Assembly (NCBI GenBank): GCA_041497735.1
Contig: JBGQHA010000001.1
Location: forward strand, 1-45,720
Source: Dehalococcoidia bacterium
GTDB lineage: Bacteria; Chloroflexota; Dehalococcoidia; DSTF01; RBG-16-68-14
DNA: 45,720 bases
Direction of reading: 5' to 3'
This document shows positions 1 to 45,720 of the stretch, in pieces; positions within the stretch are counted from its first letter, which is position 1, and the number at the start of each line of letters is the position of its first letter. The notes under the pieces were generated by a model. That model saw nothing but the letters and a program-made list of their open reading frames with translations. It was not told the origin of the DNA and searched no databases. The translations under genes were made by a program, and so were the position numbers.

Positions 1-720
1 CTCGTCGTAGACACCGCCGCCTTCCACAACGTCGATGCCTGCGAGAGCGAGCCGGAGCGCGCGTTCCAGGTGAACGCCGTCGGCGCGATGAACCTTGCTG
101 ATGCCTGCTCCGAGATCGGCGCGGCGCTCATGTTCATCAGCACCGACTACGTCTTCGCCGGCGACCTCGGCCGCGCGTACAGCGAGCAGGATGCGCCGGC
201 GCCCGTCAACGTCTACGGCGCGAGCAAGGTGGCTGGAGAGCAGCTCGCGCGCTCCAGGATCGAGAAGCACTACATCGTGCGCACGTCCGGCCTGTACGGT
301 GAGGCGGGATCGGGCGGAAAGGGCGGCAACTTCGTCCAGCGCATGCTGGAGCTGGGACGCAGCGGCAAAGACCTGCGCGTCGTGGACGACCAGGTGCTCT
401 CGCCGACGTTCACGTACGACCTGGCGCAGCAGCTCCTCGAACTCGCCGAGACGCATCGGTACGGCACGTACCACGTGACGAACGGCGGCTCCTGTTCGTG
501 GTACGAGTTCGCCGCGAAGATCTTCTCGCTCACCGGCACGGACGCCTCGCTCAGCCCGACGACGACGGCGGAGTTCGGCGCGAAGGCGCGCAGACCCCTA
601 TACTCGGTGCTCGAGAACGCTGCGCTGCGTGAAGCCGGGGTGCCACTGCTGCGCGACTGGCAGGAGGCGCTGGCCGATTACCTACATAGAAAAGGCGAGC
701 TGCAACCGAACGAACAGTAA
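1..720 (+). CDS. rmlD: dTDP-4-dehydrorhamnose reductase (RmlD), 5' end cut by the window edge
   Basis: Frame 1 is open from base 1 (LVVDTAAFHNVDACESEPERAFQVNAVGAM...), with no start in the window. STDYVFAGD and YGASKVAGE (SDR YxxxK) motifs and an RmlD-like sequence throughout. Stop at 718-720. Confidence 0.85.
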   Translation, partial: LVVDTAAFHNVDACESEPERAFQVNAVGAMNLADACSEIGAALMFISTDYVFAGDLGRAYSEQDAPAPVNVYGASKVAGEQLARSRIEKHYIVRTSGLYGEAGSGGKGGNFVQRMLELGRSGKDLRVVDDQVLSPTFTYDLAQQLLELAETHRYGTYHVTNGGSCSWYEFAAKIFSLTGTDASLSPTTTAEFGAKARRPLYSVLENAALREAGVPLLRDWQEALADYLHRKGELQPNEQ

Positions 721-733
721 GGAGAGGTAGATC

Positions 734-1198
734 ATGACCACTGATGCGAAAGCCAGGAACACTGTCACTGACGCGCGCGTCTCCGTGCCGCGGCTCTTCG
801 ATGATGACCGCGCCCGCCGCGCCTGCGACGTCTTCGGCTTCACGGGCGACGGCACCGTGGACATGGGCGGCGACGTCAACATCACGTGGGCCTACCCGGG
901 CCGCGTCGTCGCGTGGCACCGGCACCGGAAGCAGACCGACCACTGGTTCGTGATCAAGGGCTACCTCAAAGTGGGCCTGATGGACGACGACAAGCAGGTG
1001 AAATGGGTCTATCTTGGCGAGAACGACCGCCGCGTGCTCAGCATCCCGCCGGGTGTGTGGCATGGCTACATGGTCCTGGGTGACGAGGAAGCCGTGCTGA
1101 TGTACTACATCACGTCAAAGTACGAAGAGAAGAGCCCGGACGAAGAGCGCATGACGCCGGAGGAGTCCGGCGTCGACTGGTCGGTGCCCGTGAAGTAA
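734..1198 (+). CDS. RmlC-like cupin (dTDP-4-dehydrorhamnose 3,5-epimerase-related sugar epimerase/isomerase)
   Basis: AGGAG RBS about 8 nt upstream of the ATG. Cupin core AWHRHRKQTDHWFVIKGYLKVGLMDD ... PPGVWHGY resembles the small RmlC-like family. Lies directly downstream of rmlD. Confidence 0.6.
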   Translation: MTTDAKARNTVTDARVSVPRLFDDDRARRACDVFGFTGDGTVDMGGDVNITWAYPGRVVAWHRHRKQTDHWFVIKGYLKVGLMDDDKQVKWVYLGENDRRVLSIPPGVWHGYMVLGDEEAVLMYYITSKYEEKSPDEERMTPEESGVDWSVPVK

Positions 1199-1211
1199 GG
1201 TATCGGCTGCT

Positions 1212-2534
1212 ATGGGGAAGCGCATTCTCGTTCTCGCGGCGGCGGCCTACGGCCAGCGGATGTCTAGCCCGGGCATCCGCGCGCATCATATGGCACGCGT
1301 ACTCGTCGAGCGAGTGCCGGGCGCGCGAGTGACGCTCGCGGTTCCCGCCGACACCGCGCAAGGTGACACAAGCGGTGCGCCGTGCCGCATTGTGATGTAC
1401 ACCAAGTTCTCGATCATTCGCGAGTTGGCGAACCATGACATCATCATCGCGACGGGCTTTCCGGCATATGCGCTCTTCTTGTTCCCCTGGAAGACCTTCG
1501 TGCTCGACTTTTTCACGATGTATCTCCTGGAGTGGATGGGCGCGACCTTCGATGATCCGTACTACAAGACAGCCCGGCGCGGGGCGTGGCTGTCGCAGGC
1601 TCGGAAGTTCCTGAACATTCAGCTCACGTTTGCCGACTTCGTCCTCGCGGCGAGCGAGCGCCAGCGCGACTCTCACCTGGGTTCGATGATGAGTCTTGGG
1701 CTGGTGAGCCCGCGCGGGCATGCACAGGATCCATCGATGCGTAAACTGATCGGTGTGGCGCCGCATGGGATCCGTCCCGATCCGCTCACTCACACAAAGA
1801 GCGTCCTGAAGGGCCGGTACGCCGGCATCAAGGAGACGGACAGGCTCATCCTCTGGAACGGCGGCATCGTGAGCTGGTACGACCCGGCTACGCTCATTCG
1901 CGCGATGGCGGACATCTGCAAGGAACGGGACGATGTCAAGCTCGTATTCGTCGGATCGTCGTATCCGGGGCTCGGCAGCCTTGGCATGGGCAACCGCTTC
2001 CGGGACGCCGTGGACCTGTCGCGAGAGCTCGGCCTCTACAACCAGAGTATCTTCTTCGATATCGGCTGGGTTGGCTACGAGGAAATGAAGAACTACACGC
2101 TTGAGGCCGACATCAGCGTGTGCACCTACTTTCAAGGACTCGAAACCAACTTCTCCTTGCGCACTCGCTTTCTCGACGTCTTCTGGGGTGAGATCCCGCT
2201 CGTCTGCACGCAGGGTGACGTGCTGGCTGAGCTCGTCGAGGAGCACCGCCTCGGGCTGACCGTTGGCGAAGCCGACGTCGCCGGCGTCGCGGCGGCGATT
2301 CGCAGGCTGCTCGACGACCGGGAGTACTTCGAAGAGTGCAAGCGAAATATTCACGTTGCCAAGCGATGCATGACGTGGGATGTCGCCCTCGATCCGTTGA
2401 TCAGGTTCTGCATCGAAGGCGAGTCTATCGCGAAGCCGAAACGAGAGCGCGTCATGCCCCTCGTCGGGCGCATTGCGGGGCATGAGATTACGAGGCGGGT
2501 GCGGTCCCTCAGAGCTGCGTTCTTGAGATTCTGA
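1212..2534 (+). CDS. GT-B fold glycosyltransferase (GT1/GT4 clan), paralogue 1
   Basis: 440 aa. The C-terminal Rossmann half (ILWNGGIVSWYDPATLIRAMADICKERDDVKLVFVGSSYPG ... EADISVCTYFQGLETNFSLRTRFLDVFWGEIPLVCT) aligns with the next gene. Confidence 0.7.
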   Translation: MGKRILVLAAAAYGQRMSSPGIRAHHMARVLVERVPGARVTLAVPADTAQGDTSGAPCRIVMYTKFSIIRELANHDIIIATGFPAYALFLFPWKTFVLDFFTMYLLEWMGATFDDPYYKTARRGAWLSQARKFLNIQLTFADFVLAASERQRDSHLGSMMSLGLVSPRGHAQDPSMRKLIGVAPHGIRPDPLTHTKSVLKGRYAGIKETDRLILWNGGIVSWYDPATLIRAMADICKERDDVKLVFVGSSYPGLGSLGMGNRFRDAVDLSRELGLYNQSIFFDIGWVGYEEMKNYTLEADISVCTYFQGLETNFSLRTRFLDVFWGEIPLVCTQGDVLAELVEEHRLGLTVGEADVAGVAAAIRRLLDDREYFEECKRNIHVAKRCMTWDVALDPLIRFCIEGESIAKPKRERVMPLVGRIAGHEITRRVRSLRAAFLRF

Positions 2535-3934
2535 TGGTTGGCAAGAACTCCGACATCCTCGTCCTCACCCGCGACCACATCGGCGCGCGGATGGCGAGCC
2601 CGGGCATCCGGATGTTCAACATCGCGCGCGTGCTGGCGAACCAGCTCCCGGATCGCAGCGTGACGCTGGCGGTGCCGGCGGACTCGCAGCTACCGGATGG
2701 CAAGTTGCCGTTCGACGTGGTGCCGTACAAGCACCGGTCCGTCTTGCAGGCGGCGGGCCGCAGCGGCACACTGATCTCGAACTACTTCCCGCCGTATCTC
2801 TATCCTGTGATGGCAAACCGGCGCGTCATCCTCGATCTGTTCAGCCCATTCACCGAGCGACTCGAGGTGGCGCACTCGAAAGGGCGCGGCGCAGAAGCCT
2901 ACTTCGGGTCGTACACGAGAGAGCTCGTTTCCCAGCTACTGCTGACCGACCTCGTGCTCTGCGCTTCGGACCGGCAGCGCGACCTCTATTTCGGGATGCT
3001 GAGCGCGCTTGGCAACATCGAACCACAGGCGTACGACAGGGACCGCTGGCTCTCGGATCTGATCGTCCAGGCGCCGTTCGGAGTGCGCGAGGGCGAACCG
3101 AGGGCGACGCGCCCGGTGCTTCGCGGCGTGTGGCCGGGCATCGACGCCGGGGACACGGTCCTGATTTGGAACGGCGTGATTATCGAATGGTACGATCTCT
3201 TCACGCTGATCCGGGCGATCGCCCGGATCAGCGAAACACGCTCTGACATCAAGCTGTTTTTCTTGGGCACAGAGCATCCGGACAATCCCGGCGTGGCGAA
3301 GCTACAGGGGCTTGGCGGTGGCACGGTTCGCGCAGCCTTACAGCAGTGCGATGACCTGGGGCTGCTTAATCGCTCGGTCTTCTTCAACTTCGACTGGGTG
3401 GACTACGGGGACACGGCCAACTACCTCTGCGAGGCGGACATCGGCGTCTGCACGTACTTCGAGAACGTGGAGACGCGCTTCGCGTTCCGCTCGCGCTACG
3501 CCGACCTGCTGTGGGCCGGGCTGCCTATCATCTGCACGCGGGGAGACGTGTGGGCCGAGATGGTGGAACGCAGGCCGCTCGGCATCGCGGTTGCAGAACG
3601 AGACGAACCGGCGCTCGTCCACGCCATTGCGCGGCTTGCCGATGACCGCGCGTTCGGCCAGCAGTGCAAACAGAACCTCCGCGAAGAACGCGAGCGCTTC
3701 CGATGGGAACGCGTGTTGGAACGCCTAGTCCAGTACTGTCGGGACGAGCCCCAGACGAGGAGCAAGTGGGCGCGATTGCCATCGGTCGCCTCACTTCTGG
3801 CGGCGAACAAGCTGACCGCCCTAGAAGAAGGCGGCCTCGTGCGCGCAGCGCAGCTATACCGCCGCGCGCGAGGCGCGGTGCGAGCTGTCGGCGCCGCGGC
3901 GTTGGGCGGCTCGGCGAAACGGGGCCTTCCTTGA
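2534..3934 (+). CDS. GT-B fold glycosyltransferase, paralogue 2
   Basis: The ATG overlaps the upstream stop (TGATG at 2532-2536). VLIWNGVIIEWYDLFTLIRAIARISETRSDIKLFFLGTEHPDNPG ... EADIGVCTYFENVETRFAFRSRYADLLWAGLPIICT is clearly paralogous to 1212-2534. Confidence 0.7.
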   Translation: MVGKNSDILVLTRDHIGARMASPGIRMFNIARVLANQLPDRSVTLAVPADSQLPDGKLPFDVVPYKHRSVLQAAGRSGTLISNYFPPYLYPVMANRRVILDLFSPFTERLEVAHSKGRGAEAYFGSYTRELVSQLLLTDLVLCASDRQRDLYFGMLSALGNIEPQAYDRDRWLSDLIVQAPFGVREGEPRATRPVLRGVWPGIDAGDTVLIWNGVIIEWYDLFTLIRAIARISETRSDIKLFFLGTEHPDNPGVAKLQGLGGGTVRAALQQCDDLGLLNRSVFFNFDWVDYGDTANYLCEADIGVCTYFENVETRFAFRSRYADLLWAGLPIICTRGDVWAEMVERRPLGIAVAERDEPALVHAIARLADDRAFGQQCKQNLREERERFRWERVLERLVQYCRDEPQTRSKWARLPSVASLLAANKLTALEEGGLVRAAQLYRRARGAVRAVGAAALGGSAKRGLP

Positions 3935-4770
3935 GCCAGCGCTCGCTCGCCCCGGGACGCCCGCTGGCGGACGAACAGCTACGGACCGAAGGGACGCTGG
4001 CGTCTCATGGCGGGTGGGCGCGAGCCTGGGACCTGTTGTTCGCCCTGACGACACGAGAGCTGATGCTGCGGTATCGAGGCACCGTGCTGGGCTACCTCTG
4101 GTGGGTCGCCCGTCCGTTGGTACTTGGTCTCGTCCTCTGGTTCGCGCTGCGCAAGGTGCTCGACGTTCAGGTGCCGCACTACCCGCTGTTCATCATGACC
4201 GGGCTGTTCCCCTGGTTCTGGTTCTCGTCCGCCGTGTCCGAGGCGTCGGGCGTGATGCTCGGCCACTCGACCATGGTAAAGAAGGTCGTCTTCCCGCGAG
4301 CGATCCTGCCGCTCTCTTCTGCCGCCGGCAACGTCGCGCAGTTCATCTTTACGCTCCCGGTGCTGCTGGTATTCCTTGTCGTCGGCCACGTGCACCCGTC
4401 ACCGATGTGGCTCGTTGGGATCCCGTTGCTCATCTTGTTGCAATTCGCGCTGACGGTCGGCATCGGGCTGACGCTGTCCGTGCTTAATGTCTTCTTCCGC
4501 GACATTTCGCCGCTCATCGACGTCAGCATGACCATGCTGTTCTACGGATCAGCGGTGATCTTCCCGCTCGATCGCGTCCCTCACGGCATCAGGCCGTTCC
4601 TCCTGCTCAACCCGCTCACCACGCTGATGGAGGCCTGGCGAACCGTGCTGCTGGATGGACAGCTACCGCACCGTGACATCTTTTCCGCCGTCGGCCTCGC
4701 GGTTGGCGGTCTCCTCGCCGGCGTCACGGTGTTTCGGGCGTTAGAAAGGTATATTGCGGATGCGCTCTGA
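3931..4770 (+). CDS. wzm: ABC-2 type polysaccharide export permease (Wzm/TagG family)
   Basis: The ORF track runs from 3664, but that part overlaps the upstream GT. An in-frame TTG at 3931 overlaps the upstream TGA (TTGA). ELMLRYRGTVLGYLWWVARPL signature followed by about 6 hydrophobic helices. About 279 aa, typical for Wzm. The start is uncertain. Confidence 0.8.
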   Translation: MSQRSLAPGRPLADEQLRTEGTLASHGGWARAWDLLFALTTRELMLRYRGTVLGYLWWVARPLVLGLVLWFALRKVLDVQVPHYPLFIMTGLFPWFWFSSAVSEASGVMLGHSTMVKKVVFPRAILPLSSAAGNVAQFIFTLPVLLVFLVVGHVHPSPMWLVGIPLLILLQFALTVGIGLTLSVLNVFFRDISPLIDVSMTMLFYGSAVIFPLDRVPHGIRPFLLLNPLTTLMEAWRTVLLDGQLPHRDIFSAVGLAVGGLLAGVTVFRALERYIADAL

Positions 4771-5635
4771 CGATATTGCGCTGTCCGTGGACAACGTCTC
4801 GAAGCGCTTTCTCGTCGCGCAGATGCGTCCCTGGCGCGCGAGCGAGGCACTCCTACACCCTATCTCCTTCACGCGCGAAGTGCTCTTTGGCGAGCCGTTC
4901 TGGGCGCTCCATGACATTACGGTGAACGTCAGGAGCGGCGAGTTTCTCGGCATCATCGGGCAGAACGGGTCCGGCAAGAGCACGCTCCTGCGCGTCATGG
5001 CCGGCCTTTCGCCGCCAACGACGGGTCGCGTCACAGCGCGGGGCCGCGTCGCCTCCATCCTGGACCTGGGCGCGGGGTTTCACCCGCTGGCCACCGGCCG
5101 CGAGAATGCGTTCATCAACGGGCTGCTGCTGGGGCTCTCGAAGGAAGAGATCCGCGCGAAGCTCCCCGAGATCCTGCGCTTCGCCGAGCTGGAGGAGTTC
5201 GCCGACCGGCCAATGCGCACGTATTCGAGCGGGATGACGCTCAGGCTCTCATTCGCCGTAGCGGTGCACGTGCGGCCGGACATCTTCCTGATCGATGAGG
5301 TGCTCGCCGTCGGCGACGCGGACTTCCAGGAAAAGTGCTTCTCTCACTTCGAGTCGCTCAAGCGCGAAGGCGTAACGATCGTGTTCGTGTCGCACGACCT
5401 TGGCAGCGTCGAGCGGTTTTCCGACCGTGTGCTGCTGCTTGAGGCTGGACGCATCAGCGCGAGCGGCGACGCCCGCGACATCGTCAGTAAGTACTTGCAG
5501 GACCTGGCAGAACGATCACCGGCCGCGCGAAGACAGCTGGAGCAGGCGTTGCGCCGCGCACTGGCGGCTTGGCGAGAGAATGACCGGATCGAAAGCGAAG
5601 ACAGCAGCTCGGTCGGCGCGGAGGAGCGATCGTAG
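4760..5635 (+). CDS. wzt: ABC transporter ATP-binding protein (Wzt/TagH family), no obvious C-terminal carbohydrate-binding module
   Basis: Walker A GQNGSGKST, signature YSSGMTLRL, Walker B IFLIDEVLAVGD. The ATG at 4760 overlaps the wzm 3' end (track start is a TTG at 4754). Only about 50 aa follow the NBD. Confidence 0.9.
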   Translation: MRSDDIALSVDNVSKRFLVAQMRPWRASEALLHPISFTREVLFGEPFWALHDITVNVRSGEFLGIIGQNGSGKSTLLRVMAGLSPPTTGRVTARGRVASILDLGAGFHPLATGRENAFINGLLLGLSKEEIRAKLPEILRFAELEEFADRPMRTYSSGMTLRLSFAVAVHVRPDIFLIDEVLAVGDADFQEKCFSHFESLKREGVTIVFVSHDLGSVERFSDRVLLLEAGRISASGDARDIVSKYLQDLAERSPAARRQLEQALRRALAAWRENDRIESEDSSSVGAEERS

Positions 5636-6232
5636 ATGGACGCGCTACGCGGCCCGTGCCCGCCCGTGAAGGTTGACCTTGGCTGCGGCAGAAGGAAGGT
5701 GCCGGGGTCGATCGGCGTCGACATCGTTCCTGCGCCGGCCGTGAATGTCGTCGCCGACTTTCGACAGGGGCTGCCGTTCAGAGACGACTCCATCGATGCC
5801 GTGTATGCCTACCACCTGCTGGAGCACATGGATGACTTCATGGGCTTCATGGAGGAGATCTGGCGCATCTGCACGGACGGCGCGCACGTCTACATCAAGG
5901 TGCCGCACGCCGCTTCGCCGTTCGTGACGTGGAAGGACCCGACGCACAAGCGCGGGCTCTTCATCGCCACATTCGCGTACTTCGACGTCACGTACTTCGA
6001 CGGCTCGGCGTTTTCGTATTATTCGAAGGCCAAGTTCCGTATCGAGAAAGCGCGGCTCAACTTCTCGATCGATAACGGGCAGAGCTTCCCCTTCCTGCGC
6101 CGCACGGCGAACCAGCTCGTCCACGTCTTCGCGAACAGGAGCCGCACGACGCAGTACCTCTGCGAGCGCTTCTGGGGTCCGCTTGTGGGCATCGAGGAAG
6201 CGGTGCTTCTCCTGCGCGCGCTCAAGGCCTAG
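5636..6232 (+). CDS. Class I SAM-dependent methyltransferase (Methyltransf_11-like)
   Basis: The ATG directly follows the wzt stop (TAGATG). Motif I VDLGCGRRK; later DSIDAVYAYHLLEHMDD. Confidence 0.8.
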   Translation: MDALRGPCPPVKVDLGCGRRKVPGSIGVDIVPAPAVNVVADFRQGLPFRDDSIDAVYAYHLLEHMDDFMGFMEEIWRICTDGAHVYIKVPHAASPFVTWKDPTHKRGLFIATFAYFDVTYFDGSAFSYYSKAKFRIEKARLNFSIDNGQSFPFLRRTANQLVHVFANRSRTTQYLCERFWGPLVGIEEAVLLLRALKA

Positions 6233-6245
6233 CGCGCGAACGCTT

Positions 6246-7625
6246 CTAACGTCCCTTGTTCGGATTGCGGCGGCGCAGAAGACTCCGAGTCTGCGTGGCT
6301 GCCTTGTAGACGATGCTGGAGCGCAGGGCGCCGACGAACGAGAGGATGTCTTTGAGATCGTCGGCGATGGAGTCGAGGCGGCTATCCAGACGCCGTTCGA
6401 GCGCGTCGACCCGCGCCGCCATCTGCTGCAGATCGTCATCGACCTGCGAGGCGACCTGCCAGAGCTGCGCTGACTGTGTCGTCGCGATCTGGCGCAGCAG
6501 AGCAGCGTCGCCCGCGCGCGCAGCAGCGTCTTCGATGGCGGTCGGATCGGTCTGGCCGGACAGCGCTCGATAATCGGGAGGGCTGTATCCCTGCTCAAGG
6601 CAGAGTGCGCGGAAGCAGATGCCGCCGGGATGGTACTCGCCTGAGACGCAAAGCTGCTCTGAATCGCCGTCGGGCTGGTCGGAAAGGATCGGTGCGACGG
6701 CCGCACCCTCCCGGCCATCCCATGAGCTCAGGACGAGCCGGTAGTCGCGGCCGGCGGAGCTGGAGATCGGCGAGAAGATGAACGCGCTCCAGACGCCATC
6801 GACGATGTGCTGTCCAAGCTGCCTTCGTTCGGCGACGAGCCGGCCTGTGGCTTCGTCGCGGAGCTCGCACTTGACGTGGCAGAAGTTCATGCGCCCGCCG
6901 GTGCGAAACTTCATGTCGATCCGCGCCAGGCTGTCCGCCGGACAGCGAAACGTCTGCTCGACTGTGACGCCCGCACGCAGCTCAGGGAGCGCGTTCTCGC
7001 CCGAGGCCGACTCGTGAACGATCGCATCCAGTACCGGCTCGAAACGCAGCAGCGGGCCGCCGTAGGCGCTCTCGGGCCAGTTCGCCTCGAGCGCCGCAGC
7101 GGATGCCGCGAACGCGACTTGGGCGTCCGGCGCGGCGCTCTTCTGGGCCGCCGCGAGGACGGTGTGGGGCGCGAGCGGGTCGCCCTGGTACCAGACGGCT
7201 CGGACCGGGAACGGCCGCAGCAACAGATCGAACGCGGCAGGAGTGAAGCGCCAGTAGTCCCAGGGATGATTGTGGATCGGAAAGTTCATCACGGAGCCGA
7301 TCAGCACCAGTCCGTCGTCGCGCAAGATACGATGCGCCTCGCGAAGGGCCAGCAGCGGGTCCTGCACGTGCTCGAGCGTGTCCATCATCACGACGGAGCC
7401 GACACTGCCGTCGGCGACGCCGAGCTGGTGTGTATCGAGCAGCACATCGACGGCAGGGCCAGGCAGGAAATCGCCGCCGATGTAGCGCTTGTCCGCGAAG
7501 CAGGGACGCAGCTCGGCGTAGTCTTCCTGGCCCTCCGCTGGGCGCGAGCCGATCTCGAGCACGGGCTCGGGAACAGAAAAGGCCTTCGCGGCCATCACGG
7601 TAAACGTCTTGACGTTGTCTCTCAT
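6246..7625 (-). CDS. SAM-dependent methyltransferase with a central beta-rich domain and a C-terminal coiled-coil and basic tail
   Basis: N-terminus LEIGSRPAEGQ ... GSVGSVVMMDTLEHVQDP ... LRDDGLVLI (class I MT). C-terminus QLWQVASQVDDDLQQMAARVDALERRLDSRLDSIADDLKDILSF shows heptad-like periodicity, then RSLLRRRNPNKGR. Confidence 0.75.
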   Translation of the reverse strand: MRDNVKTFTVMAAKAFSVPEPVLEIGSRPAEGQEDYAELRPCFADKRYIGGDFLPGPAVDVLLDTHQLGVADGSVGSVVMMDTLEHVQDPLLALREAHRILRDDGLVLIGSVMNFPIHNHPWDYWRFTPAAFDLLLRPFPVRAVWYQGDPLAPHTVLAAAQKSAAPDAQVAFAASAAALEANWPESAYGGPLLRFEPVLDAIVHESASGENALPELRAGVTVEQTFRCPADSLARIDMKFRTGGRMNFCHVKCELRDEATGRLVAERRQLGQHIVDGVWSAFIFSPISSSAGRDYRLVLSSWDGREGAAVAPILSDQPDGDSEQLCVSGEYHPGGICFRALCLEQGYSPPDYRALSGQTDPTAIEDAAARAGDAALLRQIATTQSAQLWQVASQVDDDLQQMAARVDALERRLDSRLDSIADDLKDILSFVGALRSSIVYKAATQTRSLLRRRNPNKGR

Positions 7626-7718
7626 GTTCCGGTCGATCTCTGCGTCATTCTACGCGACCGAGAAAGCTGCCACCAAGCCCCTTCGAGCGGCGGGCCGCGT
7701 GTGGTGAGCCTGACGTCC

Positions 7719-8996
7719 CTAGCGCCTATTCGCTGGAGTCAGCTCGATGACGTCGTTCGTTGGCGCAGTGTTCGGCTGCGAACGGGCTGGCCTGCGGTTG
7801 AAGACGTAGTTGAACCCATCGTTTGGTTGAAAGTCGGTTGTAAACGCTGCGCGTGAGACACCTTGCGCTCGCTGCCGCTTGTACTGGTCCCAGATGAGCG
7901 TGATGGGACAGTCGTAGCAGATGAGTGACTTTGCGAGCGGCGATGCGCCGGCGTGCGACCGGAAGAGCGTTCGCGCCTCGCGAAACTTGTCGTTGTTCCA
8001 AAGCTGGCGGAAGCTCGAAGCTGACAGCTCAGCGAGGGGGATAGCATGATCATTGCCGAACACGCCAAAATCGTCTTCCTTATAGTACGCGGCGCAGCAC
8101 GGCGCCGTGCCCCCATCGCTGTTGACGACCGCCTGCTGCCAGAGAAAGTGGCAGTAGCCGGGGTTGGGCTTTTGTTCGGGGTCGATAAACTCCTTGTTGA
8201 TATCCCAGTCAGGGCCGGCAACCCAGCCCTTCGACAGGGCAAACTCCATGTCGAGCTCCGCCGCCATTTGGCGGGCGGACTCGATCTCTTCCTTCGTCTT
8301 GTTGTGCGAGAAGATGTGGTACTCCCAGATCATATGCGGATACTTCGAGCCCAGCTTCTGCTTCGCGGCGTTTACCAGCTGAACGTTGCGCAATATCGTC
8401 CCGAGATCGCCGCGGACTCTGTACTGCTCATAGCTCTCCTGCGATGCGCCATCGAGCGATACGCCAAGCACCTGCAGACGTGCGGCCACGAGTTGTTCCG
8501 CGCGTTCTTCGTCGAACGGGAAGCTAAAATTCGTGCTGATGATGGTAGAGATGCCGCGGTCACTCGCGAGGCCTACCATGTCGTAGATGTTCTTATTGAG
8601 CAGTGGTTCACCCCAGTTGTAGAACTCGACGAGAAACAGCCTGTCGCCCAACTCGTCCAGAACCTTCTTGTACAGGGGCAATTGGAGCATCGTCTTGTCG
8701 CGGCCGATCTCGCCCGCTCCCGTGAAGCAATACGGGCAACGCAAATTACAAGCGTTGGTAGACTCTATCGTCAAGACAAGTGGCGAGCCGTAGAGCTTCA
8801 CGTGTCCGCGGCTTTTCTGGAAGCGGACCAAGTAGAGGTTGAGCAGGCGTGTTGGGGTCAGGCGGACACCTGGGTAATTGGGAACGCGCAGGAACGACAG
8901 CAGTTGGCGGTACGCATCTCGTCCCCAAGACACGGGTCTACGGACGAGTCGCCAAAGCTTTCCGAGCACAGCTGGTGCTAGGGAGCGTTTTTTCAT
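7719..8996 (-). CDS. Radical SAM enzyme with a SPASM/twitch-type C-terminal Cys cluster
   Basis: CNLRCPYC (CxxxCxxC) at about residue 83. C-terminal Cys-rich region CHFLWQQAVVNSDGGTAPCCAAYY ... LICYDCP. The gene is markedly lower in G+C than its neighbours (60/120 G+C at 8521-8640). Confidence 0.85.
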   Translation of the reverse strand: MKKRSLAPAVLGKLWRLVRRPVSWGRDAYRQLLSFLRVPNYPGVRLTPTRLLNLYLVRFQKSRGHVKLYGSPLVLTIESTNACNLRCPYCFTGAGEIGRDKTMLQLPLYKKVLDELGDRLFLVEFYNWGEPLLNKNIYDMVGLASDRGISTIISTNFSFPFDEERAEQLVAARLQVLGVSLDGASQESYEQYRVRGDLGTILRNVQLVNAAKQKLGSKYPHMIWEYHIFSHNKTKEEIESARQMAAELDMEFALSKGWVAGPDWDINKEFIDPEQKPNPGYCHFLWQQAVVNSDGGTAPCCAAYYKEDDFGVFGNDHAIPLAELSASSFRQLWNNDKFREARTLFRSHAGASPLAKSLICYDCPITLIWDQYKRQRAQGVSRAAFTTDFQPNDGFNYVFNRRPARSQPNTAPTNDVIELTPANRR

Positions 8997-9043
8997 GTGG
9001 CCTTAATCCTGGCGGGAGCGGGGGCCCGTCGATGCGGTGGCAA

Positions 9044-9073
9044 ACTTTAGCAAAGGCTGCGGTAACCTGTCAA
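9044..9073 (-). promoter_or_regulatory. Possible sigma-70-type promoter for the radical SAM operon (TTGACA-N18-TAAAGT)
   Basis: On the minus strand, a perfect TTGACA at 9073-9068 and TAAAGT at 9049-9044, about 45 nt upstream of the ATG at 8996. Confidence 0.3.
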
Positions 9074-9075
9074 CA

Positions 9076-9084
9076 TGCTATACT
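9076..9084 (+). promoter_or_regulatory. Extended -10 promoter element TGCTATACT facing the acyltransferase operon
   Basis: TGn + TATACT in the 233-nt divergent intergenic region, 146 nt upstream of the 9230 start. The same 9-mer occurs at 43407-43399. Confidence 0.4.
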
Positions 9085-9229
9085 TGCGTACCACGCAACT
9101 ATTCGAACTCAGCCGTTCCGCGGTTGTTACAGCGACGACGTGTCTCCGTTAGTGATGATGAAGGGCAGTTCATCGTTCGGCAGGGAGTCTGCGCGGCTGA
9201 GCGGCATGGTCTCCGAGATCTCTTCCTAA

Positions 9230-10507
9230 ATGGCGGCGCTGGCGGTATCCGCCGAATCGAGCGGCCGGCCGGGCGAGGCCAGCAACGCCCGCCACTTGCC
9301 GGTACTCGACGGTCTACGTGGTCTCGCGATCCTGCTCGTCATGCAGCACCACTTCTGGGGTTTGGCGTTTGGTCTGGGCGGCCGGGCTCCGACGCTCGCG
9401 ATTGACCTCCATATGCGCGCGCTCTTCGCCGTCGGCTGGTCGGGCGTCGACCTCTTCTTCGTGCTCTCAGGTTTTCTCATCACGGGTATCCTTTGCGATG
9501 CGAAACGATCCAACTTCTATTTCCGCAACTTCTATGCCCGCCGGCTGCTCCGCATCTTTCCGCTCTATTATGCGTTCCTAGTGTTCGCGCTGTTCTTGTT
9601 GCCGAACTTCCATAGACTGGTGGGACCCGACCAGGTGAGCCAGTTGCGCGCGAGCCAGTTCTGGTACTGGACGTATACGATGAACATCGGGTCAGCGGTG
9701 AAGCAGTTCCACACCCAAGTGCCGATCGTGCATAGCCAGTTTTGGTCGCTTGCAGTCGAAGAGCAGTTTTATCTGGTCTGGCCGCTCCTTATCCTCCTTC
9801 TCAGCCGCCGAACGATGACGGTGGTGTGCGGGGTCCTCGTCGGCGCCGCGCTCGCTGTTCGCTTCGTCCTTGTGGATCCGATAAGCGCGTCATTCGCCAA
9901 CCTGAACGCGGCGCACGTCTTGCTGCCGGCCCGCATTGACACGCTTGCGCTTGGGGCGCTGATTGCGCTCATGGTGCGCGGGGGAAGCGACCTCATCCCA
10001 TTCCGTCGATATGCGTTTCCCGTTGCTGCTGGGTCGCTGTTGGTGCTCACGGTTCTCTTCGTTAGGCACCATGGGTTATCCGTGCTCGATCGGGACGTCG
10101 CGACCATCGGGTTTTCCGCGTTGGCGCTGTTCTTCGCCGCGTTACTGCTGCTCGTTGTGTCATCTGTGCCGGGCTCGGCGCTCCATCGCGTCTTTACGTC
10201 GTCTGGCCTGAGGATGCTGGGCCGTTATTCGTACGCGATCTACGTCTGCCACCTGCTGCTGGCGTTTGAGCTCGCCGCCGAGTTCGTTCGCCACGATGTT
10301 TCACGCACGGTCTTCGGTTCGCAGATACCGCTGAACATCGTGTTCAGTCTGGTCTGCACGGCCGGGTCCATCGCAGTCGCCTGGCTGAGCTGGCACTTCT
10401 TCGAGAAGCAGGTCCTGAAGCTGAAGCGATACGTGCCGTACGGGCGCCCGCGCCCAGCCGTTGAACGGCCGGCGGTGGCGGAGCGGCCGATGCTGGCGGC
10501 GCCATGA
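9230..10507 (+). CDS. Acyltransferase family 3 (OafA/YrhL-type membrane O-acyltransferase), paralogue 1
   Basis: LPVLDGLRGLAILLVMQHHF, GVDLFFVLSGFLITGIL, RRLLRIFPLYY, WSLAVEEQFYLVWP. About 10 TM segments. The start is uncertain. Confidence 0.85.
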   Translation: MAALAVSAESSGRPGEASNARHLPVLDGLRGLAILLVMQHHFWGLAFGLGGRAPTLAIDLHMRALFAVGWSGVDLFFVLSGFLITGILCDAKRSNFYFRNFYARRLLRIFPLYYAFLVFALFLLPNFHRLVGPDQVSQLRASQFWYWTYTMNIGSAVKQFHTQVPIVHSQFWSLAVEEQFYLVWPLLILLLSRRTMTVVCGVLVGAALAVRFVLVDPISASFANLNAAHVLLPARIDTLALGALIALMVRGGSDLIPFRRYAFPVAAGSLLVLTVLFVRHHGLSVLDRDVATIGFSALALFFAALLLLVVSSVPGSALHRVFTSSGLRMLGRYSYAIYVCHLLLAFELAAEFVRHDVSRTVFGSQIPLNIVFSLVCTAGSIAVAWLSWHFFEKQVLKLKRYVPYGRPRPAVERPAVAERPMLAAP

Positions 10508-10586
10508 CTTCGGGCTCCTGAGGCCGTCTCGTAGCATCAGGGTAGAAGCCGCGTTATGTTAGTGACGCCCCGCTGGAGCGCAGACC

Positions 10587-11816
10587 TTGGGCCAACAGGC
10601 GAACGAAGCGCTATCTGAACCCCGGCGCATCCCTGCGCTCGATGGGGTGCGCGGCATCGCCATTCTCCTGGTACTGACGTACCACTTTTCGTGGGCGCTC
10701 GGATTCGGAACGCAGTTCCCGGACCGCGCCCTCGGCCGGGTTCTGAGTGTCGGCTGGGCAGGGGTCGACCTGTTCTTCGTCCTCTCGGGGTTCCTCATCA
10801 CCGGCATCTTGCTCAACGCGCGTGAAGGCAGCGGCTACTTCCGCACCTTCTATGCGCGCCGGGTGCTTCGCATATTCCCGCTCTACTACGGCTTCTTGTT
10901 CATGATGATCGTGGTGCTTCCGGAGCTGCCGTTCCTGCGCGACAACCACGGGCTTCAGACCTTACGGCATCACCAGTTGATCTACTGGACGTACTTGTAC
11001 AACGTAGCGATCTCCCTTCATCCGGGCGTTGACCTTGGCCCCTACGCGAACGGGCATTTGTGGTCGCTGGCGATCGAAGAGCAGTTCTATCTGATCTGGC
11101 CGTTCGTGGTCCTCGTGCTCGGGCGGCGGGCCCTCGCCTCGTTTTGTGTTCTCTCCATCGTCGCGGCGCCGGTTATCCGGTATGGGTTGCTGCACGGCGC
11201 CGTTCCGGATCTCCAGAACGTCTTCGCCGCTTCAACCCTGATGCCGGCGCGCATGGATACGCTTGCCCTCGGCGCCCTGATCGCGGTGATCTACAGAGAT
11301 CCTGATCTCGTACGCAAGGCGGCTCGCTGGGCGCTTCCGGTTGGCGTGGTGGCGATCTCGGCGCTCGTGATCTTGGATCTCAACCGGCATGGGCTTTCGT
11401 TGCTGGATGAGAGAGTCCTTATGTATGGCCTCAGCGGTGTGACGCTAACCTTCGGTGCGGTTGTCATGCTGGTGGTCGGCGGCGTGCCTGGCACGCTCCA
11501 GTCGGTCATGGCAAATCGCGTGTTGACGTTCTTCGGCAGGTACAGCTACGGTCTCTACGTCCTTCACTTCCAGATCATGGAGGAGCTGAAGAAACAAGCG
11601 GCGAACCATGACTGGGTCCGTTCTGTCGGGGGATCGTTCATTCCGTTCGACTTGGCGTTTACGGCAGTGGCGTTGACCCTCTCCGTCTCAGCCGCGTGGC
11701 TGAGCTGGCAGCTCTTCGAGAAGCAGGTCCTGAAACTCAAGCGGTACGTACCGTACGGACGGAGGGCCGCGATCGAGCCAATTGGCCGCCGCCAGCCGAC
11801 GCTACCAGCGCGATGA
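10587..11816 (+). CDS. Acyltransferase family 3, paralogue 2
   Basis: TTG start per the track. IPALDGVRGIAILLVLTYHF, GVDLFFVLSGFLITGIL, WSLAIEEQFYLIWP. The C-terminal WLSWQLFEKQVLKLKRYVPYG is nearly identical to paralogue 1. Confidence 0.85.
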   Translation: MGQQANEALSEPRRIPALDGVRGIAILLVLTYHFSWALGFGTQFPDRALGRVLSVGWAGVDLFFVLSGFLITGILLNAREGSGYFRTFYARRVLRIFPLYYGFLFMMIVVLPELPFLRDNHGLQTLRHHQLIYWTYLYNVAISLHPGVDLGPYANGHLWSLAIEEQFYLIWPFVVLVLGRRALASFCVLSIVAAPVIRYGLLHGAVPDLQNVFAASTLMPARMDTLALGALIAVIYRDPDLVRKAARWALPVGVVAISALVILDLNRHGLSLLDERVLMYGLSGVTLTFGAVVMLVVGGVPGTLQSVMANRVLTFFGRYSYGLYVLHFQIMEELKKQAANHDWVRSVGGSFIPFDLAFTAVALTLSVSAAWLSWQLFEKQVLKLKRYVPYGRRAAIEPIGRRQPTLPAR

Positions 11817-13282
11817 CGACTCCCGTCCTCGATGGCCACGACGGCTCGCAGGGCGTCGTCGAACGCGCCCAGCGGCTGGTCGGGGTGCCTCACCTTGTCC
11901 TGGCGCTCATCCTCGCCTTCGGCTGCATACTCTACTTCTCGATGCTCAACGATTGGTTCCAGACGGACGACTTCATCTACCTGCGCGTCGCCCAGACACA
12001 CGATTCACCCGCCTACCAGCTGCACGCCTGGAACTTCTATGCAGACCGATCAGACGGGCCGATATCGGGGTCGCAGGGCAAATACCAGCCACTGTACGAG
12101 ATCGGCATCGTTAGCGAGGCGAAGGTCTTCGGGCTGCATGCGCTGCCGTACCATGCGGTGAGCCTGGCACTCCACCTGACCAACGCCGCCCTCGTGTGGT
12201 TCGTCGTCATGAAGGTGACCAAGAGACAGCTGGTCGCGCACCTTGCCACGCTGATCTTCGTGGCCCATCCAACGTACGTCATAGCTGTGTCCTGGATCTC
12301 CGACCAGGTCGCGCTCGCAGCCACCACCTGTGCCTTGTTCTGCGTTTTGTCGTTCACCAAGTCGCTGGAGCCGGGCAGGAACGCCCGCCTCTGGTACGCC
12401 GCCTCCATCGCGAGCTATCTCGCAGCAATCTTCTTCCACCCGAAGGTCGCCGTCGTGCCCGTCGCGCTCGCTGCATACTACTTCTTCGTCTACTCCACAG
12501 ATCTGCGGGGACTGACCTCGCCGCGCAGCTGGCTGCGGTTTACGCCGTACGTTGCAGTGGCATTCTTCCCGTTGGCCGCCAACTACTGGCTGCGCGATCA
12601 ATCCGTGTACTGGCACGGCGCGAACGGGGTCGGCCCGCACATCTACAAGAACTATGTGCAGTACCTACGCATGGCCCTCATCCCGGACCCGTGGCTGCAC
12701 GGCGCCCGGCTGGGAGCCGTCGCCTGCGGGGCCTGGCTGTCCATCGGCCTGTGGCTCTTGCGGGACCCGCGCTACCGCAGTGTGGGCGTGCTGGCCCTGG
12801 CCTGGCTGGTTGCCGCCATCTTCCCGCTCACCACCTTGACGTCGGGGGCGTACAACCGAGAGCTCTACGTCGCCGGGCCCGCCGTAGCGTTGACGCTCGC
12901 ACTCTTCTTGGTAAGCGTGCTGGACTGGCTACCGAAGCAGGCGGCCACGAACATGCTGGCTTTCGCGGTTGTCGTCGTCCTGTTCGCCCTCGTTTCGCGA
13001 CGGACGATCATGAACGAAAGCGCGTTCGCGGGCAACGCCGCGGAATCGCGGGATTTCATCGAGAGGCTGCGGGAGACGTATCCTGCGCTGCCACGTGGCA
13101 CTTCTGTCTACGTTGTCGGCACACCGAGCAGCCTTCACATCTTCGGGGACGTCCACCTCAATGCGCTCGGCCAGGTCTACTACGGTGACATCCCATTCAT
13201 CACTGTCTCGGAGGTTGACGCTGAGGCGATCGAGCGGTCCGGGCAGCCCAACGCGTTCGTCTTCCGTTACGCGCCGCCCTGA
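11813..13282 (+). CDS. Polytopic membrane protein, GT-C-like (PMT/TMTC-type) putative glycosyltransferase
   Basis: The ATG at 11813 overlaps the upstream TGA (ATGA); the track ORF from 11696 is an extension. First-loop motif WFQTDDFIYL, then YQPLYEI ... LPYHAVSLALHLTNAALVW, as in PMT_2/TMTC-like proteins. Many TM helices. Confidence 0.6.
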   Translation: MTTPVLDGHDGSQGVVERAQRLVGVPHLVLALILAFGCILYFSMLNDWFQTDDFIYLRVAQTHDSPAYQLHAWNFYADRSDGPISGSQGKYQPLYEIGIVSEAKVFGLHALPYHAVSLALHLTNAALVWFVVMKVTKRQLVAHLATLIFVAHPTYVIAVSWISDQVALAATTCALFCVLSFTKSLEPGRNARLWYAASIASYLAAIFFHPKVAVVPVALAAYYFFVYSTDLRGLTSPRSWLRFTPYVAVAFFPLAANYWLRDQSVYWHGANGVGPHIYKNYVQYLRMALIPDPWLHGARLGAVACGAWLSIGLWLLRDPRYRSVGVLALAWLVAAIFPLTTLTSGAYNRELYVAGPAVALTLALFLVSVLDWLPKQAATNMLAFAVVVVLFALVSRRTIMNESAFAGNAAESRDFIERLRETYPALPRGTSVYVVGTPSSLHIFGDVHLNALGQVYYGDIPFITVSEVDAEAIERSGQPNAFVFRYAPP

Positions 13283-13298
13283 CCTGGCCTGCTGGCCT

Positions 13299-13331
13299 GC
13301 GGGCGCCAAGTGCTGCACTGTGGGCGCCCGC
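13299..13331 (+). terminator. GC-rich hairpin downstream of 11813-13282 (terminator-like, weak U tract)
   Basis: GCGGGCGCC (13299-13307) pairs with GGCGCCCGC (13323-13331) around a 15-nt loop. It starts 17 nt after the stop codon. Confidence 0.35.
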
Positions 13332-13350
13332 GCGCGTATTCTCCAGGCCA

Positions 13351-13361
13351 TGCTATATAAT
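13351..13361 (+). promoter_or_regulatory. Near-consensus extended -10 (TGCTATATAAT), placed for a leaderless or near-leaderless transcript of 13370-14722
   Basis: TATAAT ends at 13361 and the ATG is at 13370 (8-nt gap). There is no SD sequence between them. Confidence 0.5.
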
Positions 13362-13369
13362 GGCGCCCA

Positions 13370-14722
13370 ATGGCAGACATAACGCACGAGAGCGGGTGGC
13401 AGGCCCGCCTGCACGGCGTAACAAGAATCAACTGGCTTGTTTGGCTGCTGCTCACAGCGGTGCTCTTGCACCTGCTGATGATGGGATCCCTCTTCTGGGG
13501 CTACCTCAACCCGTTGTCCTATCAGACGCACCGCGCGGGGCAGGCGCTTGACTTCTTTTCCATCTACGAGGCGGGTCATAAGGCCCTCCTCAACCGGTCG
13601 TTTTATGATTCCGCGCTCGGCGACACGATGGTGCGGACACCCTATCACTCGAGTTACCGCTACGTTCCTGTGTTTGCCTACGGGTTCGGCGTGCCCGCCA
13701 ACGCGCTGCCCCCATGGCCGGCGTACTGGGGCTGGGTTGCGTTCAACGAGCTCTTGCTGGTCGTCAACGCATACGCGACGTGGCGCGTGGCCGGAAAGAG
13801 CTCGTGGGGGGTAGTGGGCGCGGCGATGTGGTTCGTGTTCACGCCGATCTACGTAGAGTTCTACGACGGGCAGTTCTCCTTCCTGATGGCAACCTTCGTG
13901 CTGTGGATGGGCATCGGTCTTCTGCGGCAGAAGGAACTCCTGACAGGCGCTTCATGGGCGCTCTCCTTGGTGACAAAGAGCAACACGGTACTCGTGGCGC
14001 CGATGCTTTTCCGCATCGGTTGGTGGCGTGCGCTGGTGTTGGGGGCTGCTGTTGCCGCAGTCAATCTCCCGTACTTCATCTGGCGCCCCGCCGATCTCGA
14101 GTTCTTCTGGCGCGCCAGTGTCAACGACTCGCTCACGCATCCTATCTTCCGTCCAATGCTCTACACGCCCGCCAATCACGGCCTGCTTTCCTTCTTCAAC
14201 AACGCCTACCTAGCCTCCCATTCAGCTGCTGTCGATGTGTCCCACGCCTTGCCCCTCGTGCTGACCTTCGTCATCATCGGTTCGTCTCTCGCCGTCACGT
14301 TCCTCGCTCGCCGCGCCGACCCGCTGCTGTTGCTCGCCACTTGGGTGACGGCGTTCTTTCTATTCGACGGGTGGGTACCGGAGTACCACTACGTTATGCT
14401 CCTGCCGGTGCTGGTGCTCCTCGTCGGACACCGGCCCGGCTTGCGCATCCCAGCGCTCGCCGTGTTCGTGGCGCTGGCCCTGCCCACGCCCTACTGGCTG
14501 TTGAATCACGTCTGGAACACGAGTGCCGTCCCCCCGCCGAGCATGTTGGACCCAGTCCAGCTGAGCTGGCCCGCATGGGGCGTGGTCTTCTATCACGCTG
14601 CGAAATCGCTACCAACGCTCGCCCTGTGGTCGTACCTCGTAGCTGTGCAGTGTCGAGGTGGGACTCACGGTCGCACCCTTCGCACGAGTCCTGACATCGG
14701 CCCAAGGGCTGGAACCGTATAG
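13370..14722 (+). CDS. Polytopic membrane protein, DUF2029/GT87-like putative glycosyltransferase
   Basis: 450 aa with about 11 hydrophobic helices. Early loop ALDFFSIYEAGHKALLNRSFYD resembles GT87/DUF2029 proteins. Has its own consensus-like promoter immediately upstream. Confidence 0.55.
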   Translation: MADITHESGWQARLHGVTRINWLVWLLLTAVLLHLLMMGSLFWGYLNPLSYQTHRAGQALDFFSIYEAGHKALLNRSFYDSALGDTMVRTPYHSSYRYVPVFAYGFGVPANALPPWPAYWGWVAFNELLLVVNAYATWRVAGKSSWGVVGAAMWFVFTPIYVEFYDGQFSFLMATFVLWMGIGLLRQKELLTGASWALSLVTKSNTVLVAPMLFRIGWWRALVLGAAVAAVNLPYFIWRPADLEFFWRASVNDSLTHPIFRPMLYTPANHGLLSFFNNAYLASHSAAVDVSHALPLVLTFVIIGSSLAVTFLARRADPLLLLATWVTAFFLFDGWVPEYHYVMLLPVLVLLVGHRPGLRIPALAVFVALALPTPYWLLNHVWNTSAVPPPSMLDPVQLSWPAWGVVFYHAAKSLPTLALWSYLVAVQCRGGTHGRTLRTSPDIGPRAGTV

Positions 14723-14764
14723 TTAGGAATCGGAGTCGCCCAGCCGCAGAGGGGTTAGTCGAGC

Positions 14765-15682
14765 ATGGACCGATTGCCGAGCGTCTATATCGTCGTCGTG
14801 AATTGGAATGGGTGGCAGCACACGGTGCGCTGCCTGAAGTCTTTACAGGCGCTCAACTATCCCGACTACCAGGTGGTCACCGTCGATAACGGTTCGAACG
14901 ACGGCTCAGTCGAACGCATCCGCGCGGCGTTTCCAGCGATCAACGTCATCGAAACGGGAGCGAACCTCGGCTTCGCGGGCGGAGCCAACGCCGGCATCAG
15001 GGCCGCGCTGGAGCGTGATCCGGCGTACGTCTGGCTCCTGAATAACGACGTGGAAGTGGAGCCCGACACGCTGACACAGCTTGTCGATGCCGCCCGCGCG
15101 CATGAGCGGGTGGGCATCGCCGGCCCCTCGGTGTGGCGCCCGCCCGCCGGCGGCCAGGCGTCGATGGAGCCGGCAGCCTTCGTCTGGCATGGCGAGTATC
15201 GAGCCGCGACCGCTTGTCCAGAGCAGACCGGACAGGAGCCGTTCCACCTGGTGGACGATCTTGCCGGCAGCAGCATGCTGCTCGACGCGGCGATGTTGCG
15301 TGAGATCGGATTGCTCGACGAGCGCTTCTTCCACTACTGGGACGATGTCGAGTTCTGTGCGCGAGCGCGCATGGCCGGCTGGCTGGTCGGGCACGCATGC
15401 CGGCCGCACATCTGGCATGTCGTGGGCGCGACGGTACCGACGACGAGCGCGCAAGCGCAGTACTACTTCGTGCGCAACTGGCTCTTGTTCGCGCGCTGGT
15501 CAGGCCGCGGCGGGCTGCTCACGATGTTGCGGCGCGCTCCGAGAATGACACTGGGGCTGGTCCTCGGCCGGCGCTGGCTGCTGCGCGGGAAGTGGCGCGT
15601 GTCGGTCGCCAGCCTGACGGGCGCTGCCGACGCGCTGCGCGGGCGCTACGGACAGCGAGAGCTGCCGCGTTGGCTGCGCTAA
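14765..15682 (+). CDS. GT2 family glycosyltransferase, WbbL-like (candidate rhamnosyltransferase)
   Basis: VYIVVVNWNGWQHTVRCLKSLQALNYPDYQVVTVDNGSNDGS, NLGFAGGANAG, LLNNDVEV, YWDDVEFCARARMAGW. GAGGGG RBS upstream. Confidence 0.85.
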   Translation: MDRLPSVYIVVVNWNGWQHTVRCLKSLQALNYPDYQVVTVDNGSNDGSVERIRAAFPAINVIETGANLGFAGGANAGIRAALERDPAYVWLLNNDVEVEPDTLTQLVDAARAHERVGIAGPSVWRPPAGGQASMEPAAFVWHGEYRAATACPEQTGQEPFHLVDDLAGSSMLLDAAMLREIGLLDERFFHYWDDVEFCARARMAGWLVGHACRPHIWHVVGATVPTTSAQAQYYFVRNWLLFARWSGRGGLLTMLRRAPRMTLGLVLGRRWLLRGKWRVSVASLTGAADALRGRYGQRELPRWLR

Positions 15683-15709
15683 GCGCAGACCGGCTAGACT
15701 GACGGAAGC

Positions 15710-16489
15710 ATGACGATGAATCTGCGCTCGCAGGCGATCCTGAAAGCCTTGCAGCACGTTTCCACCGCCTTCCCAGAAGAGCCCCTCCATGTTGTTGAGG
15801 TGGGCTCGATGTACAACGAACACGAAGGTCTGTCGACCTACTTGATTGCGGATGTGCTCGCCAAGAGGGCCGGAAAGAGCCGCTTCATCAGCATCGACTG
15901 GGACCCGGAGCACATCGAGGCGTGCAGGGCGATCATGCGCAAGCGCAACGCCGCGCTCGTAGAGGCTGTCGAGTTCCGCGAGGGCCACAGCCTGCGCTTT
16001 CTACCGCCAGTGCTGGCCGAGTTGGGGACGGTGCACTTCGCGCTACTAGACGGCGGCGAGCATCCCGAAGTCTGCCTGGCGGAGTTCGAGCTGGTGACGA
16101 AGCACTTGGCGCCGGAGGGCGCGCTGCTGATCGATGACGCGCAACCGATCCCCCGCAAGCAAGACTATGCGCTCCAGCGTCCGCTCGGGAAAGTAAACCT
16201 GATCCTGCCAATGCTGCTGATCGAGGAGTATTTGCGACATCGCGGCGAGATTCGCGCCGCCGGCTCGGATACGAACGACTCCACGACTGTGCCGGACGCG
16301 CACTTCTTGAGCGAGCTGAAGGGCCTCGATCTCAACAACCGAGGTGCCGCGTTCTGCGTCATGGGCACCTGGCATCGCATGCTCGCCTATGGCAGCCCGA
16401 AGTTCGTCGAAGGCGCAGCCGAGCTGACCGACGTCGGGCTGATGCGCCGGGCGGCGCGCGGCGTGCTCGAGAAGCTGCGGCTCGGCTAG
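15710..16489 (+). CDS. Class I SAM-dependent methyltransferase (Methyltransf_24 / O-methyltransferase-like)
   Basis: VVEVGSMYNEHEGLSTYLIA ... FISIDWDPEHIEACRAIM ... LLDGGEHPEVCLAEFELVTKHLAPEGALLIDD. Its stop shares a CTAG with the convergent flippase gene. Confidence 0.65.
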   Translation: MTMNLRSQAILKALQHVSTAFPEEPLHVVEVGSMYNEHEGLSTYLIADVLAKRAGKSRFISIDWDPEHIEACRAIMRKRNAALVEAVEFREGHSLRFLPPVLAELGTVHFALLDGGEHPEVCLAEFELVTKHLAPEGALLIDDAQPIPRKQDYALQRPLGKVNLILPMLLIEEYLRHRGEIRAAGSDTNDSTTVPDAHFLSELKGLDLNNRGAAFCVMGTWHRMLAYGSPKFVEGAAELTDVGLMRRAARGVLEKLRLG

Positions 16490-17958
16490 GCGAGACCCGC
16501 GCCCTCAGCTTCCGCTGGCCGCGTGATCTGCGGCAAGCTGAGGCCATCGAAATACTTGAGCGGCCACGCGATGATCGCGAGACTGCCGACGGCGATGATC
16601 GCGGCTGCCGCGAAGACCAGCGGGTGTTCCGGGCCCAGGGTGGCAACGCTGAGTGCGGCATAGGGAAGCGCGAAGAGCCACAGCCGGGTCTCTTTCACAA
16701 GATCCGTGTCGAGCACCTGCCAACGCACAATGGCGACCTGCGCGACGAGCAGGAACGCCTCGGTGATCACCGTCTCGATCGACGCGCCGCGCGCCTTCAG
16801 CGTTGGGATCAGGATGAAGCAGAGCGTCAGGTTGAGCGCCGCCGTCGCGGCCTGAACGCGCACCCGCGTGCCGATCTTGTCGTTCGTGGCCAGCACGGCG
16901 GACGCCGAGCCGGAGAGATAGCGCAGCGGCAACGCCAGTGCCAGGATGCGCAGCAGCAGCGCGGACTCCTGGAACGAACCGCCGAAGATCCTGGGCACAA
17001 ACGGATCGGCGAGCAGCACGAGCGCCGTCGCCGCTAGCATGCCGATGAACAGAATGCCTTTCGACGTTAGCACGTAGGTGCGTTGCAGCCGCTCTCGATC
17101 GACCTGGCTCCACTCGAAGTAGCGTGGGTAGAGCACGCGGTTGAAGACCACGATCGGCAGGAGATACGCGACGACCAGCATGCGCACCGGGATGTTGTAC
17201 AAGCCCACCTGCCGCGCTCCCACAAGCAACGACAGCATCACGAGGTCGATGCTGAGGTAGATGAAGTAGAAGAAGTCACCCATGCCGAAGAGAAAGCCGG
17301 TGCGGAACAACGACCGGATCCGTGCAGGGCTGATCCGTAAGGAGAAATCGTCGCGGAGTAGCCAGGCGGTGAAGATCGACATCGCCGTGCTGGCGATGAG
17401 CGGCGACAGTGCCAGCATTGTGAGCCCGAGGTCGGCCAGTACGACGGCGAGGGCGTAGATCACGTTCGCGACGGCCGCGACAACGCCGGCGATCGCGATC
17501 GCGGTGTAGCGGCCCCGCACCTGAAGCGCCGCAGAGAGCTGCGCGTTGAGTGCCATGGGGAAGAGCGCCGTGCCCATCACCAACACGACGCCGCGCACCG
17601 TGTGGCTGTAGTCGAACAGGTACGCCCAACCCGCGAGCCCTGCGTACGCGACAAGCGCCGTACCTAGTGCGCCGACGATGCTGTTGCTCAACAACACCGG
17701 CAGCTCCTCTTCTCCGCGCGCGCCGAGCTGAAGAATGGCGTACAACAGCCCAAAGCCGGCGAATGTCGCGGCGAAGGCTTGGAGCGCCTGGCCGGTGGCG
17801 AAGATGCCGTACCCCTCCGAGCCGAGGTAGCGCGCAGCGGCGATGGCGATTAGCGGCAGCATCGCGGCGCGCGCGAGCTCGGCGATCAGGTTCGCGCCAA
17901 TGCCGGCGAGCAACCGATGTTCCTTCGCGTGCCTGGCCAACGTCTCTATGCGGAACAT
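16486..17958 (-). CDS. MOP-superfamily polysaccharide/oligosaccharide flippase (Wzx-like)
   Basis: 490 aa with about 14 TM helices. N-terminus LAGIGANLIAELARAAMLPLIAIAAARYLGSEGYGIFA is typical of polysaccharide biosynthesis (Polysacc_synt) proteins. Last gene of the 10-gene operon. Confidence 0.75.
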   Translation of the reverse strand: MFRIETLARHAKEHRLLAGIGANLIAELARAAMLPLIAIAAARYLGSEGYGIFATGQALQAFAATFAGFGLLYAILQLGARGEEELPVLLSNSIVGALGTALVAYAGLAGWAYLFDYSHTVRGVVLVMGTALFPMALNAQLSAALQVRGRYTAIAIAGVVAAVANVIYALAVVLADLGLTMLALSPLIASTAMSIFTAWLLRDDFSLRISPARIRSLFRTGFLFGMGDFFYFIYLSIDLVMLSLLVGARQVGLYNIPVRMLVVAYLLPIVVFNRVLYPRYFEWSQVDRERLQRTYVLTSKGILFIGMLAATALVLLADPFVPRIFGGSFQESALLLRILALALPLRYLSGSASAVLATNDKIGTRVRVQAATAALNLTLCFILIPTLKARGASIETVITEAFLLVAQVAIVRWQVLDTDLVKETRLWLFALPYAALSVATLGPEHPLVFAAAAIIAVGSLAIIAWPLKYFDGLSLPQITRPAEAEGAGLA

Positions 17959-17971
17959 GCTGTATCTCAGC

Positions 17972-19240
17972 TTACACCGCGCCCCGAAGGGCGGGAGGCG
18001 CGGCGACTCGCGCGGGAATCGGTTGCTCGAGCTGCTCGATCATGTGGCGGTACAGCGCGATCACCTTCGGCCGCGCGGCCTCCATCCAGAGCTGCTCTCG
18101 ATAAAACGTGTGGCACGCTCGGCCGATCTGCTCGCGATACGGCTGGTCCCGCAGCAACCGCACGACATGCTCCGCGAACGTGGGAGCGTCCGTCGCGCGC
18201 AAGAGGCAGTCCGCGTGGGCGAGGCCGGACAGCCCTTGCGGCGTTCCGACCACCGGCAGCCCGGCCGACATCGCCTGGGCTACCTTCACCTTGATGCCCG
18301 TCCCCATGCGCGCGGGCGAGACGGCCACCTGGCTCTCGCGCAGGAGCCGGCCGAGGTCGGGTTCGCCATCGACACGCACGCCCGGCTCGCGTGCCAGGCG
18401 CCGGACGCGATCGGACGGGAGGCGCCCTGCGATGATGAACGAGGCCTCCGGGACCGCCCGCCGCACCTCCGGCCAGATCCGCTCGACGAAGTAGCAGACG
18501 GCGTCGACGTTGAACCGGACGTTCATCGCGCCCACGAAGAGCACGATCGGTGCTGTTCGATGCGAGTCGAGGGACGACGCATCCGCCGGCTCGAACGGAA
18601 ACGGCACGGGCAGCACCGCGCTGAAGGGCGGGTCCCTCTCAGGGATGAGCTCGCGCCGGTCCTCCTCGCTGAGGAAGAGGCGCCATTCGAACCGGTCCTG
18701 CGCAGCGAGCTCGTACCGGCGCACTGCGCGGGTCTCCAGCCGCCAGAAGAGCTTCTGGAGTGGTGCCCGCTCGTAGCGGGCAAAGGCCTCGACAGTGCGA
18801 AACCACGCGTCGTGATTGAGCAGGGCGGCCGGGCAGTGCACGAACGGGCGGTAGCGAGCAGTCGCCCAGTTCTCGAACTGTGCGAGCGCAAAGGTGCGTC
18901 GCCGCGTCAGCTCGTCTAGGCATGACGGGAGCGATGCAGCCGTCTGCGACTGGAGCAAGCGCGACTCGCCCATGAATACGAGTCGCGCGTTTCGGACGAT
19001 CGATCCCGCGAGAGTCGCATCTTTGGAGGTGCCTGCGCGCCGCTCGAGGATCACGTCGACTCCCAGGCCGCGCAGGTACTCGGCGCCGTGCAGCGAACGC
19101 TCGCCGTCGTCGATCGAGACGACGGTCAGCGGAAACTCCGCCTGCAGGACGCGCAGCAGGGCGAAGCTGACGGCGTCGCTGCCGATCTCCACCGGATAGG
19201 GAATGCGGTGTTTGACCAGGAGGATCGGGTGCTCGCTCAT
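17972..19240 (-). CDS. GT-B glycosyltransferase (GT4/GT1-like)
   Basis: The start at 19240 (MSEHPILLVKHRIPYP) overlaps the upstream stop as ATGA; the track ORF extends to 19321. C-terminal half: IVLFVGAMNVRFNVDAV ... GTGIKVKVAQAMSAGLPVVGT. Confidence 0.75.
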   Translation of the reverse strand: MSEHPILLVKHRIPYPVEIGSDAVSFALLRVLQAEFPLTVVSIDDGERSLHGAEYLRGLGVDVILERRAGTSKDATLAGSIVRNARLVFMGESRLLQSQTAASLPSCLDELTRRRTFALAQFENWATARYRPFVHCPAALLNHDAWFRTVEAFARYERAPLQKLFWRLETRAVRRYELAAQDRFEWRLFLSEEDRRELIPERDPPFSAVLPVPFPFEPADASSLDSHRTAPIVLFVGAMNVRFNVDAVCYFVERIWPEVRRAVPEASFIIAGRLPSDRVRRLAREPGVRVDGEPDLGRLLRESQVAVSPARMGTGIKVKVAQAMSAGLPVVGTPQGLSGLAHADCLLRATDAPTFAEHVVRLLRDQPYREQIGRACHTFYREQLWMEAARPKVIALYRHMIEQLEQPIPARVAAPPALRGAV

Positions 19241-20391
19241 TCGACGGCTACCCTCGGTGAAGCGCGTCTTGCCGTCAGCTCTTCGTAGAGCGCGAGATAA
19301 CGCGGGCCAACCGTGTCCCACGAGAACTCCCGCGCGATCCGCTCCCGCCCCGTCCGGCCGAGGCGCTCGCGCATGCCGGGATCCAAGACAAGCTCGCGAA
19401 GCAGGGCGGTGAACTGCTCAATATCGTTCGGATCGAAGAGCCGGCCGGTGACATTATCCTCTACAATCTCCGGTATGCCGCCCACGTCTGTGGCGAGCAC
19501 GGTCGCGCCATAGCTCATCGCCTCGAGTGCCACGTACGGGAAGTTCTCCGGCCAGAGCGACGGCATGACGACGATGCCCGCGCGCTGGTAGTGCGGGGCC
19601 GGGTCCGCCCGGCCGTGAAATCGAACGGATGGGAATGCGGACTGCAGGCTGGAGCGAAGGGGGCCGTCGCCGACGACATCGATCTGCCAGCCGAGATCGC
19701 TCGCCACGTGTTCCATCGGACCGAGGACGCGCTGCAGCCCCTTTTCGCGGCTGAGGCGCCCGACGAAGAGCATTCGCGCCTCGCCGGCAGTGGTTTCGTC
19801 TGGAAGCGAGACCCCGTTTGGTATGACACGGACCGTGCCGAAGCCCTGAGACTCGTAGTAGCGCGCGAGATACCGACTAGGCGAGACGAGCGTGGCGTTG
19901 GCCAGGTGTCTGCGATGCACGCTTCGCGAGAACCACTGCCACGGCAAGAGCGCCGCTCGCTGTCGAGGAAAGCGCAGCCCGTCGCGATCGACGATCGGGT
20001 TGAACAACTCGACGAAGCCGTATCCGTGCAGGGTAACAACCGCCGGGCGCAGCCGAGCCGCGACGCCCACAAGCTGAGATGAGATCCCCAGCAAGTTGTG
20101 GAAGTGGACGACATCGGGTTCTACGCTGCTGATGATCGCCGAGAGCCGTCGCGCGTTGCCGGGCGAGAAGAGATCGAAGTAGGCCTTCCTGAGATACTTC
20201 GATTGCACCCTGTGGAGCGATAAAGCTCCAGTTGTGCCGTTGCGCTGTGCCCGCGCCGGCGCAGCGATGTCCACATGCGCTTCGTGAGCGGTCAACCACG
20301 CAGTGAGAGCGAGGCAGAACTGCTCGGCGCCGCCCCACTGTTCGGGAGGAAGCCCGTCGATGACCTGCAGGACGCGCATAGCAGTGCTCAT
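19237..20391 (-). CDS. GT4 family glycosyltransferase
   Basis: MRVLQVIDGLPPEQWGGAEQF; FVGRLSREKG; PSLWPENFPYVALEAMSYGATVLATDVGGIPEIVED (E-x7-E type motif). Confidence 0.85.
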   Translation of the reverse strand: MSTAMRVLQVIDGLPPEQWGGAEQFCLALTAWLTAHEAHVDIAAPARAQRNGTTGALSLHRVQSKYLRKAYFDLFSPGNARRLSAIISSVEPDVVHFHNLLGISSQLVGVAARLRPAVVTLHGYGFVELFNPIVDRDGLRFPRQRAALLPWQWFSRSVHRRHLANATLVSPSRYLARYYESQGFGTVRVIPNGVSLPDETTAGEARMLFVGRLSREKGLQRVLGPMEHVASDLGWQIDVVGDGPLRSSLQSAFPSVRFHGRADPAPHYQRAGIVVMPSLWPENFPYVALEAMSYGATVLATDVGGIPEIVEDNVTGRLFDPNDIEQFTALLRELVLDPGMRERLGRTGRERIAREFSWDTVGPRYLALYEELTARRASPRVAVE

Positions 20392-20398
20392 GAGCGAA

Positions 20399-21208
20399 CT
20401 ACCGGCTGCCCTGCTGCTTTTTCACGGCCTCGACCATAAACGTATACCCATCCCAAGGCGACCCAAGTAAGGCATCTGCCAGCAGAGAACACGGGTAGGC
20501 GATAAGACACAATGGAAGCCAGACCAGCATCTTCACCGCCGTCCCGCCCCAATCGAGGCGAACGCCAATCCGATAGAAGAATTTGGAAACCGGCGAGTTG
20601 ATCAGGTACCGCGTCCGGCGGACATCCAGGTACTGGCGAAGGCTCGCCAGCAGCTCGTCCTCTGTGTAGTAGTGCGACACCGACGACGCCTTCCGATGCC
20701 GCTCGCGGAGCTCATCGGCGAGCGATTGGAGGTTGTCCGTCGTGAGGACCAGTGTTCCGCCGGCCCTTAGGACCCGGGCCATTTCGGCGATCGCCAGCTC
20801 GCCGTCACGGAAGTGCTCAAGTGACGAGCTGGAGACGATCTTGTCGAACGATTCGGTCTTGAAGGGCAGATGCTCGGCGCTGGCAGTTGCGAACTGCGTG
20901 CTGCTTCCGGCTCGCTCCGCGACCCGGCGCGCCCGGCGTATCGCCTGAGCCGAAATGTCGAAGCCATACGCCGCCCGGGTGCGCTTGGCCAGACGAAACG
21001 TCAGCGAACCGCGGCCGCACGCGGCATCGAGCAGACGCTCCTGGGGCTGGATCGCCGCCCATCGTTCGATCGCGGGCCATTCCAGCCAGCGAACGACGTT
21101 GAGGATGCCGACCGTGCGATAGACCGCGTACTCATACGACGAGACGAACCTGCGTCTCGCGGCGAGAGCGCTATCTAGCATTGACGTCAGCCCGCCGTCC
21201 CAGAGCAC
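20399..21208 (-). CDS. Class I SAM-dependent methyltransferase with a C-terminal hydrophobic segment
   Basis: LLDAACGRGSLTFRLA ... GFDISAQAIRRARR ... FDKIVSSSSLEHF ... LRAGGTLVLT. The C-terminal MLVWLPLCLIAYPCSLLADALL is probably membrane-associated. GTG start per the track; an alternative ATG lies at 21181. Confidence 0.85.
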   Translation of the reverse strand: MLWDGGLTSMLDSALAARRRFVSSYEYAVYRTVGILNVVRWLEWPAIERWAAIQPQERLLDAACGRGSLTFRLAKRTRAAYGFDISAQAIRRARRVAERAGSSTQFATASAEHLPFKTESFDKIVSSSSLEHFRDGELAIAEMARVLRAGGTLVLTTDNLQSLADELRERHRKASSVSHYYTEDELLASLRQYLDVRRTRYLINSPVSKFFYRIGVRLDWGGTAVKMLVWLPLCLIAYPCSLLADALLGSPWDGYTFMVEAVKKQQGSR

Positions 21209-21227
21209 GGCTTACTCTGGCGGATGC

Positions 21228-23126
21228 TCATGGCGACGCCTCATGGACCGGCTGCTCGATGTTGTAGAGGGCCCAACTTCCTTTGCGGATCACCTCGTTC
21301 ATGAAGAAACGTTTGTCGAAGGCGGCGAAGGCGGCGGCCGACTCCGGCTGAATGGTGGAGATGATCAGGTAGACGCGCCGCTCTTCGAGCGACTGCTTTA
21401 CTACGGGAAAGAGCGACTGGTCCCAGTTGGTCTGCTGGAGGATGCTGTAGTTGATCGTGTCCGGATAGCCGGCGCTGTTGATGAGCTTCATTGAGTTGGG
21501 GCCGACGATGAGCATCACGGGTTGCTCGCCTTGTAGGTAGCTGTCCATCTCCTGCCAGGCCTGCCGGTCGTGCTCGCGCGCGTAGTTCAGGCGATTGAAG
21601 CCGTACACGTGCCAATCGTACGATTGCGCGATGCCAACCATCCCGACGACGGCGACCATCGCCAGGACAGCAGAGCGCGTCGCGGCGCCGTTCGGGCGCA
21701 ATAGGCGGGACGTCTCCCAGAAGAACGCCCCGGCGGCGATCGCGAGCAGCGCGTAGATCGGCAGCGAGTAGCGCACGAACGATGACCGCGCGATCGGCAG
21801 TCCGTAGCCATAGTAGTTGTTGTGCTGATGGCCGTACAGGAACAGGATCGCCAGCACGGTCGCGCTCACGAGCAGCGCAAGCAACCAGGCGTTCCGCCGT
21901 CGAGATGCTACCCGCCAGACGAGGCCGAGGAACGCGAGCGCAAGAAACGGGAAGGCGAACGTGGACGAGCCGAGGTAACGGATGTGGAAGAACAGGTTGT
22001 GCACCTTCTGCGTCGGGTGGAAGTTGGAGGAAGAGCCGCTCACGCCGATGGCGTAGAGGAAGTACCGCTCGACGAGGCCTTGGCTGTGCATCGGACCAAT
22101 GCTCGGTTCGAGCGATAGGTAGGCGGAACCGACGTGCGGGAAGAAGAAGGGGCTGTGAAAGAAGATGGCGTTTGTCACGAGCACCAGCGGAATACAGGCG
22201 AACGCCGTGGCCGCGAAGGGAAGGCATCGCGCAACGGAGCGGCAGCGCCACCAGACGAGTAAGAGCATAGGAGGCACGAAGATGAACTCCGTGACACGCA
22301 TGAAGACCGCCAGCGTCATAAGGACGCCGGCGAGGGCGAGCTGCCAGCCCCTCGGCGGGTTCGACCAGAGCACGAGCACGAGCGCGCCCAGCTCGAGGCT
22401 GAGCACGGGGACATTGTTGTAGACCGTGCTCGCCCAGTGCCCGAACGCCGGCGACACGGCGAACACGAGCGCGGCGAGCGCCGCGGCCCACCACGAGCGG
22501 AGCAGCTTCCAGGCGAGCAGGTACAGCGCGACGATCGCAGCGGTGGCGAAGAGCGCGGTGTAGGCATAGTAGCCCGAGTCGCCCGGGAGCTGCGCGAAGG
22601 GCGTGTAGGAAAGCGCCGTGCCTGGGAACACCCGATGGTACATGTCGGTGGGCGTGCGGTAGGTCACGTCCAGCGCACCTACGATGTTCGTCCGGTACTT
22701 ATCGTTCAGCGAGTCGGTCACGCGCAGAGAGCCGCTCGTCGCCAGCTCGTGCGCGCCGTTGATGATCGCGCTTTCGTCCTGAGCGGACGTCATCGGCACC
22801 GTGTTCAGCGTGATGTACGTCGCGGTGAACGCGATGAGCAGCGCGCAGGCGAAGAGCGCCGGACGGAGCGCCTGCGCCGCGTCGTCGACGGCTTCGCTCG
22901 CGCGGCCGTTCAACGTGAGGCCGAGCGCGCAGAGACCCGCCGGGGCGATCGCGAGGTCGACGGCAGGCGGCAGGTGGACGAAAACGCCGGCGGTCTTGAG
23001 CGCGGTGTAGGCGATCAGGCTGGCGAAGAACCCGGCGCGCAGCCAGCGCGACGAAATCGCCGGCGCGAAGGGCACCGCGCCGGCCAACCACCGCCGCAAG
23101 CCGCCAACGAGCACGTAGACCGACAT
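21228..23126 (-). CDS. Polytopic membrane protein, GT-C-like (ArnT/PMT_2-type), tandem paralogue B
   Basis: The true start MSVYVLVGG at 23126 shares one base with the upstream TAA (TAATG); the track extension to 23462 is Arg-rich and overlaps the upstream gene. First-loop motif TSAQDESAIINGAHELATSGSLRV (DE...G, as in ArnT/PMT-like enzymes). More than 12 TM helices plus a C-terminal soluble domain. Confidence 0.6.
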   Translation of the reverse strand: MSVYVLVGGLRRWLAGAVPFAPAISSRWLRAGFFASLIAYTALKTAGVFVHLPPAVDLAIAPAGLCALGLTLNGRASEAVDDAAQALRPALFACALLIAFTATYITLNTVPMTSAQDESAIINGAHELATSGSLRVTDSLNDKYRTNIVGALDVTYRTPTDMYHRVFPGTALSYTPFAQLPGDSGYYAYTALFATAAIVALYLLAWKLLRSWWAAALAALVFAVSPAFGHWASTVYNNVPVLSLELGALVLVLWSNPPRGWQLALAGVLMTLAVFMRVTEFIFVPPMLLLVWWRCRSVARCLPFAATAFACIPLVLVTNAIFFHSPFFFPHVGSAYLSLEPSIGPMHSQGLVERYFLYAIGVSGSSSNFHPTQKVHNLFFHIRYLGSSTFAFPFLALAFLGLVWRVASRRRNAWLLALLVSATVLAILFLYGHQHNNYYGYGLPIARSSFVRYSLPIYALLAIAAGAFFWETSRLLRPNGAATRSAVLAMVAVVGMVGIAQSYDWHVYGFNRLNYAREHDRQAWQEMDSYLQGEQPVMLIVGPNSMKLINSAGYPDTINYSILQQTNWDQSLFPVVKQSLEERRVYLIISTIQPESAAAFAAFDKRFFMNEVIRKGSWALYNIEQPVHEASP

Positions 23127-25426
23127 TAAGGCGATCCCACCGCCGCGATGCCGATCGCTCTGAAGGTGAGGCCCTTGCTGGCGGTGAGCAGGTTGGTGAG
23201 ATCGTCGCCTTGATGAAGTGTCACGGTCACCGTGAGCCAGTCCGGCGTTTGGTGCAGCTGCGCTTGCCACAGCGGGACGGGCGCGTTCGTGCGCGAATCG
23301 ATTCCGGAGATCACACCCTTGGCCGGGCCGGTGTCCTGCACCTCGAGCTGAACCGTCACGTCCTGATCGACGCGGCCGTCGCCGTCGGCGTCGACGAGAG
23401 GAAGCTGGATGTAGGCGTTGCTCTGGACCGCCTGGAGCATGCCTTCGGGGGTCACGGCCCATCGGGAGAGAGCGCTATATGTGTTCCAGACATCGACGTA
23501 GCCCAGCGTGTACCTCACCGGCACGAACGAGACGCGCTGGACACTAAACGATCCGACCCGGGCGATTTCGCTCACCTGGTAGCGCGTATAGAAGTACGTC
23601 TGAAACATCATGTCCTGCGCGTTGGCCTCTGACATGATGAGGAAGACCGGCCGCTCGGCTGAGGCGCGCTCCGCCACCGCGGCGACTGGGGGAATTCGAT
23701 AGAAATCGGGGAGGGTCATGTAGTTGATGAAGTACTTCTCGTAGTCGCTATCGATGAGCTTCTCGGAGCTCGGCCCCCCGATGAGCAGCGGCGTTTGCAG
23801 TTCCTTGCCCAACAGCGGCTTGATCTGGCTCCATGCGGCCCGGTCATCCTCTCGATAGCCGTTTAAGCGATTGAAGCCGTAGACATCGGCGTCGTAGGAC
23901 TTGGCTACGCCAGCGACGAGGATGACGCCCACGAGCGCTATCGGTAGGGCGCGGGCGACGGCGGTCCCTCGGAACAGACGAGACGCTTCGAGCGCGAACG
24001 CGCCGGTGGCCAGGCCGAGCATGGCGTACACCGGCAGCGAGTAGCGCACGAAGGACGACCGGACGATCGCTTGCCCATAACCGTAGTAGTTGCTCGACTC
24101 GCGGCCGTAGATAACGAGCACCGCGAGCGCAGCCGTCAGCAATGCCCCGGCCAGCAGCCACGTGCCGCGCCGGCCGGCCGCGGCGCGCCACGTGATGCCG
24201 ACCAGCCCTAACCCAAGGAACGGGAAGGCGAACGTTGATGAGGCCAGGTAGCGCGCATGGAACCAGAGGTGCTTGATCTGGTCCAGAAGATGCGCGTTCG
24301 ATGGGGACGTTCCCGTGAACTCCGCGTATCGCCCCAGCAGGGTCGTTGAGGAGGGGCCTGTCTGCTGCACAGCCTGCGATGGTGACGCCGGCAGCCATAG
24401 GTAACCCTTCCCGATGTGCGGCAGCAACAGCGCGTCGTGGAAGAAGATCGCGTTCGTCACGCCGATGAGCGCAACACCGGCTACCGTGGCCGCGGTGAGC
24501 GCCGCGACGCCTCGCCAGCTACGGCTGCGCCACCAGACGAGCGCGAAGAGCGGAGCGACGTAGACGACCTCGGTCACGCGGGCGAAGAACGCCACGCTCA
24601 GGAGTGCGCCCGCGAGGCCGAACGCCCAGGTGCGTTCGCGCGGCGCCCACAACGCGACGGCGAGCGCGCACAGCTCGAGCGCGAGCACGGGGACGTTGTT
24701 GTAGACCGTCACCGCCCAGTGGCCGAACGCCGGCGACACGGCGAAGGCCAGCGCCGCCACGAATGCGGCCTGCCATGAGCCAAGCAGCCTTCGGGCGACG
24801 AAGTACAGCGCGCCGATCGCCAGCGTTCCGAAGCTGACTGTAAACAACCGGTAGCCGAGGCCACCCGGCAGCACGGAGAACGGAGCGTAGAGCGCCGCCG
24901 TTCCCGGGAACGTGCGATAGTACATGTCGGTCGGCGTCCGATACAGGACATGCAGCGCGCCGATCATGTTCGTCTGGTAGCGGTCGTTGAGCGGGCTCGT
25001 GACTCGCAGCGAGCCGCTCGTGGCCAGCTCGTGGCCCCCGTGCACGATCGCGCTCTCGTCCTGGCTCGTGACAAACGGGACGGTGTTCACCGCGAGATAC
25101 GTGATCGTGAACACGACAAGCACGGCGGCGGCGAGCAATCCGAAGTTCATCGATTGCGTCTCGGCGGCGTCAGCCTCCTCGTCACGCGTGCGCGCCTGCA
25201 GTGCGAGGCCGATCGCGCAGACTCCCGCGGGCAGGATCGACAGATCGACCAGGGGCGGCAGATCGACGATGGCGCCGGCCAGCTTCAGCAGCAGATAGGC
25301 GGCGAGGCTGACAGCGAACCCGGCCCGGAGCAGGCCGGACGAAGCCCGGAGGCGCTCACCGACGTCCGGAAGCCGCAGCAGGCGCCCTGTGACGCGGAGC
25401 TGGTCTCGCACGCGCGCGGAGAGCAT
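23126..25426 (-). CDS. Polytopic membrane protein, GT-C-like, tandem paralogue A with an extra C-terminal beta-rich domain
   Basis: Start MLSARVRDQ at 25426, just after the upstream TAA (TAACGATG). VTSQDESAIVHGGHELATSGSLRV aligns with paralogue B. About 130 extra C-terminal residues (…DADGDGRVDQDVTVQLEVQDTGPAKGVISGIDSRTNAPVPLWQAQLHQTPDWLTVTVTL…). Confidence 0.6.
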   Translation of the reverse strand: MLSARVRDQLRVTGRLLRLPDVGERLRASSGLLRAGFAVSLAAYLLLKLAGAIVDLPPLVDLSILPAGVCAIGLALQARTRDEEADAAETQSMNFGLLAAAVLVVFTITYLAVNTVPFVTSQDESAIVHGGHELATSGSLRVTSPLNDRYQTNMIGALHVLYRTPTDMYYRTFPGTAALYAPFSVLPGGLGYRLFTVSFGTLAIGALYFVARRLLGSWQAAFVAALAFAVSPAFGHWAVTVYNNVPVLALELCALAVALWAPRERTWAFGLAGALLSVAFFARVTEVVYVAPLFALVWWRSRSWRGVAALTAATVAGVALIGVTNAIFFHDALLLPHIGKGYLWLPASPSQAVQQTGPSSTTLLGRYAEFTGTSPSNAHLLDQIKHLWFHARYLASSTFAFPFLGLGLVGITWRAAAGRRGTWLLAGALLTAALAVLVIYGRESSNYYGYGQAIVRSSFVRYSLPVYAMLGLATGAFALEASRLFRGTAVARALPIALVGVILVAGVAKSYDADVYGFNRLNGYREDDRAAWSQIKPLLGKELQTPLLIGGPSSEKLIDSDYEKYFINYMTLPDFYRIPPVAAVAERASAERPVFLIMSEANAQDMMFQTYFYTRYQVSEIARVGSFSVQRVSFVPVRYTLGYVDVWNTYSALSRWAVTPEGMLQAVQSNAYIQLPLVDADGDGRVDQDVTVQLEVQDTGPAKGVISGIDSRTNAPVPLWQAQLHQTPDWLTVTVTLHQGDDLTNLLTASKGLTFRAIGIAAVGSP

Positions 25427-25428
25427 CG

Positions 25429-26385
25429 TTATGCCGCCTGCTTTCGTTCGAAGAGGGCTGCCATGCGCAGGTAGCAACCAGGCCCTGCCTCCTCGGTGCC
25501 GTGGATCTCGAACACACGAAGCGACAAGCAATCGGACTGCTTCGCCGCCAGCTCGACGAGTCGCTCCGGAGCGTAGAAGCGACTGAACTCGTATCCCCAG
25601 CCCGGCACCTCGATCACGCGCGCGTCTGGATCGAGCACGGCAGGTCTCGCCCATGTGGAGGAATCGATGTAGTTCGTTGTCACGACGTCGAGATAGAGGG
25701 GAAGGATGCACAGCCGTCCGCCGGGCCGAAGCAATCGCCCGGCTTCGCGCAGGAAGGCTTCGTCGGCATCGCCCTGAAAGTGGTCGAACGCGCAGTGCGC
25801 GGCCATCTTGTCGACGCTCCTGTCCGGCAGCGGGATCGATCGCACGTCGCTGCCGATGTACCGTCCGTGGACTCCGCGCCGGTACGCCGCATCGAGCCGG
25901 TAGCCGGCGCAGCCGTACAGCTGCTCGGCGATCGGCGCGAACGGCGAGTTGTCCGCGCCGACATCCATGTAGACATCACCCGAGGCGATCTCGAGCAACT
26001 GCGCGCCCACGTAATGCTCCAGCGTCTTCTCGCGAAACGCCGGCGAAGACGGGCCGCCGGAATACCAGTCAGGGAAGTCTGCCTGCTGAAGGAACGTCTG
26101 GAACGCCGCAGGGTCGAGGGTAAAGTGCTCGACGCGCGCGCCGGCGGCTTCGAGGCGTGAGCGAGCCCATGTTGCGTCCACGATGGGGCACTCCGAGGCA
26201 ACCATGGCCGCCGCATGGCCGTTGCGGCGCTCCGGCGTGATCAGCCGTCCACCGGGCAGATGACGGATACGACGCATGCCTTGTCGCAAGGTGCGCTGGG
26301 TGACTGCTGACCAGCGATAGGGCCGCAGCGACCAGACGTAGCCTGCCGTAGTGCGAACGCGGGCTGGGAACCTTGCGCTAGCCAT
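25429..26385 (-). CDS. Class I SAM-dependent methyltransferase
   Basis: DVYMDVGADNSPFAPIAEQL ... SVDKMAAHCAFDHFQGDADEAFLREAGRLLRPGGRLCILP. The start is uncertain: ATG 26385 (8-nt overlap with the upstream gene, ATGGCTAG) is chosen, and later in-frame ATGs are possible. Confidence 0.7.
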   Translation of the reverse strand: MASARFPARVRTTAGYVWSLRPYRWSAVTQRTLRQGMRRIRHLPGGRLITPERRNGHAAAMVASECPIVDATWARSRLEAAGARVEHFTLDPAAFQTFLQQADFPDWYSGGPSSPAFREKTLEHYVGAQLLEIASGDVYMDVGADNSPFAPIAEQLYGCAGYRLDAAYRRGVHGRYIGSDVRSIPLPDRSVDKMAAHCAFDHFQGDADEAFLREAGRLLRPGGRLCILPLYLDVVTTNYIDSSTWARPAVLDPDARVIEVPGWGYEFSRFYAPERLVELAAKQSDCLSLRVFEIHGTEEAGPGCYLRMAALFERKQAA

Positions 26386-27469
26386 CGAATCCCATCCTGT
26401 TCGCGATCGCGCTCCAGGCGTACTCTTCCCGAAAGGCGGCCGGCGGCTCGCACGGCGACGGTGTCGTGGCCGCCGAGACCATGGCGCACGCGAAGGCGTC
26501 CCACCCATCGACGACTCGCAGCAGGTCGCCGCACGCCTCGCGGTCGATGCCCTCGGCGCCGGCGGTCGTGCTCACGACAGGGCGGCCGCAGGCGATGCTC
26601 TCGATGATCTTGATGCGCGTGCCGCCGCCGCGTAGCAGCGGTACGACGACCGCGTCGGCGGCGTTGATCACGTCCTCGATGCGATCGACCAGGCCGGCGT
26701 ACCGCAGACGCGGATGCTGGATGCGCGCCGACAGCTCGTCCGAGCCACGGCCTGCGACGGCGATCCGGTAGCGGGCGCCGTGCGCGTCGAGGCGCGGCAG
26801 CAGCTCGCGATGCAGCAGCTCCAGCGCCTCGATGTTCGGCGCGTACTGGAGGTGGCCGAAGTAGAGGAACAGCAGCTCGCCCTCCGGCACCCCGAGCGCT
26901 TGGCGCATCGCTGCTCCTGCCGACGGATCGGGTTGGAAGCGCTCGTCGTCGTAACCGTTCGGCACCAGCACGGCCTTGTGCGCCGGCATACCGAGCGCGC
27001 GCAGCTTCTCGTGGTCGTCATCGGAGACGACGAAGACCCGATCGGCCAGCCGCAGCGCGAACCGTTCGTACAGCGCCATCACGCGCCACCAGCGCGATCC
27101 GCCGCGCCGGAAGCGGTCGCTCTCCACGTTGTGCGTGTCGAGGTAGAGCGGCGTCGCCTTCGGCAGACGCGCCAGCGCGACCGGGAGCATGGGCCACATG
27201 AAGCTGCTGATGATTGCGTCGGGCGACGTTTCGCGGATGACCGAGCGCAGGCGCGCGGCGTAACGCGGGTCGATGAACTGCGTGCGGCCCGGCGCGCCGA
27301 GCTCGTGCACCTCGATCGGCAGGTCCTTCTTTTCTGGAGACGCGAGCCGGGGGCATGCCAGCGCGACGTGATGCCGCCGCGCGAGGTACTTCGCCATGTT
27401 GTAGGTACGGCTCATGCCGCCGGTATTCGGCGGGAAGATGTCGAGCGGCGAAACGATGAGGATCTTCAC
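26378..27469 (-). CDS. GT4 family glycosyltransferase
   Basis: GTG start with AGGAG about 10 nt upstream. KILIVSPLDIFPPNTGGMSRTYNMAKYLARRH. C-terminal half VVPLLRGGGTRIKIIESIACGRPVVST. Confidence 0.8.
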   Translation of the reverse strand: MKILIVSPLDIFPPNTGGMSRTYNMAKYLARRHHVALACPRLASPEKKDLPIEVHELGAPGRTQFIDPRYAARLRSVIRETSPDAIISSFMWPMLPVALARLPKATPLYLDTHNVESDRFRRGGSRWWRVMALYERFALRLADRVFVVSDDDHEKLRALGMPAHKAVLVPNGYDDERFQPDPSAGAAMRQALGVPEGELLFLYFGHLQYAPNIEALELLHRELLPRLDAHGARYRIAVAGRGSDELSARIQHPRLRYAGLVDRIEDVINAADAVVVPLLRGGGTRIKIIESIACGRPVVSTTAGAEGIDREACGDLLRVVDGWDAFACAMVSAATTPSPCEPPAAFREEYAWSAIANRMGFDG

Positions 27470-27481
27470 GGCAGCGCGCTC

Positions 27482-28729
27482 CTACACGTGCTCCTCTTGT
27501 CGCGGCCGTTCCTCGGCCAGCGGCAACGGCGCGTCACGGACGCTCCTATCGGCGAGCGACGCGTAGAGGCGCGCCGTCTGCGCAGCGATGGCATCCCAGC
27601 TCAGGTCGCGCGCGAGAGCAGCAGAGCCGGCCTCGAGCTTGGCGCGGAACGCGCCGTCCGTCAGGACCGCGACGAGCGCTGCCGCGAGCTGCTCGACGTT
27701 GCCGGGCGAGACGACGGCGCGCTCGTCGGCGACCAGCTCCGGCAGACCACCGGCATCCGTCACGACGAGCGCCTTCTCGTGATAGAGGGCGCTCGCGCCG
27801 ACTGCGCTCTGCGCATCGAAGCGAAGGTAGGGCAGCGCCACAACGTCCGCCGCGGCGAAGAGCGCCCCGACCTGTGTCGCGGGCACAAACCCCAGATGCG
27901 TGTCGACGACGTCAACGAGATCGAGATCATCGATCAGGCGCTCGTAGCGGGACCAATCCTCCCACGGCTTGCCGGCGATCACCAGGCGCGCTTCCGGAAC
28001 GCGCTCACGCACGCGTGCGAAGGCCTGCAGCAGGACGTCGACGCCCTTGTAGGGCCGGATATTGCCGAAGCAGAGCACGATCTTGTCGTCCGGGGCCATG
28101 CGCAACACGCGGCGGGCGCCGGCGAGCGAAAGTCGATCGCCGGATGAGGCCAGGATGCCGAGTGGGATCACCTCGATCGGCTTGGCCGCTGGTACGAGCT
28201 CCGCCAGCCGATCGCGGCTGCGCGCATCGTGGACGACGTAGGTATCGGCCAGGCGCAGCACGAGGCGGTTGAGGACGCGCTGCCAGCGGCCGGCCTCGTG
28301 CGGCTCGACGTTGTGGACGGTGATGACCACGCGCCGGCGGCGCAGCCGCGCCAGCGACAGCACGGCGATGTACTGCGGCGCGAGGATGAAGCTCCACCAC
28401 TGCGCGTGCACGACCTGCCCCTTGAGCGTGAGGCCCGCCCAGAGCCACGAGAACGGGTTCCACCAGCGGAGCATGGTCCGGACGCGGACGTTGGGGAACT
28501 GCGGCCGCCGCGCTGTCGAATCCTGCAGCTCGCCGCCGGGGTAGAGACGGCGCGGGTACAGGCTGGCGAAGTCGATCACCTCGAGCGAGACGCCGGGCGT
28601 GCTCGCGAGGCCGGCGACGAGATGCGCCGTGTAATCGGCGACGCCTTTGTGCGGCGGCAGTGTGCTGATGAGGGTGACGCGGACAGCCCCGTTGCCGCCG
28701 CCTTCAGGACGCTGGGAACCGGCGGTCAT
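27482..28729 (-). CDS. GT4 family glycosyltransferase
   Basis: The ATG overlaps the upstream stop (ATGA at 28726-28729). VTLISTLPPHKGVADYTAHL ... CFGNIRPYKGVDVLLQAF ... ALPYLRFDAQSAVGASALYHEKALVVTDAGGLPELV. Confidence 0.8.
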   Translation of the reverse strand: MTAGSQRPEGGGNGAVRVTLISTLPPHKGVADYTAHLVAGLASTPGVSLEVIDFASLYPRRLYPGGELQDSTARRPQFPNVRVRTMLRWWNPFSWLWAGLTLKGQVVHAQWWSFILAPQYIAVLSLARLRRRRVVITVHNVEPHEAGRWQRVLNRLVLRLADTYVVHDARSRDRLAELVPAAKPIEVIPLGILASSGDRLSLAGARRVLRMAPDDKIVLCFGNIRPYKGVDVLLQAFARVRERVPEARLVIAGKPWEDWSRYERLIDDLDLVDVVDTHLGFVPATQVGALFAAADVVALPYLRFDAQSAVGASALYHEKALVVTDAGGLPELVADERAVVSPGNVEQLAAALVAVLTDGAFRAKLEAGSAALARDLSWDAIAAQTARLYASLADRSVRDAPLPLAEERPRQEEHV

Positions 28730-29775
28730 TGACGTCCTGCCGGAACCCGCTCCTTCTCCGTCGGGGTAATGGTGGGTGCGGCCGTGGTGCCGTTGCTCGA
28801 GAACGCGAGATCCTCACGCGTGAGGTCGTCGTAATAGCGGCGCTTCTCGATGAAGAGGATCTGCTCCTGCGTCTCACGGACACGGCCGAGCATATCGGCG
28901 AGGAGTGCGGTGAGGAAGGAAAACGCGCCCAGGATGAGGAAGATTGCGCCGAGCGTGGTGAACGAGGTATACGGCCTGGTTCGCCCGAAGATGATGAAGT
29001 TGATCAGGACGACCATCTCTGTAGCCGTGCCGAGCAGCGTGAGCAGGATGCCGATGGAGCCGAAGAAGGTCAGCGGCAGCCTGTCGCGGACGGCGCGCGC
29101 CAGGATGGTGAACGTGCGCAGGCCGTAGCGCAGCACGCTGTGGGCGATGCGCGATCGGCCGTGCTCGCGCACGCCGCGGATCGCGATCGGCACTTCTTCC
29201 ATCGTGAGCGCCTTGCGGTGCAGGTCGACGAGGGTTTCCTGCGTGTAGGTGTAGGCACCGAAGATGTTGATCTTGAGCGCGCAGCTTCGCGAGTAGGCGC
29301 GGAAGCCGCAGGCGACGTCGGTGAAGGGGCGGCCGCAGGCCCAGCCGGTCAGCCTGGCCATCATGAGGTTTCCCCAGCGCTTCAGGCCGGGCATCTCCGG
29401 CAGGAGCTCTGGGTCAGAAAAGCGAGTCGCCGTCACGAAGTCGGCGCGGCCCGAAAGGATCGGCTCGATCAGCTTGGCGATCTCCTCGGGCGGGTGCTGG
29501 CCGTCCGCGTCGAGGTTGACGATCACGTCGGCGCCTCGGCGCAGCGCGGCATCGATGCCGTTCGCAAACGCGCGTCCGAGGCCGAGGTTCGTATTGTGGG
29601 AGATGACGTGCGCGCCGTGGTCGAGCGCCACGCGCGGCGTGCCGTCTATCGAGCCGTCGTCGACGACGACAGTCTCGATCTCATCGATGCCGGAGATGTG
29701 CGCGGGGATACGTTCGAGGACGCCGGACAGCGACCGTTCTTCGTTGAGCGCCGGGATGATGACGACAAGCTTCAT
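28726..29775 (-). CDS. GT2 family polyprenyl-phosphate sugar synthase type (DPM1/GtrB/GacI-like) with C-terminal TM helices
   Basis: Start MKLVVIIPALNEE at 29775 with GGAG 8 nt upstream; the track ORF extends to 29844. VVVDDGSIDGT, NLDADGQHPPEEI. Two C-terminal hydrophobic helices (FFGSIGILLTLLG..., LGAIFLILGAFSFLTALLADML). Confidence 0.8.
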   Translation of the reverse strand: MKLVVIIPALNEERSLSGVLERIPAHISGIDEIETVVVDDGSIDGTPRVALDHGAHVISHNTNLGLGRAFANGIDAALRRGADVIVNLDADGQHPPEEIAKLIEPILSGRADFVTATRFSDPELLPEMPGLKRWGNLMMARLTGWACGRPFTDVACGFRAYSRSCALKINIFGAYTYTQETLVDLHRKALTMEEVPIAIRGVREHGRSRIAHSVLRYGLRTFTILARAVRDRLPLTFFGSIGILLTLLGTATEMVVLINFIIFGRTRPYTSFTTLGAIFLILGAFSFLTALLADMLGRVRETQEQILFIEKRRYYDDLTREDLAFSSNGTTAAPTITPTEKERVPAGRQ

Positions 29776-29928
29776 GATCCGTTCTCCGCCTTGAAAACGG
29801 GGCCGCTCTGGCGCGTCCAGGCCAGGGCGCTCAAGATACAACACAGCCAGGTCCTCCTGACCCAGATTCGCGAATAGTGAAATTCGCTATGAAGTGCCCA
29901 CCGACTCCATAACGATGGCGGGGAGGCT

Positions 29929-29937
29929 AGTATAACA
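29929..29937 (-). promoter_or_regulatory. Extended -10 element TGTTATACT for the 10-gene minus-strand operon
   Basis: Reverse complement of AGTATAACA at 29929-29937, about 150 nt upstream of the ATG at 29775. Confidence 0.4.
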
Positions 29938-29942
29938 GAAGC

Positions 29943-29971
29943 TTGACAGGCCCTGCTACTTATGTTAGAAC
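29943..29971 (+). promoter_or_regulatory. Sigma-70-type promoter TTGACA-N17-(TGt)TAGAAC for the dehydrogenase operon
   Basis: Perfect -35 TTGACA at 29943-29948, a 17-nt spacer ending in TGT, and -10 TAGAAC at 29966-29971. Confidence 0.45.
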
Positions 29972-29981
29972 GGGCTGCTCC

Positions 29982-29997
29982 GGGTCAACGTTGACCC
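29982..29997. promoter_or_regulatory. 16-bp perfect palindrome GGGTCAACGTTGACCC just downstream of the predicted -10
   Basis: Read directly; it is self-complementary over all 16 positions. Its position suits an operator or the first leader hairpin. Confidence 0.4.
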
Positions 29998-30013
29998 CGA
30001 ATCGCGAACTGAA

Positions 30014-30045
30014 CCCCGCCGTCCGCGGCGGGGTGTGTCTTTTGT
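30014..30045 (+). terminator. Intrinsic-terminator-like hairpin and U tract inside the 5' leader of the dehydrogenase operon (possible attenuator)
   Basis: CCCCGCCG-TCCG-CGGCGGGG (30014-30033) followed by TGTGTCTTTTGT. A second GACGGCGGGG (30048-30057) can pair with the same 5' arm. Confidence 0.45.
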
Positions 30046-30087
30046 AAGACGGCGGGGACCCGACTCGTTAGGTTGCTGAGGGAACAC

Positions 30088-31359
30088 GTGGGGACGCTTA
30101 CCGTCTCAGCGGATAGTGTTTCGTTCCGCATCCGAAGCCGCGAGGCAACGGTCGCGGTGGTGGGACTTGGCGTCGTCGGCTTGGCCCAGGCCGGCGTCCT
30201 GATGCGCGCTGGTTTTCGCGTCCTGGGCATCGATGTCAGCTCTGAGTGTGTGGCAGCGCTCTCGAACGGCGCGCGGCCGGCCGACATCGACGACTTCTGG
30301 AAGCTCAGTGATCGCTTCGAAAGCCTCAGTGAGGCCGACTGCGTCATCATCGCCGCTCCGACGAGCTACCAGCCGGACGGTACCCCCGACGTGAGCGCCG
30401 TGGCGGAGGCCGCGCGCGACATCGGCCGGAACCTGCACCCGGGCATGCTCGTCGTGCTCGAGAGCACCGTCCCGCCCGGTACCACGCGCGAGGTAGTCCT
30501 GCCGGCGCTCGAGGCGTCCGGCCTGCGCGCGGGACGCGACTTCTTCCTCGCCTTCTCGCCGGAGCGTATCGACCCGGGCAGCACAGCCCACCCGGTGGAA
30601 TCGATCCCGAAGCTCGTCGGCGGCATCACGCCACAGTGCGCCGCCGTTGCGTCCGAGCTGTACCGCTTCGTTGCGCCGCAGGTGCACACCGTCTCCAGTC
30701 CGGAGATCGCCGAGCTGGCGAAGGTCTTCGAGAACACGTTCCGGTTCGTCAACATCAGCCTCGCCAACGAGCTGGCGCTCATGTGCGGCGCGATGGGCCT
30801 CGATGTGCAAGAGGTGATCGACGCGGCGAGCACGAAGCCGTTCGCGTTCATGGCGCACCGGCCCGGCCCGGGCGTGGGTGGCCGCTGCATCCCGATGGCG
30901 CCGCATTACCTGTCGTGGGCCGCGGAGCGCGCCGGCGCGGAGCTGCCGGTCACGGCTGCGGCGATCGAGCTGAACGATGCGCTCCCGCGCCGCGTGGCGC
31001 AGCGCGCGCTGGCGCTCTTGGGCGACAAGACCTCGCCCGCCGTGCTGCTGCTCGGCGTCGCGTACAAGCCGAATATCGATGACACGCGCGGCTCCGTCGC
31101 GCTCGCGGTCGCAGCGGAGCTGCTGAGTTCCGGCGCACGGGTGCTCTATCACGACCCGCACGTGCCGTCTCTGACAATCGATGGGGAGACACTGCAATCG
31201 CAGCCGCTCGACGCGCGCCTGCTCGAGCGCGTGGACGCGGCGATCCTGCTCTGTCCCCACACGGCGATCGATCTCGATCTCGTCGCCCGCCATACGCGCG
31301 TCATCCTCGATCCTACAGGCCGCCTCCGCCCGGACGCAGAGCGCGTCTTCGGCGTGTAG
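30088..31359 (+). CDS. Nucleotide-sugar dehydrogenase (UDP-glucose/GDP-mannose dehydrogenase family, WecC/TviB-like)
   Basis: VAVVGLGVVGLAQAG (GxGxxG); catalytic-Cys region GPGVGGRCIPMAPHYL; C-terminal LLLGVAYKPNIDDTRGS. GTG 30088 behind GAGGGA is chosen; the track start is a TTG at 30073. The start is uncertain. Confidence 0.9.
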   Translation: MGTLTVSADSVSFRIRSREATVAVVGLGVVGLAQAGVLMRAGFRVLGIDVSSECVAALSNGARPADIDDFWKLSDRFESLSEADCVIIAAPTSYQPDGTPDVSAVAEAARDIGRNLHPGMLVVLESTVPPGTTREVVLPALEASGLRAGRDFFLAFSPERIDPGSTAHPVESIPKLVGGITPQCAAVASELYRFVAPQVHTVSSPEIAELAKVFENTFRFVNISLANELALMCGAMGLDVQEVIDAASTKPFAFMAHRPGPGVGGRCIPMAPHYLSWAAERAGAELPVTAAAIELNDALPRRVAQRALALLGDKTSPAVLLLGVAYKPNIDDTRGSVALAVAAELLSSGARVLYHDPHVPSLTIDGETLQSQPLDARLLERVDAAILLCPHTAIDLDLVARHTRVILDPTGRLRPDAERVFGV

Positions 31360-31371
31360 GCAGGCCCTCAC

Positions 31372-32391
31372 ATGCCTCCCGGCCCTCGCGACCTGCGCAC
31401 GGCGAAGCCGAAGATCGTCGTTATCGGCGGCGGCACCGGATCTCACATCATCCTCACCGGCCTCAAGCGGCACGACGTTGATATCACCGCGGTGGTCGCG
31501 ATGACCGATCGGGGCGGCAGCTCCGGCCGCTTGCGCGACGAGTTCGGGCACCTGCCGCCGGGCGACATCCGCCAGTGCCTAGCAGCCCTGGCGCCCGAAG
31601 AGCACGCGACGTTGCTGCTGCGACAGCTCTTCGGCTACCGCTTCGCCAAAGGCTCCGGCTTGAACGGCCACAGCTTCGGCAACTTGTTCATCACCGCACT
31701 TGTCGAGATCACGGGCAGCATCGACCGCGCAATCGAGGAGGCGGGCAACATCCTCGGCATCCGCGGCCGTGTGCTGCCGGTCACGCTCTCGAAGACCGAC
31801 CTCTGCGCGCGCCTCACCGACGGCACCGTGATCGTGGGCGAGGACCGGCTCGATGTGCGGCGCGAGAAAGTGGACGTGCCGATCGATTACGTGTACCTCG
31901 ATCCGCATGCGTACGTGAACCCGGCTGCGGCGCAGGCGATCCGCGAGGCAGACGTCGTCGTCCTCGGCCCGGGCGATCTCTATACGAGCATCATCGCCAA
32001 CCTGGCTGTCGATGGCGTGCCGGAGGCCGTCCGCTCGTCGAAGGGACGCAAAGTCTTCGCCTGTAACTTGGCGACCAAGCGCGGTGAGTCGGACGGCTTT
32101 GCGGCGTCGGACTTCGTGCGCGTCGTGCGGGAGTATCTGGGCGCAGAGGACGCGCTCGATACGGTGCTGATCAACTCGACGCCGGTGCCGCCACGCGTGC
32201 GGCAGCGCTATGAGTCCGAAGGTTCCTTCGTCGTCGAGGCGGACATCGAGGAGTGCCGCCGGCTCGTCCCGCACGTCGTCAGCCTGCCGCTCGCCAGCGC
32301 GGGAACGTACCTCCGCCACGACCCGGAGCGGCTGGCGCAGGCGGTCCTGGCTGTCGCTGAGGGCAAGTTAGCGGCCGCGGCGAACCAGTAG
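31372..32391 (+). CDS. YvcK / CofD-like (UPF0052, 2-phospho-L-lactate transferase superfamily) protein
   Basis: KIVVIGGGTGSHIILTGLKRHDVDITAVVAMTDRGGSSGRLRDEFGHLPPGDIRQCLAALA matches the family signature. 12-nt gap after the dehydrogenase gene. Confidence 0.85.
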   Translation: MPPGPRDLRTAKPKIVVIGGGTGSHIILTGLKRHDVDITAVVAMTDRGGSSGRLRDEFGHLPPGDIRQCLAALAPEEHATLLLRQLFGYRFAKGSGLNGHSFGNLFITALVEITGSIDRAIEEAGNILGIRGRVLPVTLSKTDLCARLTDGTVIVGEDRLDVRREKVDVPIDYVYLDPHAYVNPAAAQAIREADVVVLGPGDLYTSIIANLAVDGVPEAVRSSKGRKVFACNLATKRGESDGFAASDFVRVVREYLGAEDALDTVLINSTPVPPRVRQRYESEGSFVVEADIEECRRLVPHVVSLPLASAGTYLRHDPERLAQAVLAVAEGKLAAAANQ

Positions 32392-32474
32392 CACCCGTTG
32401 CCGGGTGGGGCTTCCGGCCGCTACCGTTCATCCGAGCGGCCGCTCGCGTTAGATCTCTGGGGAGCCGAATCGAG

Positions 32475-34592
32475 ATGCTGGAGAGCCTTCGAAAGCAAGC
32501 GCGCGCCCACCCGGGCGACCTGACGGCCGGAGCCGCGCTGGACAGCGCCCTGATGCTCCGGCTGGCGCGCGGCGCGCTCGGCGGGGCGGCGGTGCTGGCC
32601 CTGGAGCTCTTGGCGCTCGAGGCGCGCGTCTTCTCCGGACTCCCCGGGTACCCGGCGGCCATCCTTGTCTTCCTGAGCATGATCATCGTTCCGGGGCTGC
32701 TCCTCCACGACGCATTGCTGCCGCGTTCGCGCGCGGACATCATCGAGCGGCTGGCGATCGCGTTCCCGCTCGGCCTTGCGATCGCTGCGCCGTCGGGGCT
32801 GCTCGCGCTCTGGCTCGGCACGAGTCTCGGGGCGTGCATCCGGCTGCACATTGCGATCGCAGCAGTGGTCGCGGCGGGCTCGGCGTTCGTTGCGCCACCG
32901 GCGGCCGCCGTCTGGTTGACGCGCACCGTTCGCGGCTGGAACGCATCGACGGTGGTATTGCTGCTGCTGTTCGCCGTCGCGGCGGGCGGCGTTCTGACGT
33001 CGCCGTACTGGGGCGGGGATCGCCTCGCGCGAAACTTCGACGATTGGCGCTACATGACGTACGTCAACAGCTACTTGCACAGCGGCCACATTAGTCCGCT
33101 CCACCCGGTTGGCCTTGGCGAGGCAGCCTACCCGAGGATGGAGATCAACGCCTGGGTCGTTTTCCAGGCCGCCATCGCGCGCACCGCTGGCATCAGCGCC
33201 GAAAGCGTCGTGCTGAATGACCTCACGCCGATCTTAGTCGTGTTCGCGCTTATGGCGACGTACACGCTGGCGAAGGGACTGTTCCGCAGCCGTTCGGTGG
33301 CGCTGCTTGCGGTGCTGATCCAGCTCGGCTACGCGCTGATCGACATGTCGCACGACGAAGGGCTCGGCGCCAGCTTCCTCTTTCGCATGAGCGAGGACAA
33401 GATGGTCGGGACGTACATCCTGTTCCCGATCGGACTGCTCCTTGTCGCGCAGTTCTTCCGGCGCGCCCAGCCGAGCACGCTGGCCTGCTTCGCGCTCGTC
33501 TGCCTCGCGCTCTTCGTCGTGCATCCGCAGCCGCTGCTGTTCCTCGGCGTAACGCTGCTGGCCCTGGCGCTCTTCCGGTCGGCGTCGAAGCGCTCCTGGC
33601 AGCCGCTGCTCTGGTCGGCGGCGCTCGGCCTGCCGCTCGCCGCGTTCACGTTCGGCCAGTTCATCGTCTGGCACGCGTTCAACACCTCGTGGCCGGCGCT
33701 GTTCGACACGACGCTCACCTGGCGCGAGGCATTTAAGATCGTCCATCTGCCCGGCAAGATGATCATGGGCAACTTCCACCTCATCCTGCACCCGCTGATG
33801 ATCGGCTCGCTCGTGCTCGCGCCGCTGATCTGGTGGCGCGCGCGGCGGCTGCCGGCGCATCAGGCCATGCTCGCCGCGATGCTCGGCTGGCTGCCGTGGT
33901 TTTTCGTGCCGCCGCTCTCCACCGTCGCCGCGAAGCTGGCGTCCGCCGAGCTGACCGCGCGTCTGCCGTACATGGCGCCGGCCGCGATCGTCTGGGCGTA
34001 CGCGTTGCACCGTGTCCTGCGGCGTTCGCGCCGCTGGCGAGGCGCTCTGTCAGTACCGCGGGTTCTCGCGCCCGCAGCCGCGGCTGCTGTGCTCCTCGCA
34101 GGCGCGCTGCTCGTGCAGGAGCTGTACTTTCCGGCCGACCACGGCGCGTACTACACGTGGGCGAGCACGGACACGATCGTGAAGGGCACGGAGCATTCGA
34201 TCTTCCTCGGAGGGAAGGACCGGCTGCTCTCGCGCGAGTGGCGGATCAAGCCGGACGAGCGCGAGATGATCGAGTACCTGCGCACGCACGCGCCGGAAGG
34301 CGCGGTCGTGCTCGCGCCCGACGACGTAAGCCTGCACCTACCGGGCGTATTGTGGCAGGTGCGGCCGTTGTACTCACAGGCGATCATCGGGCAGTGGCAG
34401 CGGCCGCCGGTGATGGCCTTGTACCAGGGACAGCTCAGCGGTGATGCGCTGGCGAGCGCGCTGAGCCAGTCGCATGTGCGATATGCCATCGCGGCCTACT
34501 CGAGCTATGCAGACGCGGCGCTGAGCCAGCTGCCGTCGGCGAAGCTCGCTACGGAGATCGGGCCATACGAGGTCTACGGCATTGGCCAGTGA
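32475..34592 (+). CDS. Large polytopic membrane protein with a C-terminal soluble domain; possible GT-C-type enzyme (function unassigned)
   Basis: 705 aa with at least 12 hydrophobic helices, then an approximately 170-aa non-hydrophobic C-terminus. GGGGAG about 10 nt upstream of the ATG. Sits immediately upstream of a polyprenyl-P-sugar-synthase-type GT2. I recognise no family motif. Confidence 0.45.
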   Translation: MLESLRKQARAHPGDLTAGAALDSALMLRLARGALGGAAVLALELLALEARVFSGLPGYPAAILVFLSMIIVPGLLLHDALLPRSRADIIERLAIAFPLGLAIAAPSGLLALWLGTSLGACIRLHIAIAAVVAAGSAFVAPPAAAVWLTRTVRGWNASTVVLLLLFAVAAGGVLTSPYWGGDRLARNFDDWRYMTYVNSYLHSGHISPLHPVGLGEAAYPRMEINAWVVFQAAIARTAGISAESVVLNDLTPILVVFALMATYTLAKGLFRSRSVALLAVLIQLGYALIDMSHDEGLGASFLFRMSEDKMVGTYILFPIGLLLVAQFFRRAQPSTLACFALVCLALFVVHPQPLLFLGVTLLALALFRSASKRSWQPLLWSAALGLPLAAFTFGQFIVWHAFNTSWPALFDTTLTWREAFKIVHLPGKMIMGNFHLILHPLMIGSLVLAPLIWWRARRLPAHQAMLAAMLGWLPWFFVPPLSTVAAKLASAELTARLPYMAPAAIVWAYALHRVLRRSRRWRGALSVPRVLAPAAAAAVLLAGALLVQELYFPADHGAYYTWASTDTIVKGTEHSIFLGGKDRLLSREWRIKPDEREMIEYLRTHAPEGAVVLAPDDVSLHLPGVLWQVRPLYSQAIIGQWQRPPVMALYQGQLSGDALASALSQSHVRYAIAAYSSYADAALSQLPSAKLATEIGPYEVYGIGQ

Positions 34593-34610
34593 TCCTATCA
34601 TGAGCGATCG

Positions 34611-35777
34611 ATGACGACGGCGGCAGCAGACGAACGGCGAACTGCGCGTGAGACGCAATGCGACGTCTCGGTCGTGCTGGCGTGCCTGAACGAGGTCGCG
34701 ACGGTCGCGGCGTGCGTGTCGAAGGCGCAGCGCTGGTTCCGCGATGCGGGCCTGCGCGGCGAGGTGATCGTCGTCGACAACGGTTCGACCGACGGGTCGC
34801 GCGAGGAAGCGGAGCGCGCGGGGGCTATCGTGGTCGACGAGCGGCTGCAGGGCTACGGCGCGGCACACCGTCGTGGCTTCGCGGAGGCGCGTGGCGAGTT
34901 CATCGTCATGGCGGACGCGGACGACACCTATGACCTGCTTCACCTCGATCCGCTGATCGAGCCGCTCCGCAACGGTTCCGACATGACGGTGGGCAATCGA
35001 TTGCAGAACCTGGCGCCGGGATCGATGACGTGGAGCCACCGCGTCATCGGCACGCCGGCGATCACGATGCTCCTCGGGCTGTTCGCGGGCGCGCGGGTTG
35101 GCGATAGCCAGTGTGGCCTACGCGCGTTCACCCGCGCGGCGTACGAAAAGATGGAGCTGCGCTCGGACGGCATGGAGCTGGCGTCCGAGATGATCCTCAA
35201 GGCCTCGAGGCGCGGGCTGCGCATCGCCGAGGTGCCGGTGCCCTACGCCGCGCGCCAGGGCGAAAGCAAGCTCAACACCTTCCGAGACGGCTGGCGCCAC
35301 CTGCGCTTCCTGCTGCTCAACACGCCTCTCTATCTCTTTCTCGTGCCGGGGCTCGTGCTCGTGCTGCTGGGCGCGCTGGCGCTCGGCGTCACGCTCGCTT
35401 CGCAGAGCGGCGTGCACATCGGCACGCTGAGGTGGCAGCCCGTGTTCGCGGGCGGCATCCTCCTGATCATCGGCGCGAACGCGATGATGATCGGCGTTTC
35501 GACGCACTTGTACGCGGCGAAGCGCAAGATCATCTCGGAAGACAGCCTAACCATCCTGTTCAACCGCCTCGTCACGCTGGAGCGCATGCTCGTGCTGGCG
35601 GCGTTGCTGATCCTGATCGGCGTCGGCCTGGACGGTGTGATCTTCTTCGAGTGGCTGGCGAAGCATCACTCCGGCCGCACCGAAGGCCTCGCGGCGACGG
35701 CGCAGACCGCCATCATTATCGGCGCGAACATGGCGCTGGGCGGCTTCCTGACCGCGCTGCTGATGGACGAACGCTAG
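34611..35777 (+). CDS. GT2 family polyprenyl-phosphate sugar synthase type with four C-terminal TM helices
   Basis: VSVVLACLNEVATVAACV ... VIVVDNGSTDGS ... IVMADADDTYD ... GDSQCGLRAF. The C-terminal region has LYLFLVPGLVLVLLGALALGV and three further helices. Confidence 0.8.
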   Translation: MTTAAADERRTARETQCDVSVVLACLNEVATVAACVSKAQRWFRDAGLRGEVIVVDNGSTDGSREEAERAGAIVVDERLQGYGAAHRRGFAEARGEFIVMADADDTYDLLHLDPLIEPLRNGSDMTVGNRLQNLAPGSMTWSHRVIGTPAITMLLGLFAGARVGDSQCGLRAFTRAAYEKMELRSDGMELASEMILKASRRGLRIAEVPVPYAARQGESKLNTFRDGWRHLRFLLLNTPLYLFLVPGLVLVLLGALALGVTLASQSGVHIGTLRWQPVFAGGILLIIGANAMMIGVSTHLYAAKRKIISEDSLTILFNRLVTLERMLVLAALLILIGVGLDGVIFFEWLAKHHSGRTEGLAATAQTAIIIGANMALGGFLTALLMDER

Positions 35778-35888
35778 ATGCCCGACGCACCGCTCGCGAG
35801 CGTGATCATCCTCGGCTACTGGGGCCGCGCGTTCGTCGATGGCTGCCTCTCCTCGGTGCTCGACCAGGAGCAAGGAGACGTCTTGTGA
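35778..35888 (+). pseudogene. 36-codon remnant of a GT2 glycosyltransferase N-terminus
   Basis: Hand translation: MPDAPLASVIILGYWGRAFVDGCLSSVLDQEQGDVL*. This is the first beta-alpha unit of a WbbL-like GT2 (compare VYIVVVNWNGWQHTVRCLKSLQ at 14765). It starts at TAGATG and ends in GTGA, which overlaps the next start. Confidence 0.5.
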
Positions 35889-36763
35889 TCTCCGTCGTCA
35901 TCCCAACCAAGAACGAAGCTGAGCGCATAGGACCCTGCCTGGAGGCGATTGCTCGCCAGCAACTGGATGATCACGACGTTCAGGTCATAGTGATCGATTC
36001 CGGATCGGAAGACGACACGGTGCAAATCGCCGAGGCGCACAGCGCGACCGTGCATCGCATTACTGCCGAGGAGTTCGGGCACGGCCGCACGCGCAATCTT
36101 GGCGCATGCCTCTCGAATGGTGAGGCGATCGTATTCTTGAATGCGGACGCCGAGCCGGCCGGTGAGCGCTGGCTGTCCGCGCTGATCACGCCGTTGAACA
36201 AGGATAAGGTCGTAGCCACTTATTCACGCCAGGTCGCCCGTCCCGACGCCAACCCTTGGGAGGCCAGCCTGCTTGGTCATCTCTATCCGGCCACGCCAGC
36301 CACCTGGTCGCTGGCGCACGCGCCTAAGGGCCTTCGCGTGGTCTTCAGCACCGTCGCGGGCGCCGTCACCCGACAGGCCTGGGAGCAGCACCCCTTTGAC
36401 CACACGATCGACATCGCCGAGGACCAGCAATGGGCAGAGGAGACACTGCGCTCTGGGTACTCAATCTGCTATACACCGGACTCGGTGGTTGTCCACTCGC
36501 ACAACTACGGTTTGCGCGACAGCTGGATCCGTTACCGTCGGCTGGGGCGCGTCCGGGCTACACGAGTCTCCACCGTGGCTGGCCCCGGACTCGGGCTCTC
36601 CTCCTCTCTGGCCTTAGCGCGTTTAGCTGCCAGCGATGTCCTTGGCGAGCTGCGCCGCGGCCATGTAATGAGCTCTCTCCACGCCGGCGCCGCCAACGGG
36701 TCACGCATACTTGGCTACACAGCAGGCATAGCCGAAGGGCGCCTTCGCGTCCGAAAGAAGTGA
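35885..36763 (+). CDS. GT2 family glycosyltransferase
   Basis: GTG at 35885 with AGGAG 7 nt upstream; the track ORF from 35111 is a shadow extension over the previous gene. ISVVIPTKNEAERIGPCLEAIARQ ... VIVIDSGSEDDT ... VFLNADAEP. Confidence 0.8.
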   Translation: MISVVIPTKNEAERIGPCLEAIARQQLDDHDVQVIVIDSGSEDDTVQIAEAHSATVHRITAEEFGHGRTRNLGACLSNGEAIVFLNADAEPAGERWLSALITPLNKDKVVATYSRQVARPDANPWEASLLGHLYPATPATWSLAHAPKGLRVVFSTVAGAVTRQAWEQHPFDHTIDIAEDQQWAEETLRSGYSICYTPDSVVVHSHNYGLRDSWIRYRRLGRVRATRVSTVAGPGLGLSSSLALARLAASDVLGELRRGHVMSSLHAGAANGSRILGYTAGIAEGRLRVRKK

Positions 36764-36837
36764 GCGGATAAGACAGGTGAGGCGCCGGTGCCTGCGCGGC
36801 TGTGGACGCGCAGCGCGGCGACGAGGTGAGGGCGGAC

Positions 36838-37818
36838 ATGGCTGAGTGGTCGTTCCTCGTTCCGCCCGGCATCAGCGTCACGCTGCGCGCCTCGAAGCGG
36901 CCGGCGCTGCTCGCCCGCTGCCTCGGCAACGAGGTCGCGCCGCACGTTGTACCCTCCCTCCTCTTGGAGTTGGGGACTGGCGAGCAGACGGATCAGGACG
37001 CGCAAGGCCGTTACAAGGGCGTCCCGTGGCGCTGCGGCGTGACGGCGCGACCCGATGGCCGGCTCGCGCTCTCCTGGCGCAGCCCGCTCCTGCGCGAGTA
37101 TCTCGCGCTGCACATCGCGCTGCTGCCGGCGCTCCGGCGCTTGCTCCTCCAGCGGGACGTCGCGCTGATCACGGGCGCGGCGTTCGCATCCGGCGGCGAT
37201 GCCACGGTGCTGGCCGGCGAGACCGGCTCGGGCAAGACGGCGCTGCTGCTGGCGGCGCTCGGGTCCGGCGCGCGTCTCGTAGGCGATGAGTACATCGGCG
37301 TTTCGGCGACAGGTGTTGTGACGCCCGTGCTGCGCGTCATCGCTTTACGGAGCGCGGCGCTCGGCGCTGTCCCTCAGCTCGGGCAACGTTTGTCTGCGCG
37401 CCGGCGGCTCGAGTTGCGGACAGCGACGACGGCAAGGCTGTTGACCGGCAGGCGTCTCGACCCGCTGGTACACGTTTCGCCGGATGAGCTCGGCATCGAG
37501 GGCGGTGCAACCGGCAGTGCGCTGTCACGGGTCGTCTGGCTCGAACGCGGCGATCGATCGGAACAGCGCAACGAAACCAGGCGCGTAGAGGACGTGATCG
37601 AGGCCCTCGCGCGCGCCGCTGCGCGGCACGACGACGTCTATAGCGTGCCCGCCGCGTTGCGAAGCGACGAGTCTGCCGCCGCGCGCTGGCGCGACGTGCT
37701 CGCGTCTGGCCTGCGCAATGTGCGCTGCCAGCGGCTCGCGCTTCCCGCCGGCCCGCTGCCGGCCGACATGCTGCGCCAGCTCATCGACGCTGAGCCCGTC
37801 GCGGAGCACACAGCGTGA
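36838..37818 (+). CDS. HprK-related P-loop kinase-like protein (HPr kinase C-terminal domain fold)
   Basis: LITGAAFASGGDATVLAGETGSGKTALLLAALGSGARLVGDEYIGV matches the HprK C-domain pattern (GxSGxGKS/T ... G..L..D). ATG 36838 behind GAGGG is chosen; the track start is a GTG at 36802. Confidence 0.65.
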   Translation: MAEWSFLVPPGISVTLRASKRPALLARCLGNEVAPHVVPSLLLELGTGEQTDQDAQGRYKGVPWRCGVTARPDGRLALSWRSPLLREYLALHIALLPALRRLLLQRDVALITGAAFASGGDATVLAGETGSGKTALLLAALGSGARLVGDEYIGVSATGVVTPVLRVIALRSAALGAVPQLGQRLSARRRLELRTATTARLLTGRRLDPLVHVSPDELGIEGGATGSALSRVVWLERGDRSEQRNETRRVEDVIEALARAAARHDDVYSVPAALRSDESAAARWRDVLASGLRNVRCQRLALPAGPLPADMLRQLIDAEPVAEHTA

Positions 37819-38453
37819 CCGAGACCTACGGCGCGAAGCGGCACTACCAGCGCCAGGAGATCGCTGCAGCGTATGATGACGCGCGGTTTCGCGGTCTGCG
37901 CGGCCGGTTCGTGAACCTACTCGAGCGGCGGCTCCTGATGCGCGCGATCGCCGGTCTGCCACACGGTGCGCTTGTGCTCGACCTGCCGACCGGCACGGGA
38001 CGGATGGCGCGCTGGCTCACGGAGGCCGGCTACCGCGTTGTCGGCACGGACATCTCGCTCCCCATGCTCGGTCGGGCGCGCGCGCTCTCGACCCAAGCGG
38101 CGCTCGTGCGCGGCGAAGGAGAGCGGCTGCCGTTCGCGGACAAGAGCGTCGATGCCGCTGTCTGCTTCCGGCTGCTGTCGCACCTGCCACGCGAGGCGCG
38201 CATTGCCGTGCTGCGCGAGATGGCCCGTGTCGCGCGAGAACGTGTCGTGGCCGTCTACCAACCGCATCGCGTGGCGGTCTGGTGGCTCGTGTACGGCCTG
38301 CTGCTGCGAAAGCCGGTGCCGCGCTACTACGTCTCCGCGGCAGATCTCGAGCAGGAGTTTGCGGAGAGCGGACTGCGTCCGGTTCGGAGCCACGCGCTGC
38401 TGCGAGGCCTGTTTATGGAGCGGGCGTACGTGCTGGCGCCCTCGCGTCGCTAG
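37815..38453 (+). CDS. Class I SAM-dependent methyltransferase (Methyltransf_11)
   Basis: The GTG overlaps the kinase stop (GTGA at 37815-37818). VLDLPTGTGRMARWL ... GTDISLPMLGRAR ... SVDAAVCFRLLSHL. Confidence 0.85.
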   Translation: MTETYGAKRHYQRQEIAAAYDDARFRGLRGRFVNLLERRLLMRAIAGLPHGALVLDLPTGTGRMARWLTEAGYRVVGTDISLPMLGRARALSTQAALVRGEGERLPFADKSVDAAVCFRLLSHLPREARIAVLREMARVARERVVAVYQPHRVAVWWLVYGLLLRKPVPRYYVSAADLEQEFAESGLRPVRSHALLRGLFMERAYVLAPSRR

Positions 38454-38642
38454 TACGGGGTCACGTTCATCTGCATGGGCTGTGACTGACCGGGCGGGAT
38501 GGCAGAGAGCGTGAGTCCTGCGATTGGTACATCAGTGTCGAGCTTCTGGACGATCTCGACTTTGTGCAGCCCCGCTGTGAGTGAGAACGTTGCTTCCAGT
38601 TGGTCCGGCCCCGAAAGCGGCGTCCGTTCCGACGCCACCTGC
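38425..38642. repeat. Diverged direct repeat R1, copy a (3' end of the methyltransferase gene plus a PA14 fragment)
   Basis: Aligns by eye with 39499-39717. Example: GCGTACGTGCTGGCGCC...GCTAGTACGGGGTCACGTTCATCTGCATGG against GCGTATGTGCTGGCGCC...GCTAGTACGGCGTCACGTTCATCTGCATGG. Long shared runs include GGTACATCAGTGTCGAGCTTCTG and GGCCCCGAAAGCGGCGTC. Confidence 0.8.
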
Positions 38643-38650
38643 TGCCAGCT
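38450..38650 (-). pseudogene. 3' fragment (about 66 codons) of a PA14-like domain, paralogous to the C-terminus of the 919-aa GT-C protein
   Basis: QVASERTPLSGPDQLEATFSLTAGLHKVEIVQKLDTDVPIAGLTLSAIPPGQSQPMQMNVTPY aligns with QVASEQTPLSGPGQLGATVSLTAGPHTLELVQKLDTDVPLAGIELSAFAPGQGKSMQMNVTPY at 39525-39720. The upstream part of the track ORF overlaps the lipoprotein gene and has no homology. Confidence 0.7.
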
Positions 38651-38681
38651 CCGGTCCTCCTGTGGTTGCAGCCTGCGCAGG

Positions 38682-39353
38682 TTACTGCTTGCTGAAGGCC
38701 AGGACGGGATGCAGCTCGATGCCGTTCGGCGCGACGCCGGCCTGGCCGTGGAGGAGGTCGAAGAAGCCGACGCCGGTGACGGTGACGATGCCGGAGATCT
38801 CCTGGAACTCGCCTCTAGGCGGAAGGCCAAAGGTGGCGATAAGTGTGGCGCGCGCATCGCGCATCTCCTGGGCATGGGGTGCGCCGGCGATCTCGGGACA
38901 GTTTTGGGCATCGGGAAACTCAGTGATCATGGTCACGGCGGGATTACTCGGCTCGGCGATGATGAGATGAATGTCGCGGTCGTCCTCTTGCTTGAACTCT
39001 ATGGCCTGCGCCGTAACGGAGTAAACCGTCAGCTCGATGGGCGCGTTGCGTGACTGTTCGGGCAGAGCCTGAGGGGCCGGCATGGAGCGCAACTCGTCGA
39101 CGCTAGCCGGGGCGGGCGCGAAGCTGATCAGGCCGGCGTCGTTATCCGTCAGGGTCTTGACCGGCCAGCGTTCCTCACCGCACGCTGGCTGCAGATCGGA
39201 GCCCGGCGCCACTGTCGCCGAGGTGAGAGTCCGGCTCGGAGACTGGGTGGGCTTCGCGGACTTGCCGTTGCCGCAGGCCACGACGAAGAGAGCGGCGCAC
39301 GCCACGAGCAGCATCGCGCCTGAACGGGCTAGGCGAGTCTCCTCCATGCGCAC
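38682..39353 (-). CDS. Secreted lipoprotein of unknown function
   Basis: Signal peptide with lipobox (MLLVACAALFVVAC|GNG). Conserved-looking core ERWPVKTLTD ... DRDIHLIIAEP ... VTGVGFFDLLHGQAGVAPNGIELHPVLAF. GTG 39353 lies 9 nt after an extended -10; an alternative ATG lies at 39347. Confidence 0.7.
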   Translation of the reverse strand: MRMEETRLARSGAMLLVACAALFVVACGNGKSAKPTQSPSRTLTSATVAPGSDLQPACGEERWPVKTLTDNDAGLISFAPAPASVDELRSMPAPQALPEQSRNAPIELTVYSVTAQAIEFKQEDDRDIHLIIAEPSNPAVTMITEFPDAQNCPEIAGAPHAQEMRDARATLIATFGLPPRGEFQEISGIVTVTGVGFFDLLHGQAGVAPNGIELHPVLAFSKQ

Positions 39354-39362
39354 GTAACCGGA

Positions 39363-39371
39363 GTTATAGCA
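39363..39371 (-). promoter_or_regulatory. Extended -10 element TGCTATAAC for the lipoprotein gene (near-leaderless)
   Basis: Reverse complement of GTTATAGCA at 39363-39371. The GTG start at 39353 lies 9 nt after the hexamer. Confidence 0.45.
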
Positions 39372-39498
39372 GATCCGTCAAGAGAGCGACCCCGGTCGTG
39401 TCATTCACAGGTACATCGTAGTCACTGCTAGATCGAAGATGACTGCACACCATGCCGGTGTGCGTCACAGCCTGCCGCGCGGCATCTGCAGCAATCGC

Positions 39499-39717
39499 GC
39501 GTATGTGCTGGCGCCCGTACGGCGCTAGTACGGCGTCACGTTCATCTGCATGGACTTCCCCTGGCCCGGCGCGAACGCCGAGAGCTCTATTCCCGCGAGT
39601 GGTACATCAGTGTCGAGCTTCTGCACCAGCTCGAGCGTGTGGGGCCCCGCTGTGAGTGAAACCGTGGCCCCCAGTTGGCCCGGCCCCGAAAGCGGCGTCT
39701 GTTCTGACGCCACCTGC
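39499..39717. repeat. Diverged direct repeat R1, copy b (last about 10 codons of a methyltransferase plus the intact 3' end of the 919-aa gene)
   Basis: See copy a. Includes the relic reading frame AYVLAPVRR*, matching AYVLAPSRR* at the end of 37815-38453. Confidence 0.8.
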
Positions 39718-42284
39718 GCGCCGTCGACCAGGAGCGTCACGGTGCCGGCCGGGAAGTCTGCGCGCAGCGTGTAGTCACCCGGTTGATCGACGTGCCAGAC
39801 GGTGCGCCAGCGCTCCTCCGTCACGATCGGCTCCGATGACGTCGTGCGCGCAGCCGCCGTCAGCGGCGCGGTTGAGACGAAGTGCGGCTCGAAATCAAAA
39901 CGCTGGGTGATCTGCTGCTGCGGACCGCCCGGCAGCCCGAGCGAGCGCTGCTGCACCCAGCCGGCGATCGATGACATCGGGAAGAGATCTTGTGCCAAGA
40001 CGGGGCGGTCTCGGTCATCGGGCGATGTCCACACGAGGCGAACGCTGCCGCCTGCGTGTTGCTTTTCGAGCACGATGTCGACCTGATGCCATCCGGCGAC
40101 GAGATCGATCACTTGGTCCCGTTGCTGCCCCGGTCGCGTGTCATAGACGATTCGGTTGTCAATGCTAATGACCAAAGGATCGTCGGTCTGCGCATGGAGG
40201 CTCGCCGAACTGGACGTGCCCGAGTAGTAGACAAGCCCCTGCCACTGCACCATGAATGGTGGGAGAAGCGGCAAGCCCGCCTGGTCCCACGAGAGGTCGT
40301 TCACCTGATCGACGCGACTGGGTTCTGGCCCAGCGTTGAAGGCCGTGTAATTTGCGAGCAGGCCTGTCGGGCTCAGGTCATTCGCGCTTGCGAAGTTGTA
40401 CTCGACATACTCGTACCCCTGCTTCGTCCCGCCGCCGCGCCGGCTGGGCTCGCCGAGCGACGGGTACGCCTGACGCAGGTGCGCAATGGTGTCATCGATC
40501 TTCCCAAGCGGATCTGCGACCACGAGCGTGACCGGCCCCGGCGGTATGCCGTGTAGCGGCAAGGCCTCCTCCGCTGCGGGCACGGCTTCGCCGGCCAGGT
40601 CGTGGCAGACCCAGACGAAGTCGCCCCAGGCGCGCGTCTGCGCGTCGAAGCTGTCACGACGCTGCGCGAAGCCATCCAGCCCCCCGTCGCCGCTGTACGC
40701 GACGGTGTAGTTGGCGTTCGGACGCCCCTGCAGGTCGTGGCAGACCGAGTAGATCATCGCCCTCTCGCCGCCGTAGCTCTGGGCAACGACGCTCGACGGC
40801 GCCACCTGCCGGAAGAGCATGTCGGCGTTCCACCAGAACGCGAACGCCGCGCCGGCCACGAGCAACGCGCCGAACGCCCTCGCGCCGCGTTGCGTGAAAC
40901 GCCGGAGCACGAGGCGACGCGCGTCGTCCAGGAGAAACGCGATGAGCGCGATGAGCACCGGCACGAGCGTGATGAACTTCCACGGCCCGAAGTCCTCCAG
41001 CAGCAAGGCTCCCGCGCCGATGCTGACGAGAACCCAGCCCGTAAACAGCGCGCGGAAGCTGCGGAACGCAAACACGACGCCGGCCACGAGGCCCGCCAGC
41101 GCCAGCCAGCCCGTCAATGGATCGAGCAGGTCCTTGCCCGGGATGTCGCGCGGCGGCGACGTGGGGTACTCGTTCGGGCCGACGGGGAGGAAGATCTGCG
41201 CCTCCCACTTGAGTTGCGTCCGCCACTTGCTGGCGATTCGATCGCCGGCGCGGCCGCCCTCCTGCCGGTGCACGGAGGTCAGGTAGAGGTCATAGCCCTT
41301 GTGTGTGCCGACGATCAGTGGCACGAGCACGACCGCCGTTGCCATCAGCGCGATGATGAGCGGCTGCCACGCGACGCGTGCCAGCGCGCGCGCGCGCGCC
41401 CAGGCAGCGCCAACGGAGATCGGCGCTCGCAGGAGCACTTCGCGCGCGGCGGCCGCGCCGAGAAAGAGCGCGCCGACGATCGGCACGGCCTTGAACGGCT
41501 CGTATTCGTATGACAGCAGCCCCGCCAGCACGCCGGCGGCGAGCAACCACAGGGGGTTCTTCGTCTTGAGCCCGCGCACAAGCACAAGCGCGAACAGCAC
41601 GGCGTAGATCGTGCCTTCGGAAGCCTGGCGCGCGCGCAGCGACGGCCACCAGGCCGCTGCGTAGAGCGCCAGGCCGAACAGCGCGACGGGCACGCTCACG
41701 AGCTCGCGGAGCAGGAAGTAGAACGCGATCAGCGTGATGATGCTCATCACGACGAAGAAGAAACGCAGGCCGAGTGTGTTCTCGCCGAAGACGGCGAAGC
41801 CCGCCGCGCTGCCCCAGCGCGTGATCAGGAAGTTGAGCGGCCGCATGCCCTGCAGGGCGCGATAGGCGACGCCGCCGTTGATCGCCTCCTCGCAGCAGAG
41901 GCCGTCCGACGGCGGCAGCGAGGTCTGATAGCGATAGACGCGCATGAACACGCCGAAGGCGAAGATGCCCGCGAAGAAGAGGACCTCGACCCAGTGGGCG
42001 CGCCACATCTCGGCCAGCGCGCCTGCGCGCCAGTGCGGGCGCGCTGGCTGGTAACTGAGCGCCGCGAAGACAAGCGCCAGCAGCGCCAGGCCCAGCCAGG
42101 GCAGCGAGGCATCGAAGTTGTCCAGGACGAGGGTCGTGCGCCGGGGACTGTCGTTGAGGATGCGCGCGCCGTTGTAGGCGAAGCCGGCCGCCGCCAGCAG
42201 CGCGACCGCCTGCACATGCGTTCGGGCCGGACGCCAGGCAAAGAATCGAGGGCCAGCGCCGTTCGCAGGCGGGCGATCGCTCAA
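39525..42284 (-). CDS. GT-C-like polytopic membrane glycosyltransferase fused to two C-terminal PA14-like beta-sandwich domains
   Basis: TTG start (LSDRPPANG...). The N-terminal roughly 560 aa hold many TM helices, with first-loop motif DGLCCEEAINGGVAYRALQG. PA14-like 1: FMVQWQGLVYYSGTSSSASLHAQTDDPLVISIDNRIVYD...LVAGWHQVDIVLEKQHAGGSVRLVW. PA14-like 2: GDYTLRADFPAGTVTLLVDGAQV...LTAGPHTLELV. Confidence 0.7.
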   Translation of the reverse strand: MSDRPPANGAGPRFFAWRPARTHVQAVALLAAAGFAYNGARILNDSPRRTTLVLDNFDASLPWLGLALLALVFAALSYQPARPHWRAGALAEMWRAHWVEVLFFAGIFAFGVFMRVYRYQTSLPPSDGLCCEEAINGGVAYRALQGMRPLNFLITRWGSAAGFAVFGENTLGLRFFFVVMSIITLIAFYFLLRELVSVPVALFGLALYAAAWWPSLRARQASEGTIYAVLFALVLVRGLKTKNPLWLLAAGVLAGLLSYEYEPFKAVPIVGALFLGAAAAREVLLRAPISVGAAWARARALARVAWQPLIIALMATAVVLVPLIVGTHKGYDLYLTSVHRQEGGRAGDRIASKWRTQLKWEAQIFLPVGPNEYPTSPPRDIPGKDLLDPLTGWLALAGLVAGVVFAFRSFRALFTGWVLVSIGAGALLLEDFGPWKFITLVPVLIALIAFLLDDARRLVLRRFTQRGARAFGALLVAGAAFAFWWNADMLFRQVAPSSVVAQSYGGERAMIYSVCHDLQGRPNANYTVAYSGDGGLDGFAQRRDSFDAQTRAWGDFVWVCHDLAGEAVPAAEEALPLHGIPPGPVTLVVADPLGKIDDTIAHLRQAYPSLGEPSRRGGGTKQGYEYVEYNFASANDLSPTGLLANYTAFNAGPEPSRVDQVNDLSWDQAGLPLLPPFMVQWQGLVYYSGTSSSASLHAQTDDPLVISIDNRIVYDTRPGQQRDQVIDLVAGWHQVDIVLEKQHAGGSVRLVWTSPDDRDRPVLAQDLFPMSSIAGWVQQRSLGLPGGPQQQITQRFDFEPHFVSTAPLTAAARTTSSEPIVTEERWRTVWHVDQPGDYTLRADFPAGTVTLLVDGAQVASEQTPLSGPGQLGATVSLTAGPHTLELVQKLDTDVPLAGIELSAFAPGQGKSMQMNVTPY

Positions 42285-42451
42285 GGTGCGCTGTCTATCG
42301 GTAGAGGCATCGCATTCCCCGCGTGCGCGGCCGCGGCTGTAGAAGAATAGCGCTACACGTCCCAGCGCGCTTCACCCGAGGAGGAAGACCACTCATGACA
42401 GGCAAACCAAACCGAGACGGCTACCGAAGTGTGGCACCGTACCTCGAGGTC
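42176..42451. repeat. Diverged direct repeat R2, copy a (GT-C 5' end, divergent intergenic region, VOC N-terminus)
   Basis: AGGCGAAGCCGGCCGCCGCCAGCAGCGCGAC...GTTCGGGCCGGACGCCA... aligns with 43597 onward. Homology runs through the intergenic region (GCGGCTGT.GTAGAA.AATAGCGCT) into the first 18-19 VOC codons. Confidence 0.75.
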
Positions 42452-42547
42452 GTCGACAGCGTCTACGAGCGCGCGCTGGCGGCAAGGCCGACGAGTGGCC
42501 TCAGCTTCCGCCGACCGGGGCACCGTTCCCGCGGCGGCGGCCTGTGA
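42395..42547 (+). pseudogene. Degenerate VOC/glyoxalase-family gene remnant (N-terminus fused to an internal piece)
   Basis: MTGKPNRDGYRSVAPYLEV aligns with MVKPIPDGYHTVTPYLLV of the intact gene at 43810. The following VDSVYERALAA resembles DVDAVYKRAVAAG about 60 residues further into the intact protein. The rest is unrelated and overlaps the convergent methyltransferase. GAGGAGG RBS is retained. Confidence 0.55.
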
Positions 42548-43328
42548 CGATCCAGTTCTCCCGCTGGCCAAGCCGGGCGTGGCGCTGTTCCCTCTGCTCC
42601 GTCCGTATCTCCACCGTATCCAGGCCGCATGACTCCAGGCAACGCCGGACCTCGTCCTCGGTAAACACCACACCGAACCACGTGCCGCCTCCCTCCCGCC
42701 GCCGACTTCCGCCTTCGTCCTTGGCTACGTCGAACCGCAACGTTCCACCGGGCTTCAGAACGCGCGACCCCTCTTGAAGATACCGTAACACGAACCGCTT
42801 TTCGGGTATGTGCTGGAAGACGCGCCAGGAAAAGCAGAAGTCGAAATACCCGTCCGGAAAGGTCGCCAAAGAGCCGTCGCTCTGTTGGACATGCACGTTG
42901 GCGAGGCTGCGCAATCGCTCGCTGCATTGCGTGATCATCTCCTCTGAGATATCGACACCGTGGACTTCTGCGAAGCGGCGCGCCAGCGGCTTCAGCAGAC
43001 GGCCGAGGCCGCAACCGATTTCGAGTACCCGACTATCCGGTGGAAACGAGAGGCCCTTCAAAATGTGCGCCTCGACTTCCTGCTTGCCGGACAGGTCGAA
43101 CTCCTCTTCGCTCGCCCAATAGTCGGGCGCGACGTAAAAGCGGGCCCCCTCGCGCGCACGCTGGTCCCAGTCTTCAGCCATGGATCCACTACCTAAGAGC
43201 AAGCCCTTGGTGGGATGCATGGACGTGCTGTAGAGACGGCTACGCACTGGCGTGCGCTCCAGAATTCTCAGCGCCAGGGTGCTCACCCTGGTACTTAGTA
43301 CCGCCTTCAGAACCTTCTCAACACGCAT
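42501..43328 (-). CDS. Class I SAM-dependent methyltransferase (inserted cassette, lower G+C)
   Basis: RVLEIGCGLGRLLKPLARRFAEVHGVDISEEMI ... YFDFCFSWRVFQHI ... LKPGGTLRFD. The start is uncertain (43328, 43220 or 43181). An extended -10 TGCTATACT lies upstream at 43407-43399. 32/60 G+C at 42781-42840. Confidence 0.8.
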   Translation of the reverse strand: MRVEKVLKAVLSTRVSTLALRILERTPVRSRLYSTSMHPTKGLLLGSGSMAEDWDQRAREGARFYVAPDYWASEEEFDLSGKQEVEAHILKGLSFPPDSRVLEIGCGLGRLLKPLARRFAEVHGVDISEEMITQCSERLRSLANVHVQQSDGSLATFPDGYFDFCFSWRVFQHIPEKRFVLRYLQEGSRVLKPGGTLRFDVAKDEGGSRRREGGGTWFGVVFTEDEVRRCLESCGLDTVEIRTEQREQRHARLGQRENWIVTGRRRGNGAPVGGS

Positions 43329-43398
43329 CGCAGCCTTATCTGTGAACGCTCACGCGAATTCGCCCCACCTCAGCGATGGAGAGCCAGCGGGCGGCGGC

Positions 43399-43407
43399 AG
43401 TATAGCA
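43399..43407 (-). promoter_or_regulatory. Extended -10 element TGCTATACT for the methyltransferase cassette
   Basis: Reverse complement of AGTATAGCA at 43399-43407, about 70 nt upstream of the first in-frame ATG (43328). Confidence 0.4.
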
Positions 43408-43432
43408 GGGCATCTAACATCATCACGTCGGG

Positions 43433-43596
43433 GGCTCGCTTCGCTCGCAATCACGCAGGTCTTCCTCACGTCCGACCTCTCGTCCTTCGTCACAAGCGGC
43501 GCCATCCCGGTCGAGGGCCGCATGCTGGCCGCCGGTGGCTGGCTCCACCACAAGACCTTGGGCTGGACGACAGACCCAGCGGCATTCAAGGAACAA
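43433..43596 (+). pseudogene. 3' fragment of an SDR oxidoreductase gene (paralogous to 44208-45062)
   Basis: VFLTSDLSSFVTSGAIPVEGRMLAAGGWLHHKTLGWTTDPAAFK aligns with VFLASDLSSFVTGVTIPVEGGMLAAAGWLHHPTLGWTTDPSVFK. The nucleotide alignment is clear from 43458 to 43596. Confidence 0.7.
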
Positions 43597-43702
43597 AGGC
43601 GAAGCCGGCCGCCGCCAGCAGCGCGACGGCCTGGACCTGGGTTCGGGCCGGACGCCACGTAGCGATCGAGCGGCGCAGGGCCGGGCGCGCGGGCTGGCTC
43701 AA
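43597..43702 (-). pseudogene. 5' fragment (about 35 codons) of a GT-C gene, paralogous to the start of 39525-42284
   Basis: Hand translation of the minus strand from TTG 43702: LSQPARPALRRSIATWRPARTQVQAVALLAAAGFA, against LSDRPPANGAGPRFFAWRPARTHVQAVALLAAAGFA at 42284. It is truncated where it abuts the SDR fragment. Confidence 0.6.
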
Positions 43703-43767
43703 AGGGCGGTGTCCATCGTCGGCATCCCAGTGGCTCGAGCTGTCCGCGTTCACTGGCGCGGCTGTTG

Positions 43768-43773
43768 TAGAAT
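43768..43773 (+). promoter_or_regulatory. Possible -10 hexamer TAGAAT upstream of the VOC-SDR genes
   Basis: TAGAAT lies 37 nt upstream of the ATG at 43810. The duplicated copy at about 42336-42347 reads TAGAAGAAT (3-nt insertion). No good -35. Confidence 0.3.
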
Positions 43774-43809
43774 AGCGCTCGCTACCGCATCGAGCGAAGG
43801 AGGGTCACC

Positions 43810-44208
43810 ATGGTCAAGCCAATACCCGATGGGTATCACACCGTCACGCCGTATCTGCTCGTGAACGATGCCGCCAGGCTCATCGAGTTCCTGAAGGACG
43901 GCCTCGGCGCCGAGGAGATCGGGCGCATGCCCGGGCCGGACGGCGCCATTGCGCACGCCGAGGTGCGCATCGGCAACTCGGTCGTCATGATGGGCCAGCC
44001 CGGCGAAGGGAACCCCGGCGCTACAACGTCGGCGCTGTACCTCTATTTCGAGGACGTCGACGCGGTGTACAAGCGCGCCGTAGCGGCCGGCGGCGTATCG
44101 ACGGAGGAGCCGGCCGATCAGTTCTACGGCGACCGCCGGGCCGGCGTGAGGGACCCCTGCGGCAACACCTGGTGGCTCGCCACCCACATCAAAGACGTGC
44201 CGACGTAA
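43810..44208 (+). CDS. VOC family protein (glyoxalase/bleomycin-resistance fold)
   Basis: MVKPIPDGYHTVTPYLLVNDAARLIEFLKDGLGAEE ... HAEVRIGNSVVMMG ... FYGDRRAGVRDPCGNTWWLATH. GAAGGAGGG RBS. Confidence 0.85.
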   Translation: MVKPIPDGYHTVTPYLLVNDAARLIEFLKDGLGAEEIGRMPGPDGAIAHAEVRIGNSVVMMGQPGEGNPGATTSALYLYFEDVDAVYKRAVAAGGVSTEEPADQFYGDRRAGVRDPCGNTWWLATHIKDVPT

Positions 44209-45062
44209 TGGACGCCTCTCGCGTATCGCTCGCGGGCAAGGTCGCGATCGTCACCGGCGGCGCGCGCGGGCTCGGGAAGGGCTTCGCGCAGGGGCTGGCG
44301 GCGTTCGGCGCGAAGATTGTCATCGCCGACCGGAAGGAAGACGCCGCGCGCGAAACGGAGCGCGAGCTGCGCGACGCCGGCGCCGACGTGATCGCGATCG
44401 GCTGCGACGTGCGCGACGGCGCGCAGGTGCGCCGCATGGTCGACGAGGCTGTGCGCGCGTTCGGCGGCGTCGACGTTCTCGTGAACAACGTCGGCGGTAT
44501 CTATCTCGGTAAGGGCCGGCCGCCGCAGTTGCCGTTCCTGGAGCAGAGCGAGGAAGACTGGGACGACTCGTACGCGCTGAACTTGAAGAGCGTGTACCTG
44601 TGCACGTCGGCTGCGGCGAAGGCGATGGTGGAGCAGGGGCGCGGCGGCAGCATCATCAACGTCGCCTCCAGCGAGGCGCTGCGCTGCGCGCCCGGCTACG
44701 CGCCGTACGCCGCCTACAAGGCCGCGATCGTGAACCTGACGCGAACGCTGGCGCTGGAGCTGGCGCCGCAGCGCATCCGCGTGAACTGCATCGCGCCGGA
44801 CGCCATCCCCACTGAGGCCCTCGTACGCAGCTACCCGCAGCTCGCCACCGACGAGGCGTACGCGCACCACATCCCGCTCGCTCGCGCCGGCACCGTCGAT
44901 GACGCGGCGGGCGTGGCGGTCTTCCTCGCGTCCGACCTCTCGTCCTTCGTCACCGGCGTCACTATCCCCGTCGAGGGCGGCATGCTCGCCGCGGCCGGCT
45001 GGCTGCACCACCCAACGCTCGGCTGGACCACGGACCCGAGCGTGTTCAAGGCAACTAGGTAG
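44208..45062 (+). CDS. SDR family oxidoreductase
   Basis: The ATG overlaps the VOC stop (TAATG). VAIVTGGARGLGKG (TGxxxGxG), NNVG, YAAYKAA (YxxxK). The track ORF starts 36 nt earlier, inside the VOC gene. Confidence 0.9.
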   Translation: MDASRVSLAGKVAIVTGGARGLGKGFAQGLAAFGAKIVIADRKEDAARETERELRDAGADVIAIGCDVRDGAQVRRMVDEAVRAFGGVDVLVNNVGGIYLGKGRPPQLPFLEQSEEDWDDSYALNLKSVYLCTSAAAKAMVEQGRGGSIINVASSEALRCAPGYAPYAAYKAAIVNLTRTLALELAPQRIRVNCIAPDAIPTEALVRSYPQLATDEAYAHHIPLARAGTVDDAAGVAVFLASDLSSFVTGVTIPVEGGMLAAAGWLHHPTLGWTTDPSVFKATR

Positions 45063-45108
45063 GCTGCCGGCTTACTTCGTAAAGCATCGCGAATCGAGGT
45101 TTAAGACC

Positions 45109-45615
45109 ATGCGGATCGAAAACTTTGTACAGTACTGGGAACACCTACACCGCATGACGGTCGACTTTGTGAAGGTGGTTCCTAACGACAAGTGGGACTT
45201 TTCACCCGACCCTCCTGGAAGGATCGGGCGCGCAAAGGTTCCGCTCCGAATAGGCGACGGCTTTGCGCCGTTCTGCAAGCAACTGCGGCATGTGGTCTGC
45301 GTACGGGGCGTCTACAACGCCGCAATGGTCACGAAAAAGGCAGACTTCACGCAGAAGCACAATCACTACAGCGGCCCCTTGACTCGTGAGGCGCTGCTCG
45401 CAGCGCTCATGGATAAACAAGGACAATTCCTGGCCACGCTGGAATCGCTGGATGCTGGGACGCGGATTAATTTCGGCGAAACGGCGTTCACGTTGGATAA
45501 CTTCACATGCGAAGTCATCCAACACGAGGCAATTCACCACGGTCAGTGGAGCGTCTATGCTTCGCTGGGAGAGTTCGAGACGCCGCTTAGTTGGCGTGCG
45601 TCCTGGGGCTTATGA
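45109..45615 (+). CDS. DinB-family (DinB_2/YfiT-like) four-helix-bundle protein
   Basis: The ATG at 45109 (MRIENFVQYWEHLHRMTVDFV) lies behind GAGG; the upstream part of the track ORF overlaps the SDR gene. The C-terminal EVIQHEAIHHGQW is typical of DinB-like metal-binding His triads. 29/60 G+C at 45121-45180. Confidence 0.7.
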   Translation: MRIENFVQYWEHLHRMTVDFVKVVPNDKWDFSPDPPGRIGRAKVPLRIGDGFAPFCKQLRHVVCVRGVYNAAMVTKKADFTQKHNHYSGPLTREALLAALMDKQGQFLATLESLDAGTRINFGETAFTLDNFTCEVIQHEAIHHGQWSVYASLGEFETPLSWRASWGL

Positions 45616-45668
45616 GTGGCGGCACCCTCGGCCGGACCACCGACCCCAGGCCGTTTCGGAGGACGTAG

Positions 45669-45690
45669 GGGAGGGTCTTTAGACCCTCCC
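45669..45690 (+). terminator. Perfect 9-bp hairpin downstream of the DinB-like gene (no U tract)
   Basis: GGGAGGGTC-TTTA-GACCCTCCC, 54 nt after the stop codon. Confidence 0.3.
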
Positions 45691-45720
45691 GCACAAGGGC
45701 AGTATTGAAGAGGTGGTAGA

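Follow-up and report, generated by a model that had tools for sequence, protein, structure and literature searches.

By what route is a surface sugar polymer built and finished in the Chloroflexota? The question is raised by a contig of 45,720 bp (the window, analysed here over its whole length) from an uncultured member of the Dehalococcoidia, nearly all of which is taken up by one surface-sugar-polymer gene cluster. Because the window is the entire contig, the left end of the locus is cut off; the locus covers at least 43 kb and several operons. An earlier note on this DNA had counted seven methyltransferases within positions 1-42284; six lie there and the seventh is found beyond, at 42501-43328, so that the right end of the locus falls near 43.3 kb. 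Nearly every other assignment in that inventory held when all genes were assigned to families with Pfam and NCBIfam profiles, and the gene boundaries were reproduced by independent MAG gene calls. All sequences, from the contig and from its relatives, are of MAG or metagenome origin, and an actinobacterial host is ruled out by the lineage, which is Chloroflexota. We consider it fairly probable (about 0.6) that chains are built inside the cell, leave it along two export routes, and are completed beyond the membrane by six GT-C enzymes; two-stage assembly as such is well supported.

The left arm, from rmlD to a radical SAM gene, reads as follows:

1..720, plus strand: rmlD, dTDP-4-dehydrorhamnose reductase, 5' end lost at the contig end (PF04321, 261 bits; TIGR01214, 275 bits, cutoff 224)
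734..1198, plus: small cupin, 154 aa, possible NDP-sugar epimerase/isomerase (Cupin_2 and dTDP_sugar_isom, barely over cutoffs)
1212..3934, plus: tandem paralogous GT4s (1212-2534 and 2534-3934; 37% mutual identity), 5' of the ABC exporter (Glycos_transf_1, Glyco_trans_1_4)
3931-4770, plus: Wzm, ABC-2 permease (PF01061)
4754-5635, plus: Wzt, ATPase, 293 aa, without a carbohydrate-binding extension (PF00005)
5636..6232, plus: methyltransferase, starting immediately 3' of the wzt stop codon, with zero gap (Methyltransf_11)
6246..7625, minus: 459-aa protein with an N-terminal methyltransferase domain (Methyltransf_11/23, residues 15-127)
7719..8996, minus: putative radical SAM/SPASM enzyme (PF04055, PF13186; CNLRCPYC at residue 83)

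Two dTDP-rhamnose genes had been proposed here. The rmlD gene stands, but the cupin is not a canonical RmlC (26 bits with the rmlC equivalog TIGR01221, whose cutoff is 156), and it also scores under the cutoff for a WbuC-type cupin (32 bits against 42). Its copies (80-84% identity) lie beside 11813-type genes in the relative L035 and beside radical SAM genes in L027. The NCBIfam search gives neither GT4 a name. The ABC exporter (3931-5635) is as first described; its Wzm resembles KpsM and galactan Wzm, and its Wzt resembles TagH and galactan Wzt, with scores under the equivalog cutoffs. The methyltransferase that follows adjoins wzm-wzt in L009 too (74% identity). In the 459-aa protein, the remaining ~330 aa match no family in the profile search, and the C-terminal tail is heptad-like. 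The closest solved structure to the radical SAM enzyme is BtrN (E 2.4e-7), and its homologs adjoin wzm/wzt and GT2 genes in L009, L025, L026, L027, and L032.

Next come a variable cassette and its borders:

9230-10507, plus: first acyltransferase-3 membrane protein, conserved left border (PF01757, 94 bits)
10587-11816, plus: second acyltransferase-3 membrane protein (PF01757, 104 bits)
11813..13282, plus: GT-C candidate, 489 aa, PMT_2/TMTC-like group, within the cassette (intermediate homologs, fold)
13370..14722, plus: GT87-family GT-C, 450 aa, within the cassette (PF09594, 44 bits, cutoff 25)
14765-15682, plus: soluble GT2, conserved right border (PF00535, 78 bits)
15710-16489, plus: TylF-like methyltransferase (family assignment)

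The two acyltransferases share 46% identity. The first is found in L008, L009, L036, and L037, the GT87 gene is missing from L008, and the region 14765-16489 is present at 66-90% identity in L008, L036, and L037. The border GT2 had been called WbbL-type; it is a GT2, but its best NCBIfam match, 'rhamnosyltransferase' (TIGR01556), scores 66 bits where 200 are required. With that match far under the cutoff and rmlD as the one rhamnose signal, the rhamnan backbone suggested by the earlier reading would be at most a possibility.

The central operon (16486..29775, minus strand, transcribed from 29775 to 16486) is defined by Pfam and tight spacing, with intergenic gaps of -8 to +19 nt when the GT4 at 17972 is taken with the 19240 start. 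Its ten genes, all on the minus strand, are in order of transcription:

28726-29775, minus: polyprenyl-P-sugar synthase-like GT2, two C-terminal TM helices
27482-28729, minus: GT4
26378-27469, minus: GT4
25429-26385, minus: methyltransferase
23126-25426, minus: GT-C
21228-23126, minus: GT-C
20399-21208, minus: methyltransferase
19237-20391, minus: GT4
17972-19240, minus: GT4
16486-17958, minus: MOP/Wzx flippase

This order is kept in L008, L036, L037, and L038. The profiles bear out the flippase and both of the GT2s that had been described as having C-terminal TM helices, the first here and the second at 34611-35777. The two match solved DPMS, ArnC, and GtrB structures (E 1e-13 to 1e-15), and also AglJ, PpgS, and ArnC models. 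Precedent models for such an operon are the "complex multicomponent" pathway of L. lactis WpsA-J and GacI-L (PMC9574508). The gac/rgp-like logic proposed earlier survives in part, as a synthase, a flippase, GT-C enzymes, and an ABC exporter are all present. On that logic, Wzx would be a GacK-type flippase of a single sugar, but this fits less well because its gene closes an operon holding four GT4s and a polyprenyl-P-sugar synthase. The same arrangement fits the flipping of a lipid-monophosphate-linked oligosaccharide, and the central operon is thus closer to WpsA-J than to GacI/K/L. The locus has no GtrA-type flippase and no GacJ-type activator. Mycobacterial arabinogalactan/LAM assembly is an equally close functional analogue because of similarities in fold and family (AftA, GT87). 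Streptococci have a wall architecture unlike that of the Chloroflexota host.

The right arm contains the following features:

30088-31359, plus: NDP-sugar dehydrogenase, nearest models UDP-ManNAc dehydrogenases (TIGR03026, 348 bits)
31372-32391, plus: GlmR/YvcK-type UDP-sugar-binding protein (TIGR01826, 307 bits, cutoff 196)
32475..34592, plus: GT-C enzyme, 705 aa, predicted AftA/STT3-like fold (Foldseek on AF2 model)
34611..35777, plus: second polyprenyl-P-sugar synthase-like GT2, 388 aa, four C-terminal TM helices (PF00535; PF26629, GT2_TM_C)
35778-35888, plus: 36-codon remnant of the ancestral 338-aa GT2 (81% identity to the L007 GT2 N-terminus)
35885-36763, plus: soluble GT2, unlike the ancestral one that it replaced (breakpoint against relatives)
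36802-37818, plus: HprK-like P-loop protein (Walker A GETGSGKT, residue 139)
37815-38453, plus: methyltransferase (Methyltransf_25, 68 bits)
38682..39353, minus: lipoprotein-like accessory ORF, 223 aa (signal sequence, lipobox-like VVAC)
39525..42284, minus: large GT-C, 919 aa, PMT_2-type membrane domain (PMT_2, 28.6 bits)
42501..43328, minus: accessory methyltransferase, an insertion between the large GT-C and the housekeeping flank (Methyltransf_25, 80 bits)

The earlier inventory had overlooked the GlmR/YvcK-type gene, the lipoprotein-like ORF, and the remnant, and its eight further cytoplasmic transferases are seven (six GT4s and the GT2 at 35885-36763); the two acyltransferases, the radical SAM/SPASM enzyme, the dehydrogenase, and the P-loop protein that it had listed are all confirmed. 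The GlmR/YvcK-type protein is not an F420 CofD (just 29 bits against a cutoff of 257), and its pairing with the dehydrogenase gene is kept in L007, L008, and L033. The second synthase scores 164 bits with the AglJ model and 100 bits with the Dol-P-hexose transferase model, and its structure matches include DPMS 5mlz (E 1.8e-14) and ArnC. The P-loop protein reaches 28 bits with HprK-related kinase A, under threshold; with the adjacent methyltransferase it forms a variable tailoring slot (36802-38453), which in L033 holds a sulfotransferase instead.

Are the six polytopic proteins, each with 6-12 hydropathy peaks, transferases or transporters? Pfam thresholds (GT87 or PMT_2) are passed by four of the six, two of the PMT_2 scores barely so; the two operon proteins score 26.3 and 35.5 bits against a PMT_2 cutoff of 26.1. 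The other two were approached through folds and intermediate homologs. For 32475-34592, DUF6541 scores under its cutoff, but the AF2 model (pLDDT 81.7, pTM 0.86) finds only GT-C enzymes among its top 17 PDB matches in Foldseek, including STT3/PglB, with AftA 8if8 first (E 7.6e-8); a nearly invariant FDDW motif lies in a long loop, with D189 and W191 invariant across 22 homologs. For 11813-13282, there is no direct Pfam match and the AF2 model is of low confidence (pLDDT 62), and its top 11 Foldseek matches are all GT-C (STT3, PglB, AglB, ArnT; E from 2e-3). Its homologs conserve NDWFxxDDFxYLR after TM1, and its family profile gathers 20,675 clusters at E<=1e-10, of which distant members score 34-37 bits with PMT_2. 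The large protein 39525-42284 has a ~430-aa C-terminal region with a PA14 carbohydrate-binding domain (residues 641-765 match 6qdi, E 5.9e-5). By sequence and model, all six are predicted to be GT-C enzymes, not transporters.

The acidic motifs of these proteins had been expected to face outward. Each lies right after a TM helix (DDFIYL at residue 52 in 11813-13282, QDESAI at 116 and 122 in the two operon proteins, CEEAING at 131 in 39525-42284), and loop parity, which is crude here, being simple hydropathy and a charge count, places the long acidic-motif loop outside in 11813-13282, 21228-23126, 23126-25426, and 32475-34592. The same logic puts the motif in the first loop after TM1 of 13370-14722 outside; in 39525-42284, whose topology is ambiguous, this holds only if an extra weak N-terminal TM helix is assumed.

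From what is observed (the gene families and their folds, the layout of the operons, the conservation among relatives, and the exchange of cassettes) a scheme can be drawn in which the sugars, the sequence of steps, the meeting of both arms on one polymer, and the acceptor are our inference. At the cytoplasmic face, NDP-sugars, among them dTDP-rhamnose (from rmlD) and a uronic acid (from the NDP-sugar dehydrogenase), would be assembled by soluble GT4 and GT2 enzymes into glycans carried on polyprenyl lipids; the GlmR-like protein may provide UDP-sugar or sense its level. Of the products, one would leave via the Wzm/Wzt exporter. In the central operon, the DPMS/ArnC/GtrB-like GT2 would prime polyprenyl monophosphate with a sugar, which four GT4s would extend and methyltransferases modify, before Wzx flips the lipid-linked oligosaccharide; the second DPMS-like GT2 would make another polyprenyl-P-sugar donor. 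At the outer face, six GT-Cs, one of them bearing the PA14 lectin-like domain (39525-42284), may transfer or polymerise lipid-linked units onto the growing polymer, and the acyltransferase-3 proteins would O-acylate it. As the earlier note had said of the window, profiles find no initiating phosphoglycosyltransferase, Wzy, Wzz, or LCP ligase there, nor in ~60 kb of relatives' context, so neither the first nor the last steps of the pathway are in view.

The blocks are linked in relatives as far as their contigs reach, and the core order is kept at ~50-90% protein identity (L007/L036, L008, L033/L037, L038). Linkage of exporter and core is direct in the window itself and, in relatives, follows an indirect chain: L009 joins the exporter (wzm-wzt-methyltransferase), radical SAM, and 11813-type genes to the first acyltransferase, which L008, L036, and L037 join to the core. 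In the relatives at 75% and 56%, the 10 kb of context covered stops short of where any wzm/wzt would appear. The large GT-C is kept in L007 and L033, adjoining glyoxalase-SDR.

Within this framework, relatives exchange GT-C, acyltransferase, and tailoring genes in the cassette at 10.4-14.8 kb, and the breakpoints against L008 (89-93% identical) fall at 10447-14776, 15697-16391, and 23538-26386. Three recombination scars are visible. DNA homology to L007, L008, and L033 ends at exactly 35869 in all three, and a GT2 replacement at this point left the 36-codon remnant. Direct repeats at 38397-38642 and 39472-39717 share 80% identity, and L007 has one stretch, in single copy, to which each of them corresponds; the lipoprotein-like ORF between the repeats, missing from L007 and L033, was evidently inserted between duplicated junction sequence. 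A repeat at 42176-42236 and 43597-43657 (93% identical) flanks the methyltransferase at 42501-43328, which is likewise missing from L007 and L033.

The two-stage principle is known in lactococci, streptococci, and mycobacteria and, to our knowledge, has not been described in the Chloroflexota. The exchange of extracytoplasmic and tailoring genes as cassettes means that the surface structure varies in these organisms while the core machinery stays.

Two-stage assembly of an envelope glycan is the model best supported by the gene content of the window. The genes were called from GC3 bias and cross-checked against independent MAG gene calls, and families were assigned with Pfam and NCBIfam. The window, a complete metagenome contig of 45,720 bp, has a GC content of about 65%; several JGI metagenomes and a pair of NCBI MAGs contain near-identical pieces of it, and Rfam and tRNA scans found no RNA gene in it. 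Its features are as follows.

Within 1-6232, forward strand: rmlD, truncated by the contig end, at equivalog level (275 bits, cutoff 224)
734-1198, forward strand: cupin of 154 aa, nearer to WbuC-type cupins than to the RmlC equivalog
Within 1-6232, forward strand: two GT4s, then wzm and wzt (Pfam/NCBIfam)
Up to 6232, forward strand: methyltransferase, starting at the base directly after the wzt stop codon
6246-8996, reverse strand: 459-aa protein with a methyltransferase domain and an unknown domain; radical SAM/SPASM protein
9230-16489, forward strand: two acyltransferase-3 proteins, 489-aa polytopic protein without a Pfam family, GT87, soluble GT2, TylF-like methyltransferase
29775 down to 16486, reverse strand: ten-gene operon with intergenic gaps of -8 to +19 nt; in transcription order, TM-anchored GT2, GT4, GT4, methyltransferase, two PMT_2-type proteins, methyltransferase, GT4, GT4, MOP/Wzx
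Within 30088-38453, forward strand: NDP-sugar dehydrogenase, GlmR/YvcK-type protein, 705-aa polytopic protein, GT2 with four C-terminal TM helices
Within 30088-38453, forward strand, after the four-TM GT2: 36-codon ORF, GT2, P-loop protein, methyltransferase
38682-43328, reverse strand: lipoprotein-like ORF, 919-aa PMT_2-type protein, methyltransferase
Right end of the contig: glyoxalase, SDR, DinB

The longest ORFs of the SDR (44172-45062) and DinB (44899-45615) overlap by 164 nt; translation of DinB, whose domain starts at residue 75, probably begins further downstream than 44899. Essentially all of the items listed in the earlier note, which had proposed a gac/rgp-like locus, were found where it had placed them, including four acidic motifs. 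It had counted eight further cytoplasmic glycosyltransferases, where we count seven, and its number of methyltransferases (seven) is correct, with the seventh (42501-43328) located beyond the end that it had drawn for the locus. Two of its labels have to be changed. The cupin, described as RmlC-like, scores 26 bits with the RmlC model (cutoff 156), and the soluble GT2 14765-15682, described as WbbL-type, scores 66 bits with the rhamnosyltransferase model (cutoff 200), its solved relatives being generic GT2s together with a weak GlfT2 match. Missing from its list was 31372-32391, the gene of a YvcK/GlmR-type UDP-sugar-binding protein that Pfam labels CofD. In the window, rmlA and rmlB are absent, rmlD alone reaches the equivalog level among the rml genes, and the GT4s have no NCBIfam assignment.

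The two-stage proposal depended above all on the identity of the six polytopic proteins as GT-C glycosyltransferases, and all six candidates are supported by Pfam, Foldseek or transitive homology. Four of them lie above curated Pfam thresholds, and their orthologs in relatives show the same precomputed Pfam matches: 13370-14722 matches GT87 (44 bits), and 21228-23126, 23126-25426 and 39525-42284 match PMT_2 with 26.3, 35.5 and 28.6 bits, respectively (cutoff 26.1). For the fifth, 32475-34592, 22 homologs were found, and the top 17 Foldseek PDB matches of its AF2 model (pLDDT 81.7, pTM 0.86) are all GT-C enzymes, with AftA first (8if8, E 7.6e-8), followed by STT3, DPY19, AglB and PglB. This protein has an FDDW motif, with invariant D189 and W191, in a long loop past the fifth predicted TM helix. 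For the sixth, 11813-13282, a k-mer search returned only seven homologs and the structure was predicted with low confidence (pLDDT 62); even in this model, the top 11 fold matches are GT-C enzymes only. An exhaustive profile search gave 20,675 representative clusters for its family at E<=1e-10, and distant members match PMT_2 above threshold and are often fused to TPR repeats. The family has a conserved NDWFxxDDFxYLR motif immediately past TM1, and the QDESAI and CEEAING motifs in the window, which likewise come after a TM helix, are similar to the “DE” signature of ArnT/PMT_2.

According to a crude hydropathy and charge count, the acidic loops, which the earlier note had expected to face outward, do so in four proteins, in which the opposite loops are K/R-rich; 39525-42284 agrees only when a weak helix at its N-terminus is included. 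A PA14 carbohydrate-binding domain (E 5.9e-5) in the C-terminal region of 39525-42284 would fit extracytoplasmic glycan handling; this domain was the sole match in a PDB profile search with the 39525 family. Single-sequence PDB searches with 11813-13282, 32475-34592 and 39525-42284, as well as a PDB profile search with the 21228/23126 family, gave nothing useful, and a lenient Pfam scan of the C-terminal domains of the GT-Cs gave nothing significant. An hhalign comparison of the 11813 family with the 21228/23126 family detected no relationship (probability 2.8%), and at this sensitivity the two appear to be separate GT-C lineages. Our literature search found no papers on DUF6541.

The best fold match, AftA, together with the GT87 match, also bears on a different acceptor, a membrane lipoglycan of the mycobacterial LM/LAM type, in which GT4s glycosylate a membrane lipid on the cytoplasmic side, the intermediate is then flipped, and GT87/PMT_2/AftA-like GT-Cs elongate and branch it from polyprenyl-P-sugars. 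The GT4s are weakly similar to MshA, GlcNAc-phosphatidylglycerol synthase and monoglucosyl-DAG synthase, and LPG_synthase_TM genes occur in the variable cassette of a relative with 75% identity (L036) and beside the homolog in a further locus (L034). However, a PimA/PimB equivalog is absent from the window, as are genes for inositol or decaprenyl-P-arabinose, and none of its proteins matches AftA_N/AftA_C or Emb in Pfam; all of the similarities are at the fold or superfamily level, including that of 32475-34592 to AftA (15-16% identity), and Wzm/Wzt and rmlD point to a polyprenyl-PP-linked polymer as well. We regard a lipoglycan as improbable.

The remaining machinery of two-stage assembly consists of the donor synthases, a flippase and an exporter. 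Both GT2s with C-terminal TM helices, 28726-29775 (two helices) and 34611-35777 (four helices), contain PF00535, the second also PF26629, and both align to DPMS (5mlz) and ArnC (9bhc/8vxh/9hwj) with E values of 1e-13 to 1.7e-15; GtrB (5ekp) is a further structural match for 28726-29775. They also match the AglJ, PpgS, Dol-P-hexose transferase and ArnC models, and the best NCBIfam match of both is AglJ (130 and 164 bits), well under its equivalog cutoff of 325. The flippase 16486-17958 is of the Wzx/MOP type (Polysacc_synt_3, 76 bits; 13 hydropathy peaks), and no ORF for a GtrA-type flippase fits any intergenic gap of the window. A permease (PF01061, 54 bits) and an ATPase (PF00005, 75 bits) encoded with glycosyltransferases identify Wzm/Wzt. 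The TagH and galactan-Wzt models score 175-193 bits with the ATPase, under their equivalog cutoffs, and Wzt (293 aa) lacks a C-terminal carbohydrate-binding domain. There is no ORF in the window for a small membrane activator of the GacJ/WpsB type, the sole small ORF (35778-35888) being a GT2 remnant.

The AglJ matches, and the likeness of 32475-34592 to STT3, AglB and PglB, are what would be expected if the main acceptor were a protein, for example an S-layer protein, with the PMT_2-type and STT3/AftA-like GT-Cs acting as O-glycosyltransferases or oligosaccharyltransferases on polyprenyl-P donors, like those of archaeal Agl or slg clusters. The PMT_2 family takes its name from protein mannosyltransferases, and in the slg (S-layer glycan) clusters of Gram-positive bacteria, rml genes and Wzm/Wzt occur together with terminal O-methylation. 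S-layers are present in cultivated Dehalococcoidia, many of which are without peptidoglycan (PMC10284905). Against a protein acceptor, the top fold match, AftA, is a polysaccharide arabinosyltransferase, GT87 enzymes act on glycolipids and lipoglycans, and every AglJ score is far under the equivalog cutoff. Neither a Wzy_C/PglL-type O-oligosaccharyltransferase nor an S-layer gene is present in the window, and the decoration of a polymer would better match six GT-Cs with a hypervariable cassette. A protein as the main acceptor seems to us unlikely.

Reading the order of steps and their chemistry from what is known of these families, and on the basis of the enzyme families, folds, operons and conservation observed, we propose the following two-stage assembly. 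Cytoplasmic glycosyltransferases would build chains on polyprenyl carriers, and one product would be exported by Wzm/Wzt. In the central operon, the DPMS/ArnC-like GT2 would prime polyprenyl monophosphate and the four GT4s would extend the primer, an arrangement that would explain why the core operon contains no initiating phosphoglycosyltransferase. The lipid-linked oligosaccharide would then be flipped by Wzx, and the adjacent GT-C pair would polymerise or transfer it. The second TM-GT2 would be the source of a single-sugar donor for the remaining GT-Cs, and the methyltransferases and acyltransferases would tailor the product.

Judged by function, the complex multicomponent system of Lactococcus lactis would be the closest match, followed by gac and by the mycobacterial AG/LAM system. 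In lactococci and streptococci, neither the GacO/GbsO initiator nor the LCP ligase is encoded within the locus. The rhamnan-chain initiator GacO/GbsO is named apart from the cluster genes (PMC9574508). In L. lactis, C55-P-GlcNAc is primed by WpsA/B and extended by WpsC-F; once the Wzx protein WpsG has flipped the chain, two GT-Cs, WpsI and WpsJ, polymerise it and attach it to an ABC-exported rhamnan (PMC9574508). The window resembles this cwps locus (WpsA-J and RgpA-F, PMC9574508) in the proposed assembly of two chains from a single locus: one leaves through an ABC exporter, and the other is started on polyprenyl monophosphate by a membrane GT2, lengthened by several cytoplasmic glycosyltransferases, flipped by a Wzx-family protein and polymerised or transferred by two GT-Cs; in both, a conserved region lies next to a strain-variable one, and the initiator and LCP ligase are elsewhere. 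The differences are equally clear. The window comes from another phylum, shows no detectable orthology, and lacks a GacJ/WpsB-type activator and a WpsH-like co-polymerase, whereas it has six GT-Cs, two lipid-P-sugar synthases, GT4 elongators (those of cwps are mostly GT2), dense O-methylation, a radical SAM enzyme and a GlmR-like gene, and its rhamnan backbone is only putative.

The gacA-L locus of Streptococcus pyogenes, like the window, combines rml, an ABC exporter, a GT2 lipid-P-sugar synthase, a Wzx-type flippase and a GT-C. However, GacK is thought to flip single C55-P-GlcNAc, whereas the Wzx gene of the window shares an operon with four GT4s; gac has one GT-C instead of six, and the window has no GacH-type glycerol-phosphate transferase. 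With the AG and LM/LAM systems of mycobacteria and corynebacteria (WbbL, Wzm-Wzt, AftA-D, Emb, the GT87 enzymes PimE/Mpt, Ppm1), the window shares cytoplasmic synthesis, ABC export, multiple GT-Cs on polyprenyl-P-sugars, AftA as the best fold of 32475-34592, one GT87, and a GT2 of the WbbL/GlfT1-like group, a label under the NCBIfam cutoff; it lacks their decaprenyl-P-arabinose pathway, Emb, AftA_N/C and PIM genes and a mycolate outer layer. In Gtr-type systems (GtrA/B/C; CsbB/YfhO; CsdAB/CflA), a GtrB/ArnC-like GT2 and variable, cassette-like GT-Cs similarly diversify a polymer, but these are phage or accessory modules, whereas the genes here are embedded in the main biosynthetic locus and no GtrA flippase is present.

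By sequence, the locus belongs to none of the lactococcal, gac and mycobacterial families, and the likeness lies at the superfamily or fold level (GT-C, DPMS-like GT2, ABC-2, MOP). In other words, the gac/rgp-like logic of the earlier note stands for the shared component families but not for sequence-level orthology: the streptococcal PgfS model scores 43 bits (cutoff 500), and no NCBIfam match to Gac/Rgp/Wps proteins is at equivalog level. We also found no characterised locus of like composition, in agreement with the earlier note, and large idiosyncratic glycan clusters are common, which tempers the novelty.

Among 185,579 species-representative genomes, only one, the Dehalococcoidia MAG L008, contains a relative of the 766-aa protein 23126-25426; across most of 9.8-35.9 kb, this MAG shows 89-93% DNA identity to the window. 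An actinobacterial host, which the GC content and the mix of WbbL, GT87 and CofD labels had first suggested, was rejected on this basis in favour of a member of the Chloroflexota. A conserved core order was seen in L008, in the relative with 75% identity (L007/L036, a 197-kb contig), in a relative with 56% identity (L033/L037, an 87-kb contig) and in L038, a further core-bearing relative. The core begins with the soluble GT2 and a methyltransferase; the next unit is Wzx, GT4, GT4, (methyltransferase), GT-C, GT-C, (methyltransferase), GT4, GT4 and TM-GT2; the third is dehydrogenase, GlmR-like, AftA-like GT-C, TM-GT2, GT2, (tailoring slot) and large GT-C, and a glyoxalase and SDR follow. Between the acyltransferase 9230-10507 and the GT2 14765-15682, the content of a cassette differs in every genome compared:

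Window: second acyltransferase, 11813-type GT-C, GT87
L008: one divergent 11813-type gene
L036: LPG_synthase_TM, 11813-type gene, methyltransferase, epimerase, dehydrogenase, GT2, NUDIX
L037: unknown protein, PMT_2 protein, arylsulfotransferase, acyltransferase

Within the core, 23126-25426 is only 48% identical between the window and L008, which also lacks both the methyltransferase at 25429 and the one at 15710. The tailoring slot contains the P-loop protein and a methyltransferase in the window and L007, and a sulfotransferase in L033. The relative with 56% identity thus has a sulfotransferase in the slot (L033 14244-15083) and an arylsulfotransferase in the cassette (L037 15122-16885), and on these grounds some members of the clade probably sulfate the glycan where the organism of the window methylates it.

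The earlier note had named unlinked blocks in relatives as a refutation. The core order is kept, and in L036 and L037, whose 10-kb views end at the acyltransferase, a linkage of wzm/wzt to the core is suggested by an indirect chain of loci. In metagenome locus L009, wzm-wzt-methyltransferase, radical SAM, three 11813-type genes and the first acyltransferase are linked. These data bear on whether the window encodes at least two independent, non-converging pathways, namely one in which the left arm (rmlD, two GT4s, Wzm/Wzt, methyltransferases, radical SAM) makes an ABC-exported polymer and one in which the core makes a separate Wzx/GT-C glycoconjugate. The core, from the 14765 GT2 to 42284, is kept as a unit at a fixed site by glyoxalase-SDR, wzm/wzt are not seen within reach of the L036 or L037 views, the arms are separate transcription units that use both strands, and radical SAM, wzm/wzt and GT2 genes recur without core genes in four distant loci (L025, L026, L027, L032). 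However, the arms are contiguous in the window with no unrelated genes in between, the acyltransferase 9230-10507 is a neighbour of the ABC/radical SAM genes in L009 but of the core in L008, L036 and L037, and 11813-type GT-C genes adjoin wzm/wzt in L009. Known loci with an ABC exporter and Wzx (gac, L. lactis cwps) do converge (PMC9574508). We consider non-convergence to be on the unlikely side, although it keeps a real share of the probability. The three alternatives to our reading differ on the convergence of the arms and on the acceptor, and the principle of two-stage assembly is unaffected by any of them.

Recombination has left several marks on the locus. The paired GT4, acyltransferase and GT-C genes arose by tandem duplication. 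In L007, L008 and L033 alike, homology to the window ends exactly at 35869; the 36-codon ORF 35778-35888 is the stump of an ancestral 338-aa GT2 that is intact in these three, and its place (35870-36843) has been taken by another GT2 (35885-36763), a clean gene-replacement scar. A 246-nt direct repeat (38397-38642/39472-39717) surrounds the lipoprotein-like ORF 38682-39353, and repeats of 61-185 nt, including 42176-42236/43597-43657, surround the methyltransferase 42501-43328. Because each repeat is single-copy in L007, the lipoprotein-like ORF and the last methyltransferase were inserted with duplication of their junctions. An extra repeat (43458-43591/44918-45051) duplicates the 3' end of the SDR gene. 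It should be mentioned that 11813-type genes also occur as tandem triplets, in L009 (3-4911) and in a further metagenome or MAG locus, L035 (511-5063). The L035 triplet directly adjoins an 80% identical copy of the cupin 734-1198, which suggests that this GT-C subfamily is functionally linked to the sugar product of the cupin.

The GlmR/YvcK-type gene is a conserved core gene (window 31372-32391, L007 8892-9920, L033 8899-9864). The window protein scores 307 bits with TIGR01826 (cutoff 196); an F420 CofD/FbiA was ruled out, the F420 CofD model giving 29 bits (cutoff 257). The gene is flanked by the NDP-sugar dehydrogenase and a GT-C gene, outside the usual rapZ-yvcK-whiA context, and an HprK-like P-loop protein is encoded 4.4 kb downstream in a common operon, which recalls the YvcJ/YvcK pairing as well as the “GAK system” models (TIGR04357, 117 bits; TIGR04352, 28 bits). 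GlmR/YvcK proteins bind UDP-GlcNAc and regulate GlmS (PMC7525490), and Listeria GlmR is an accessory uridyltransferase (PMC10128056). In view of these activities, the copy beside the dehydrogenase may feed or gauge a UDP-HexNAc(A) pool. The P-loop protein occupies the slot equivalent to that of the L033 sulfotransferase, and the idea that it is a disguised sulfotransferase was rejected, as there is no similarity between the two; a lenient Pfam scan of the P-loop protein and the lipoprotein-like ORF found nothing significant.

In the left arm, homologs of the radical SAM/SPASM protein 7719-8996 have wzm/wzt and WbbL-like GT2s as neighbours in no fewer than five otherwise different metagenome loci: L009 and the more distant L025, L026, L027 (with two copies) and L032. 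Its best solved relative is BtrN, with a weak similarity to cytosylglucuronate decarboxylase, and our literature search found no link between radical SAM/SPASM enzymes and Wzm/Wzt loci or ABC-exported glycans. The neighbouring 6246-7625 (459 aa) begins with a methyltransferase domain, continues with about 330 residues that match no family, and ends in a basic, heptad-like tail; a lenient Pfam scan of the part beyond the methyltransferase domain found nothing significant. Its position near wzm/wzt recalls the layout of WbdD-type chain-terminating methyltransferases; against this likeness, Wzt is without a carbohydrate-binding domain and 6246-7625 is absent from L009.

I would also speculate, as a doubtful extension of two-stage assembly, that the GlmR/YvcK and P-loop proteins and the BtrN-like radical SAM enzyme have dedicated roles in assembling a Chloroflexota counterpart of arabinogalactan/Rha-CWPS. 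This would be a major secondary envelope polymer of peptidoglycan- or S-layer-bearing Dehalococcoidia, finished by six GT-Cs of two lineages, with the cassette driving antigenic or phage-receptor variation at the strain level. A private supply of, or checkpoint on, UDP-HexNAc(A) and the radical oxidation or epimerisation of a sugar are possible roles within it.

To our knowledge, the construction of the envelope in the Chloroflexota, which are abundant in soils, sediments and oceans, is almost entirely undescribed. The envelope of cultivated Dehalococcoidia is monoderm and consists of a cytoplasmic membrane and an S-layer, with peptidoglycan in the basal orders; the demonstration of peptidoglycan and S-layers in some of them is recent (PMC10284905). 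As a prediction from MAG sequence, and because large idiosyncratic glycan clusters are common, the advance made here is incremental rather than conceptual. It gives a concrete conserved gene set for a complex surface glycan in Dehalococcoidia, the first such blueprint of assembly and variation, and testable functions are suggested by the contexts of a GlmR-like gene, a radical SAM enzyme and two GT-C subfamilies that have received little study. The recombination cassette and the tailoring slots are natural candidates for sources of phage-receptor diversity. After the Firmicutes and Actinobacteria, the strategy of building inside and finishing outside with GT-C enzymes would thus reach a third monoderm phylum.

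Follow-up and report, generated by a model that had tools for sequence, protein, structure and literature searches.

A radical SAM twitch-domain enzyme in a Wzm/Wzt-dependent glycan locus of a Dehalococcoidia bacterium and its possible role in sugar tailoring

Introduction

BtrN, the 2-deoxy-scyllo-inosamine dehydrogenase of the butirosin pathway (PDB 4M7T), joins a radical SAM core to a one-cluster twitch domain and has a carbohydrate-like compound, not a peptide, as its substrate; the definition of the twitch domain and the chemistry of BtrN have been described (PMC9012708). BlsE, the cytosylglucuronate decarboxylase of blasticidin S formation (PDB 7VOB), abstracts hydrogen from a nucleoside- or nucleotide-linked sugar ring, and the same sugar-ring abstraction is carried out by DesII, the TDP-4-amino-4,6-dideoxyglucose deaminase (PDB 8HZV). 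To our knowledge, the twitch radical SAM enzymes that act on sugars and have been characterised (BtrN, BlsE and others) all serve antibiotic or secondary-metabolite pathways, and antibiotic sugars are the only ones for which radical chemistry of this kind has been documented. We know of no characterised chain-terminator system that includes a radical SAM enzyme.

Literature on radical SAM enzymes in O-antigen, Wzt or polysaccharide pathways yielded no description of the family studied here. Matches in the Xanthomonas literature concerned unrelated genes, and a paper on Campylobacter HS:19 simply lists an uncharacterised radical SAM gene beside a methyltransferase gene in the capsule cluster. 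The whole stretch that we analysed (the window) comprises 45,720 nt of contig JBGQHA010000001.1 (GCA_041497735.1) from a Dehalococcoidia bacterium, whose genome is an 82%-complete MAG with a 2.84-Mb assembly in 480 contigs.

Results

The gene at positions 7719 to 8996 (minus strand) encodes a protein of 425 aa, hereafter the rSAM protein, that belongs to the radical SAM superfamily. Pfam Radical_SAM (PF04055) matches residues 77-214 above its cut-off (4.8e-13; 50 bits against 29.5), the CX3CX2C motif CNLRCPYC (8727 to 8750, minus strand) provides C83, C87 and C90 as predicted ligands of the SAM-cleaving [4Fe-4S] cluster, and the AF2 model (mean pLDDT 87.6) has six beta/alpha units that form a partial (beta/alpha)6 barrel, after which come a beta-hairpin and helices. 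Exactly five cysteines lie outside the motif. When 45 homologues with 49-77% identity were aligned, C83, C87 and C90 were invariant together with C282, C300, C360, C363 and the GGE-type motif NWGEP, while C301 was conserved in at least 90%. A family-specific N-terminal extension (residues 1-72; 8781 to 8996, minus strand) contains two helices in the AF2 model (8-36 and 48-63) and the conserved stretch YPG-RLTPKRLLNLYLVR-Q--RGH-KL-G-P, and the family also has a conserved C-terminal tail, NDGFNYFF-RRP.

A sequence-only reading of the window had reported both CNLRCPYC and a C-terminal CHF...CC...C..C pattern, which are indeed present, and had classed the protein as SPASM/twitch. Pfam SPASM (PF13186) matches residues 282-364 above its cut-off (7.4e-9), and the protein shares this match, a CX9-15GX4C hairpin and the partial TIM barrel with anSME and the RiPP maturases AlbA, SkfB, SuiB, PqqE and MftC. 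However, a SPASM domain proper, with two auxiliary clusters as in anSME, AlbA, PqqE and MftC, needs seven or eight cysteines including a CX2CX5CX3C block, which is absent here; no cysteine follows C363 in the rSAM protein or in the family consensus. The domain (residues ~280-366; 7899 to 8159, minus strand) instead consists of a C282-x12-G295-x4-C300 hairpin, modelled as a beta-hairpin at 288-298, then C301 and finally C360-x2-C363. The invariant cysteines C282, C300, C360 and C363 pair in the alignment with C169, C187, C232 and C235, which ligate the auxiliary cluster of BtrN, and we therefore assign the domain to the one-cluster twitch type, its cluster content being predicted from sequence. 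The twitch part of the earlier label thus holds and the two-cluster SPASM part does not.

BtrN is the best PDB match both for the single sequence (E 2.4e-7) and for a profile of the 45 homologues (3.5e-10), and with the auxiliary-cluster cysteines matching one to one and the C-x17-C spacing of the first pair identical, the comparison with BtrN-type dehydrogenases drawn in the sequence-only reading was apt. Foldseek with the AF2 model placed BlsE first (3.8e-12) and BtrN second (1.7e-10), followed by SuiB, DesII, SkfB and MoaA. These are distant relatives, with identities to BtrN and BlsE of only about 20% and TM-scores of 0.40-0.64, and the RiPP maturases SuiB, SkfB and CteB score nearly level with BtrN and BlsE in the fold and profile searches, so the fold class alone does not fix the reaction. 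BtrN, at 250 aa, has neither the 70-residue N-terminal extension nor the NDGFNYFF-RRP tail, and the conserved C301 is an extra feature of the rSAM protein. Moreover, BtrN is encoded in an aminoglycoside antibiotic cluster, whereas the present family is found in primary surface-glycan loci with methyltransferases. Orthology to BtrN as a DOIA dehydrogenase was rejected on the ~20% identity and on a window that carries a Wzm/Wzt glycan locus and no aminocyclitol genes.

The presence of DesII and BlsE among the top structural matches raises the alternative that the rSAM enzyme makes an unusual cytoplasmic nucleotide-sugar precursor, by deaminating, dehydrating or decarboxylating a dTDP-sugar or another NDP-sugar in the manner of DesII, AprD4 or BlsE, and does not tailor a polymer; its link to methyltransferases would then hold only at the level of the pathway. 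DesII gives the longest Foldseek alignment (383-406 columns), the weak sequence match between query residues 25-193 and the N-terminal region of DesII takes in part of the N-terminal extension, and the window holds an RmlD gene and a cupin/RmlC-like gene, RmlC and RmlD being present also in the homologous locus L092. Against this, an auxiliary cluster with four cysteine ligands suggests redox chemistry like that of BtrN, and DesII, as far as we know, has no auxiliary cluster. DesII and BlsE further belong to secondary-metabolite pathways at 15-21% identity to the rSAM protein, decarboxylation or deamination is not supported by the gene context, and adjacency and fusion to methyltransferase and GT2 genes fit an acceptor or polymer as well as an NDP-sugar. 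We regard precursor synthesis as rather unlikely; it overlaps with the account favoured in the Discussion and differs from it solely in the stage at which the substrate is met.

Several lipid-acting radical SAM enzymes carry a basic N-terminal helical extension ahead of the core, as the rSAM protein does, and weak matches were obtained to Tes (NF045702, 7.7e-8) and GDGT-MAS (7tol; 1.9e-7 by profile, 1e-6 by Foldseek). With genes for LPG_synthase_TM-type membrane proteins among the neighbours of the rSAM gene in six loci, the enzyme could be imagined to act, as HpnH, Tes and GDGT-MAS do, on a lipid, be it the polyprenyl carrier, a lipid that anchors the glycan or one of the membrane. Yet Tes and GDGT-MAS match less well than BtrN and BlsE do, with alignments confined to the core barrel, and they have more clusters and larger C-terminal domains; the rSAM protein has no hydrophobic segment, and the fusion partners in the family are GT2 and soluble methyltransferases. 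A lipid substrate appears to us to be a poor bet.

The surrounding locus encodes Wzm (an ABC-2 permease; Pfam ABC2_membrane) and Wzt (an ATPase of the short form lacking Wzt_C; Pfam ABC_tran) at 3934 to 5635 (plus strand), in a region syntenic with the rSAM-bearing loci L001, L008, L012, L015, L016 and L042. We propose that this transporter exports the glycan that the rSAM enzyme would tailor. Directly after wzt is a gene for a class I methyltransferase of 198 aa (5636 to 6232, plus strand; Pfam Methyltransf_11), the 92% identical orthologue of which adjoins the rSAM pair in L001.

The rSAM gene itself is accessory and lies in the hypervariable, recombining centre of the glycan locus. By blastn, contig G002:C3 of a genome from the same genus aligns to the window flanks 1-2671 and 14776-23377 at 82-91% nucleotide identity but gives nothing for the segment from 6228 to 9304, which comprises the rSAM gene, its methyltransferase/coiled-coil neighbour and the intergenic regions; together with the tblastn map, this shows both genes to be missing from the congener despite the common flanks. 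Overall, a family member is carried by none of the four congeners and by 11 of 41 relatives. The base composition of the gene is also unusual, with a GC of 0.580 against 0.655 for the window, the lowest of the 31 window genes and the fourth lowest among 989 long ORFs in the MAG (0.3 percentile, z = -3.2). The deviation that the sequence-only reading had gathered from hand counts (60/120 against 36/60 and 48/60, all exact) was therefore borne out by the computed profile. However, low GC is in part characteristic of the family and GC3 is unremarkable (0.739, only the 21st percentile; GC1 is at the 4.5th, GC2 at the 9th), and cross-phylum transfer as its cause was rejected because the gene tree puts the rSAM gene inside Chloroflexota clades. 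Of the separate acquisition proposed earlier, what remains is a low-GC gene in a recombining cassette whose nearest relatives are still Chloroflexota.

Downstream of the rSAM gene by 93 bp and on the same strand is the partner gene (6246 to 7625, minus strand), the 459-aa product of which combines a class I methyltransferase domain (Pfam Methyltransf_11/23 in residues 15-127) with a beta-sandwich (198-343 in the AF2 model) and a ~90-residue C-terminal helix (361-452); Foldseek returned methyltransferases and jelly-roll proteins. A promoter-like site (TTGACA-18-TAAAGT with TG, 10/12 matches; 9044 to 9073, minus strand) precedes the rSAM gene, and a TTGACAG...TAnAnT arrangement also stands upstream of the two closest homologues, in L001 and L002. 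Since the two genes share a strand at 93 bp, with a promoter-like site upstream and no terminator-like site between them, it is plausible from the sequence, and perhaps probable, that they are co-transcribed, as the suggested two-gene operon would have it. The partner gene adjoins rSAM paralogues in L004, L008, L009 and L012 as well. The two do not form an obligate pair, however, as the closest syntenic loci, L093 and the P0271 contig, have the partner gene but no rSAM gene.

The domain order of the partner protein, a methyltransferase followed by a long C-terminal coiled coil, resembles that of the WbdD-type chain terminators of ABC-transporter-dependent O-antigens (E. coli O8/O9a), in which Wzt_C reads a methyl or phosphomethyl cap at the chain end. 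The resemblance extends to gene order, with the partner gene directly 3' of wzm-wzt in L008 and L012, and to the rest of the window locus, which encodes a GT4-GT4-Wzm-Wzt pathway. Unlike WbdD, the partner protein has a beta-sandwich in place of the kinase domain, and unlike its counterparts in WbdD systems, the window Wzt has no cap-binding Wzt_C domain. No WbdD homology was seen among the four PDB sequence matches or the 50 fold matches listed for the partner protein.

The rSAM family comprises 619 clusters at 50% identity (E <= 1e-30) and ranges over many mostly uncultured phyla, such as Chloroflexota, Binatia, Myxococcota and Methylomirabilota, and includes members in archaea. As naive ORF calling was unreliable in high-GC Binatia and Myxococcota loci, gene-called contigs were used in place of it; all six homologue loci on such contigs, which come from Chloroflexota, Binatia and other phyla, contain class I methyltransferases, and several also contain Wzm/Wzt, glycosyltransferase, RmlC/RmlD, GDSL or AT3 genes. 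De novo clustering across 82 loci, in counts weakened by crude ORF picking in many high-GC loci, showed that the neighbour families most often present are GT2, GT4, class I methyltransferase, B12-rSAM, NAD-epimerase and GT9; acyltransferases also occur. Methyltransferase genes are about 3-fold denser within 1.5 kb of the rSAM gene (2.9 per 10 kb) than farther away (0.7-1.2), and one lies at most 300 bp from it in 33 of 80 loci. Fusions in the order rSAM-methyltransferase were found in nine cluster members, one of them from Ca. Methylomirabilis oxyfera, and methyltransferase-rSAM and GT2-rSAM fusions exist as well.

These neighbourhoods bear on the further alternative that the enzyme matures a protein or peptide, with a target such as the methyltransferase/coiled-coil protein, an alkaline-phosphatase-type enzyme (compare anSME and sulfatases) or an unannotated short peptide. 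Peptides are indeed the substrates of most characterised SPASM/twitch enzymes, the structural matches include SuiB, SkfB, CteB and anSME, and in L015 and L016 a Phosphodiest gene of the alkaline-phosphatase superfamily follows 9 bp after the rSAM gene. On the other hand, the Phosphodiest neighbours have a PTNS-type Ser/Thr nucleophile context and no C/S-x-P-x-R motif, by which their maturation of the FGly type was rejected, and the window contains neither a Phosphodiest gene nor a sulfatase; the single auxiliary cluster predicted for the rSAM protein, against two in anSME, also led us to reject an anaerobic sulfatase-maturating enzyme. A RiPP maturase was rejected in turn. The absence of an adjacent precursor-peptide ORF, already remarked on from the sequence, held in that the region upstream of the rSAM gene contains no conserved small ORF and the intergenic ORFs near it encode 24-26 aa that are not Cys/Gly-rich and not conserved in L001 or L002. 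Pfam detected no PqqD/RRE domain, the N-terminal extension being two helices. An NCBIfam scan gave 58 weak matches, none of which came near its own cut-off (98 bits against 380 for the best maturase model), and in the 82 loci the neighbours are glycan genes and not genes for precursor peptides. Given the above, we consider a peptide or protein substrate very unlikely.

Discussion

A sugar is most likely the substrate of the rSAM enzyme, rather than a peptide, because the family sits in sugar-polymer gene clusters beside methyltransferases; the preference for a carbohydrate expressed in the sequence-only reading is supported by this context. Taking the evidence as a whole, we are inclined to view the enzyme as an accessory tailoring enzyme of a rhamnose-linked, Wzm/Wzt-dependent glycan locus that acts on sugar, an account that we hold to be somewhat likelier to be right than wrong. 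Under it, the enzyme probably abstracts a sugar C-H in concert with a methyltransferase. The CX3CX2C cluster would cleave SAM to a 5'-deoxyadenosyl radical, and the truncated SPASM domain would hold one fully cysteine-ligated auxiliary [4Fe-4S] cluster. The radical would take hydrogen from a carbon of either a lipid-linked glycan residue or a nucleotide-sugar precursor. As in BtrN, the substrate radical may then be oxidised to a keto-sugar with the auxiliary cluster accepting the electron, or it may be re-quenched from the other face to give an epimer, after which a neighbouring class I methyltransferase could methylate the new or newly exposed position.

More tentatively, and with the odds against it, the rSAM family may be a dedicated and widespread tailoring class for primary cell-envelope polysaccharides, in which the radical enzyme and a class I methyltransferase, sometimes fused, form a two-part module that would oxidise or epimerise a residue of the lipid-linked polymer or start a branch from it. 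This module might set a chain-end mark that governs Wzm/Wzt export and might produce serotype-like variation between close species. If the polymer is the substrate, radical chemistry would join the known tailoring repertoire of O-antigen-like glycans, and part of the variability of glycan loci between species would be explained. The rSAM-methyltransferase fusion in Ca. Methylomirabilis oxyfera (CBE67386.1), which is encoded in the order GT4-GT4-[fusion]-GT2, and the compact module of the window offer concrete constructs for biochemistry.

Domain organization and fold of the radical SAM protein

The rSAM gene (7719-8996, minus strand) encodes a protein of 425 amino acids with a Radical_SAM domain (residues 77-214, 4.8e-13) and a match to the SPASM domain (residues 282-364, 7.4e-9), both above the Pfam cut-off. 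Its sequence contains eight cysteines in all: C83, C87 and C90 in the motif CNLRCPYC, followed by C282, C300, C301, C360 and C363. In an alignment of 45 homologues all are invariant except C301, which is at least 90% conserved. C282 and C300 form a C-x12-G-x4-C pair, that is, a CX9-15GX4C hairpin motif, and no CX5CX3C continuation follows C360-x2-C363 in that alignment. A profile of the homologues compared with the PDB gave BtrN as the top sequence (3.5e-10), with its C169, C187, C232 and C235 opposite the invariant C282, C300, C360 and C363; these four BtrN residues are the ligands of its single auxiliary cluster. The sequence-only reading had labelled the gene radical SAM/SPASM. The first half of the label stands, while the C-terminal domain, with four invariant cysteines and no CX5CX3C, is by its sequence a twitch domain and not a SPASM domain; the twitch domain definition and the four-cysteine ligation of the BtrN auxiliary cluster have been described (PMC9012708).

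The AF2 model of the protein (mean pLDDT 87.6, pTM 0.85) runs from two N-terminal helices through six beta/alpha units to a beta-hairpin (288-298) and further helices. When searched against the PDB with Foldseek, the model matched BlsE first (3.8e-12) and BtrN second (1.7e-10), followed by SuiB, DesII, SkfB, MoaA and viperin, with modest TM-scores (0.40-0.64) that indicate a remote relationship. These matches, based on a predicted model, fix the class of the enzyme and not its reaction. The protein has the motifs for two [4Fe-4S] clusters and belongs to the twitch fold class.

None of 58 weak NCBIfam matches came near its curated cut-off (the top one, TIGR04317, scored 98 bits against 380), placing the protein outside every named family. 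Of the 8000 candidates scored from 5.8 billion proteins, 433 were matches, hundreds of them with identities of 47-79%. The enzyme class is already known; the literature searched does not describe this family, the extensions at its N and C termini, or the way its members systematically sit in loci for primary surface glycans and are coupled to methyltransferases.

Association with glycan loci and methyltransferases

The association of the family with glycan loci and methyltransferases is conserved. In Chloroflexota, a module of RmlD, GT4, GT4, Wzm, Wzt (the ABC-transporter glycan exporter) and MT198, a 198-residue class I methyltransferase (5636-6232 in the window, plus strand), is found repeatedly, together with one or two rSAM paralogues; the position directly after wzt is taken by either the methyltransferase/coiled-coil protein MTcc or a protein of the Phosphodiest type. 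On gene-called contigs from other phyla, family members are surrounded by Wzm and Wzt with a Wzt_C domain, several GT2, RmlC and RmlD, along with class I methyltransferases, some of them TylF-type, and GDSL and AT3-SGNH genes. More distant members (30-37% identity) from Anaerolineae, Desulfobacterota-like MAGs and archaea neighbour GT2, GT4, GT9, NAD-epimerase and B12-radical SAM genes. Gene calls in some homologue loci are crude ORF picks.

The methyltransferase link is the most specific neighbourhood signal of the family. Up to 1.5 kb from rSAM the density of class I methyltransferase genes is 2.9 per 10 kb, compared with 0.7-1.2 at greater distances, and 33 of 80 loci have one no more than 300 bp away. 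Three fusion architectures were found (rSAM-methyltransferase, methyltransferase-rSAM and GT2-rSAM), as well as B12-rSAM-TPR-rSAM proteins. Nine cluster members, drawn from independent assemblies, have the first architecture; among them is CBE67386.1 of Ca. Methylomirabilis oxyfera, encoded in the order GT4-GT4-[fusion]-GT2. The methyltransferase domain in this fusion belongs to the short Methyltransf_11 subtype, as in both window methyltransferases. On a Ca. Methylomirabilis oxyfera contig (L106), the gene for a 666-residue natural fusion of an rSAM family member to a class I methyltransferase (9001-11001) is flanked by two GT4 genes on one side and a GT2 gene on the other, and an S-adenosylhomocysteine hydrolase gene lies a few genes upstream on the opposite strand.

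Based on this company and the twitch fold class, the rSAM protein is probably a glycan-tailoring enzyme. The 5'-deoxyadenosyl radical would take a sugar C-H hydrogen from a lipid-linked glycan or NDP-sugar, and the fully cysteine-ligated auxiliary cluster could accept the electron in a BtrN-like manner, a role proposed for the BtrN cluster (PMC9012708). This would yield a keto-sugar or an epimer, on which a neighbouring methyltransferase may then act. That the reaction takes place specifically at the NDP-sugar stage is an unlikely sub-variant, and action on a lipid substrate is quite improbable. A protein or peptide substrate is very improbable: the sequence-only reading had seen no adjacent precursor-peptide ORF, and indeed no conserved precursor-like ORF lies upstream of the gene, nor did Pfam reveal an RRE in the protein.

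The Phosphodiest protein (517 residues, alkaline-phosphatase superfamily) that replaces MTcc in some related loci may be an alternative chain-end-modifying enzyme, and rSAM is also followed by a paralogue of this protein (L015, 6241-7794; L016, 2787-4340 and 11158-12546; L009, 4587-6152). A Binatia contig (L091) has a compact block (651-8496) of three radical SAM genes, two of the rSAM family and one of 742 residues, with two methyltransferases and a PhyH-type dioxygenase.

The partner gene MTcc

MTcc (6246-7625, minus strand) encodes 459 amino acids. In the model, a methyltransferase domain precedes a beta-sandwich (198-343), with a helix some 90 residues long (361-452) as the third part. Foldseek matched the protein to generic methyltransferases and to proteins with a jelly roll; the top match of the beta-sandwich is a capsid protein of the jelly-roll type from a virus. 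Membership in the WbdD family is unsupported, as WbdD is absent from the 50 fold matches listed and sequence matches in the PDB are just marginal methyltransferases. The MTcc family is small, with 20 matches in 5.8 billion proteins. In E. coli O8/O9a, wbdD directly follows wzm-wzt, and MTcc has the same place in two homologue loci (L008 and L012); by analogy, its role may resemble that of a terminator or ruler.

Co-transcription of rSAM and MTcc would fit their 93-bp intergenic gap, the conserved promoter-like site upstream of rSAM and the lack of a terminator-like site between the two genes. An inverted repeat, TTGCGT-GGT-ACGCAA (9084-9098, minus strand), lies just upstream of the -35 box (9068-9073) inside a stretch of about 70 nt partly conserved upstream of the homologue in L001, and could serve as an operator in the control region between the divergent rSAM and AT3a genes.

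A variable locus within the genus

The rSAM gene is accessory. It is the single family member in the source MAG (2.84 Mb, 82% complete), and members occur in none of four same-genus genomes and in 11 of 41 relatives (E <= 1e-40; best 58% identical). Compared with the congener G002, the window is 82% identical in DNA over 1-2671 and 89-91% over 14776-23377; protein identity is 94% for RmlD and the cupin gene and 90-94% for GT2, Wzx, GT4d, MT11 and PMT2a. The locus centre (about 2671-14776) is just 65-72% identical or unalignable, and 6228-9304, with MTcc and rSAM, has no counterpart. This centre is a serotype-like replaceable cassette. In G002 it is without MTcc, rSAM, AT3b, GT87 and MT24 and carries one extra GT4. 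The stretch that aligns at 89-91% is interrupted by a gap (15697-16391) at the Methyltransf_24 gene MT24 (15710-16489), the second small difference in gene presence.

Two loci encode an MTcc protein (80% and 61% identity) and no rSAM; one of them, L093, has the gene order of window 2-7625 and is collinear with it. The nearest rSAM homologue (77% identity) is in L001, together with Wzt (84%), Wzm (78%) and MT198 (92%); there its partners are a second rSAM paralogue and another methyltransferase, different from MTcc. In the tree, the window protein joins the L001 and L002 proteins within clades of Chloroflexota/Dehalococcoidia. Given the G002 comparison, the distribution and the tree, rSAM belongs to a variable region that recombines in a serotype-like manner, and it was exchanged within the phylum. 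The separate acquisition proposed earlier thus holds in spirit, but not as import from afar.

The three hand counts of G+C behind that proposal were exact on recount. At 0.580, the gene has the lowest GC among 31 window genes and the fourth lowest among 989 long ORFs of the assembly (0.3 percentile). All three codon positions share in the deficit (GC1 0.580, 4.5th percentile; GC2 0.420, 9th; GC3 0.739, 21st), so amino-acid content contributes. Low GC is also partly a family trait, since rSAM falls below the mean of its neighbours in 89% of 81 members (mean -0.026) and in 83% of the 46 with at least 44% identity (mean -0.016). The window deficit, -0.076, is the largest among those 46 listed.

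The two tandem acyltransferase-3 proteins are only 46% identical overall, yet the 3' tails of their genes (10367-10446 and 11682-11761) share 80 nt at 86% identity, possibly through gene conversion or as a recombination junction. The single AT3 of G002 is nearest to AT3a (66%) and that of L093 to AT3b (60%).

Follow-up and report, generated by a model that had tools for sequence, protein, structure and literature searches.

A conserved control region with a putative leader terminator between two divergent envelope-sugar operons of an uncultured Dehalococcoidia bacterium

Background

Attenuators that place an intrinsic terminator in the leader of a biosynthetic operon (trp, pyr, T-box and riboswitch platforms) combine a promoter, a structured leader and a GC-rich hairpin followed by a U-tract; the hairpin is located shortly ahead of the first gene of the operon, whose expression requires read-through. 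In the trp leader of Bacillus subtilis, transcription attenuation is combined with a hairpin that blocks the Shine-Dalgarno sequence (SD) of trpE, and the choice is made by binding of TRAP to (G/U)AG repeats. The ops element (JUMPStart) is a G-rich leader element that acts on the elongating polymerase past promoter escape, and what its partner RfaH overcomes is Rho-dependent polarity, as opposed to termination at a leader hairpin. In the UpxY leaders of Bacteroides, a G-rich element also acts on the elongating polymerase past promoter escape (PMC11685472). In the LoaP-dependent leaders of the dfn and mln operons of Bacillus velezensis, a factor recruited by a hairpin can suppress a NusA-dependent leader terminator without any alternative fold (PMC12691694).

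Experimental knowledge of gene control in uncultured Dehalococcoidia amounts to almost nothing. In this study, we analyzed a 312-bp gap that separates two oppositely oriented operons for cell-envelope sugars in an uncultured Dehalococcoidia bacterium, within a window (the whole stretch of DNA analyzed, to which all coordinates refer) of 45,720 nucleotides. The gap may be read as a control region that two divergent operons for glycan biosynthesis have in common, the rightward leader being an attenuator with an intrinsic terminator, and in this reading we place about even confidence. It would be a fairly ordinary type of control region, since leader attenuators are already a known kind. The rightward leader resembles the attenuators named above in its promoter, structured leader, GC hairpin with U-tract, position shortly ahead of a biosynthetic operon and presumed need for read-through. 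With the LoaP leaders (PMC12691694) it shares the order of a small 5' leader hairpin, an intrinsic terminator and a very long biosynthetic operon; with the RfaH/ops and UpxY leaders, a short conserved G-rich element in the long 5' leader of an envelope-polysaccharide operon; and with the B. subtilis trp leader, a segment past the terminator that joins alternative pairings relevant only to read-through transcripts. In about 200 bp, the locus provides a template that is compact, conserved and open to testing, with two promoters, several covarying leader hairpins and a putative leader terminator ahead of a conserved envelope-glycan pathway. If termination does occur, leader attenuation would govern polysaccharide operons in a lineage without NusG paralogs, which would suggest a new read-through factor.

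Results and discussion

The locus and its relatives

The first gene of the leftward operon (28726-29775, minus strand) encodes a GT2 glycosyltransferase (Pfam PF00535) of the polyprenyl-phosphate sugar synthase type (AglJ/PpgS/ArnC-like), whose best NCBIfam matches, AglJ and PpgS, score under the equivalog cut-offs. The first gene of the rightward operon (30088-31359, plus strand) encodes a nucleotide-sugar dehydrogenase of the UDP-ManNAc/UDP-GlcNAc dehydrogenase type (PF03721, PF00984 and PF03720; above the TIGR03026 cut-off), followed by a YvcK/CofD-related gene (above the cut-off of YvcK TIGR01826), a DUF6541 membrane protein gene and GT2 genes. Glycosyltransferases, methyltransferases, acyltransferases, an ABC transporter, a flippase, and YvcK-like and HprK-like proteins are encoded in the window, and examination of the gene contents revealed no regulator gene in these 45.7 kb. 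The genome has a size of 2.84 Mb and a G+C content of 65.7%.

A total of 13 syntenic loci, derived from one relative genome and several metagenomes, were used for comparison; they form three divergence groups, with dehydrogenase amino-acid identities of 58-96%. The GT2 gene is syntenic in all of them, and its divergent arrangement with the dehydrogenase and YvcK-like genes is preserved in all 13. The relative G002 shows 93.2% identity across 9.5 kb, and the longest difference-free run of that alignment (29931-30082, 152 nt) falls in the gap. G002 was also the only one of 60 relatives in which a DNA search found the region; when collections of genomes and metagenomes were scanned for exact patterns, G002 and one contig from the comparison set were the only matches, and a covariance model of the leader, run against 401 class-level genomes, gave a full-leader match only in the bacterium's own genome, G002 being found separately. 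A repeat element was rejected, as the region is single-copy in the genome and short matches elsewhere are chance matches within coding sequence.

Identity to the relatives reached 83-87% in the promoter core and 88-92% from the terminator-like hairpin of the rightward leader (P2) to the SD, compared with 59-65% at third codon positions and 54-62% in the linker and the loop of the 5'-proximal hairpin (P1). Over the 75 nt from P2 to the ribosome-binding site, conservation equals that of codon positions 1+2. An earlier reading of this DNA made from its letters (hereafter the sequence-only reading) had called the region a regulatory hub, and the values above bear it out as a conserved control region. 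Recomputation placed every motif of that reading where it had been put. Its interpretation survived in part: the control region, the promoters, the terminator-like hairpin and a non-random second arm stood, whereas a riboswitch-like switch, a protein operator and the ATTCGCGAAT palindrome did not.

Promoters

The rightward promoter (29943-29971, plus strand) comprises the -35 hexamer TTGACA (29943-29948), a 17-nt spacer and the extended -10 element TGtTAGAAC (29963-29971), recognized by motif and conservation. TTGACA and TTATGT are invariant across all three groups and the rightward spacer measures 17-18 nt; the -10 variants among orthologs are TGnTAGAAC, TAGAAA or TAGTTT. The leftward promoter carries the extended -10 element TGTTATACT (29937-29929, minus strand), which is TGTTATAAT in G002, takes the form TGATATAAT or TGATATACT elsewhere among the relatives and follows the pattern TGnTATAMT. 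Groups 1 and 2 preserve both promoters, and TTGACA and TTATGT persist in group 3.

Features of sigma-70-type promoters, namely hexamers with a 16-18-nt spacer or an extended -10 element conserved in orthologs, were found in both directions, and the back-to-back arrangement noticed earlier recurs in all three groups of relatives. A simple sigma-70 scan called neither promoter, both lying below its consensus threshold, because the -10 hexamer TAGAAC lacks T6; the promoter calls therefore rest on conservation and not on a consensus score. Two back-to-back sigma-70-type promoters with extended -10 elements would start transcription about 56 bp apart, the rightward start being predicted near 29978. 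Sequence inspection and the scan found no credible hexamers for a second promoter between the P2 hairpin and the GTG.

The 5'-proximal hairpin

The perfect 16-bp palindrome GGGTCAACGTTGACCC (29982-29997, plus strand) begins 10 nt past the -10 element and forms the core of P1 (29979-30000, plus strand). In an alignment of 7 sequences, five core pairs are paired in all seven, with one pair changing from U-A to C-G in two of them, and the loop consists of 4-6 nt of variable sequence (ACGU, GCUG, UCGCU, UCGUU, AAGCC). The half-sites GGGTC/GACCC switch jointly to GGGCC/GGCCC, the spacing between them is 6, 4, 5 or 5 nt, and conservation of the palindrome is limited to the outer 5 bp. Judged by the compensatory pair and the variable loop length, P1 is maintained as an RNA structure. 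Alignment of the upstream regions with relatives, as the sequence-only reading had proposed, yielded conservation together with covariation in P1 and in the closing pair of P2; the distinct sequences numbered eleven, too small a set for a formal covariation test.

The palindrome had also been put forward as a target for a DNA-binding protein. Its retained outer 5 bp fit an RNA hairpin; the varying half-site spacing argues against an operator, and a dimeric-repressor operator is not supported, given that spacing of 4-6 nt and the compensatory U-A to C-G change. This 16-bp sequence is unique in the genome, in which perfect palindromes of at least 16 bp are not rare (210 in 2.84 Mb, about one per 13.5 kb, three of them in this contig). 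Targets of ANTAR (dual-hexaloop) or RAT-like antiterminators were rejected as well, as the P1 loops are not conserved hexaloops and no second hairpin overlaps the terminator.

The putative leader terminator

P2 is a GC-rich hairpin made of arm A (CCCCGCCG), a TCCG loop and arm B (CGGCGGGG) at 30014-30033 (30013-30034 with the A-U pair; plus strand), seen by folding and in the alignment, with GTGTCTTTTGTAA directly after the stem. The stem has 9 bp (the A-U pair counted), 8 of them G-C, and a free energy of -19.7 kcal/mol, a stability that suits an intrinsic terminator. In 14 of 14 loci the hairpin reaches -15 to -21 kcal/mol and lies 62-73 nt past the -35 hexamer, and across the conserved loci it sits 49-66 nt ahead of the start codon. 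The closing pair covaries (A-U in 5, G-C in 4 and G-U in 1); covariation is confined to this pair, the remaining stem pairs never varying. Loop size ranges from 4 to 8 nt across relatives. In group 3 the stem persists with a G·U pair and additional pairs, and P2 is therefore maintained as plus-strand RNA.

The U-rich tail GUGUCUUUUGUAA (30035-30047, plus strand) was assessed by counts across relatives. GUGUCUUUUGUA holds 7 U in the 12 nt after the stem and the relatives hold 4-7, where about 2 of 12 would be expected at 65.7% G+C if A and T are equally frequent. An interruption (GUGUCUUUU) breaks the proximal tract, and in group 3 only 4 of 12 nt are U; the tract is thus moderate and imperfect, and termination could therefore be inefficient. 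P2 ranks first among the terminator-like sites in 40 kb of the window. A local terminator scan gave 5 overlapping calls (0.8 expected), and no plus-strand gene lies upstream that P2 could serve. The fold energy of the whole leader is unremarkable (z = -0.78). The terminator-like hairpin with its U-rich tail that had been pointed out in the plus-strand leader is present in all three groups of relatives. Covariance-model matches in two other Dehalococcoidia genomes were hairpin-plus-U-tract elements at unrelated loci, one just past the stop codon of an upstream co-directional gene and the other intergenic, beside the 3' end of a DHDPS gene; such hairpins therefore occur in the class where terminators are expected.

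On these features, the rightward leader would have about 110 nt and consist of P1, a variable linker, P2 with its U-rich tract and a highly conserved segment that extends to the ribosome-binding site. P2 would act as an intrinsic terminator about 53 nt ahead of the start codon, most RNA polymerases being expected to stop at about 30041-30046 and to release an RNA of about 65 nt. The dehydrogenase operon would then be expressed only by read-through, the level of which could be set by a trans-acting factor, with the elongation complex or the leader RNA as its target, or by leakiness of the imperfect U-tract. The near-invariance of the P2 stem and of the 45 nt downstream appears to exceed the need of a plain terminator and points to a further constraint; the strong sequence constraint on the 75 nt past the terminator stem makes this the likeliest place for something new.

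Unlike the classical leader attenuators, the leader contains, as far as our searches of it went, no antiterminator structure upstream of or overlapping the terminator, no leader peptide ahead of the terminator and no aptamer or specifier, and its single competing arm sits past the U-tract. A ribosome-mediated attenuator would have a conserved short frame that stops ahead of or inside the terminator, and alternative 2:3 and 3:4 pairings; here, only 3 of 6 distinct group-1 leaders provide a start codon for the frame that crosses the terminator (TTG at 29991 to TAA at 30047), and the only consistently open leader frame begins downstream of the terminator. In contrast to the LoaP-dependent leaders, the locus belongs to the phylum Chloroflexota, and its P1 hairpin has a loop of variable sequence in place of a UNCG tetraloop. 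PF02357 gave a single match each in G000 (82% complete), G002 (93% complete), G001 and G004, i.e. one NusG-family gene per genome and no paralog of the RfaH or LoaP type, for the absence of which this is strong evidence but not absolute, given the incomplete genomes. RfaH systems, in which RfaH is paired with an ops element (GGCGGTAGnnTG) on the non-template leader strand, differ in the same respect and also in sequence: the ops consensus GGCGGTAG is absent here, the leader having GGCGGGGT and GGCGGGGA, with only GGCGG in common with the latter. A scan with Rfam 15, also proposed by the sequence-only reading, gave no gathering-score match to any family in the whole window, and permissive thresholds gave nothing either; below threshold, 29400-30500 matched best to the rnk leader (22.8 bits, threshold 55) and to F6 (21.1 bits, threshold 46), both matches being driven by the terminator hairpin.

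The segment between putative terminator and start codon

The dehydrogenase has the ribosome-binding site GAGGGA (30078-30083) and a GTG start at 30088 (together 30078-30090, plus strand), and from 30088 onward substitutions in the alignment are mostly third-position and synonymous. Upstream, the open frame MSFVRRRGPDSLGC (30035-30079, plus strand) is a candidate 14-codon reading frame whose TGA overlaps the dehydrogenase SD, 8 nt before the GTG. It is open in 7 of 7 complete group-1 leaders, its start codon alternates between ATG and GTG, and of the 6 changes counted in codons 1-9 of the aligned sequences, 4 are silent or start-preserving; group 3 has an analogous frame that opens immediately past the hairpin and runs into the main start (ATGGTAG). 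The SD and start codon are predicted to lie within hairpins (30075-30110), with another hairpin behind the start; all of these are paired in every sequence, and 5'-proximal hairpins like P1 are known mRNA stabilisers. These points favor an explanation without regulated termination, in which the hairpins are structures for mRNA stability or processing and for translation initiation and the 14-codon frame is translationally coupled to the dehydrogenase. We consider it unlikely. The frame has no usable SD, its sole purine-rich run being the 3' arm of P2, within the stem; it contains five rare AT-rich codons in a genome of 66% GC; it is missing from 2 of 4 group-2 leaders and frameshifted in L138. 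The segment identity of 88-92% far exceeds the 59-65% of coding third positions, and coding alone therefore does not explain the conservation. The U-rich tail, conserved over three groups, points to termination.

The second arm

Past the U-tract lies B' (GACGGCGGGG, 30048-30057, plus strand), a downstream copy of the P2 3' arm and a perfect complement of arm A (30014-30023); B' also contributes the 5' strand of P4, a local hairpin (GACG...CGUU, 30048-30069, plus strand) predicted in the RNAalifold consensus of 10 sequences. Its occurrence is not random: among 215 terminator-like hairpins genome-wide, B' ranks first as competitor (-18.9 kcal/mol against a median of -8.6), and A:B' pairing beats shuffles in all group-1 leaders as well as in L139 and L143, i.e. 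in 8 of 10 distinct leaders of groups 1 and 2, being lost in L140 and L141. Group 3 has a downstream copy of the 5' arm in place of B', a mirror-image competitor.

The sequence-only reading had regarded the two pairings of arm A as mutually exclusive states of an attenuator or riboswitch-like element. Spelled out, this would be a cis-acting switch, with arm A paired to 30026-30033 (terminator on) or to 30048-30057 (off) and a ligand or other signal choosing. Both pairings are indeed perfect and exclude each other, every group-1 sequence allows both (93.7% and 97.1% of cells being paired), and a three-way pairing constraint would yield the observed stem invariance. The second arm is thus real, but its position does not suit the role: B' begins 14 nt past the stem, beyond the U-tract, and is therefore not yet transcribed when RNA polymerase takes the termination decision, so that it cannot be a classical antiterminator. 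Furthermore, A:B is favored by 0.4-8 kcal/mol, and L140 and L141 lost the competitor yet kept the terminator. A riboswitch would have a conserved effector domain upstream and an antiterminator before the 3' arm of the terminator; here, no other part of the leader is as poorly conserved as the sequence 5' of the terminator (54-62%), which holds no conserved aptamer-like core, and the Rfam search was empty. Forcing A:B or A:B' leaves the predicted SD accessibility unchanged, on which ground a translational switch was rejected. The B. subtilis trp leader differs in the same point, no effect of the alternative pairing on SD accessibility being predicted here, and in its (G/U)AG repeats, which this leader lacks. 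Taken together, we regard a cis-acting switch as improbable. Under the attenuator reading, B' would act only after read-through, when it may remodel the leader of the full-length mRNA or serve as a recognition sequence.

Repeated G- and C-boxes

The B' region (TAAGACGGCGGGGA) has a direct repeat, Box1 (TAACGATGGCGGGGA, 29910-29924, plus strand), which stands out by its invariance and rarity; its counterpart in the leftward RNA, at roughly +1, is CCCCGCCAUCGUUA. Groups 1 and 2 share AACGAYGGCGGGG without any change, and GAYGGCGGGGA occurs 11 times genome-wide (5.7 Mb, both strands), two of these at this locus. The heptamer GGCGGGG is found in Box1 (29918-29924), in arm B (30027-30033) and in B' (30051-30057), with an inverted copy at 30014-30020. 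The repeated heptamer could be a transcription-factor site that governs both promoters by roadblock or looping, as might be suggested by four copies within 145 bp, the genome-wide rarity of the extended direct repeat shared by Box1 and B', the flanking of both core promoters by the boxes, and their invariance in sequence without covariation; the lack of Box1 and B' in group 3 is also counted in its favor. Such DNA-level control is nevertheless hardly probable: P2 behaves as RNA (the G·U pair of group 3, the covarying closing pair and a loop of 4-8 nt that shifts the spacing of the half-sites), no regulator gene is present in the 45.7-kb window, and the motif is not near other promoters in the genome. 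The distance from Box1 to B' varies over 129-137 bp and is not phase-locked, and DNA looping between the two was rejected.

Pairing in trans of the divergent leaders was likewise rejected: duplexes of -14 to -27 kcal/mol were predicted, but composition-matched shuffles equal them (p = 0.05-0.7). In a highly speculative scheme, a terminator-first RNA device of invariant C- and G-boxes would couple the expression of both pathway halves. Its elements, quite doubtful in this role, would be CCCCGCC in the P2 5' arm and at the 5' end of the leftward leader, and GGCGGGG, present twice in the rightward leader. In this far-fetched scheme, B' would, after read-through, either take the place of the terminator 3' arm or, acting in trans, bind the 5' end of the mRNA made in the opposite direction; alternatively, one factor would read all the boxes. 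If true, this would be a mode of regulation that has yet to be described for divergent operons. That promoter and terminator delimit a gene for a trans-acting small non-coding RNA (29978 to about 30043, some 65 nt) is very unlikely, for although a strong conserved promoter, a conserved terminator within 65 nt, two hairpins between them and weak Rfam near-misses to terminator-containing small RNAs (F6 and rnk leader, E = 0.3-0.6) would suit it, its single-stranded body (P1 loop and linker), where a seed site would lie, is least conserved at 54-62%, the downstream operon would have no promoter of its own, and the element is always tied to one gene pair (own genome only among the 401 of the class, and G002).

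The leftward leader

The palindrome ATTCGCGAAT (29866-29875) and a further half-site ATTCGC (29882-29887), which together span 29866-29887 and had been noted earlier in the leftward leader, are present but lie in the least conserved stretch of the region (27-59% identity to relatives). Among the relatives they are absent from all but a 98%-identical one, being missing, for instance, in L130-L133 and L137, and they are probably non-functional.

Four hairpins of the leftward RNA (minus strand) were predicted in the comparison with relatives. mH1 (29884-29915; RNAalifold consensus), with 12 bp, lies near the 5' end of the leftward transcript and shows compensatory changes of G-C to A-U and of C-G to U-A. 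mH2 (29847-29865) has a purine-rich loop (AGGAG) and two-sided, pairing-preserving changes in 4 of 6 pairs. It was also called as terminator-like in the window; its U-rich tail is not conserved. mH3 (29803-29830; RNAalifold consensus) includes one compensatory change from U-A to C-G. mH4 (CCGUUUUC-AAGGCG-GAGAACGG, 29779-29800; RNAalifold consensus) contains the GGAG ribosome-binding site of the GT2 gene, and its 8 pairs are nearly invariant across 7 sequences.

Gene setting and comparison with relatives

The control region of 312 bp (29776-30087) separates two divergent glycan operons in a metagenome-assembled genome of 2.84 Mb and 65.7% GC. The leftward GT2 (glycosyltransferase family) gene (28726-29775) is the first of ten glycan-assembly genes, and the rightward operon starts with a nucleotide-sugar dehydrogenase gene (GTG at 30088), followed by a YvcK/CofD-related gene, a DUF6541 membrane protein gene and further glycosyltransferases. 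The YvcK-family protein (31372-32391) is of the UDP-GlcNAc-binding type, with a score exceeding the TIGR01826 cut-off; the glycan operon also encloses a weak match to HprK-related kinase A (36802-37818). No regulator gene was found among the genes of the window.

Every motif described in the sequence-only reading was located where that reading had placed it. A consensus promoter scan called neither the rightward nor the leftward promoter and the energy of the complete leader fold was unremarkable (z = -0.78), so comparison with relatives has to carry the case. Of 60 related genomes, G002 alone contains the region; it is 93.2% identical to the source genome over 9.5 kb, yet the longest stretch free of differences in the entire alignment (29931-30082) is exactly the rightward promoter plus leader. 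A protein search yielded a graded series of dehydrogenase orthologues in metagenomes, and the contigs carrying them retain the same divergent gene pair. Three groups were set by dehydrogenase identity: group 1 (78-96%; G002, L130-L134, L137 and L138), group 2 (about 60%; L139-L141 and L143) and group 3 (58%; L144-L149). In loci L131 (6447-7520) and L132 (6543-7616), an inserted methyltransferase gene on the minus strand separates the YvcK-like gene from the DUF6541 membrane-protein gene, so the rightward operon is interrupted in both.

Segment identities were computed against group-1 relatives, with the dehydrogenase codon positions (88-91% at positions 1+2, 59-65% at third positions) as yardstick. 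Identity was 88-92% over the 75 nt from the terminator hairpin through the rightward ribosome-binding site, 85-94% in the leftward ribosome-binding region, 83-87% in the promoter core, 54-62% in the 5'-proximal hairpin P1 plus linker, and 27-59% in the middle of the region, including ATTCGCGAAT. The rightward promoter elements TTGACA and TTATGT are unchanged across all three groups, and the leftward extended -10 TGnTATAMT is retained in groups 1 and 2. The earlier interpretation of the region is partly supported: it holds for a conserved bidirectional promoter region with a predicted leader terminator, and not for a recognisable riboswitch or an operator palindrome.

Predicted terminator and leaders

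The GC-rich hairpin P2 (30013-30034, plus strand) with its U-rich tail (30035-30047) ranks first among terminator-like sites over 40 kb of the window. All 14 loci carry it, placed 62-73 nt beyond the -35 element and with a dG between -15 and -21 kcal/mol, and the 12 nt that follow contain 4-7 U in the 11 distinct leaders tested. Its closing pair covaries (A-U, G-C, G-U), its loop size differs in group 2, and in group 3 the invariant 5' arm CCCCGCC pairs with GGUGGGG via a G·U pair, together with additional pairs. These alignments indicate that P2 is maintained as RNA. Because of this, and since neither a promoter between P2 and the dehydrogenase gene nor an upstream gene that it could terminate was found, P2 is read as a predicted intrinsic terminator that precedes the start codon by about 53 nt. 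When 401 genomes of the class were searched with a covariance model built on the leader, the complete element did not recur; two other Dehalococcoidia genomes gave hits to similar hairpins with a U-tract, at unrelated loci and at positions expected of terminators.

A 14-codon frame (30035-30079; MSFVRRRGPDSLGC) starts one base past the terminator stem, and its TGA overlaps the dehydrogenase ribosome-binding site. Every complete group-1 leader keeps this frame open, with a start alternating between ATG and GTG; group 3 has a counterpart that overlaps the main start as ATGGTAG. A ribosome-binding site for the 14-codon frame is absent, and conservation of the segment exceeds what coding alone would need. 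The leftward leader (29779-29915, minus strand) contains four conserved hairpins, in 5' to 3' order 29884-29915, 29847-29865, 29803-29830 and 29779-29800, with compensatory changes in three; the last encloses the GT2 ribosome-binding site.

Control of read-through

Attenuation in the leader, at the putative terminator P2, is the likeliest mechanism, and we give it about an even chance. In LoaP-controlled leaders, a NusA-dependent terminator is suppressed by a factor that a hairpin recruits (PMC12691694). The order of small hairpin, terminator and very long operon is similar here, but the present locus lacks the features that define that system. Neither a conserved reading frame upstream of the terminator nor a NusG paralog was found.

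A riboswitch-like switch had been proposed from two mutually exclusive pairings of the P2 5' arm. The exclusivity is real, both pairings being possible in every group-1 sequence, and the competitor arm B' (30048-30057, plus strand), a 10-nt downstream complement of the 5' arm, is the strongest of its kind when 215 terminator-like hairpins across the genome are compared. Of 10 distinct leaders tested from groups 1 and 2, 8 have a competitor that is significant relative to shuffled sequences; two group-2 leaders have lost it, and group 3 shows the mirror image, with the 5' arm copied downstream. B' starts 14 nt 3' of the P2 stem, beyond the U-tract, and so cannot act classically on the termination decision. 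The terminator pairing is more stable than the competing one, and predicted accessibility of the ribosome-binding site is the same whichever pairing is forced. With the competitor arm so placed and no Rfam match, the leader is not a recognisable riboswitch. B' also contributes to a local hairpin, GACG...CGUU, kept in 10/10 sequences of an alignment-based fold.

Repeats and palindromes

GGCGGGG occurs in three plus-strand copies and one inverted copy. An extended direct repeat (TAACGATGGCGGGGA and TAAGACGGCGGGGA) has one copy in Box1 (29910-29924), at the predicted leftward transcript start, and the other in the B' region (30045-30058), directly past the rightward terminator. Its core motif is genomically rare, and groups 1 and 2 conserve both copies. 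Phase-conserved spacing of the two copies and specific trans pairing of the two leaders were considered and found unsupported. The promoter-associated motif TTATGTTAG, with only five occurrences in the genome, is also present at 10554-10562, 25 nt upstream of an acyltransferase reading frame starting at 10587.

The 16-bp palindrome (29982-29997) forms the core of P1 (29979-30000, plus strand). Perfect 16-bp palindromes number 210 in the genome (about one per 13.5 kb), so one is unremarkable by itself. Only the outer five pairs of P1 persist in relatives, two sequences have C-G in place of U-A at one pair, and the loop comprises 4-6 nt of unrelated sequence. An operator was rejected on this pairing change and on the variable half-site spacing, which argues against a dimeric repressor site; the comparison identifies the palindrome as an RNA hairpin. 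Lying near +4 in the predicted transcript, it would fit a 5'-terminal stem-loop. Several families of perfect long palindromes (examples GTAGGGGCGGTTCGCGAACCGCCCCTAC, GGGCGCATGGCCATGCGCCC and GTAGGGGCGTTCAATTGAACGCCCCTAC) are dispersed over many contigs of the source genome, e.g. C2:19137-19164, C3:26793-26826, C97:7778-7805, C18:7157-7176 and C83:4956-4983, and look like REP-type repeated hairpin elements.

Follow-up and report, generated by a model that had tools for sequence, protein, structure and literature searches.

Known systems related to the locus

Members of the CofD family transfer a phospho-group from a nucleotide-diphospho donor, CofD itself transferring 2-phospholactate, and the HprK superfamily has members that phosphorylate proteins or peptides. 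In the GAK system, genes for a CofD-fold protein (TIGR04357) and an HprK-fold kinase (HprK-related kinase B, TIGR04355) share a cluster, and an ATP-grasp enzyme (TIGR04356) and an XXXCH protein (TIGR04358) belong to the same system. Proteins of the YvcK/GlmR/CuvA type (TIGR01826, PF01933; structures 2HZB and 2O2Z) are found in the context of nucleotide-sugar metabolism; GlmR, which binds UDP-GlcNAc, is also a uridylyltransferase, and D40-D41-N198 (L. monocytogenes numbering) has been proposed as the triad for this activity (PMC10128056). The chain terminator WbdD of E. coli O9a is bifunctional and phosphorylates, then methylates the terminal mannose (PMC3482155). Glycosylation of the Gtr/Agl type, with AglJ, AglM and AglP of Haloferax as examples, consists of three parts, a polyprenyl-phosphate-sugar synthase of family GT2, a flippase and a GT-C enzyme.

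A glycan operon with an accessory YvcK gene and a kinase gene

The window, that is, the whole stretch of 45,720 nucleotides analysed here, comes from an uncultured member of the Dehalococcoidia, a class of the Chloroflexota; the genome is 82% complete. For comparison, 41 relatives were used, most of them fragmented MAGs. The first-pass annotation had described a YvcK/CofD-family gene and an HprK-like P-loop gene in a glycan operon, and both ORFs were found at the positions it had given (Table 1). The glycan-operon setting was confirmed as well. A dehydrogenase, GT2 enzymes and a GT-C-fold protein are encoded around both genes.

Table 1. Genes of the operon and the exporter genes of the same locus.
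Feature	Coordinates	Strand	Evidence
Wzm/Wzt-like ABC exporter genes	3664-5635		
NDP-sugar dehydrogenase	30073-31359	+	TIGR03026 348 bits; three UDPG_MGDP_dh domains
Accessory soluble YvcK/GlmR-type CofD-family protein, 339 aa	31372-32391	+	motif VAMTDRGGSSG
Polytopic membrane protein, 705 aa, predicted GT-C fold and C-terminal alpha/beta domain	32475-34592	+	
GT2 with C-terminal transmembrane helices, polyprenyl-phosphate hexose synthase type (AglJ/GtrB-like)	34611-35777	+	
36-codon relic of ancestral GT2 gene	35778-35888	+	
Replacement GT2 glycosyltransferase	35885-36763	+	PF00535 88.5 bits
P-loop kinase, predicted PEPCK/HprK fold, 326 aa	36838-37818	+	
Class I SAM-dependent methyltransferase	37815-38453	+	Methyltransf_25 68 bits, Methyltransf_11 67 bits

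The YvcK copy starts 12 nt past the stop codon of the dehydrogenase gene, and four genes separate it from the kinase gene if the relic ORF is counted. The gaps in the operon are 12, 83, 18, 0 and 74 nt, and two junctions, relic/GT2 and kinase/methyltransferase, overlap by 4 nt. Because gaps are short or replaced by overlaps and a search for terminator-like intergenic sites between 30100 and 38453 found none, it is plausible that the genes from 30073 to 38453 are transcribed as a single unit. This plus-strand operon is one branch of a variable surface-glycan locus of ~40 kb, to which the exporter genes also belong.

Among named models for the dehydrogenase, the best were UDP-ManNAc dehydrogenase (198 and 186 bits) and TviB (156 bits), none of which reached its cut-off; the nearest are UDP-ManNAc and UDP-GlcNAc dehydrogenases. 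By sequence, the 705-aa protein gave a weak match to DUF6541. Its predicted model (pLDDT 78, pTM 0.83) has the GT-C membrane fold, with Foldseek matches to AftA (8e-8), to STT3/OST, AglB and PglB (1e-6 to 1e-3) and to DPY19; the whole set lies at E 8e-8 to 1e-3 with a probability of 1.0 and TM scores of 0.35-0.5. The first GT2 matched PF00535 and, below the cut-offs, AglJ (TIGR04182, 164 bits) and Dol-P-hexose transferase (100 bits), and its orthologues carry GT2_TM_C (PF26629). An AglJ-like GT2 and a GT-C enzyme are encoded together, as in Gtr/Agl glycosylation, and the dehydrogenase and the methyltransferase of the same operon could take roles like those of AglM and AglP. Unlike in the Haloferax system, all these similarities stay below equivalog cut-offs, and the window operon contains no flippase gene but additionally encodes a P-loop kinase and a copy of YvcK; distant versions of the locus contain LPG_synthase_TM.

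Two predicted sub-modules

We lean towards a reading in which the operon comprises two sub-modules, one (A) for supply and gating of a nucleotide sugar and its transfer, the other (B) for decoration of the glycan by the kinase and the methyltransferase, by analogy with WbdD. The proposed order of reactions in A would start with a dehydrogenase of the UDP-HexNAc type that makes a nucleotide uronic sugar. The soluble accessory YvcK/GlmR paralogue is predicted to bind the UDP-sugar pool, and it may either top up this pool by a GlmR-like uridylyltransferase activity or gate the flow into this branch. The GT2 with transmembrane helices would then load the sugar on polyprenyl phosphate, and the 705-aa GT-C enzyme would transfer it at the outer face of the membrane. 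In B, the cytoplasmic P-loop kinase would phosphorylate a sugar hydroxyl (or phosphate) on a lipid- or nucleotide-linked intermediate, and the translationally coupled SAM methyltransferase would methylate that phosphate or a neighbouring group. Proteins, lipids or small molecules could also be the target of the kinase in place of the glycan.

The YvcK protein is an accessory copy

Assignment of the CofD-like protein to the YvcK subfamily is clear: TIGR01826 was matched with 307 bits (cut-off 196) over model positions 1-309 of 310, PF01933 (CofD) likewise with 307 bits, and YvcK of B. halodurans (2HZB) with 233 bits. The signatures GGGTG and GGSSGRLR...PPGD are present. An identity as the 2-phospho-L-lactate transferase CofD was rejected, TIGR01819 giving only 29 bits (cut-off 257) in one short stretch.

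The possibility, raised in the first-pass annotation, that this is the only housekeeping yvcK of the organism did not hold. A second yvcK lies on another contig (C12:8845-10188) and outscores the window copy with 370 bits. Its product has the canonical ADDGGSSG motif and, at the N-terminus, an extension that contains two hydrophobic helices; the window copy has TDRGGSSG and lacks this extension. Of the 41 relatives, 40 have the housekeeping type. Intact copies of the window type are confined to three of them (G000, G302 and G314), and G313 has a decayed relic. Because the second, better-scoring copy is so widespread and the window type so rarely intact, the window YvcK is an accessory copy. 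It is not part of the single-copy yvcJ(rapZ)-yvcK-whiA arrangement, and no RapZ-like (YvcJ) or WhiA match was found in its own genome.

Of the proposed GlmR triad, the window YvcK keeps the Asn (in 'ANL') and the first Asp, but the second Asp is replaced by Arg. The DR motif occurs in all 18 clusters closest to the window YvcK, and DS in 96 of the 120 homologues listed. Since the window YvcK has Arg, and the wider subfamily Ser, in place of the second triad Asp, the uridylyltransferase activity of this protein may be absent or altered.

The gene that precedes an accessory-type YvcK encodes a dehydrogenase in L004, L007, L014 and the window itself, and an epimerase/dehydratase in L013, where the YvcK is part of a different glycan cluster; a GT-C homologue follows downstream in five of the six loci with a YvcK of this type. 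It might be that the window YvcK is a redundant or regulatory GlmR, a passenger in the locus, and serves central UDP-GlcNAc metabolism by GlmS activation and not this glycan. Its score far over the YvcK cut-off, its identity of 53-62% to sole-copy YvcK proteins of other families in the class and its slow evolution (87% identity where the kinase shows only 57%) would all fit. We nevertheless regard this as unlikely, given that the gene is placed directly between a nucleotide-sugar enzyme and the GT-C gene in five of six loci, is patchy and decays together with the locus, and encodes a protein without the extension of the housekeeping copy.

The P-loop kinase belongs to a small family

The first-pass annotation had seen an HprK-like P-loop protein, which is borne out at the level of the superfamily. 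The start at 36838 is used by all 31 homologues, and the motif GETGSGKT...LVGDEY contains residues that are invariant in the 31 kinase sequences: G127, G130, G132 and K133 of the P-loop and G149, D150 and E151 of GDE. The spacing, GxxGxGK[TS] followed ~15 residues on by a strand ending in G-D-E, resembles the HprK family (TIGR00679, TIGR04352, FomB NF000361) and PEPCK, HprK itself having A-D-D in place of G-D-E. In NCBIfam only HprK-type models were matched, and weakly: HprK-related kinase A (TIGR04352) with 28 bits (cut-off 200) and FomB with 17 bits. Pfam gave a single match, to AAA_16 below threshold (19.8 bits), and none to HPr kinase (PF07475); a profile search against the PDB found HprK chains at E 0.1-0.5 only. 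Membership among the HPr kinases/phosphorylases or the HprK-related kinases A was therefore rejected, the thresholds of PF07475 and TIGR04352 not being reached.

The AlphaFold model (pLDDT 90.5, pTM 0.89) predicts with confidence a PEPCK/HprK kinase fold, similar to PEPCK and to the C-terminal domain of HprK/P. In Foldseek, 34 PEPCK chains came first (E 3e-8 to 5e-5, TMq 0.56-0.63; ATP-PEPCK E 3e-8, TMq ~0.6) and HprK/P followed (E 6e-5, TMt up to 0.58), so that unrelated ATPases do not match the protein better once the fold is counted. Unlike in HprK/P, the N-terminal domain is PEPCK-like and not MurE-like. The kinase is a member of a small family without a curated model: 31 clusters, none with a Pfam domain, were found among 5.8 billion proteins, and a search of 1.84 billion representatives gave ~18 clusters at E<=1e-30. 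Remote relatives in G105 and G209 also sit among GT2 and GT4 genes.

It is conceivable that the protein functions as an ATPase in regulation, as a kinase of proteins or peptides (of the HprK/P or lasso-peptide type) or as a kinase that, like FomB, puts a second phosphate on a phosphate ester. The two NCBIfam matches point this way, as do the weak matches of its relatives to HprK_rel_B, FomB, PEPCK and ScmC and the existence of protein and peptide kinases in the HprK superfamily. Against this, the neighbourhoods of the kinase always consist of glycan/lipid-carrier genes (GT2_TM_C, GT2, PMT_2, LPG_synthase_TM) and the methyltransferase; no genes for HPr, a precursor peptide or phosphonates were found in those examined, and superposition of the complete protein favours PEPCK, a small-molecule kinase, over HprK/P. 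We consider such a function quite improbable and keep the glycan decoration proposed for sub-module B.

The kinase is paired with a methyltransferase, not with CofD

The constant partner of the kinase is the downstream SAM methyltransferase and not the CofD copy. The methyltransferase start overlaps the kinase stop (GTGA), each of the 13 loci examined has an orthologue of it as the next gene after the kinase, and the two occur in the same eight genomes and are both absent from the other 33 of the 41. A YvcK copy accompanies the kinase in only four of 12 informative loci, all of one syntenic lineage; it is missing from the other eight (L005/L016, L010, L011/L018, L012, L019, L021, L022, L023) and from four of the eight kinase-positive genomes. 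The third finding that the first-pass annotation had named as speaking against its idea, a lack of joint occurrence in other genomes, is thereby largely borne out. Conversely, the window-type YvcK is the sole YvcK in ~28 genomes of the class, none of which has the kinase, and the glycan cluster of L013 has it without a kinase. The three reference genomes in which the accessory YvcK is intact all have the kinase, so a functional link is possible within that one lineage.

The GAK models give no sign of the partial signature that had been suggested. TIGR04357 was matched by the window YvcK with 117 bits in two stretches (cut-off 340), a signal that represents generic CofD-family similarity since the housekeeping YvcK scores higher (135 bits). 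TIGR04355 (cut-off 200) had no match at E<=0.01 in the kinase or elsewhere in the genome, and TIGR04356 was not detected in this genome, of which 82% is available; TIGR04358 had no match either, but the control search likewise matched in no genome. The annotation had itself set the locus apart from canonical GAK systems, which agrees with these results. That the two genes form a reduced GAK-like pair, in which a phosphorylated donor or acceptor comes from the kinase and the CofD-fold protein transfers the phospho-substituent to a glycan or nucleotide-sugar, is very improbable: the apparent common transcription unit, the three shared genomes and the known chemistry of the CofD family would allow it, but the GAK models are not reached, the kinase is often without CofD, and the genes co-occur only in one lineage that has inherited the whole seven-gene operon as a unit. 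The earlier interpretation is thus partly supported. A phosphorylated glycan substituent is still plausible, by way of the kinase and the methyltransferase, whereas the CofD protein drops out as the partner of the kinase.

The predicted pair of sub-module B resembles WbdD in that a kinase and a SAM methyltransferase are tightly coupled in a polysaccharide locus with a Wzm/Wzt-like ABC exporter. This likeness is one of functional analogy only. In the Chloroflexi host the two are separate proteins, there is no coiled-coil ruler, and the PEPCK/HprK fold predicted for the kinase is unrelated to the eukaryotic-like kinase fold of WbdD. As a class I enzyme of generic type, the methyltransferase shows no specific similarity to the corresponding domain of WbdD, and WbdD was not among its sequence matches in the PDB.

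Replacement of a GT2 gene

The 36-codon ORF upstream of the second GT2 is what a cassette swap left of an ancestral GT2 gene. It shares 90% identity with codons 1-31 of a 339-aa GT2 in L007, the nearest relative. Comparison by blastn and tblastn showed that DNA homology with L007 ends at 35869 and restarts at 36787, and that the replacement GT2 in between is only ~29% identical to the L007 gene at the same position.

Conservation of the kinase-methyltransferase pair

A methyltransferase orthologue was found directly downstream of the P-loop kinase gene in all 13 independent kinase loci compared for synteny. The identity across these loci is 61-90% for the methyltransferase and 41-80% for the kinase, showing that the methyltransferase is the better conserved of the two. 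The genome search in 41 related genomes (including the source genome, G000) detected the methyltransferase in the identical eight genomes as the kinase, adjoining it every time, and all eight belong to one GTDB family.

A GAK-like pairing of the CofD-like gene with the kinase, as proposed in the first-pass annotation, found no support, since a CofD copy was located within 10 kb of the kinase in only four of the 12 loci informative for this linkage (the window, L004, L007/L017 and L014). These four have a common gene order: dehydrogenase, YvcK, GT-C, GT2_TM_C, GT2, kinase and methyltransferase. In the other eight loci, one of them from a genome of the same genus (G301), the pair is located amid LPG_synthase_TM, PMT_2, GT2_TM_C and GT2 genes and CofD is absent. 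Counted by genome, the accessory YvcK is intact in three, decayed in one and absent in four of the eight kinase-positive reference genomes.

In three distant loci (L005, L010 and L011), the pair is directly preceded by an LPG_synthase_TM gene (PF03706, flippase-like), which the operon of the window lacks. On the ENA contig L014 (2554-10955), the dehydrogenase is broken up into two ORFs, and kinase and methyltransferase are shortened to 203 and 156 amino acids, respectively, reflecting either operon decay or assembly errors.

Fold and family of the kinase

The earlier description of the kinase as an HprK-C-domain-like P-loop protein proved correct at the fold and superfamily level. Sequence scores are weak (28 bits with HprK-related kinase A, cut-off 200; 17 bits with FomB), Pfam returned AAA_16 alone, below threshold, and a profile search of PDB sequences yielded nothing significant, with ABC, PriA, RuvBL and HprK chains mixed at E values of about 0.1. 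What the sequence could not settle was settled by a fold search with the predicted structure, which is confident (pLDDT 90.5, pTM 0.89). The first 34 Foldseek matches were ATP-dependent PEP carboxykinase (PEPCK) chains (E 3e-8 to 5e-5, TMq 0.56-0.63), and HprK/P came next (E 6e-5 to 3e-4, TMt up to 0.58); the fold as modelled is PEP-carboxykinase-like. Invariant in the family are the Walker A residues G127, G130, G132 and K133 and the strand end G149-D150-E151, and the spacing from Walker A to GDE equals that of GxSGxGKS...ADD in HprK/P. The kinase is nevertheless outside every curated HprK family.

Members of the kinase family are rare. There are 31 clusters in 5.8 billion proteins, all starting at the position of the ATG at 36838, and about 18 representatives in 1.84 billion at E<=1e-30; among 301 genomes sampled evenly across the class, one contains the kinase. 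A wider circle of full-length relatives contains 233 proteins at E<=1e-10. Ten remote relatives searched against NCBIfam matched HprK-superfamily models only, weakly, and belong to no curated family. Two further families of the class also contain remote relatives, two of them in tandem in G105 (L025, contig C33, 4345-6562) and one in G209 (L026, contig C55, 6654-7757); they score 31-84 bits with the kinase-family profile, match Hpr_kinase_C weakly and are flanked by GT2 and GT4 genes, with no adjoining methyltransferase.

Membership in the GAK system, which is marked by HprK-related kinase B (TIGR04355), an ATP-grasp enzyme (TIGR04356), a CofD-like protein (TIGR04357) and an XXXCH protein (TIGR04358), was rejected with NCBIfam models and whole-genome searches. 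The window YvcK reaches 117 bits with TIGR04357 (cut-off 340), the HprK-related kinase B model did not match the kinase, and neither that model nor the ATP-grasp model had a detectable match in the source genome, which is 82% complete. The XXXCH search gave no match there, yet its control matched no genome either. This removes a false lead: a locus without a GAK-like system gives no functional context for the GAK families. A search of the literature for HprK-related kinases and the GAK system turned up nothing of relevance.

A second YvcK lineage

The role of YvcK/GlmR is still debated; the protein has been viewed as a GlmS activator, a UDP-GlcNAc sensor or a uridylyltransferase. The CofD-like gene of the window is indeed of the YvcK family, as first annotated: its product scores 307 bits with PF01933 and with the YvcK subfamily model TIGR01826 (cut-off 196) but only 29 bits with the true CofD model (cut-off 257), and it aligns end to end with the Bacillus halodurans YvcK structure 2HZB (233 bits). 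The possibility that it is the single housekeeping yvcK was rejected, since the genome holds a second copy on contig 12 (G000:C12:8845-10188, minus strand; L003:8845-10188) that outscores it (370 bits with TIGR01826, 287 bits with 2HZB). This high-scoring type is found in 40 of the 41 related genomes, with an open frame of about 430-470 amino acids as the norm and a few longer ones. The window type (about 300-307 bits, a frame of about 340 amino acids) is intact in three of the 41 (G000, G302 and G314). A decayed window-type gene with in-frame stops, 67% identity to the window protein and the motif TMTDNGGSSG is present in G313 (L024, contig C63, 2064-2282); the kinase-methyltransferase pair persists on another contig of that genome.

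The universal YvcK has the canonical ADDGGSSG motif and is extended at its N-terminus by about 115 residues. Two hydrophobic helices in this extension suggest that the housekeeping YvcK of this lineage is a membrane-anchored GlmR/YvcK; the window protein is without the extension. In its motif, TDRGGSSG, an arginine replaces the second aspartate of the D40-D41-N198 triad, mutation of which abolishes the uridylyltransferase activity of GlmR (PMC10128056). Among the best 120 database homologues of the window protein, DR is found in the 18 closest (>=71% identity) and DS in 96 (about 60% identity), while just three have DD. In a set of 301 genomes of the class, about 28 from other families have, as their sole YvcK, a protein 53-62% identical to the window copy. 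Thus, the window protein is a member of a distinct YvcK lineage and is an extra copy here.

The gene found most regularly beside the accessory YvcK encodes the 705-aa membrane protein; it adjoins YvcK in five of six loci, and the model of its product (pLDDT 78) matches AftA, STT3, AglB and PglB, all of them GT-C enzymes. In G314, the accessory YvcK adjoins a GT-C homologue and the kinase is on another contig. In L013, a different polysaccharide cluster that has no kinase close by, an accessory-type YvcK (73% identity) comes after a gene for an NAD-dependent epimerase/dehydratase.

The housekeeping copy, for which a location beside rapZ or whiA had been considered, lies between genes for an alpha-galactosidase and an Opp-type binding protein. 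Searches of the source genome found neither a RapZ-like gene nor one for WhiA, and the Firmicute yvcJ-glmR-whiA arrangement is therefore inapplicable here.

Operon structure and plasticity of the locus

The eight genes at 30073-38453 are separated by gaps of 12, 83, 18, 0 and 74 nt, with two 4-nt overlaps (relic/GT2 and kinase/methyltransferase), and no terminator-like site was found between genes inside this unit, which makes their co-transcription plausible. A strong terminator-like hairpin (30013-30034; 9 pairs, 8 of them G-C, T-rich tail) is located in the 5' leader just before the dehydrogenase start and may serve the operon as an attenuator.

Genes of the operon and putative export genes in the window
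Feature	Coordinates	Strand	Remark
NDP-sugar dehydrogenase	30073-31359	+	
CofD/YvcK-family protein	31372-32391	+	
Polytopic membrane protein	32475-34592	+	705 aa
GT2	34611-35777	+	C-terminal transmembrane helices
GT2 relic	35778-35888	+	36 codons
GT2	35885-36763	+	GTG start at 35885, after relic ORF
P-loop protein (kinase)	36838-37818	+	
SAM methyltransferase	37815-38453	+	
ABC-2 permease and ABC ATPase	3664-5635		Wzm/Wzt-like
Flippase	16486-17958		Wzx-like

The nearest relative (L007 in G302) shows about 93% DNA identity across the flanks, and relative to it 35870-36786 is a replaced block. The relic ORF keeps the first 31 codons of an ancestral 339-aa GT2, and a different GT2 (about 29% identity) follows in another frame, its GTG start overlapped by the TGA of the relic. 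With this cassette swap, the former translational coupling of GT2 and kinase was lost and the 74-nt gap was left. In G301, the kinase is only 44% identical and the locus is rearranged. This pattern fits a fast-changing surface-glycan locus, and in such a locus a joint function of YvcK and kinase is only weakly supported by their linkage in a single lineage.

Possible functions of the two sub-modules

On this evidence, the operon falls into two sub-modules, one for sugar supply and transfer and one for decoration. The nearest named models of the dehydrogenase are UDP-ManNAc and UDP-GlcNAc dehydrogenases, and the YvcK/GlmR family binds UDP-GlcNAc and is reported to synthesise it from GlcNAc-1-P and UTP (PMC10128056). 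The accessory YvcK could supply or gate a UDP-sugar for this glycan branch, the AglJ/GtrB-like GT2 would form a polyprenyl-phosphate sugar, and the GT-C enzyme would transfer the polyprenyl-linked sugar outside the cell. A catalytic role of this YvcK is less certain because of the Asp-to-Arg change in the triad.

Kinase and methyltransferase are predicted to be soluble proteins of the cytoplasm. Translationally coupled, the two most likely act on a sugar of a lipid- or nucleotide-linked intermediate, phosphorylating and methylating it, by analogy with WbdD. Where a polysaccharide locus couples a kinase with a methyltransferase, WbdD is the best-known precedent; it phosphorylates the terminal mannose, then methylates it, and thereby halts chain growth (PMC3482155). 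The likeness would be an analogy and not a membership, since the kinase fold of WbdD is unrelated to the PEPCK/HprK fold found here; searched against the PDB, the methyltransferase matched generic class I methyltransferases only, with WbdD absent.

A joint and rather speculative reading, which we consider unlikely to hold in full, would make the pair a two-protein PEPCK/HprK-fold device, non-homologous to WbdD, that caps or decorates a glycan with phospho-methyl (or phospho and O-methyl) groups; separately, the DR/DS-type YvcK, its second catalytic aspartate lost, would serve polyprenyl-dependent GT-C glycosylation exclusively, as either a UDP-sugar-specific gatekeeper or a phosphosugar transferase. 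If true, the role of the pair would be the first function for an entire uncurated HprK-like kinase branch in Chloroflexi glycan loci, and capping or decoration by the pair would represent convergent evolution with WbdD.

The novelty is modest and consists of the uncurated HprK/PEPCK-fold kinase branch with its obligate methyltransferase partner and the accessory YvcK lineage connected with GT-C glycosylation, the functions of which we infer. Two testable units result: a small unannotated kinase family, strictly methyltransferase-coupled, in glycan loci of uncultured Dehalococcoidia, and a soluble accessory YvcK lineage that goes together with a GT-C transferase and nucleotide-sugar enzymes. 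A YvcK paralogue inside a specific glycan pathway is a cleaner setting for testing what this fold does.

Glycan setting of the contig

The window is one entire contig of a 2.84-Mb genome in 480 contigs with 64-69% G+C, and deposited MAGs with these genes are labelled Dehalococcoidia or Chloroflexi. The glycan setting first noted for the YvcK and kinase genes was borne out, since the remainder of the window encodes glycan machinery too: RmlD, GT4 and GT2 enzymes, acyltransferases, several PMT_2/GT87-type membrane transferases and several methyltransferases. The presence of a Wzm/Wzt-like ABC pair and a Wzx-like flippase on one contig suggests that two export routes may serve this glycan region. 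A methyltransferase gene directly follows the ABC pair (region 3664-6232).

Follow-up and report, generated by a model that had tools for sequence, protein, structure and literature searches.

A methyltransferase gene among gene relics and diverged direct repeats beside a glycosyltransferase gene of a Dehalococcoidia bacterium

The stretch of DNA analysed here, the window, is a whole contig of 45,720 nucleotides from the metagenome-assembled genome (MAG) of a Dehalococcoidia bacterium. It harbours an intact GT-C glycosyltransferase gene (39525–42284, minus strand), a 919-aa open reading frame with a Pfam PMT_2 match. The protein is 87% identical to that of the relative G002; the synonymous difference from G002 is 19.6% for this gene and 14.6% for its neighbours. 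Public annotations place the start at a GTG at ~42215, which gives a protein of 896 aa. On the plus strand three intact genes occupy 43810–45615 and encode a VOC protein (43810–44208; Pfam Glyoxalase), an SDR (44208–45062; adh_short_C2, 4e-64) and a DinB protein (45109–45615; DinB_2). VOC and SDR share 94% amino acid identity with G002, and the VOC-SDR-DinB block is colinear with that of G002 at 93.8% nucleotide identity.

Between the GT-C gene and VOC-SDR-DinB lie 1,421 nt that are found in all sampled contigs of the source species and are without counterpart in all six relatives compared (G002, G004, L062, L063, G003 and L064). Four of these, G002, G004, L062 and L063, display the arrangement that a preliminary description of this DNA had proposed as ancestral, with the GT-C gene divergent from VOC-SDR(-DinB) and no methyltransferase; G003 and L064 have a VOC-less form of the GT-C/SDR junction, likewise methyltransferase-free. 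None of the six contains a full second copy of the VOC, SDR or GT-C pieces, in keeping with the earlier view of these pieces as relics. The insert comprises a diverged GT-C 5' end with promoter region and VOC start, an internal VOC piece, a methyltransferase gene (MT), an SDR tail and a GT-C stump.

The diverged direct repeats first noticed at an offset of 1421 nt are borne out by self-alignment: 42176–42354 (copy a) and 43597–43779 (copy b) are identical at 147 of 191 positions (77%, gaps counted), the offset drifting from 1421 nt at the start to 1425 at the end because of indels. Within the 2.8-Mb genome the repeats match each other only (BLAST E values 8e-26 and 5e-28). Copy a opens with a conserved 61-nt GT-C 5' coding segment (WRPARTHVQAVALLAAAGFA; 42176–42236, minus strand) that is 93% identical to copy b. 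Its first 31 nt are identical (42176–42206 = 43597–43627), its four differences all fall on third codon positions within 42207–42219, and after these diagnostic sites identity falls abruptly to ~60–65%. The intergenic region IG_a (42237–42394) is strongly diverged from IG_b and from G002 outside a conserved core, GGCTGTAGAAGAATAGCGCT (42336–42355), which is accompanied by a GGAGGA ribosome-binding site and shares 92% identity with L063 across 40 nt. IG_b (43658–43809) overlaps the former GT-C leader of the stump, is 98% identical to G002 and serves VOC-SDR-DinB.

In the VOC wreck (42395–42547, plus strand), which converges on the 3' end of MT, codons 1–19 (42395–42451) are fused to decayed codons ~80–115. 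The union of an N-terminus with an internal piece had been recognised previously and stands: 42444–42483 matches 44048–44087 at 33 of 41 positions (P ~0.005 versus random segments of the genome). The immediate passage into unrelated sequence does not stand, as permissive gaps extend the homology to ~42515–42538 (score 64; null maximum 59 in 1000 trials) and the decayed VOC continues under the 3' end of MT. With homology still recognisable, essential parts lost and no Pfam match to the wreck, this is in all likelihood a pseudogene. In public annotation it appears as a 50-aa ORF, with a gene call in L033–L040.

MT (42501–43328, minus strand, 275 aa) is predicted to be an intact, full-length class I SAM-dependent methyltransferase. 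It matches Pfam Methyltransf_25/11 (Methyltransf_25 at 1.8e-22, scoring 80.3 bits where the cut-off is 27), its alignment to homologues covers residues 1–265 with the invariant EIGCG.GR motif, and both termini are conserved (ENWIVT.RRRG). The best homologue shows 66% identity, and the collections searched contain none between 66% and 100%. A foreign origin, as initially proposed, is supported: source genome and G002 contain no homologue above ~38% identity, a level that concerns the SAM-binding core only, and the gene is accompanied by a hitch-hiking fragment of another locus. Its G+C content is only modestly lower (62.2% vs 66.8 ± 2.8% for long ORFs of the genome), and DinB, which is conserved in place, lies lower still at 56%. 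Members of the MT family reside in glycan clusters with LPG_synthase_TM, GT4, PMT_2 and other methyltransferases as neighbours; this context suggests a glycan-cluster tailoring enzyme with a putative glycan substrate.

A conserved element upstream of MT (43395–43428, minus strand) contains the extended -10-like CTGCTATACTGCCG and matches L067 (811–844) at 28 of 34 positions, 5' of L067's 66% MT homologue; the element travels with the gene. A sigma-70 consensus scan itself found nothing. Next to the element is a 38-nt 5' coding fragment of the LPG_synthase_TM family (GLASLAITQVFL; 43430–43467, plus strand), identical at 33 of 38 positions to L067 542–579, where the matching ORF hits PF03706 (5.8e-13). 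LPG_synthase_TM is the usual divergent neighbour of the MT family, and L065 and L066 have the same neighbourhood. On its left side the cassette is joined no more than a few codons away from the MT stop. At the right junction the LPG_synthase_TM fragment is fused in frame to an SDR relic, and the overlap is a 10-nt microhomology, GGTCTTCCTC, which forms the first 10 nt of the relic.

The SDR relic (43458–43596, plus strand) corresponds, by alignment to the intact gene, to its last 46 codons. That this piece duplicates the 3' end of the resident SDR was correctly seen (43458–43594 vs 44918–45055, 81% identical); its start had been set at 43433, but the homology begins at 43458, and 43430–43467 stems from a different gene. 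The relic is nearest to L064 and L063 and shares their FKE-type tail, as against FKATR in copy b and G002: it differs from L064, the closest sampled tail, at 15 of 120 nt and from the resident SDR at 22 of 120. It has 10 private changes ([6,1,3] by codon position) and carries a G-to-R replacement within the conserved VEGG motif. A 136-aa open frame occupies 43252–43662. In strains L033 and L035 a cluster of 29 SNPs extends over 44810–45134, with 20 third-position SNPs in the SDR at 44810–45005; such third-position tracts in SDR and DinB point to ongoing homeologous exchange.

At 43596/43597 the last sense codon of the SDR adjoins codon 36 of the GT-C stump (43597–43700, minus strand), which consists, by alignment to the GT-C gene and G002, of ~36 codons plus the former leader. 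Direct, colinear copies meet here, with offsets of ~1421 nt and ~1460 nt, and the junction has the topology to be expected of a tandem-duplication joint. The parental sites share GTAGGC (GTAGGCGA in the L063-type SDR tail) and GCCGGC; of the AGGC(G/T)A..GCCGGC microhomology suspected earlier, the joint itself retains AGGC only, which chance could yield.

The two copies evidently differ in ancestry. Over the whole repeat copy b matches G002 at 237 of 243 positions (97.5%), and copy a is only ~70% identical to either (177/251 to copy b, 174/250 to G002). In the VOC start the differences between a and b are distributed [2,5,14] by codon position (P = 0.004), and 8 of 10 codons with an identical amino acid carry a synonymous change. 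This third-position bias argues for divergence as a working gene and not as a relic, and a relationship of a and b as recent sister duplicates is rejected on these figures. The stump differs from the working GT-C 5' end of G002 by 3 mismatches in 104 nt, with no indels, and is undecayed; the a-type relics have frame-breaking indels. The proportion of codons differing at the third position is 20% in the GT-C segment, 88% in the VOC start, 45% in the internal VOC piece and 32% in the SDR tail, all informative segments being short (30–140 nt). Such uneven divergence means that a single donor cannot account for all a-type pieces. No gene with an a-type VOC start was found in the metagenome and genome collections searched. 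Given the different ancestries, at least one inter-lineage recombination is needed as well.

On balance, the insertion is real and probably arose by a head-to-tail join, decay with cassette capture and recombination between lineages. The joined unit would have run from GT-C codons 1–36 through the bidirectional promoter region to VOC and SDR, and its tandem duplication would leave both VOC-SDR and the promoter region with a spare. Decay of that spare copy would have followed, VOC losing about codons 19–77 (~20–79 in aligned coordinates) and gaining small deletions, and a cassette of ~0.97 kb, copied by illegitimate recombination from a glycan locus with divergent LPG_synthase_TM and MT genes, would have replaced its middle. 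Copy b is orthologous to the locus of the closest relative, and the a-type pieces would go back to a lineage of greater divergence or to a copy of far greater age. Homologous recombination between lineages may have brought in the insert or renewed copy b, with a crossover inside or beside the 31-nt identical segment. The preliminary scheme of tandem duplication followed by methyltransferase replacement is preserved in its topology; plain duplication and decay in this lineage does not fit, as the ancestries of the copies differ. As no searched collection includes the a-type lineage or a closer MT (66–100%), donor and order of events are reconstructed indirectly. MT is co-directional with the GT-C gene and upstream of it, and it would now stand directly upstream with a putative promoter of its own. 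Since GT-C and VOC-SDR-DinB have each kept one promoter-region copy, the locus would have lost nothing.

It is possible, if less likely, that no duplication took place and that an 'MT haplotype' of another lineage, in which MT had replaced most of VOC-SDR, entered as a fragment. Entry could have been by homology-facilitated illegitimate recombination or by a single crossover of a circularised fragment, and the latter alone suffices to leave direct repeats of the homologous segment around the insert. Such an entry agrees with a copy a that is diverged throughout beside a copy b equal to G002, with the perfect 31-nt repeat at the two ends, beyond which identity falls sharply, and with the undecayed stump; moreover, a screen for this kind of recombination in E. 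coli recovered mostly single-crossover circle integrations that duplicated 109–950 bp of the homologous locus (PMC3240628). It requires, however, an SDR-less lineage, when the SDR is kept beside GT-C in 6/6 relatives, and the databases searched contain no 'MT haplotype'. The join at the last sense codon of the SDR, with its shared GTAGGC, is explained equally well by unequal exchange.

Improbable is a tandem duplication in this lineage with decay in place and replacement of the middle by MT, without later exchange. It accommodates the junction topology and the colinear direct repeats and would be neutral, because the spare copy is redundant. It leaves unexplained that the functionless stump and IG_b remain 97.5–98% identical to G002 when the greatest divergence lies in the working IG_a, that differences between a and b are biased to third positions, that the SDR relic is nearer to L064 than to the resident SDR, and that the relatives lack any trace of a second copy. 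Ordinary paralogy, in which the pieces would belong to working second genes, is most improbable: the 50-aa VOC stretch and the frame of 136 aa are open, but the pieces contain no Pfam domain, the VOC piece lacks ~60 internal codons and has frame-breaking gaps, the SDR piece is limited to 46 codons with the altered VEGG, and the stump to 36 codons. Weaker still is an assembly artefact or chimeric contig, a concern raised at the outset and natural for a fragmented MAG of 480 contigs: misassembly is very unlikely since eight independent contigs from separate samples and assemblies (from three NCBI MAGs, four JGI metagenomes and a Logan run, with strains among them that differ by 0.5%) have the identical, colinear mosaic at 99.5–100% identity over 1.4–9.2 kb, and the repeats, at 77–81% identity, are too diverged to mislead an assembler.

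No terminal inverted repeats were found at the ends of insert or cassette, and an ORF and Pfam scan of the insert revealed no transposase gene, the ORFs being MT and VOC, SDR and GT-C pieces only. An IS element, transposon or integron cassette is rejected on these grounds, as the preliminary description had held for classical mobile elements. Its view of the right border as a hotspot of gene gain is plausible: the R1 insert is likewise missing from G002, L062, L063 and L064. At both GT-C borders (R1, 38.4–39.7 kb, and the present insert) a self-contained gene sits inside a diverged direct repeat, and the outer orphan fragment is the one that matches the sister species. That this represents a general IS-free route by which Chloroflexota glycan loci gain tailoring genes seems doubtful. 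Such a route would begin with the duplication or import of a border module, made up of a gene end and a promoter region. Its spare copy would offer neutral ground on which a gene could be captured at microhomologies, and homologous recombination would then spread the product.

On the favoured history the insert is, as far as its sequence tells, an ordinary outcome of recombination, both illegitimate and homologous, and a new example of known locus evolution; it reveals no new mechanism. Its value is that of a reconstructable case, in which a tailoring enzyme appears to have been added to a surface-glycan cluster without mobile-element genes or loss of resident genes, and in which the relics keep a record of the joints, of part of the gene that once adjoined the cassette, and of the empty site of the sister species. 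It also carries a warning for annotation, where the gene call of 50 aa and the frame of 136 aa should be read as relics and MT as a species-specific addition.

Mosaic O-antigen and capsule loci carry gene remnants where modules meet. The present locus resembles them in having acquired a tailoring gene on the edge of a glycan cluster, and in its remnants, its atypical G+C and its tracts of recombination between lineages; it differs in belonging to an uncultured member of the Chloroflexota, in a cluster centred on GT-C/PMT_2 and in joints without IS or H-repeat elements. Short-junction tandem duplications of bacteria, reviewed by Reams and Roth, have a head-to-tail joint at a microhomology of a few bases, and the present join, with a unit of ~1.4–1.5 kb, has that head-to-tail topology. 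Such duplications are usually unstable and identical, whereas the present arrangement occurs in every contig sampled, its copies have diverged, and a cassette has gutted one of them. In homology-facilitated illegitimate recombination foreign DNA is integrated beside a homologous anchor, with the other end at a short G+C-rich microhomology (PMC3240628; de Vries and Wackernagel 2002 and Prudhomme et al. 2002, as cited in PMC5361080). Single-crossover events of this kind leave part of the homologous locus directly duplicated around the insert. In the present case, too, foreign DNA lies next to a homologous anchor, has a G+C-rich microhomology at its other end and is flanked by direct repeats. Those events were laboratory ones with known donors, whereas no donor was found for the present insert; its repeats are homeologous (70–93%) and not identical, and a prior tandem duplication explains its joint as well. 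In the T6SS effector-immunity arrays of Vibrio cholerae and in Rhs 3'-end arrays, orphan relics result from sequential displacement (PMC5361080). There, as here, an incoming module lies beside a conserved gene end, with orphaned pieces of resident genes and no mobile-element genes; those orphans are toxin-immunity genes under conflict-driven selection, whereas the present ones, in a glycan locus, are pieces without function from VOC, SDR and GT-C genes of housekeeping type.

An insert of 1,421 nt lies between the GT-C gene and the divergent VOC-SDR-DinB genes, at the right-hand edge of an extensive glycan gene cluster. In G002, a member of the same genus with a GT-C protein 87% identical at the amino acid level, the locus, joined from contigs C3 and C88 via an exact 55-nt overlap, reads GT-C <- -> VOC-SDR-DinB with nothing between. 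The same simple layout is present in the relatives G004, L062 (GT-C 69%) and L063 (GT-C 68%), and the arrangement that the preliminary description had proposed as ancestral is thus found in four genomes. Two further relatives, G003 and L064 (GT-C 66%), have GT-C divergent from SDR, and VOC is absent between the two genes (L064:3515-3679; G003:C214 (L011) 1660-1798). In L064 it has shrunk to a 20-codon mini-ORF, MAVRPIPDGYHNATPYLLVK, a VOC start (…PYLLVK) joined to the SDR start by TGATG coupling; its left breakpoint follows a PYL.V motif, as does that of the VOC remnant in the window. None of these six relatives harbours a second copy or the methyltransferase (MT) gene at the locus, and the best match to MT in G002 is 38% identical over the SAM core only. 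Hence the window carries an insertion. Its partial copies are relics, as had been supposed, and not ordinary second copies.

The layout is very unlikely to be an assembly artefact. A total of 13 public contigs encode the identical 275-aa MT protein; the eight that were compared with the window (three from NCBI MAGs, four from JGI metagenomes and one from a Logan assembly) align colinearly with it along 1.4-9.2 kb, at 99.5-100% identity, and include strains 46 SNPs apart. The window makes up all of contig C1 in a fragmented MAG (2.84 Mb, 480 contigs, 65.7% G+C). Homologues of its GT-C bear labels of Chloroflexi/Dehalococcoidia MAG proteins. The contig end (45580-45720, 141 nt) is identical to the first 141 nt of C321 from the same MAG, so the two contigs adjoin in the assembly graph.

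Self-comparison recovers every repeat reported previously. The GT-C 5'/intergenic repeat pairs 42176-42354 (copy a) with 43597-43779 (copy b) at 147/191 positions with gaps, the first 61 nt being 93% identical, and the SDR tail repeat pairs 43458-43594 with 44918-45055 at 81% identity; a BLAST search of the region across the entire genome recovered these two (E 8e-26 and 5e-28) and no other internal match. A VOC internal piece at 42444-42483 matches 44048-44087 (33/41), a score equalled by 0.5% of random genome segments, and with permissive gaps this homology reaches ~42515-42538 (score 64; null maximum 59 in 1000 trials). Pfam confirms GT-C (PMT_2), class I SAM methyltransferase, VOC/glyoxalase, SDR and DinB_2 domains and returns no domain match for the relic pieces. 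The VOC remnant of copy a (42395-42547), which public annotations list as a 50-aa gene, retains a GGAGGA site and a conserved promoter core and converges on MT, overlapping its last 47 nt; any transcript of it would run antisense to the 3' end of MT. Two other matches were rejected: an inverted one between 42523-42552 and 44246-44275 ('IVTGRRRG' vs 'IVTGGARG' of SDR), considered as an inverted SDR N-terminal relic, scores at chance level and is accounted for by ENWIVT.RRRG, a C terminus conserved across the MT family, and a possible target duplication (42574-42591 and 44908-44925) is likewise at chance level (P ~0.27).

MT itself (42501-43328, minus strand) is full length, with an N-terminal extension and the C-terminal ENWIVT.RRRG motif conserved in homologues, the closest of which is 66% identical. 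It is not paralogous to the other methyltransferases of this genome (<=38% identity, SAM core only). The lower G+C noted earlier is modest (62.2%, ~1.6 SD under the genome's long-ORF mean) and by itself argues weakly for capture; the flank is the stronger evidence. Positions 43395-43428 match the region upstream of the 66% homologue on contig L067 (28/34, with CTGCTATACTGCCG exact); this is MT's own upstream element (CTGCTATACT), a putative promoter. Adjacent to this, 43430-43467 matches the 5' coding part of the divergent neighbour in L067 (33/38), an LPG_synthase_TM protein (PF03706, 5.8e-13) whose family regularly adjoins this MT family in glycan clusters. This fragment (GLASLAITQVFL) continues in frame into the SDR relic (VFLTSDLSS...), and the two homologies overlap in a microhomology of 10 nt, GGTCTTCCTC. 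On the left, the joint is no more than a few codons from the MT stop and falls over decayed VOC sequence. The insert has neither inverted repeats nor short target duplications, and no recombinase gene.

Some side observations concern these contigs. L067, a public ENA contig, opens with a 131-nt inverted fold-back copy (1-131) of its own 541-671, 99% identical and probably an assembly artefact, which alters the apparent orientation of the LPG_synthase_TM gene. Strain contig L033 carries 10 substitutions within a 59-nt stretch (43451-43509) where the LPG fragment meets the SDR relic, all to A or C; they bring the sequence no nearer to copy b and resemble assembly noise or, alternatively, local hypervariability.

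MT is upstream of GT-C and co-directional with it, downstream of the GT-C-side promoter copy left orphaned in IG_b, the intergenic region of copy b, and its own upstream element is conserved. GT-C would retain the intergenic region of copy a (IG_a) and VOC-SDR-DinB that of copy b. A sigma-70 consensus scan found no promoter, terminator-like matches are no better than shuffle level, and Rfam gave no match. From the genomic company of its family, MT is most likely a glycan-tailoring methyltransferase.

Judged from their sequences, copies a and b are not sisters. In a three-way alignment copy b (GT-C stump, IG_b and VOC start) agrees with G002 at 237/243 positions, whereas copy a agrees with copy b at 177/251 and with G002 at 174/250. 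Between the copies the first 31 nt are identical, the next 30 nt hold four third-position differences, and identity then falls to ~60-65%. Differences in the VOC start are distributed 2, 5 and 14 by codon position (P = 0.004 vs equal rates), and 8/10 amino-acid-identical codons differ synonymously, compared with 15% of such codons between this genome and G002; this is the signature of a gene that diverged over a long time while functional. The SDR relic is closer to L064 (15/120 positions differ) than to the resident SDR (22/120); its ten private changes (6, 1 and 3 by codon position) indicate decay, and its tail is FKE-type as in L063, copy b and G002 having FKATR. The functionless stump shows three mismatches and no indels over 104 nt against the working gene of G002; the relics of copy a type contain frame-breaking gaps. 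Private changes were too few to date the stump relative to the SDR relic, although their direction fits.

The head-to-tail joint must stem from an unequal exchange (tandem duplication) or else from an imported fragment that circularised or was joined illegitimately. In the proposed sequence of events tandem duplication would come first, an order favoured because it never removes SDR, which lies next to GT-C in 6/6 relatives; the cassette would then be captured into the spare copy, and inter-lineage homologous recombination would account for the different ancestries. A serious rival is direct import of an 'MT haplotype' by homology-facilitated illegitimate recombination or by one crossover with a circular molecule; in E. 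coli such events typically leave a duplication of 109-950 bp of the homologous locus (PMC3240628). No donor emerged when metagenome and genome collections were scanned with degenerate patterns. The earlier scheme, tandem duplication with the middle replaced by MT, survives in part: the joint fits and the cassette flank points to capture, but plain in-lineage duplication does not fit, since the stump would then have been a relic for as long as the gutted copy or longer, and the data show the reverse.

The recombination step of the proposed sequence has a parallel among strains. L033 and L035 carry 29 SNPs in 325 nt (44810-45134) and almost none elsewhere in 9 kb; 20 of the 29 lie at third codon positions in 44810-45005 of SDR, and those within SDR are spaced by multiples of 3. 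The cluster is a homeologous recombination tract, and such tight clusters among strains of this species show that homeologous exchange is active here. On its left side the tract ends at the G002 contig break (C3/C88 overlap, window 44766-44818). Strain contigs L036 and L037 have a group of 5 SNPs packed into 12 nt (44139-44150) within the 3' part of VOC, either a short conversion tract or local error. With 56% G+C (GC3 68%), DinB (45109-45615) is the lowest in the region, yet no other gene is so similar to G002 (5.6% synonymous difference vs ~15% elsewhere), which suggests recent exchange between the two species. Farther left, 35870-36786 does not align to G002 (33-54% in forced alignment) between flanks 86-93% identical and is another replaced segment of the glycan cluster.

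A further mosaic, R1 (38397-38642 and 39472-39717), encloses a 1,075-nt lipoprotein insert between the MT212 gene and the GT-C 3' end that is absent from G002, L062, L063 and L064. Its orphan GT-C 3' fragment (38459-38538) is 94% identical to G002 and the working 3' end (39534-39613) 78%, the same pattern, in which the orphan matches the sister species, as at the GT-C 5' insert. Reading the two inserts as the flanks of a single event that replaced the resident GT-C agrees neither with the gene order, in which the lipoprotein lies outside the MT212-tail relic, nor with the divergence of the GT-C body; the R1 switch point is only marginally supported. A single 7.7-kb foreign block (35.9-43.6 kb) imported together with GT-C is rejected because synonymous difference to G002 (GT-C 19.6%, MT212 17%, p338 18%; baseline 14.6%) is far below that of the pieces of copy a type.

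Short-junction duplications and homology-facilitated illegitimate recombination are known outcomes with a pattern like that of this insert, and the relics resemble the orphan-relic arrays of Vibrio T6SS loci (PMC5361080). The insert is a well-preserved new example from an uncultured phylum and not a new kind of system.
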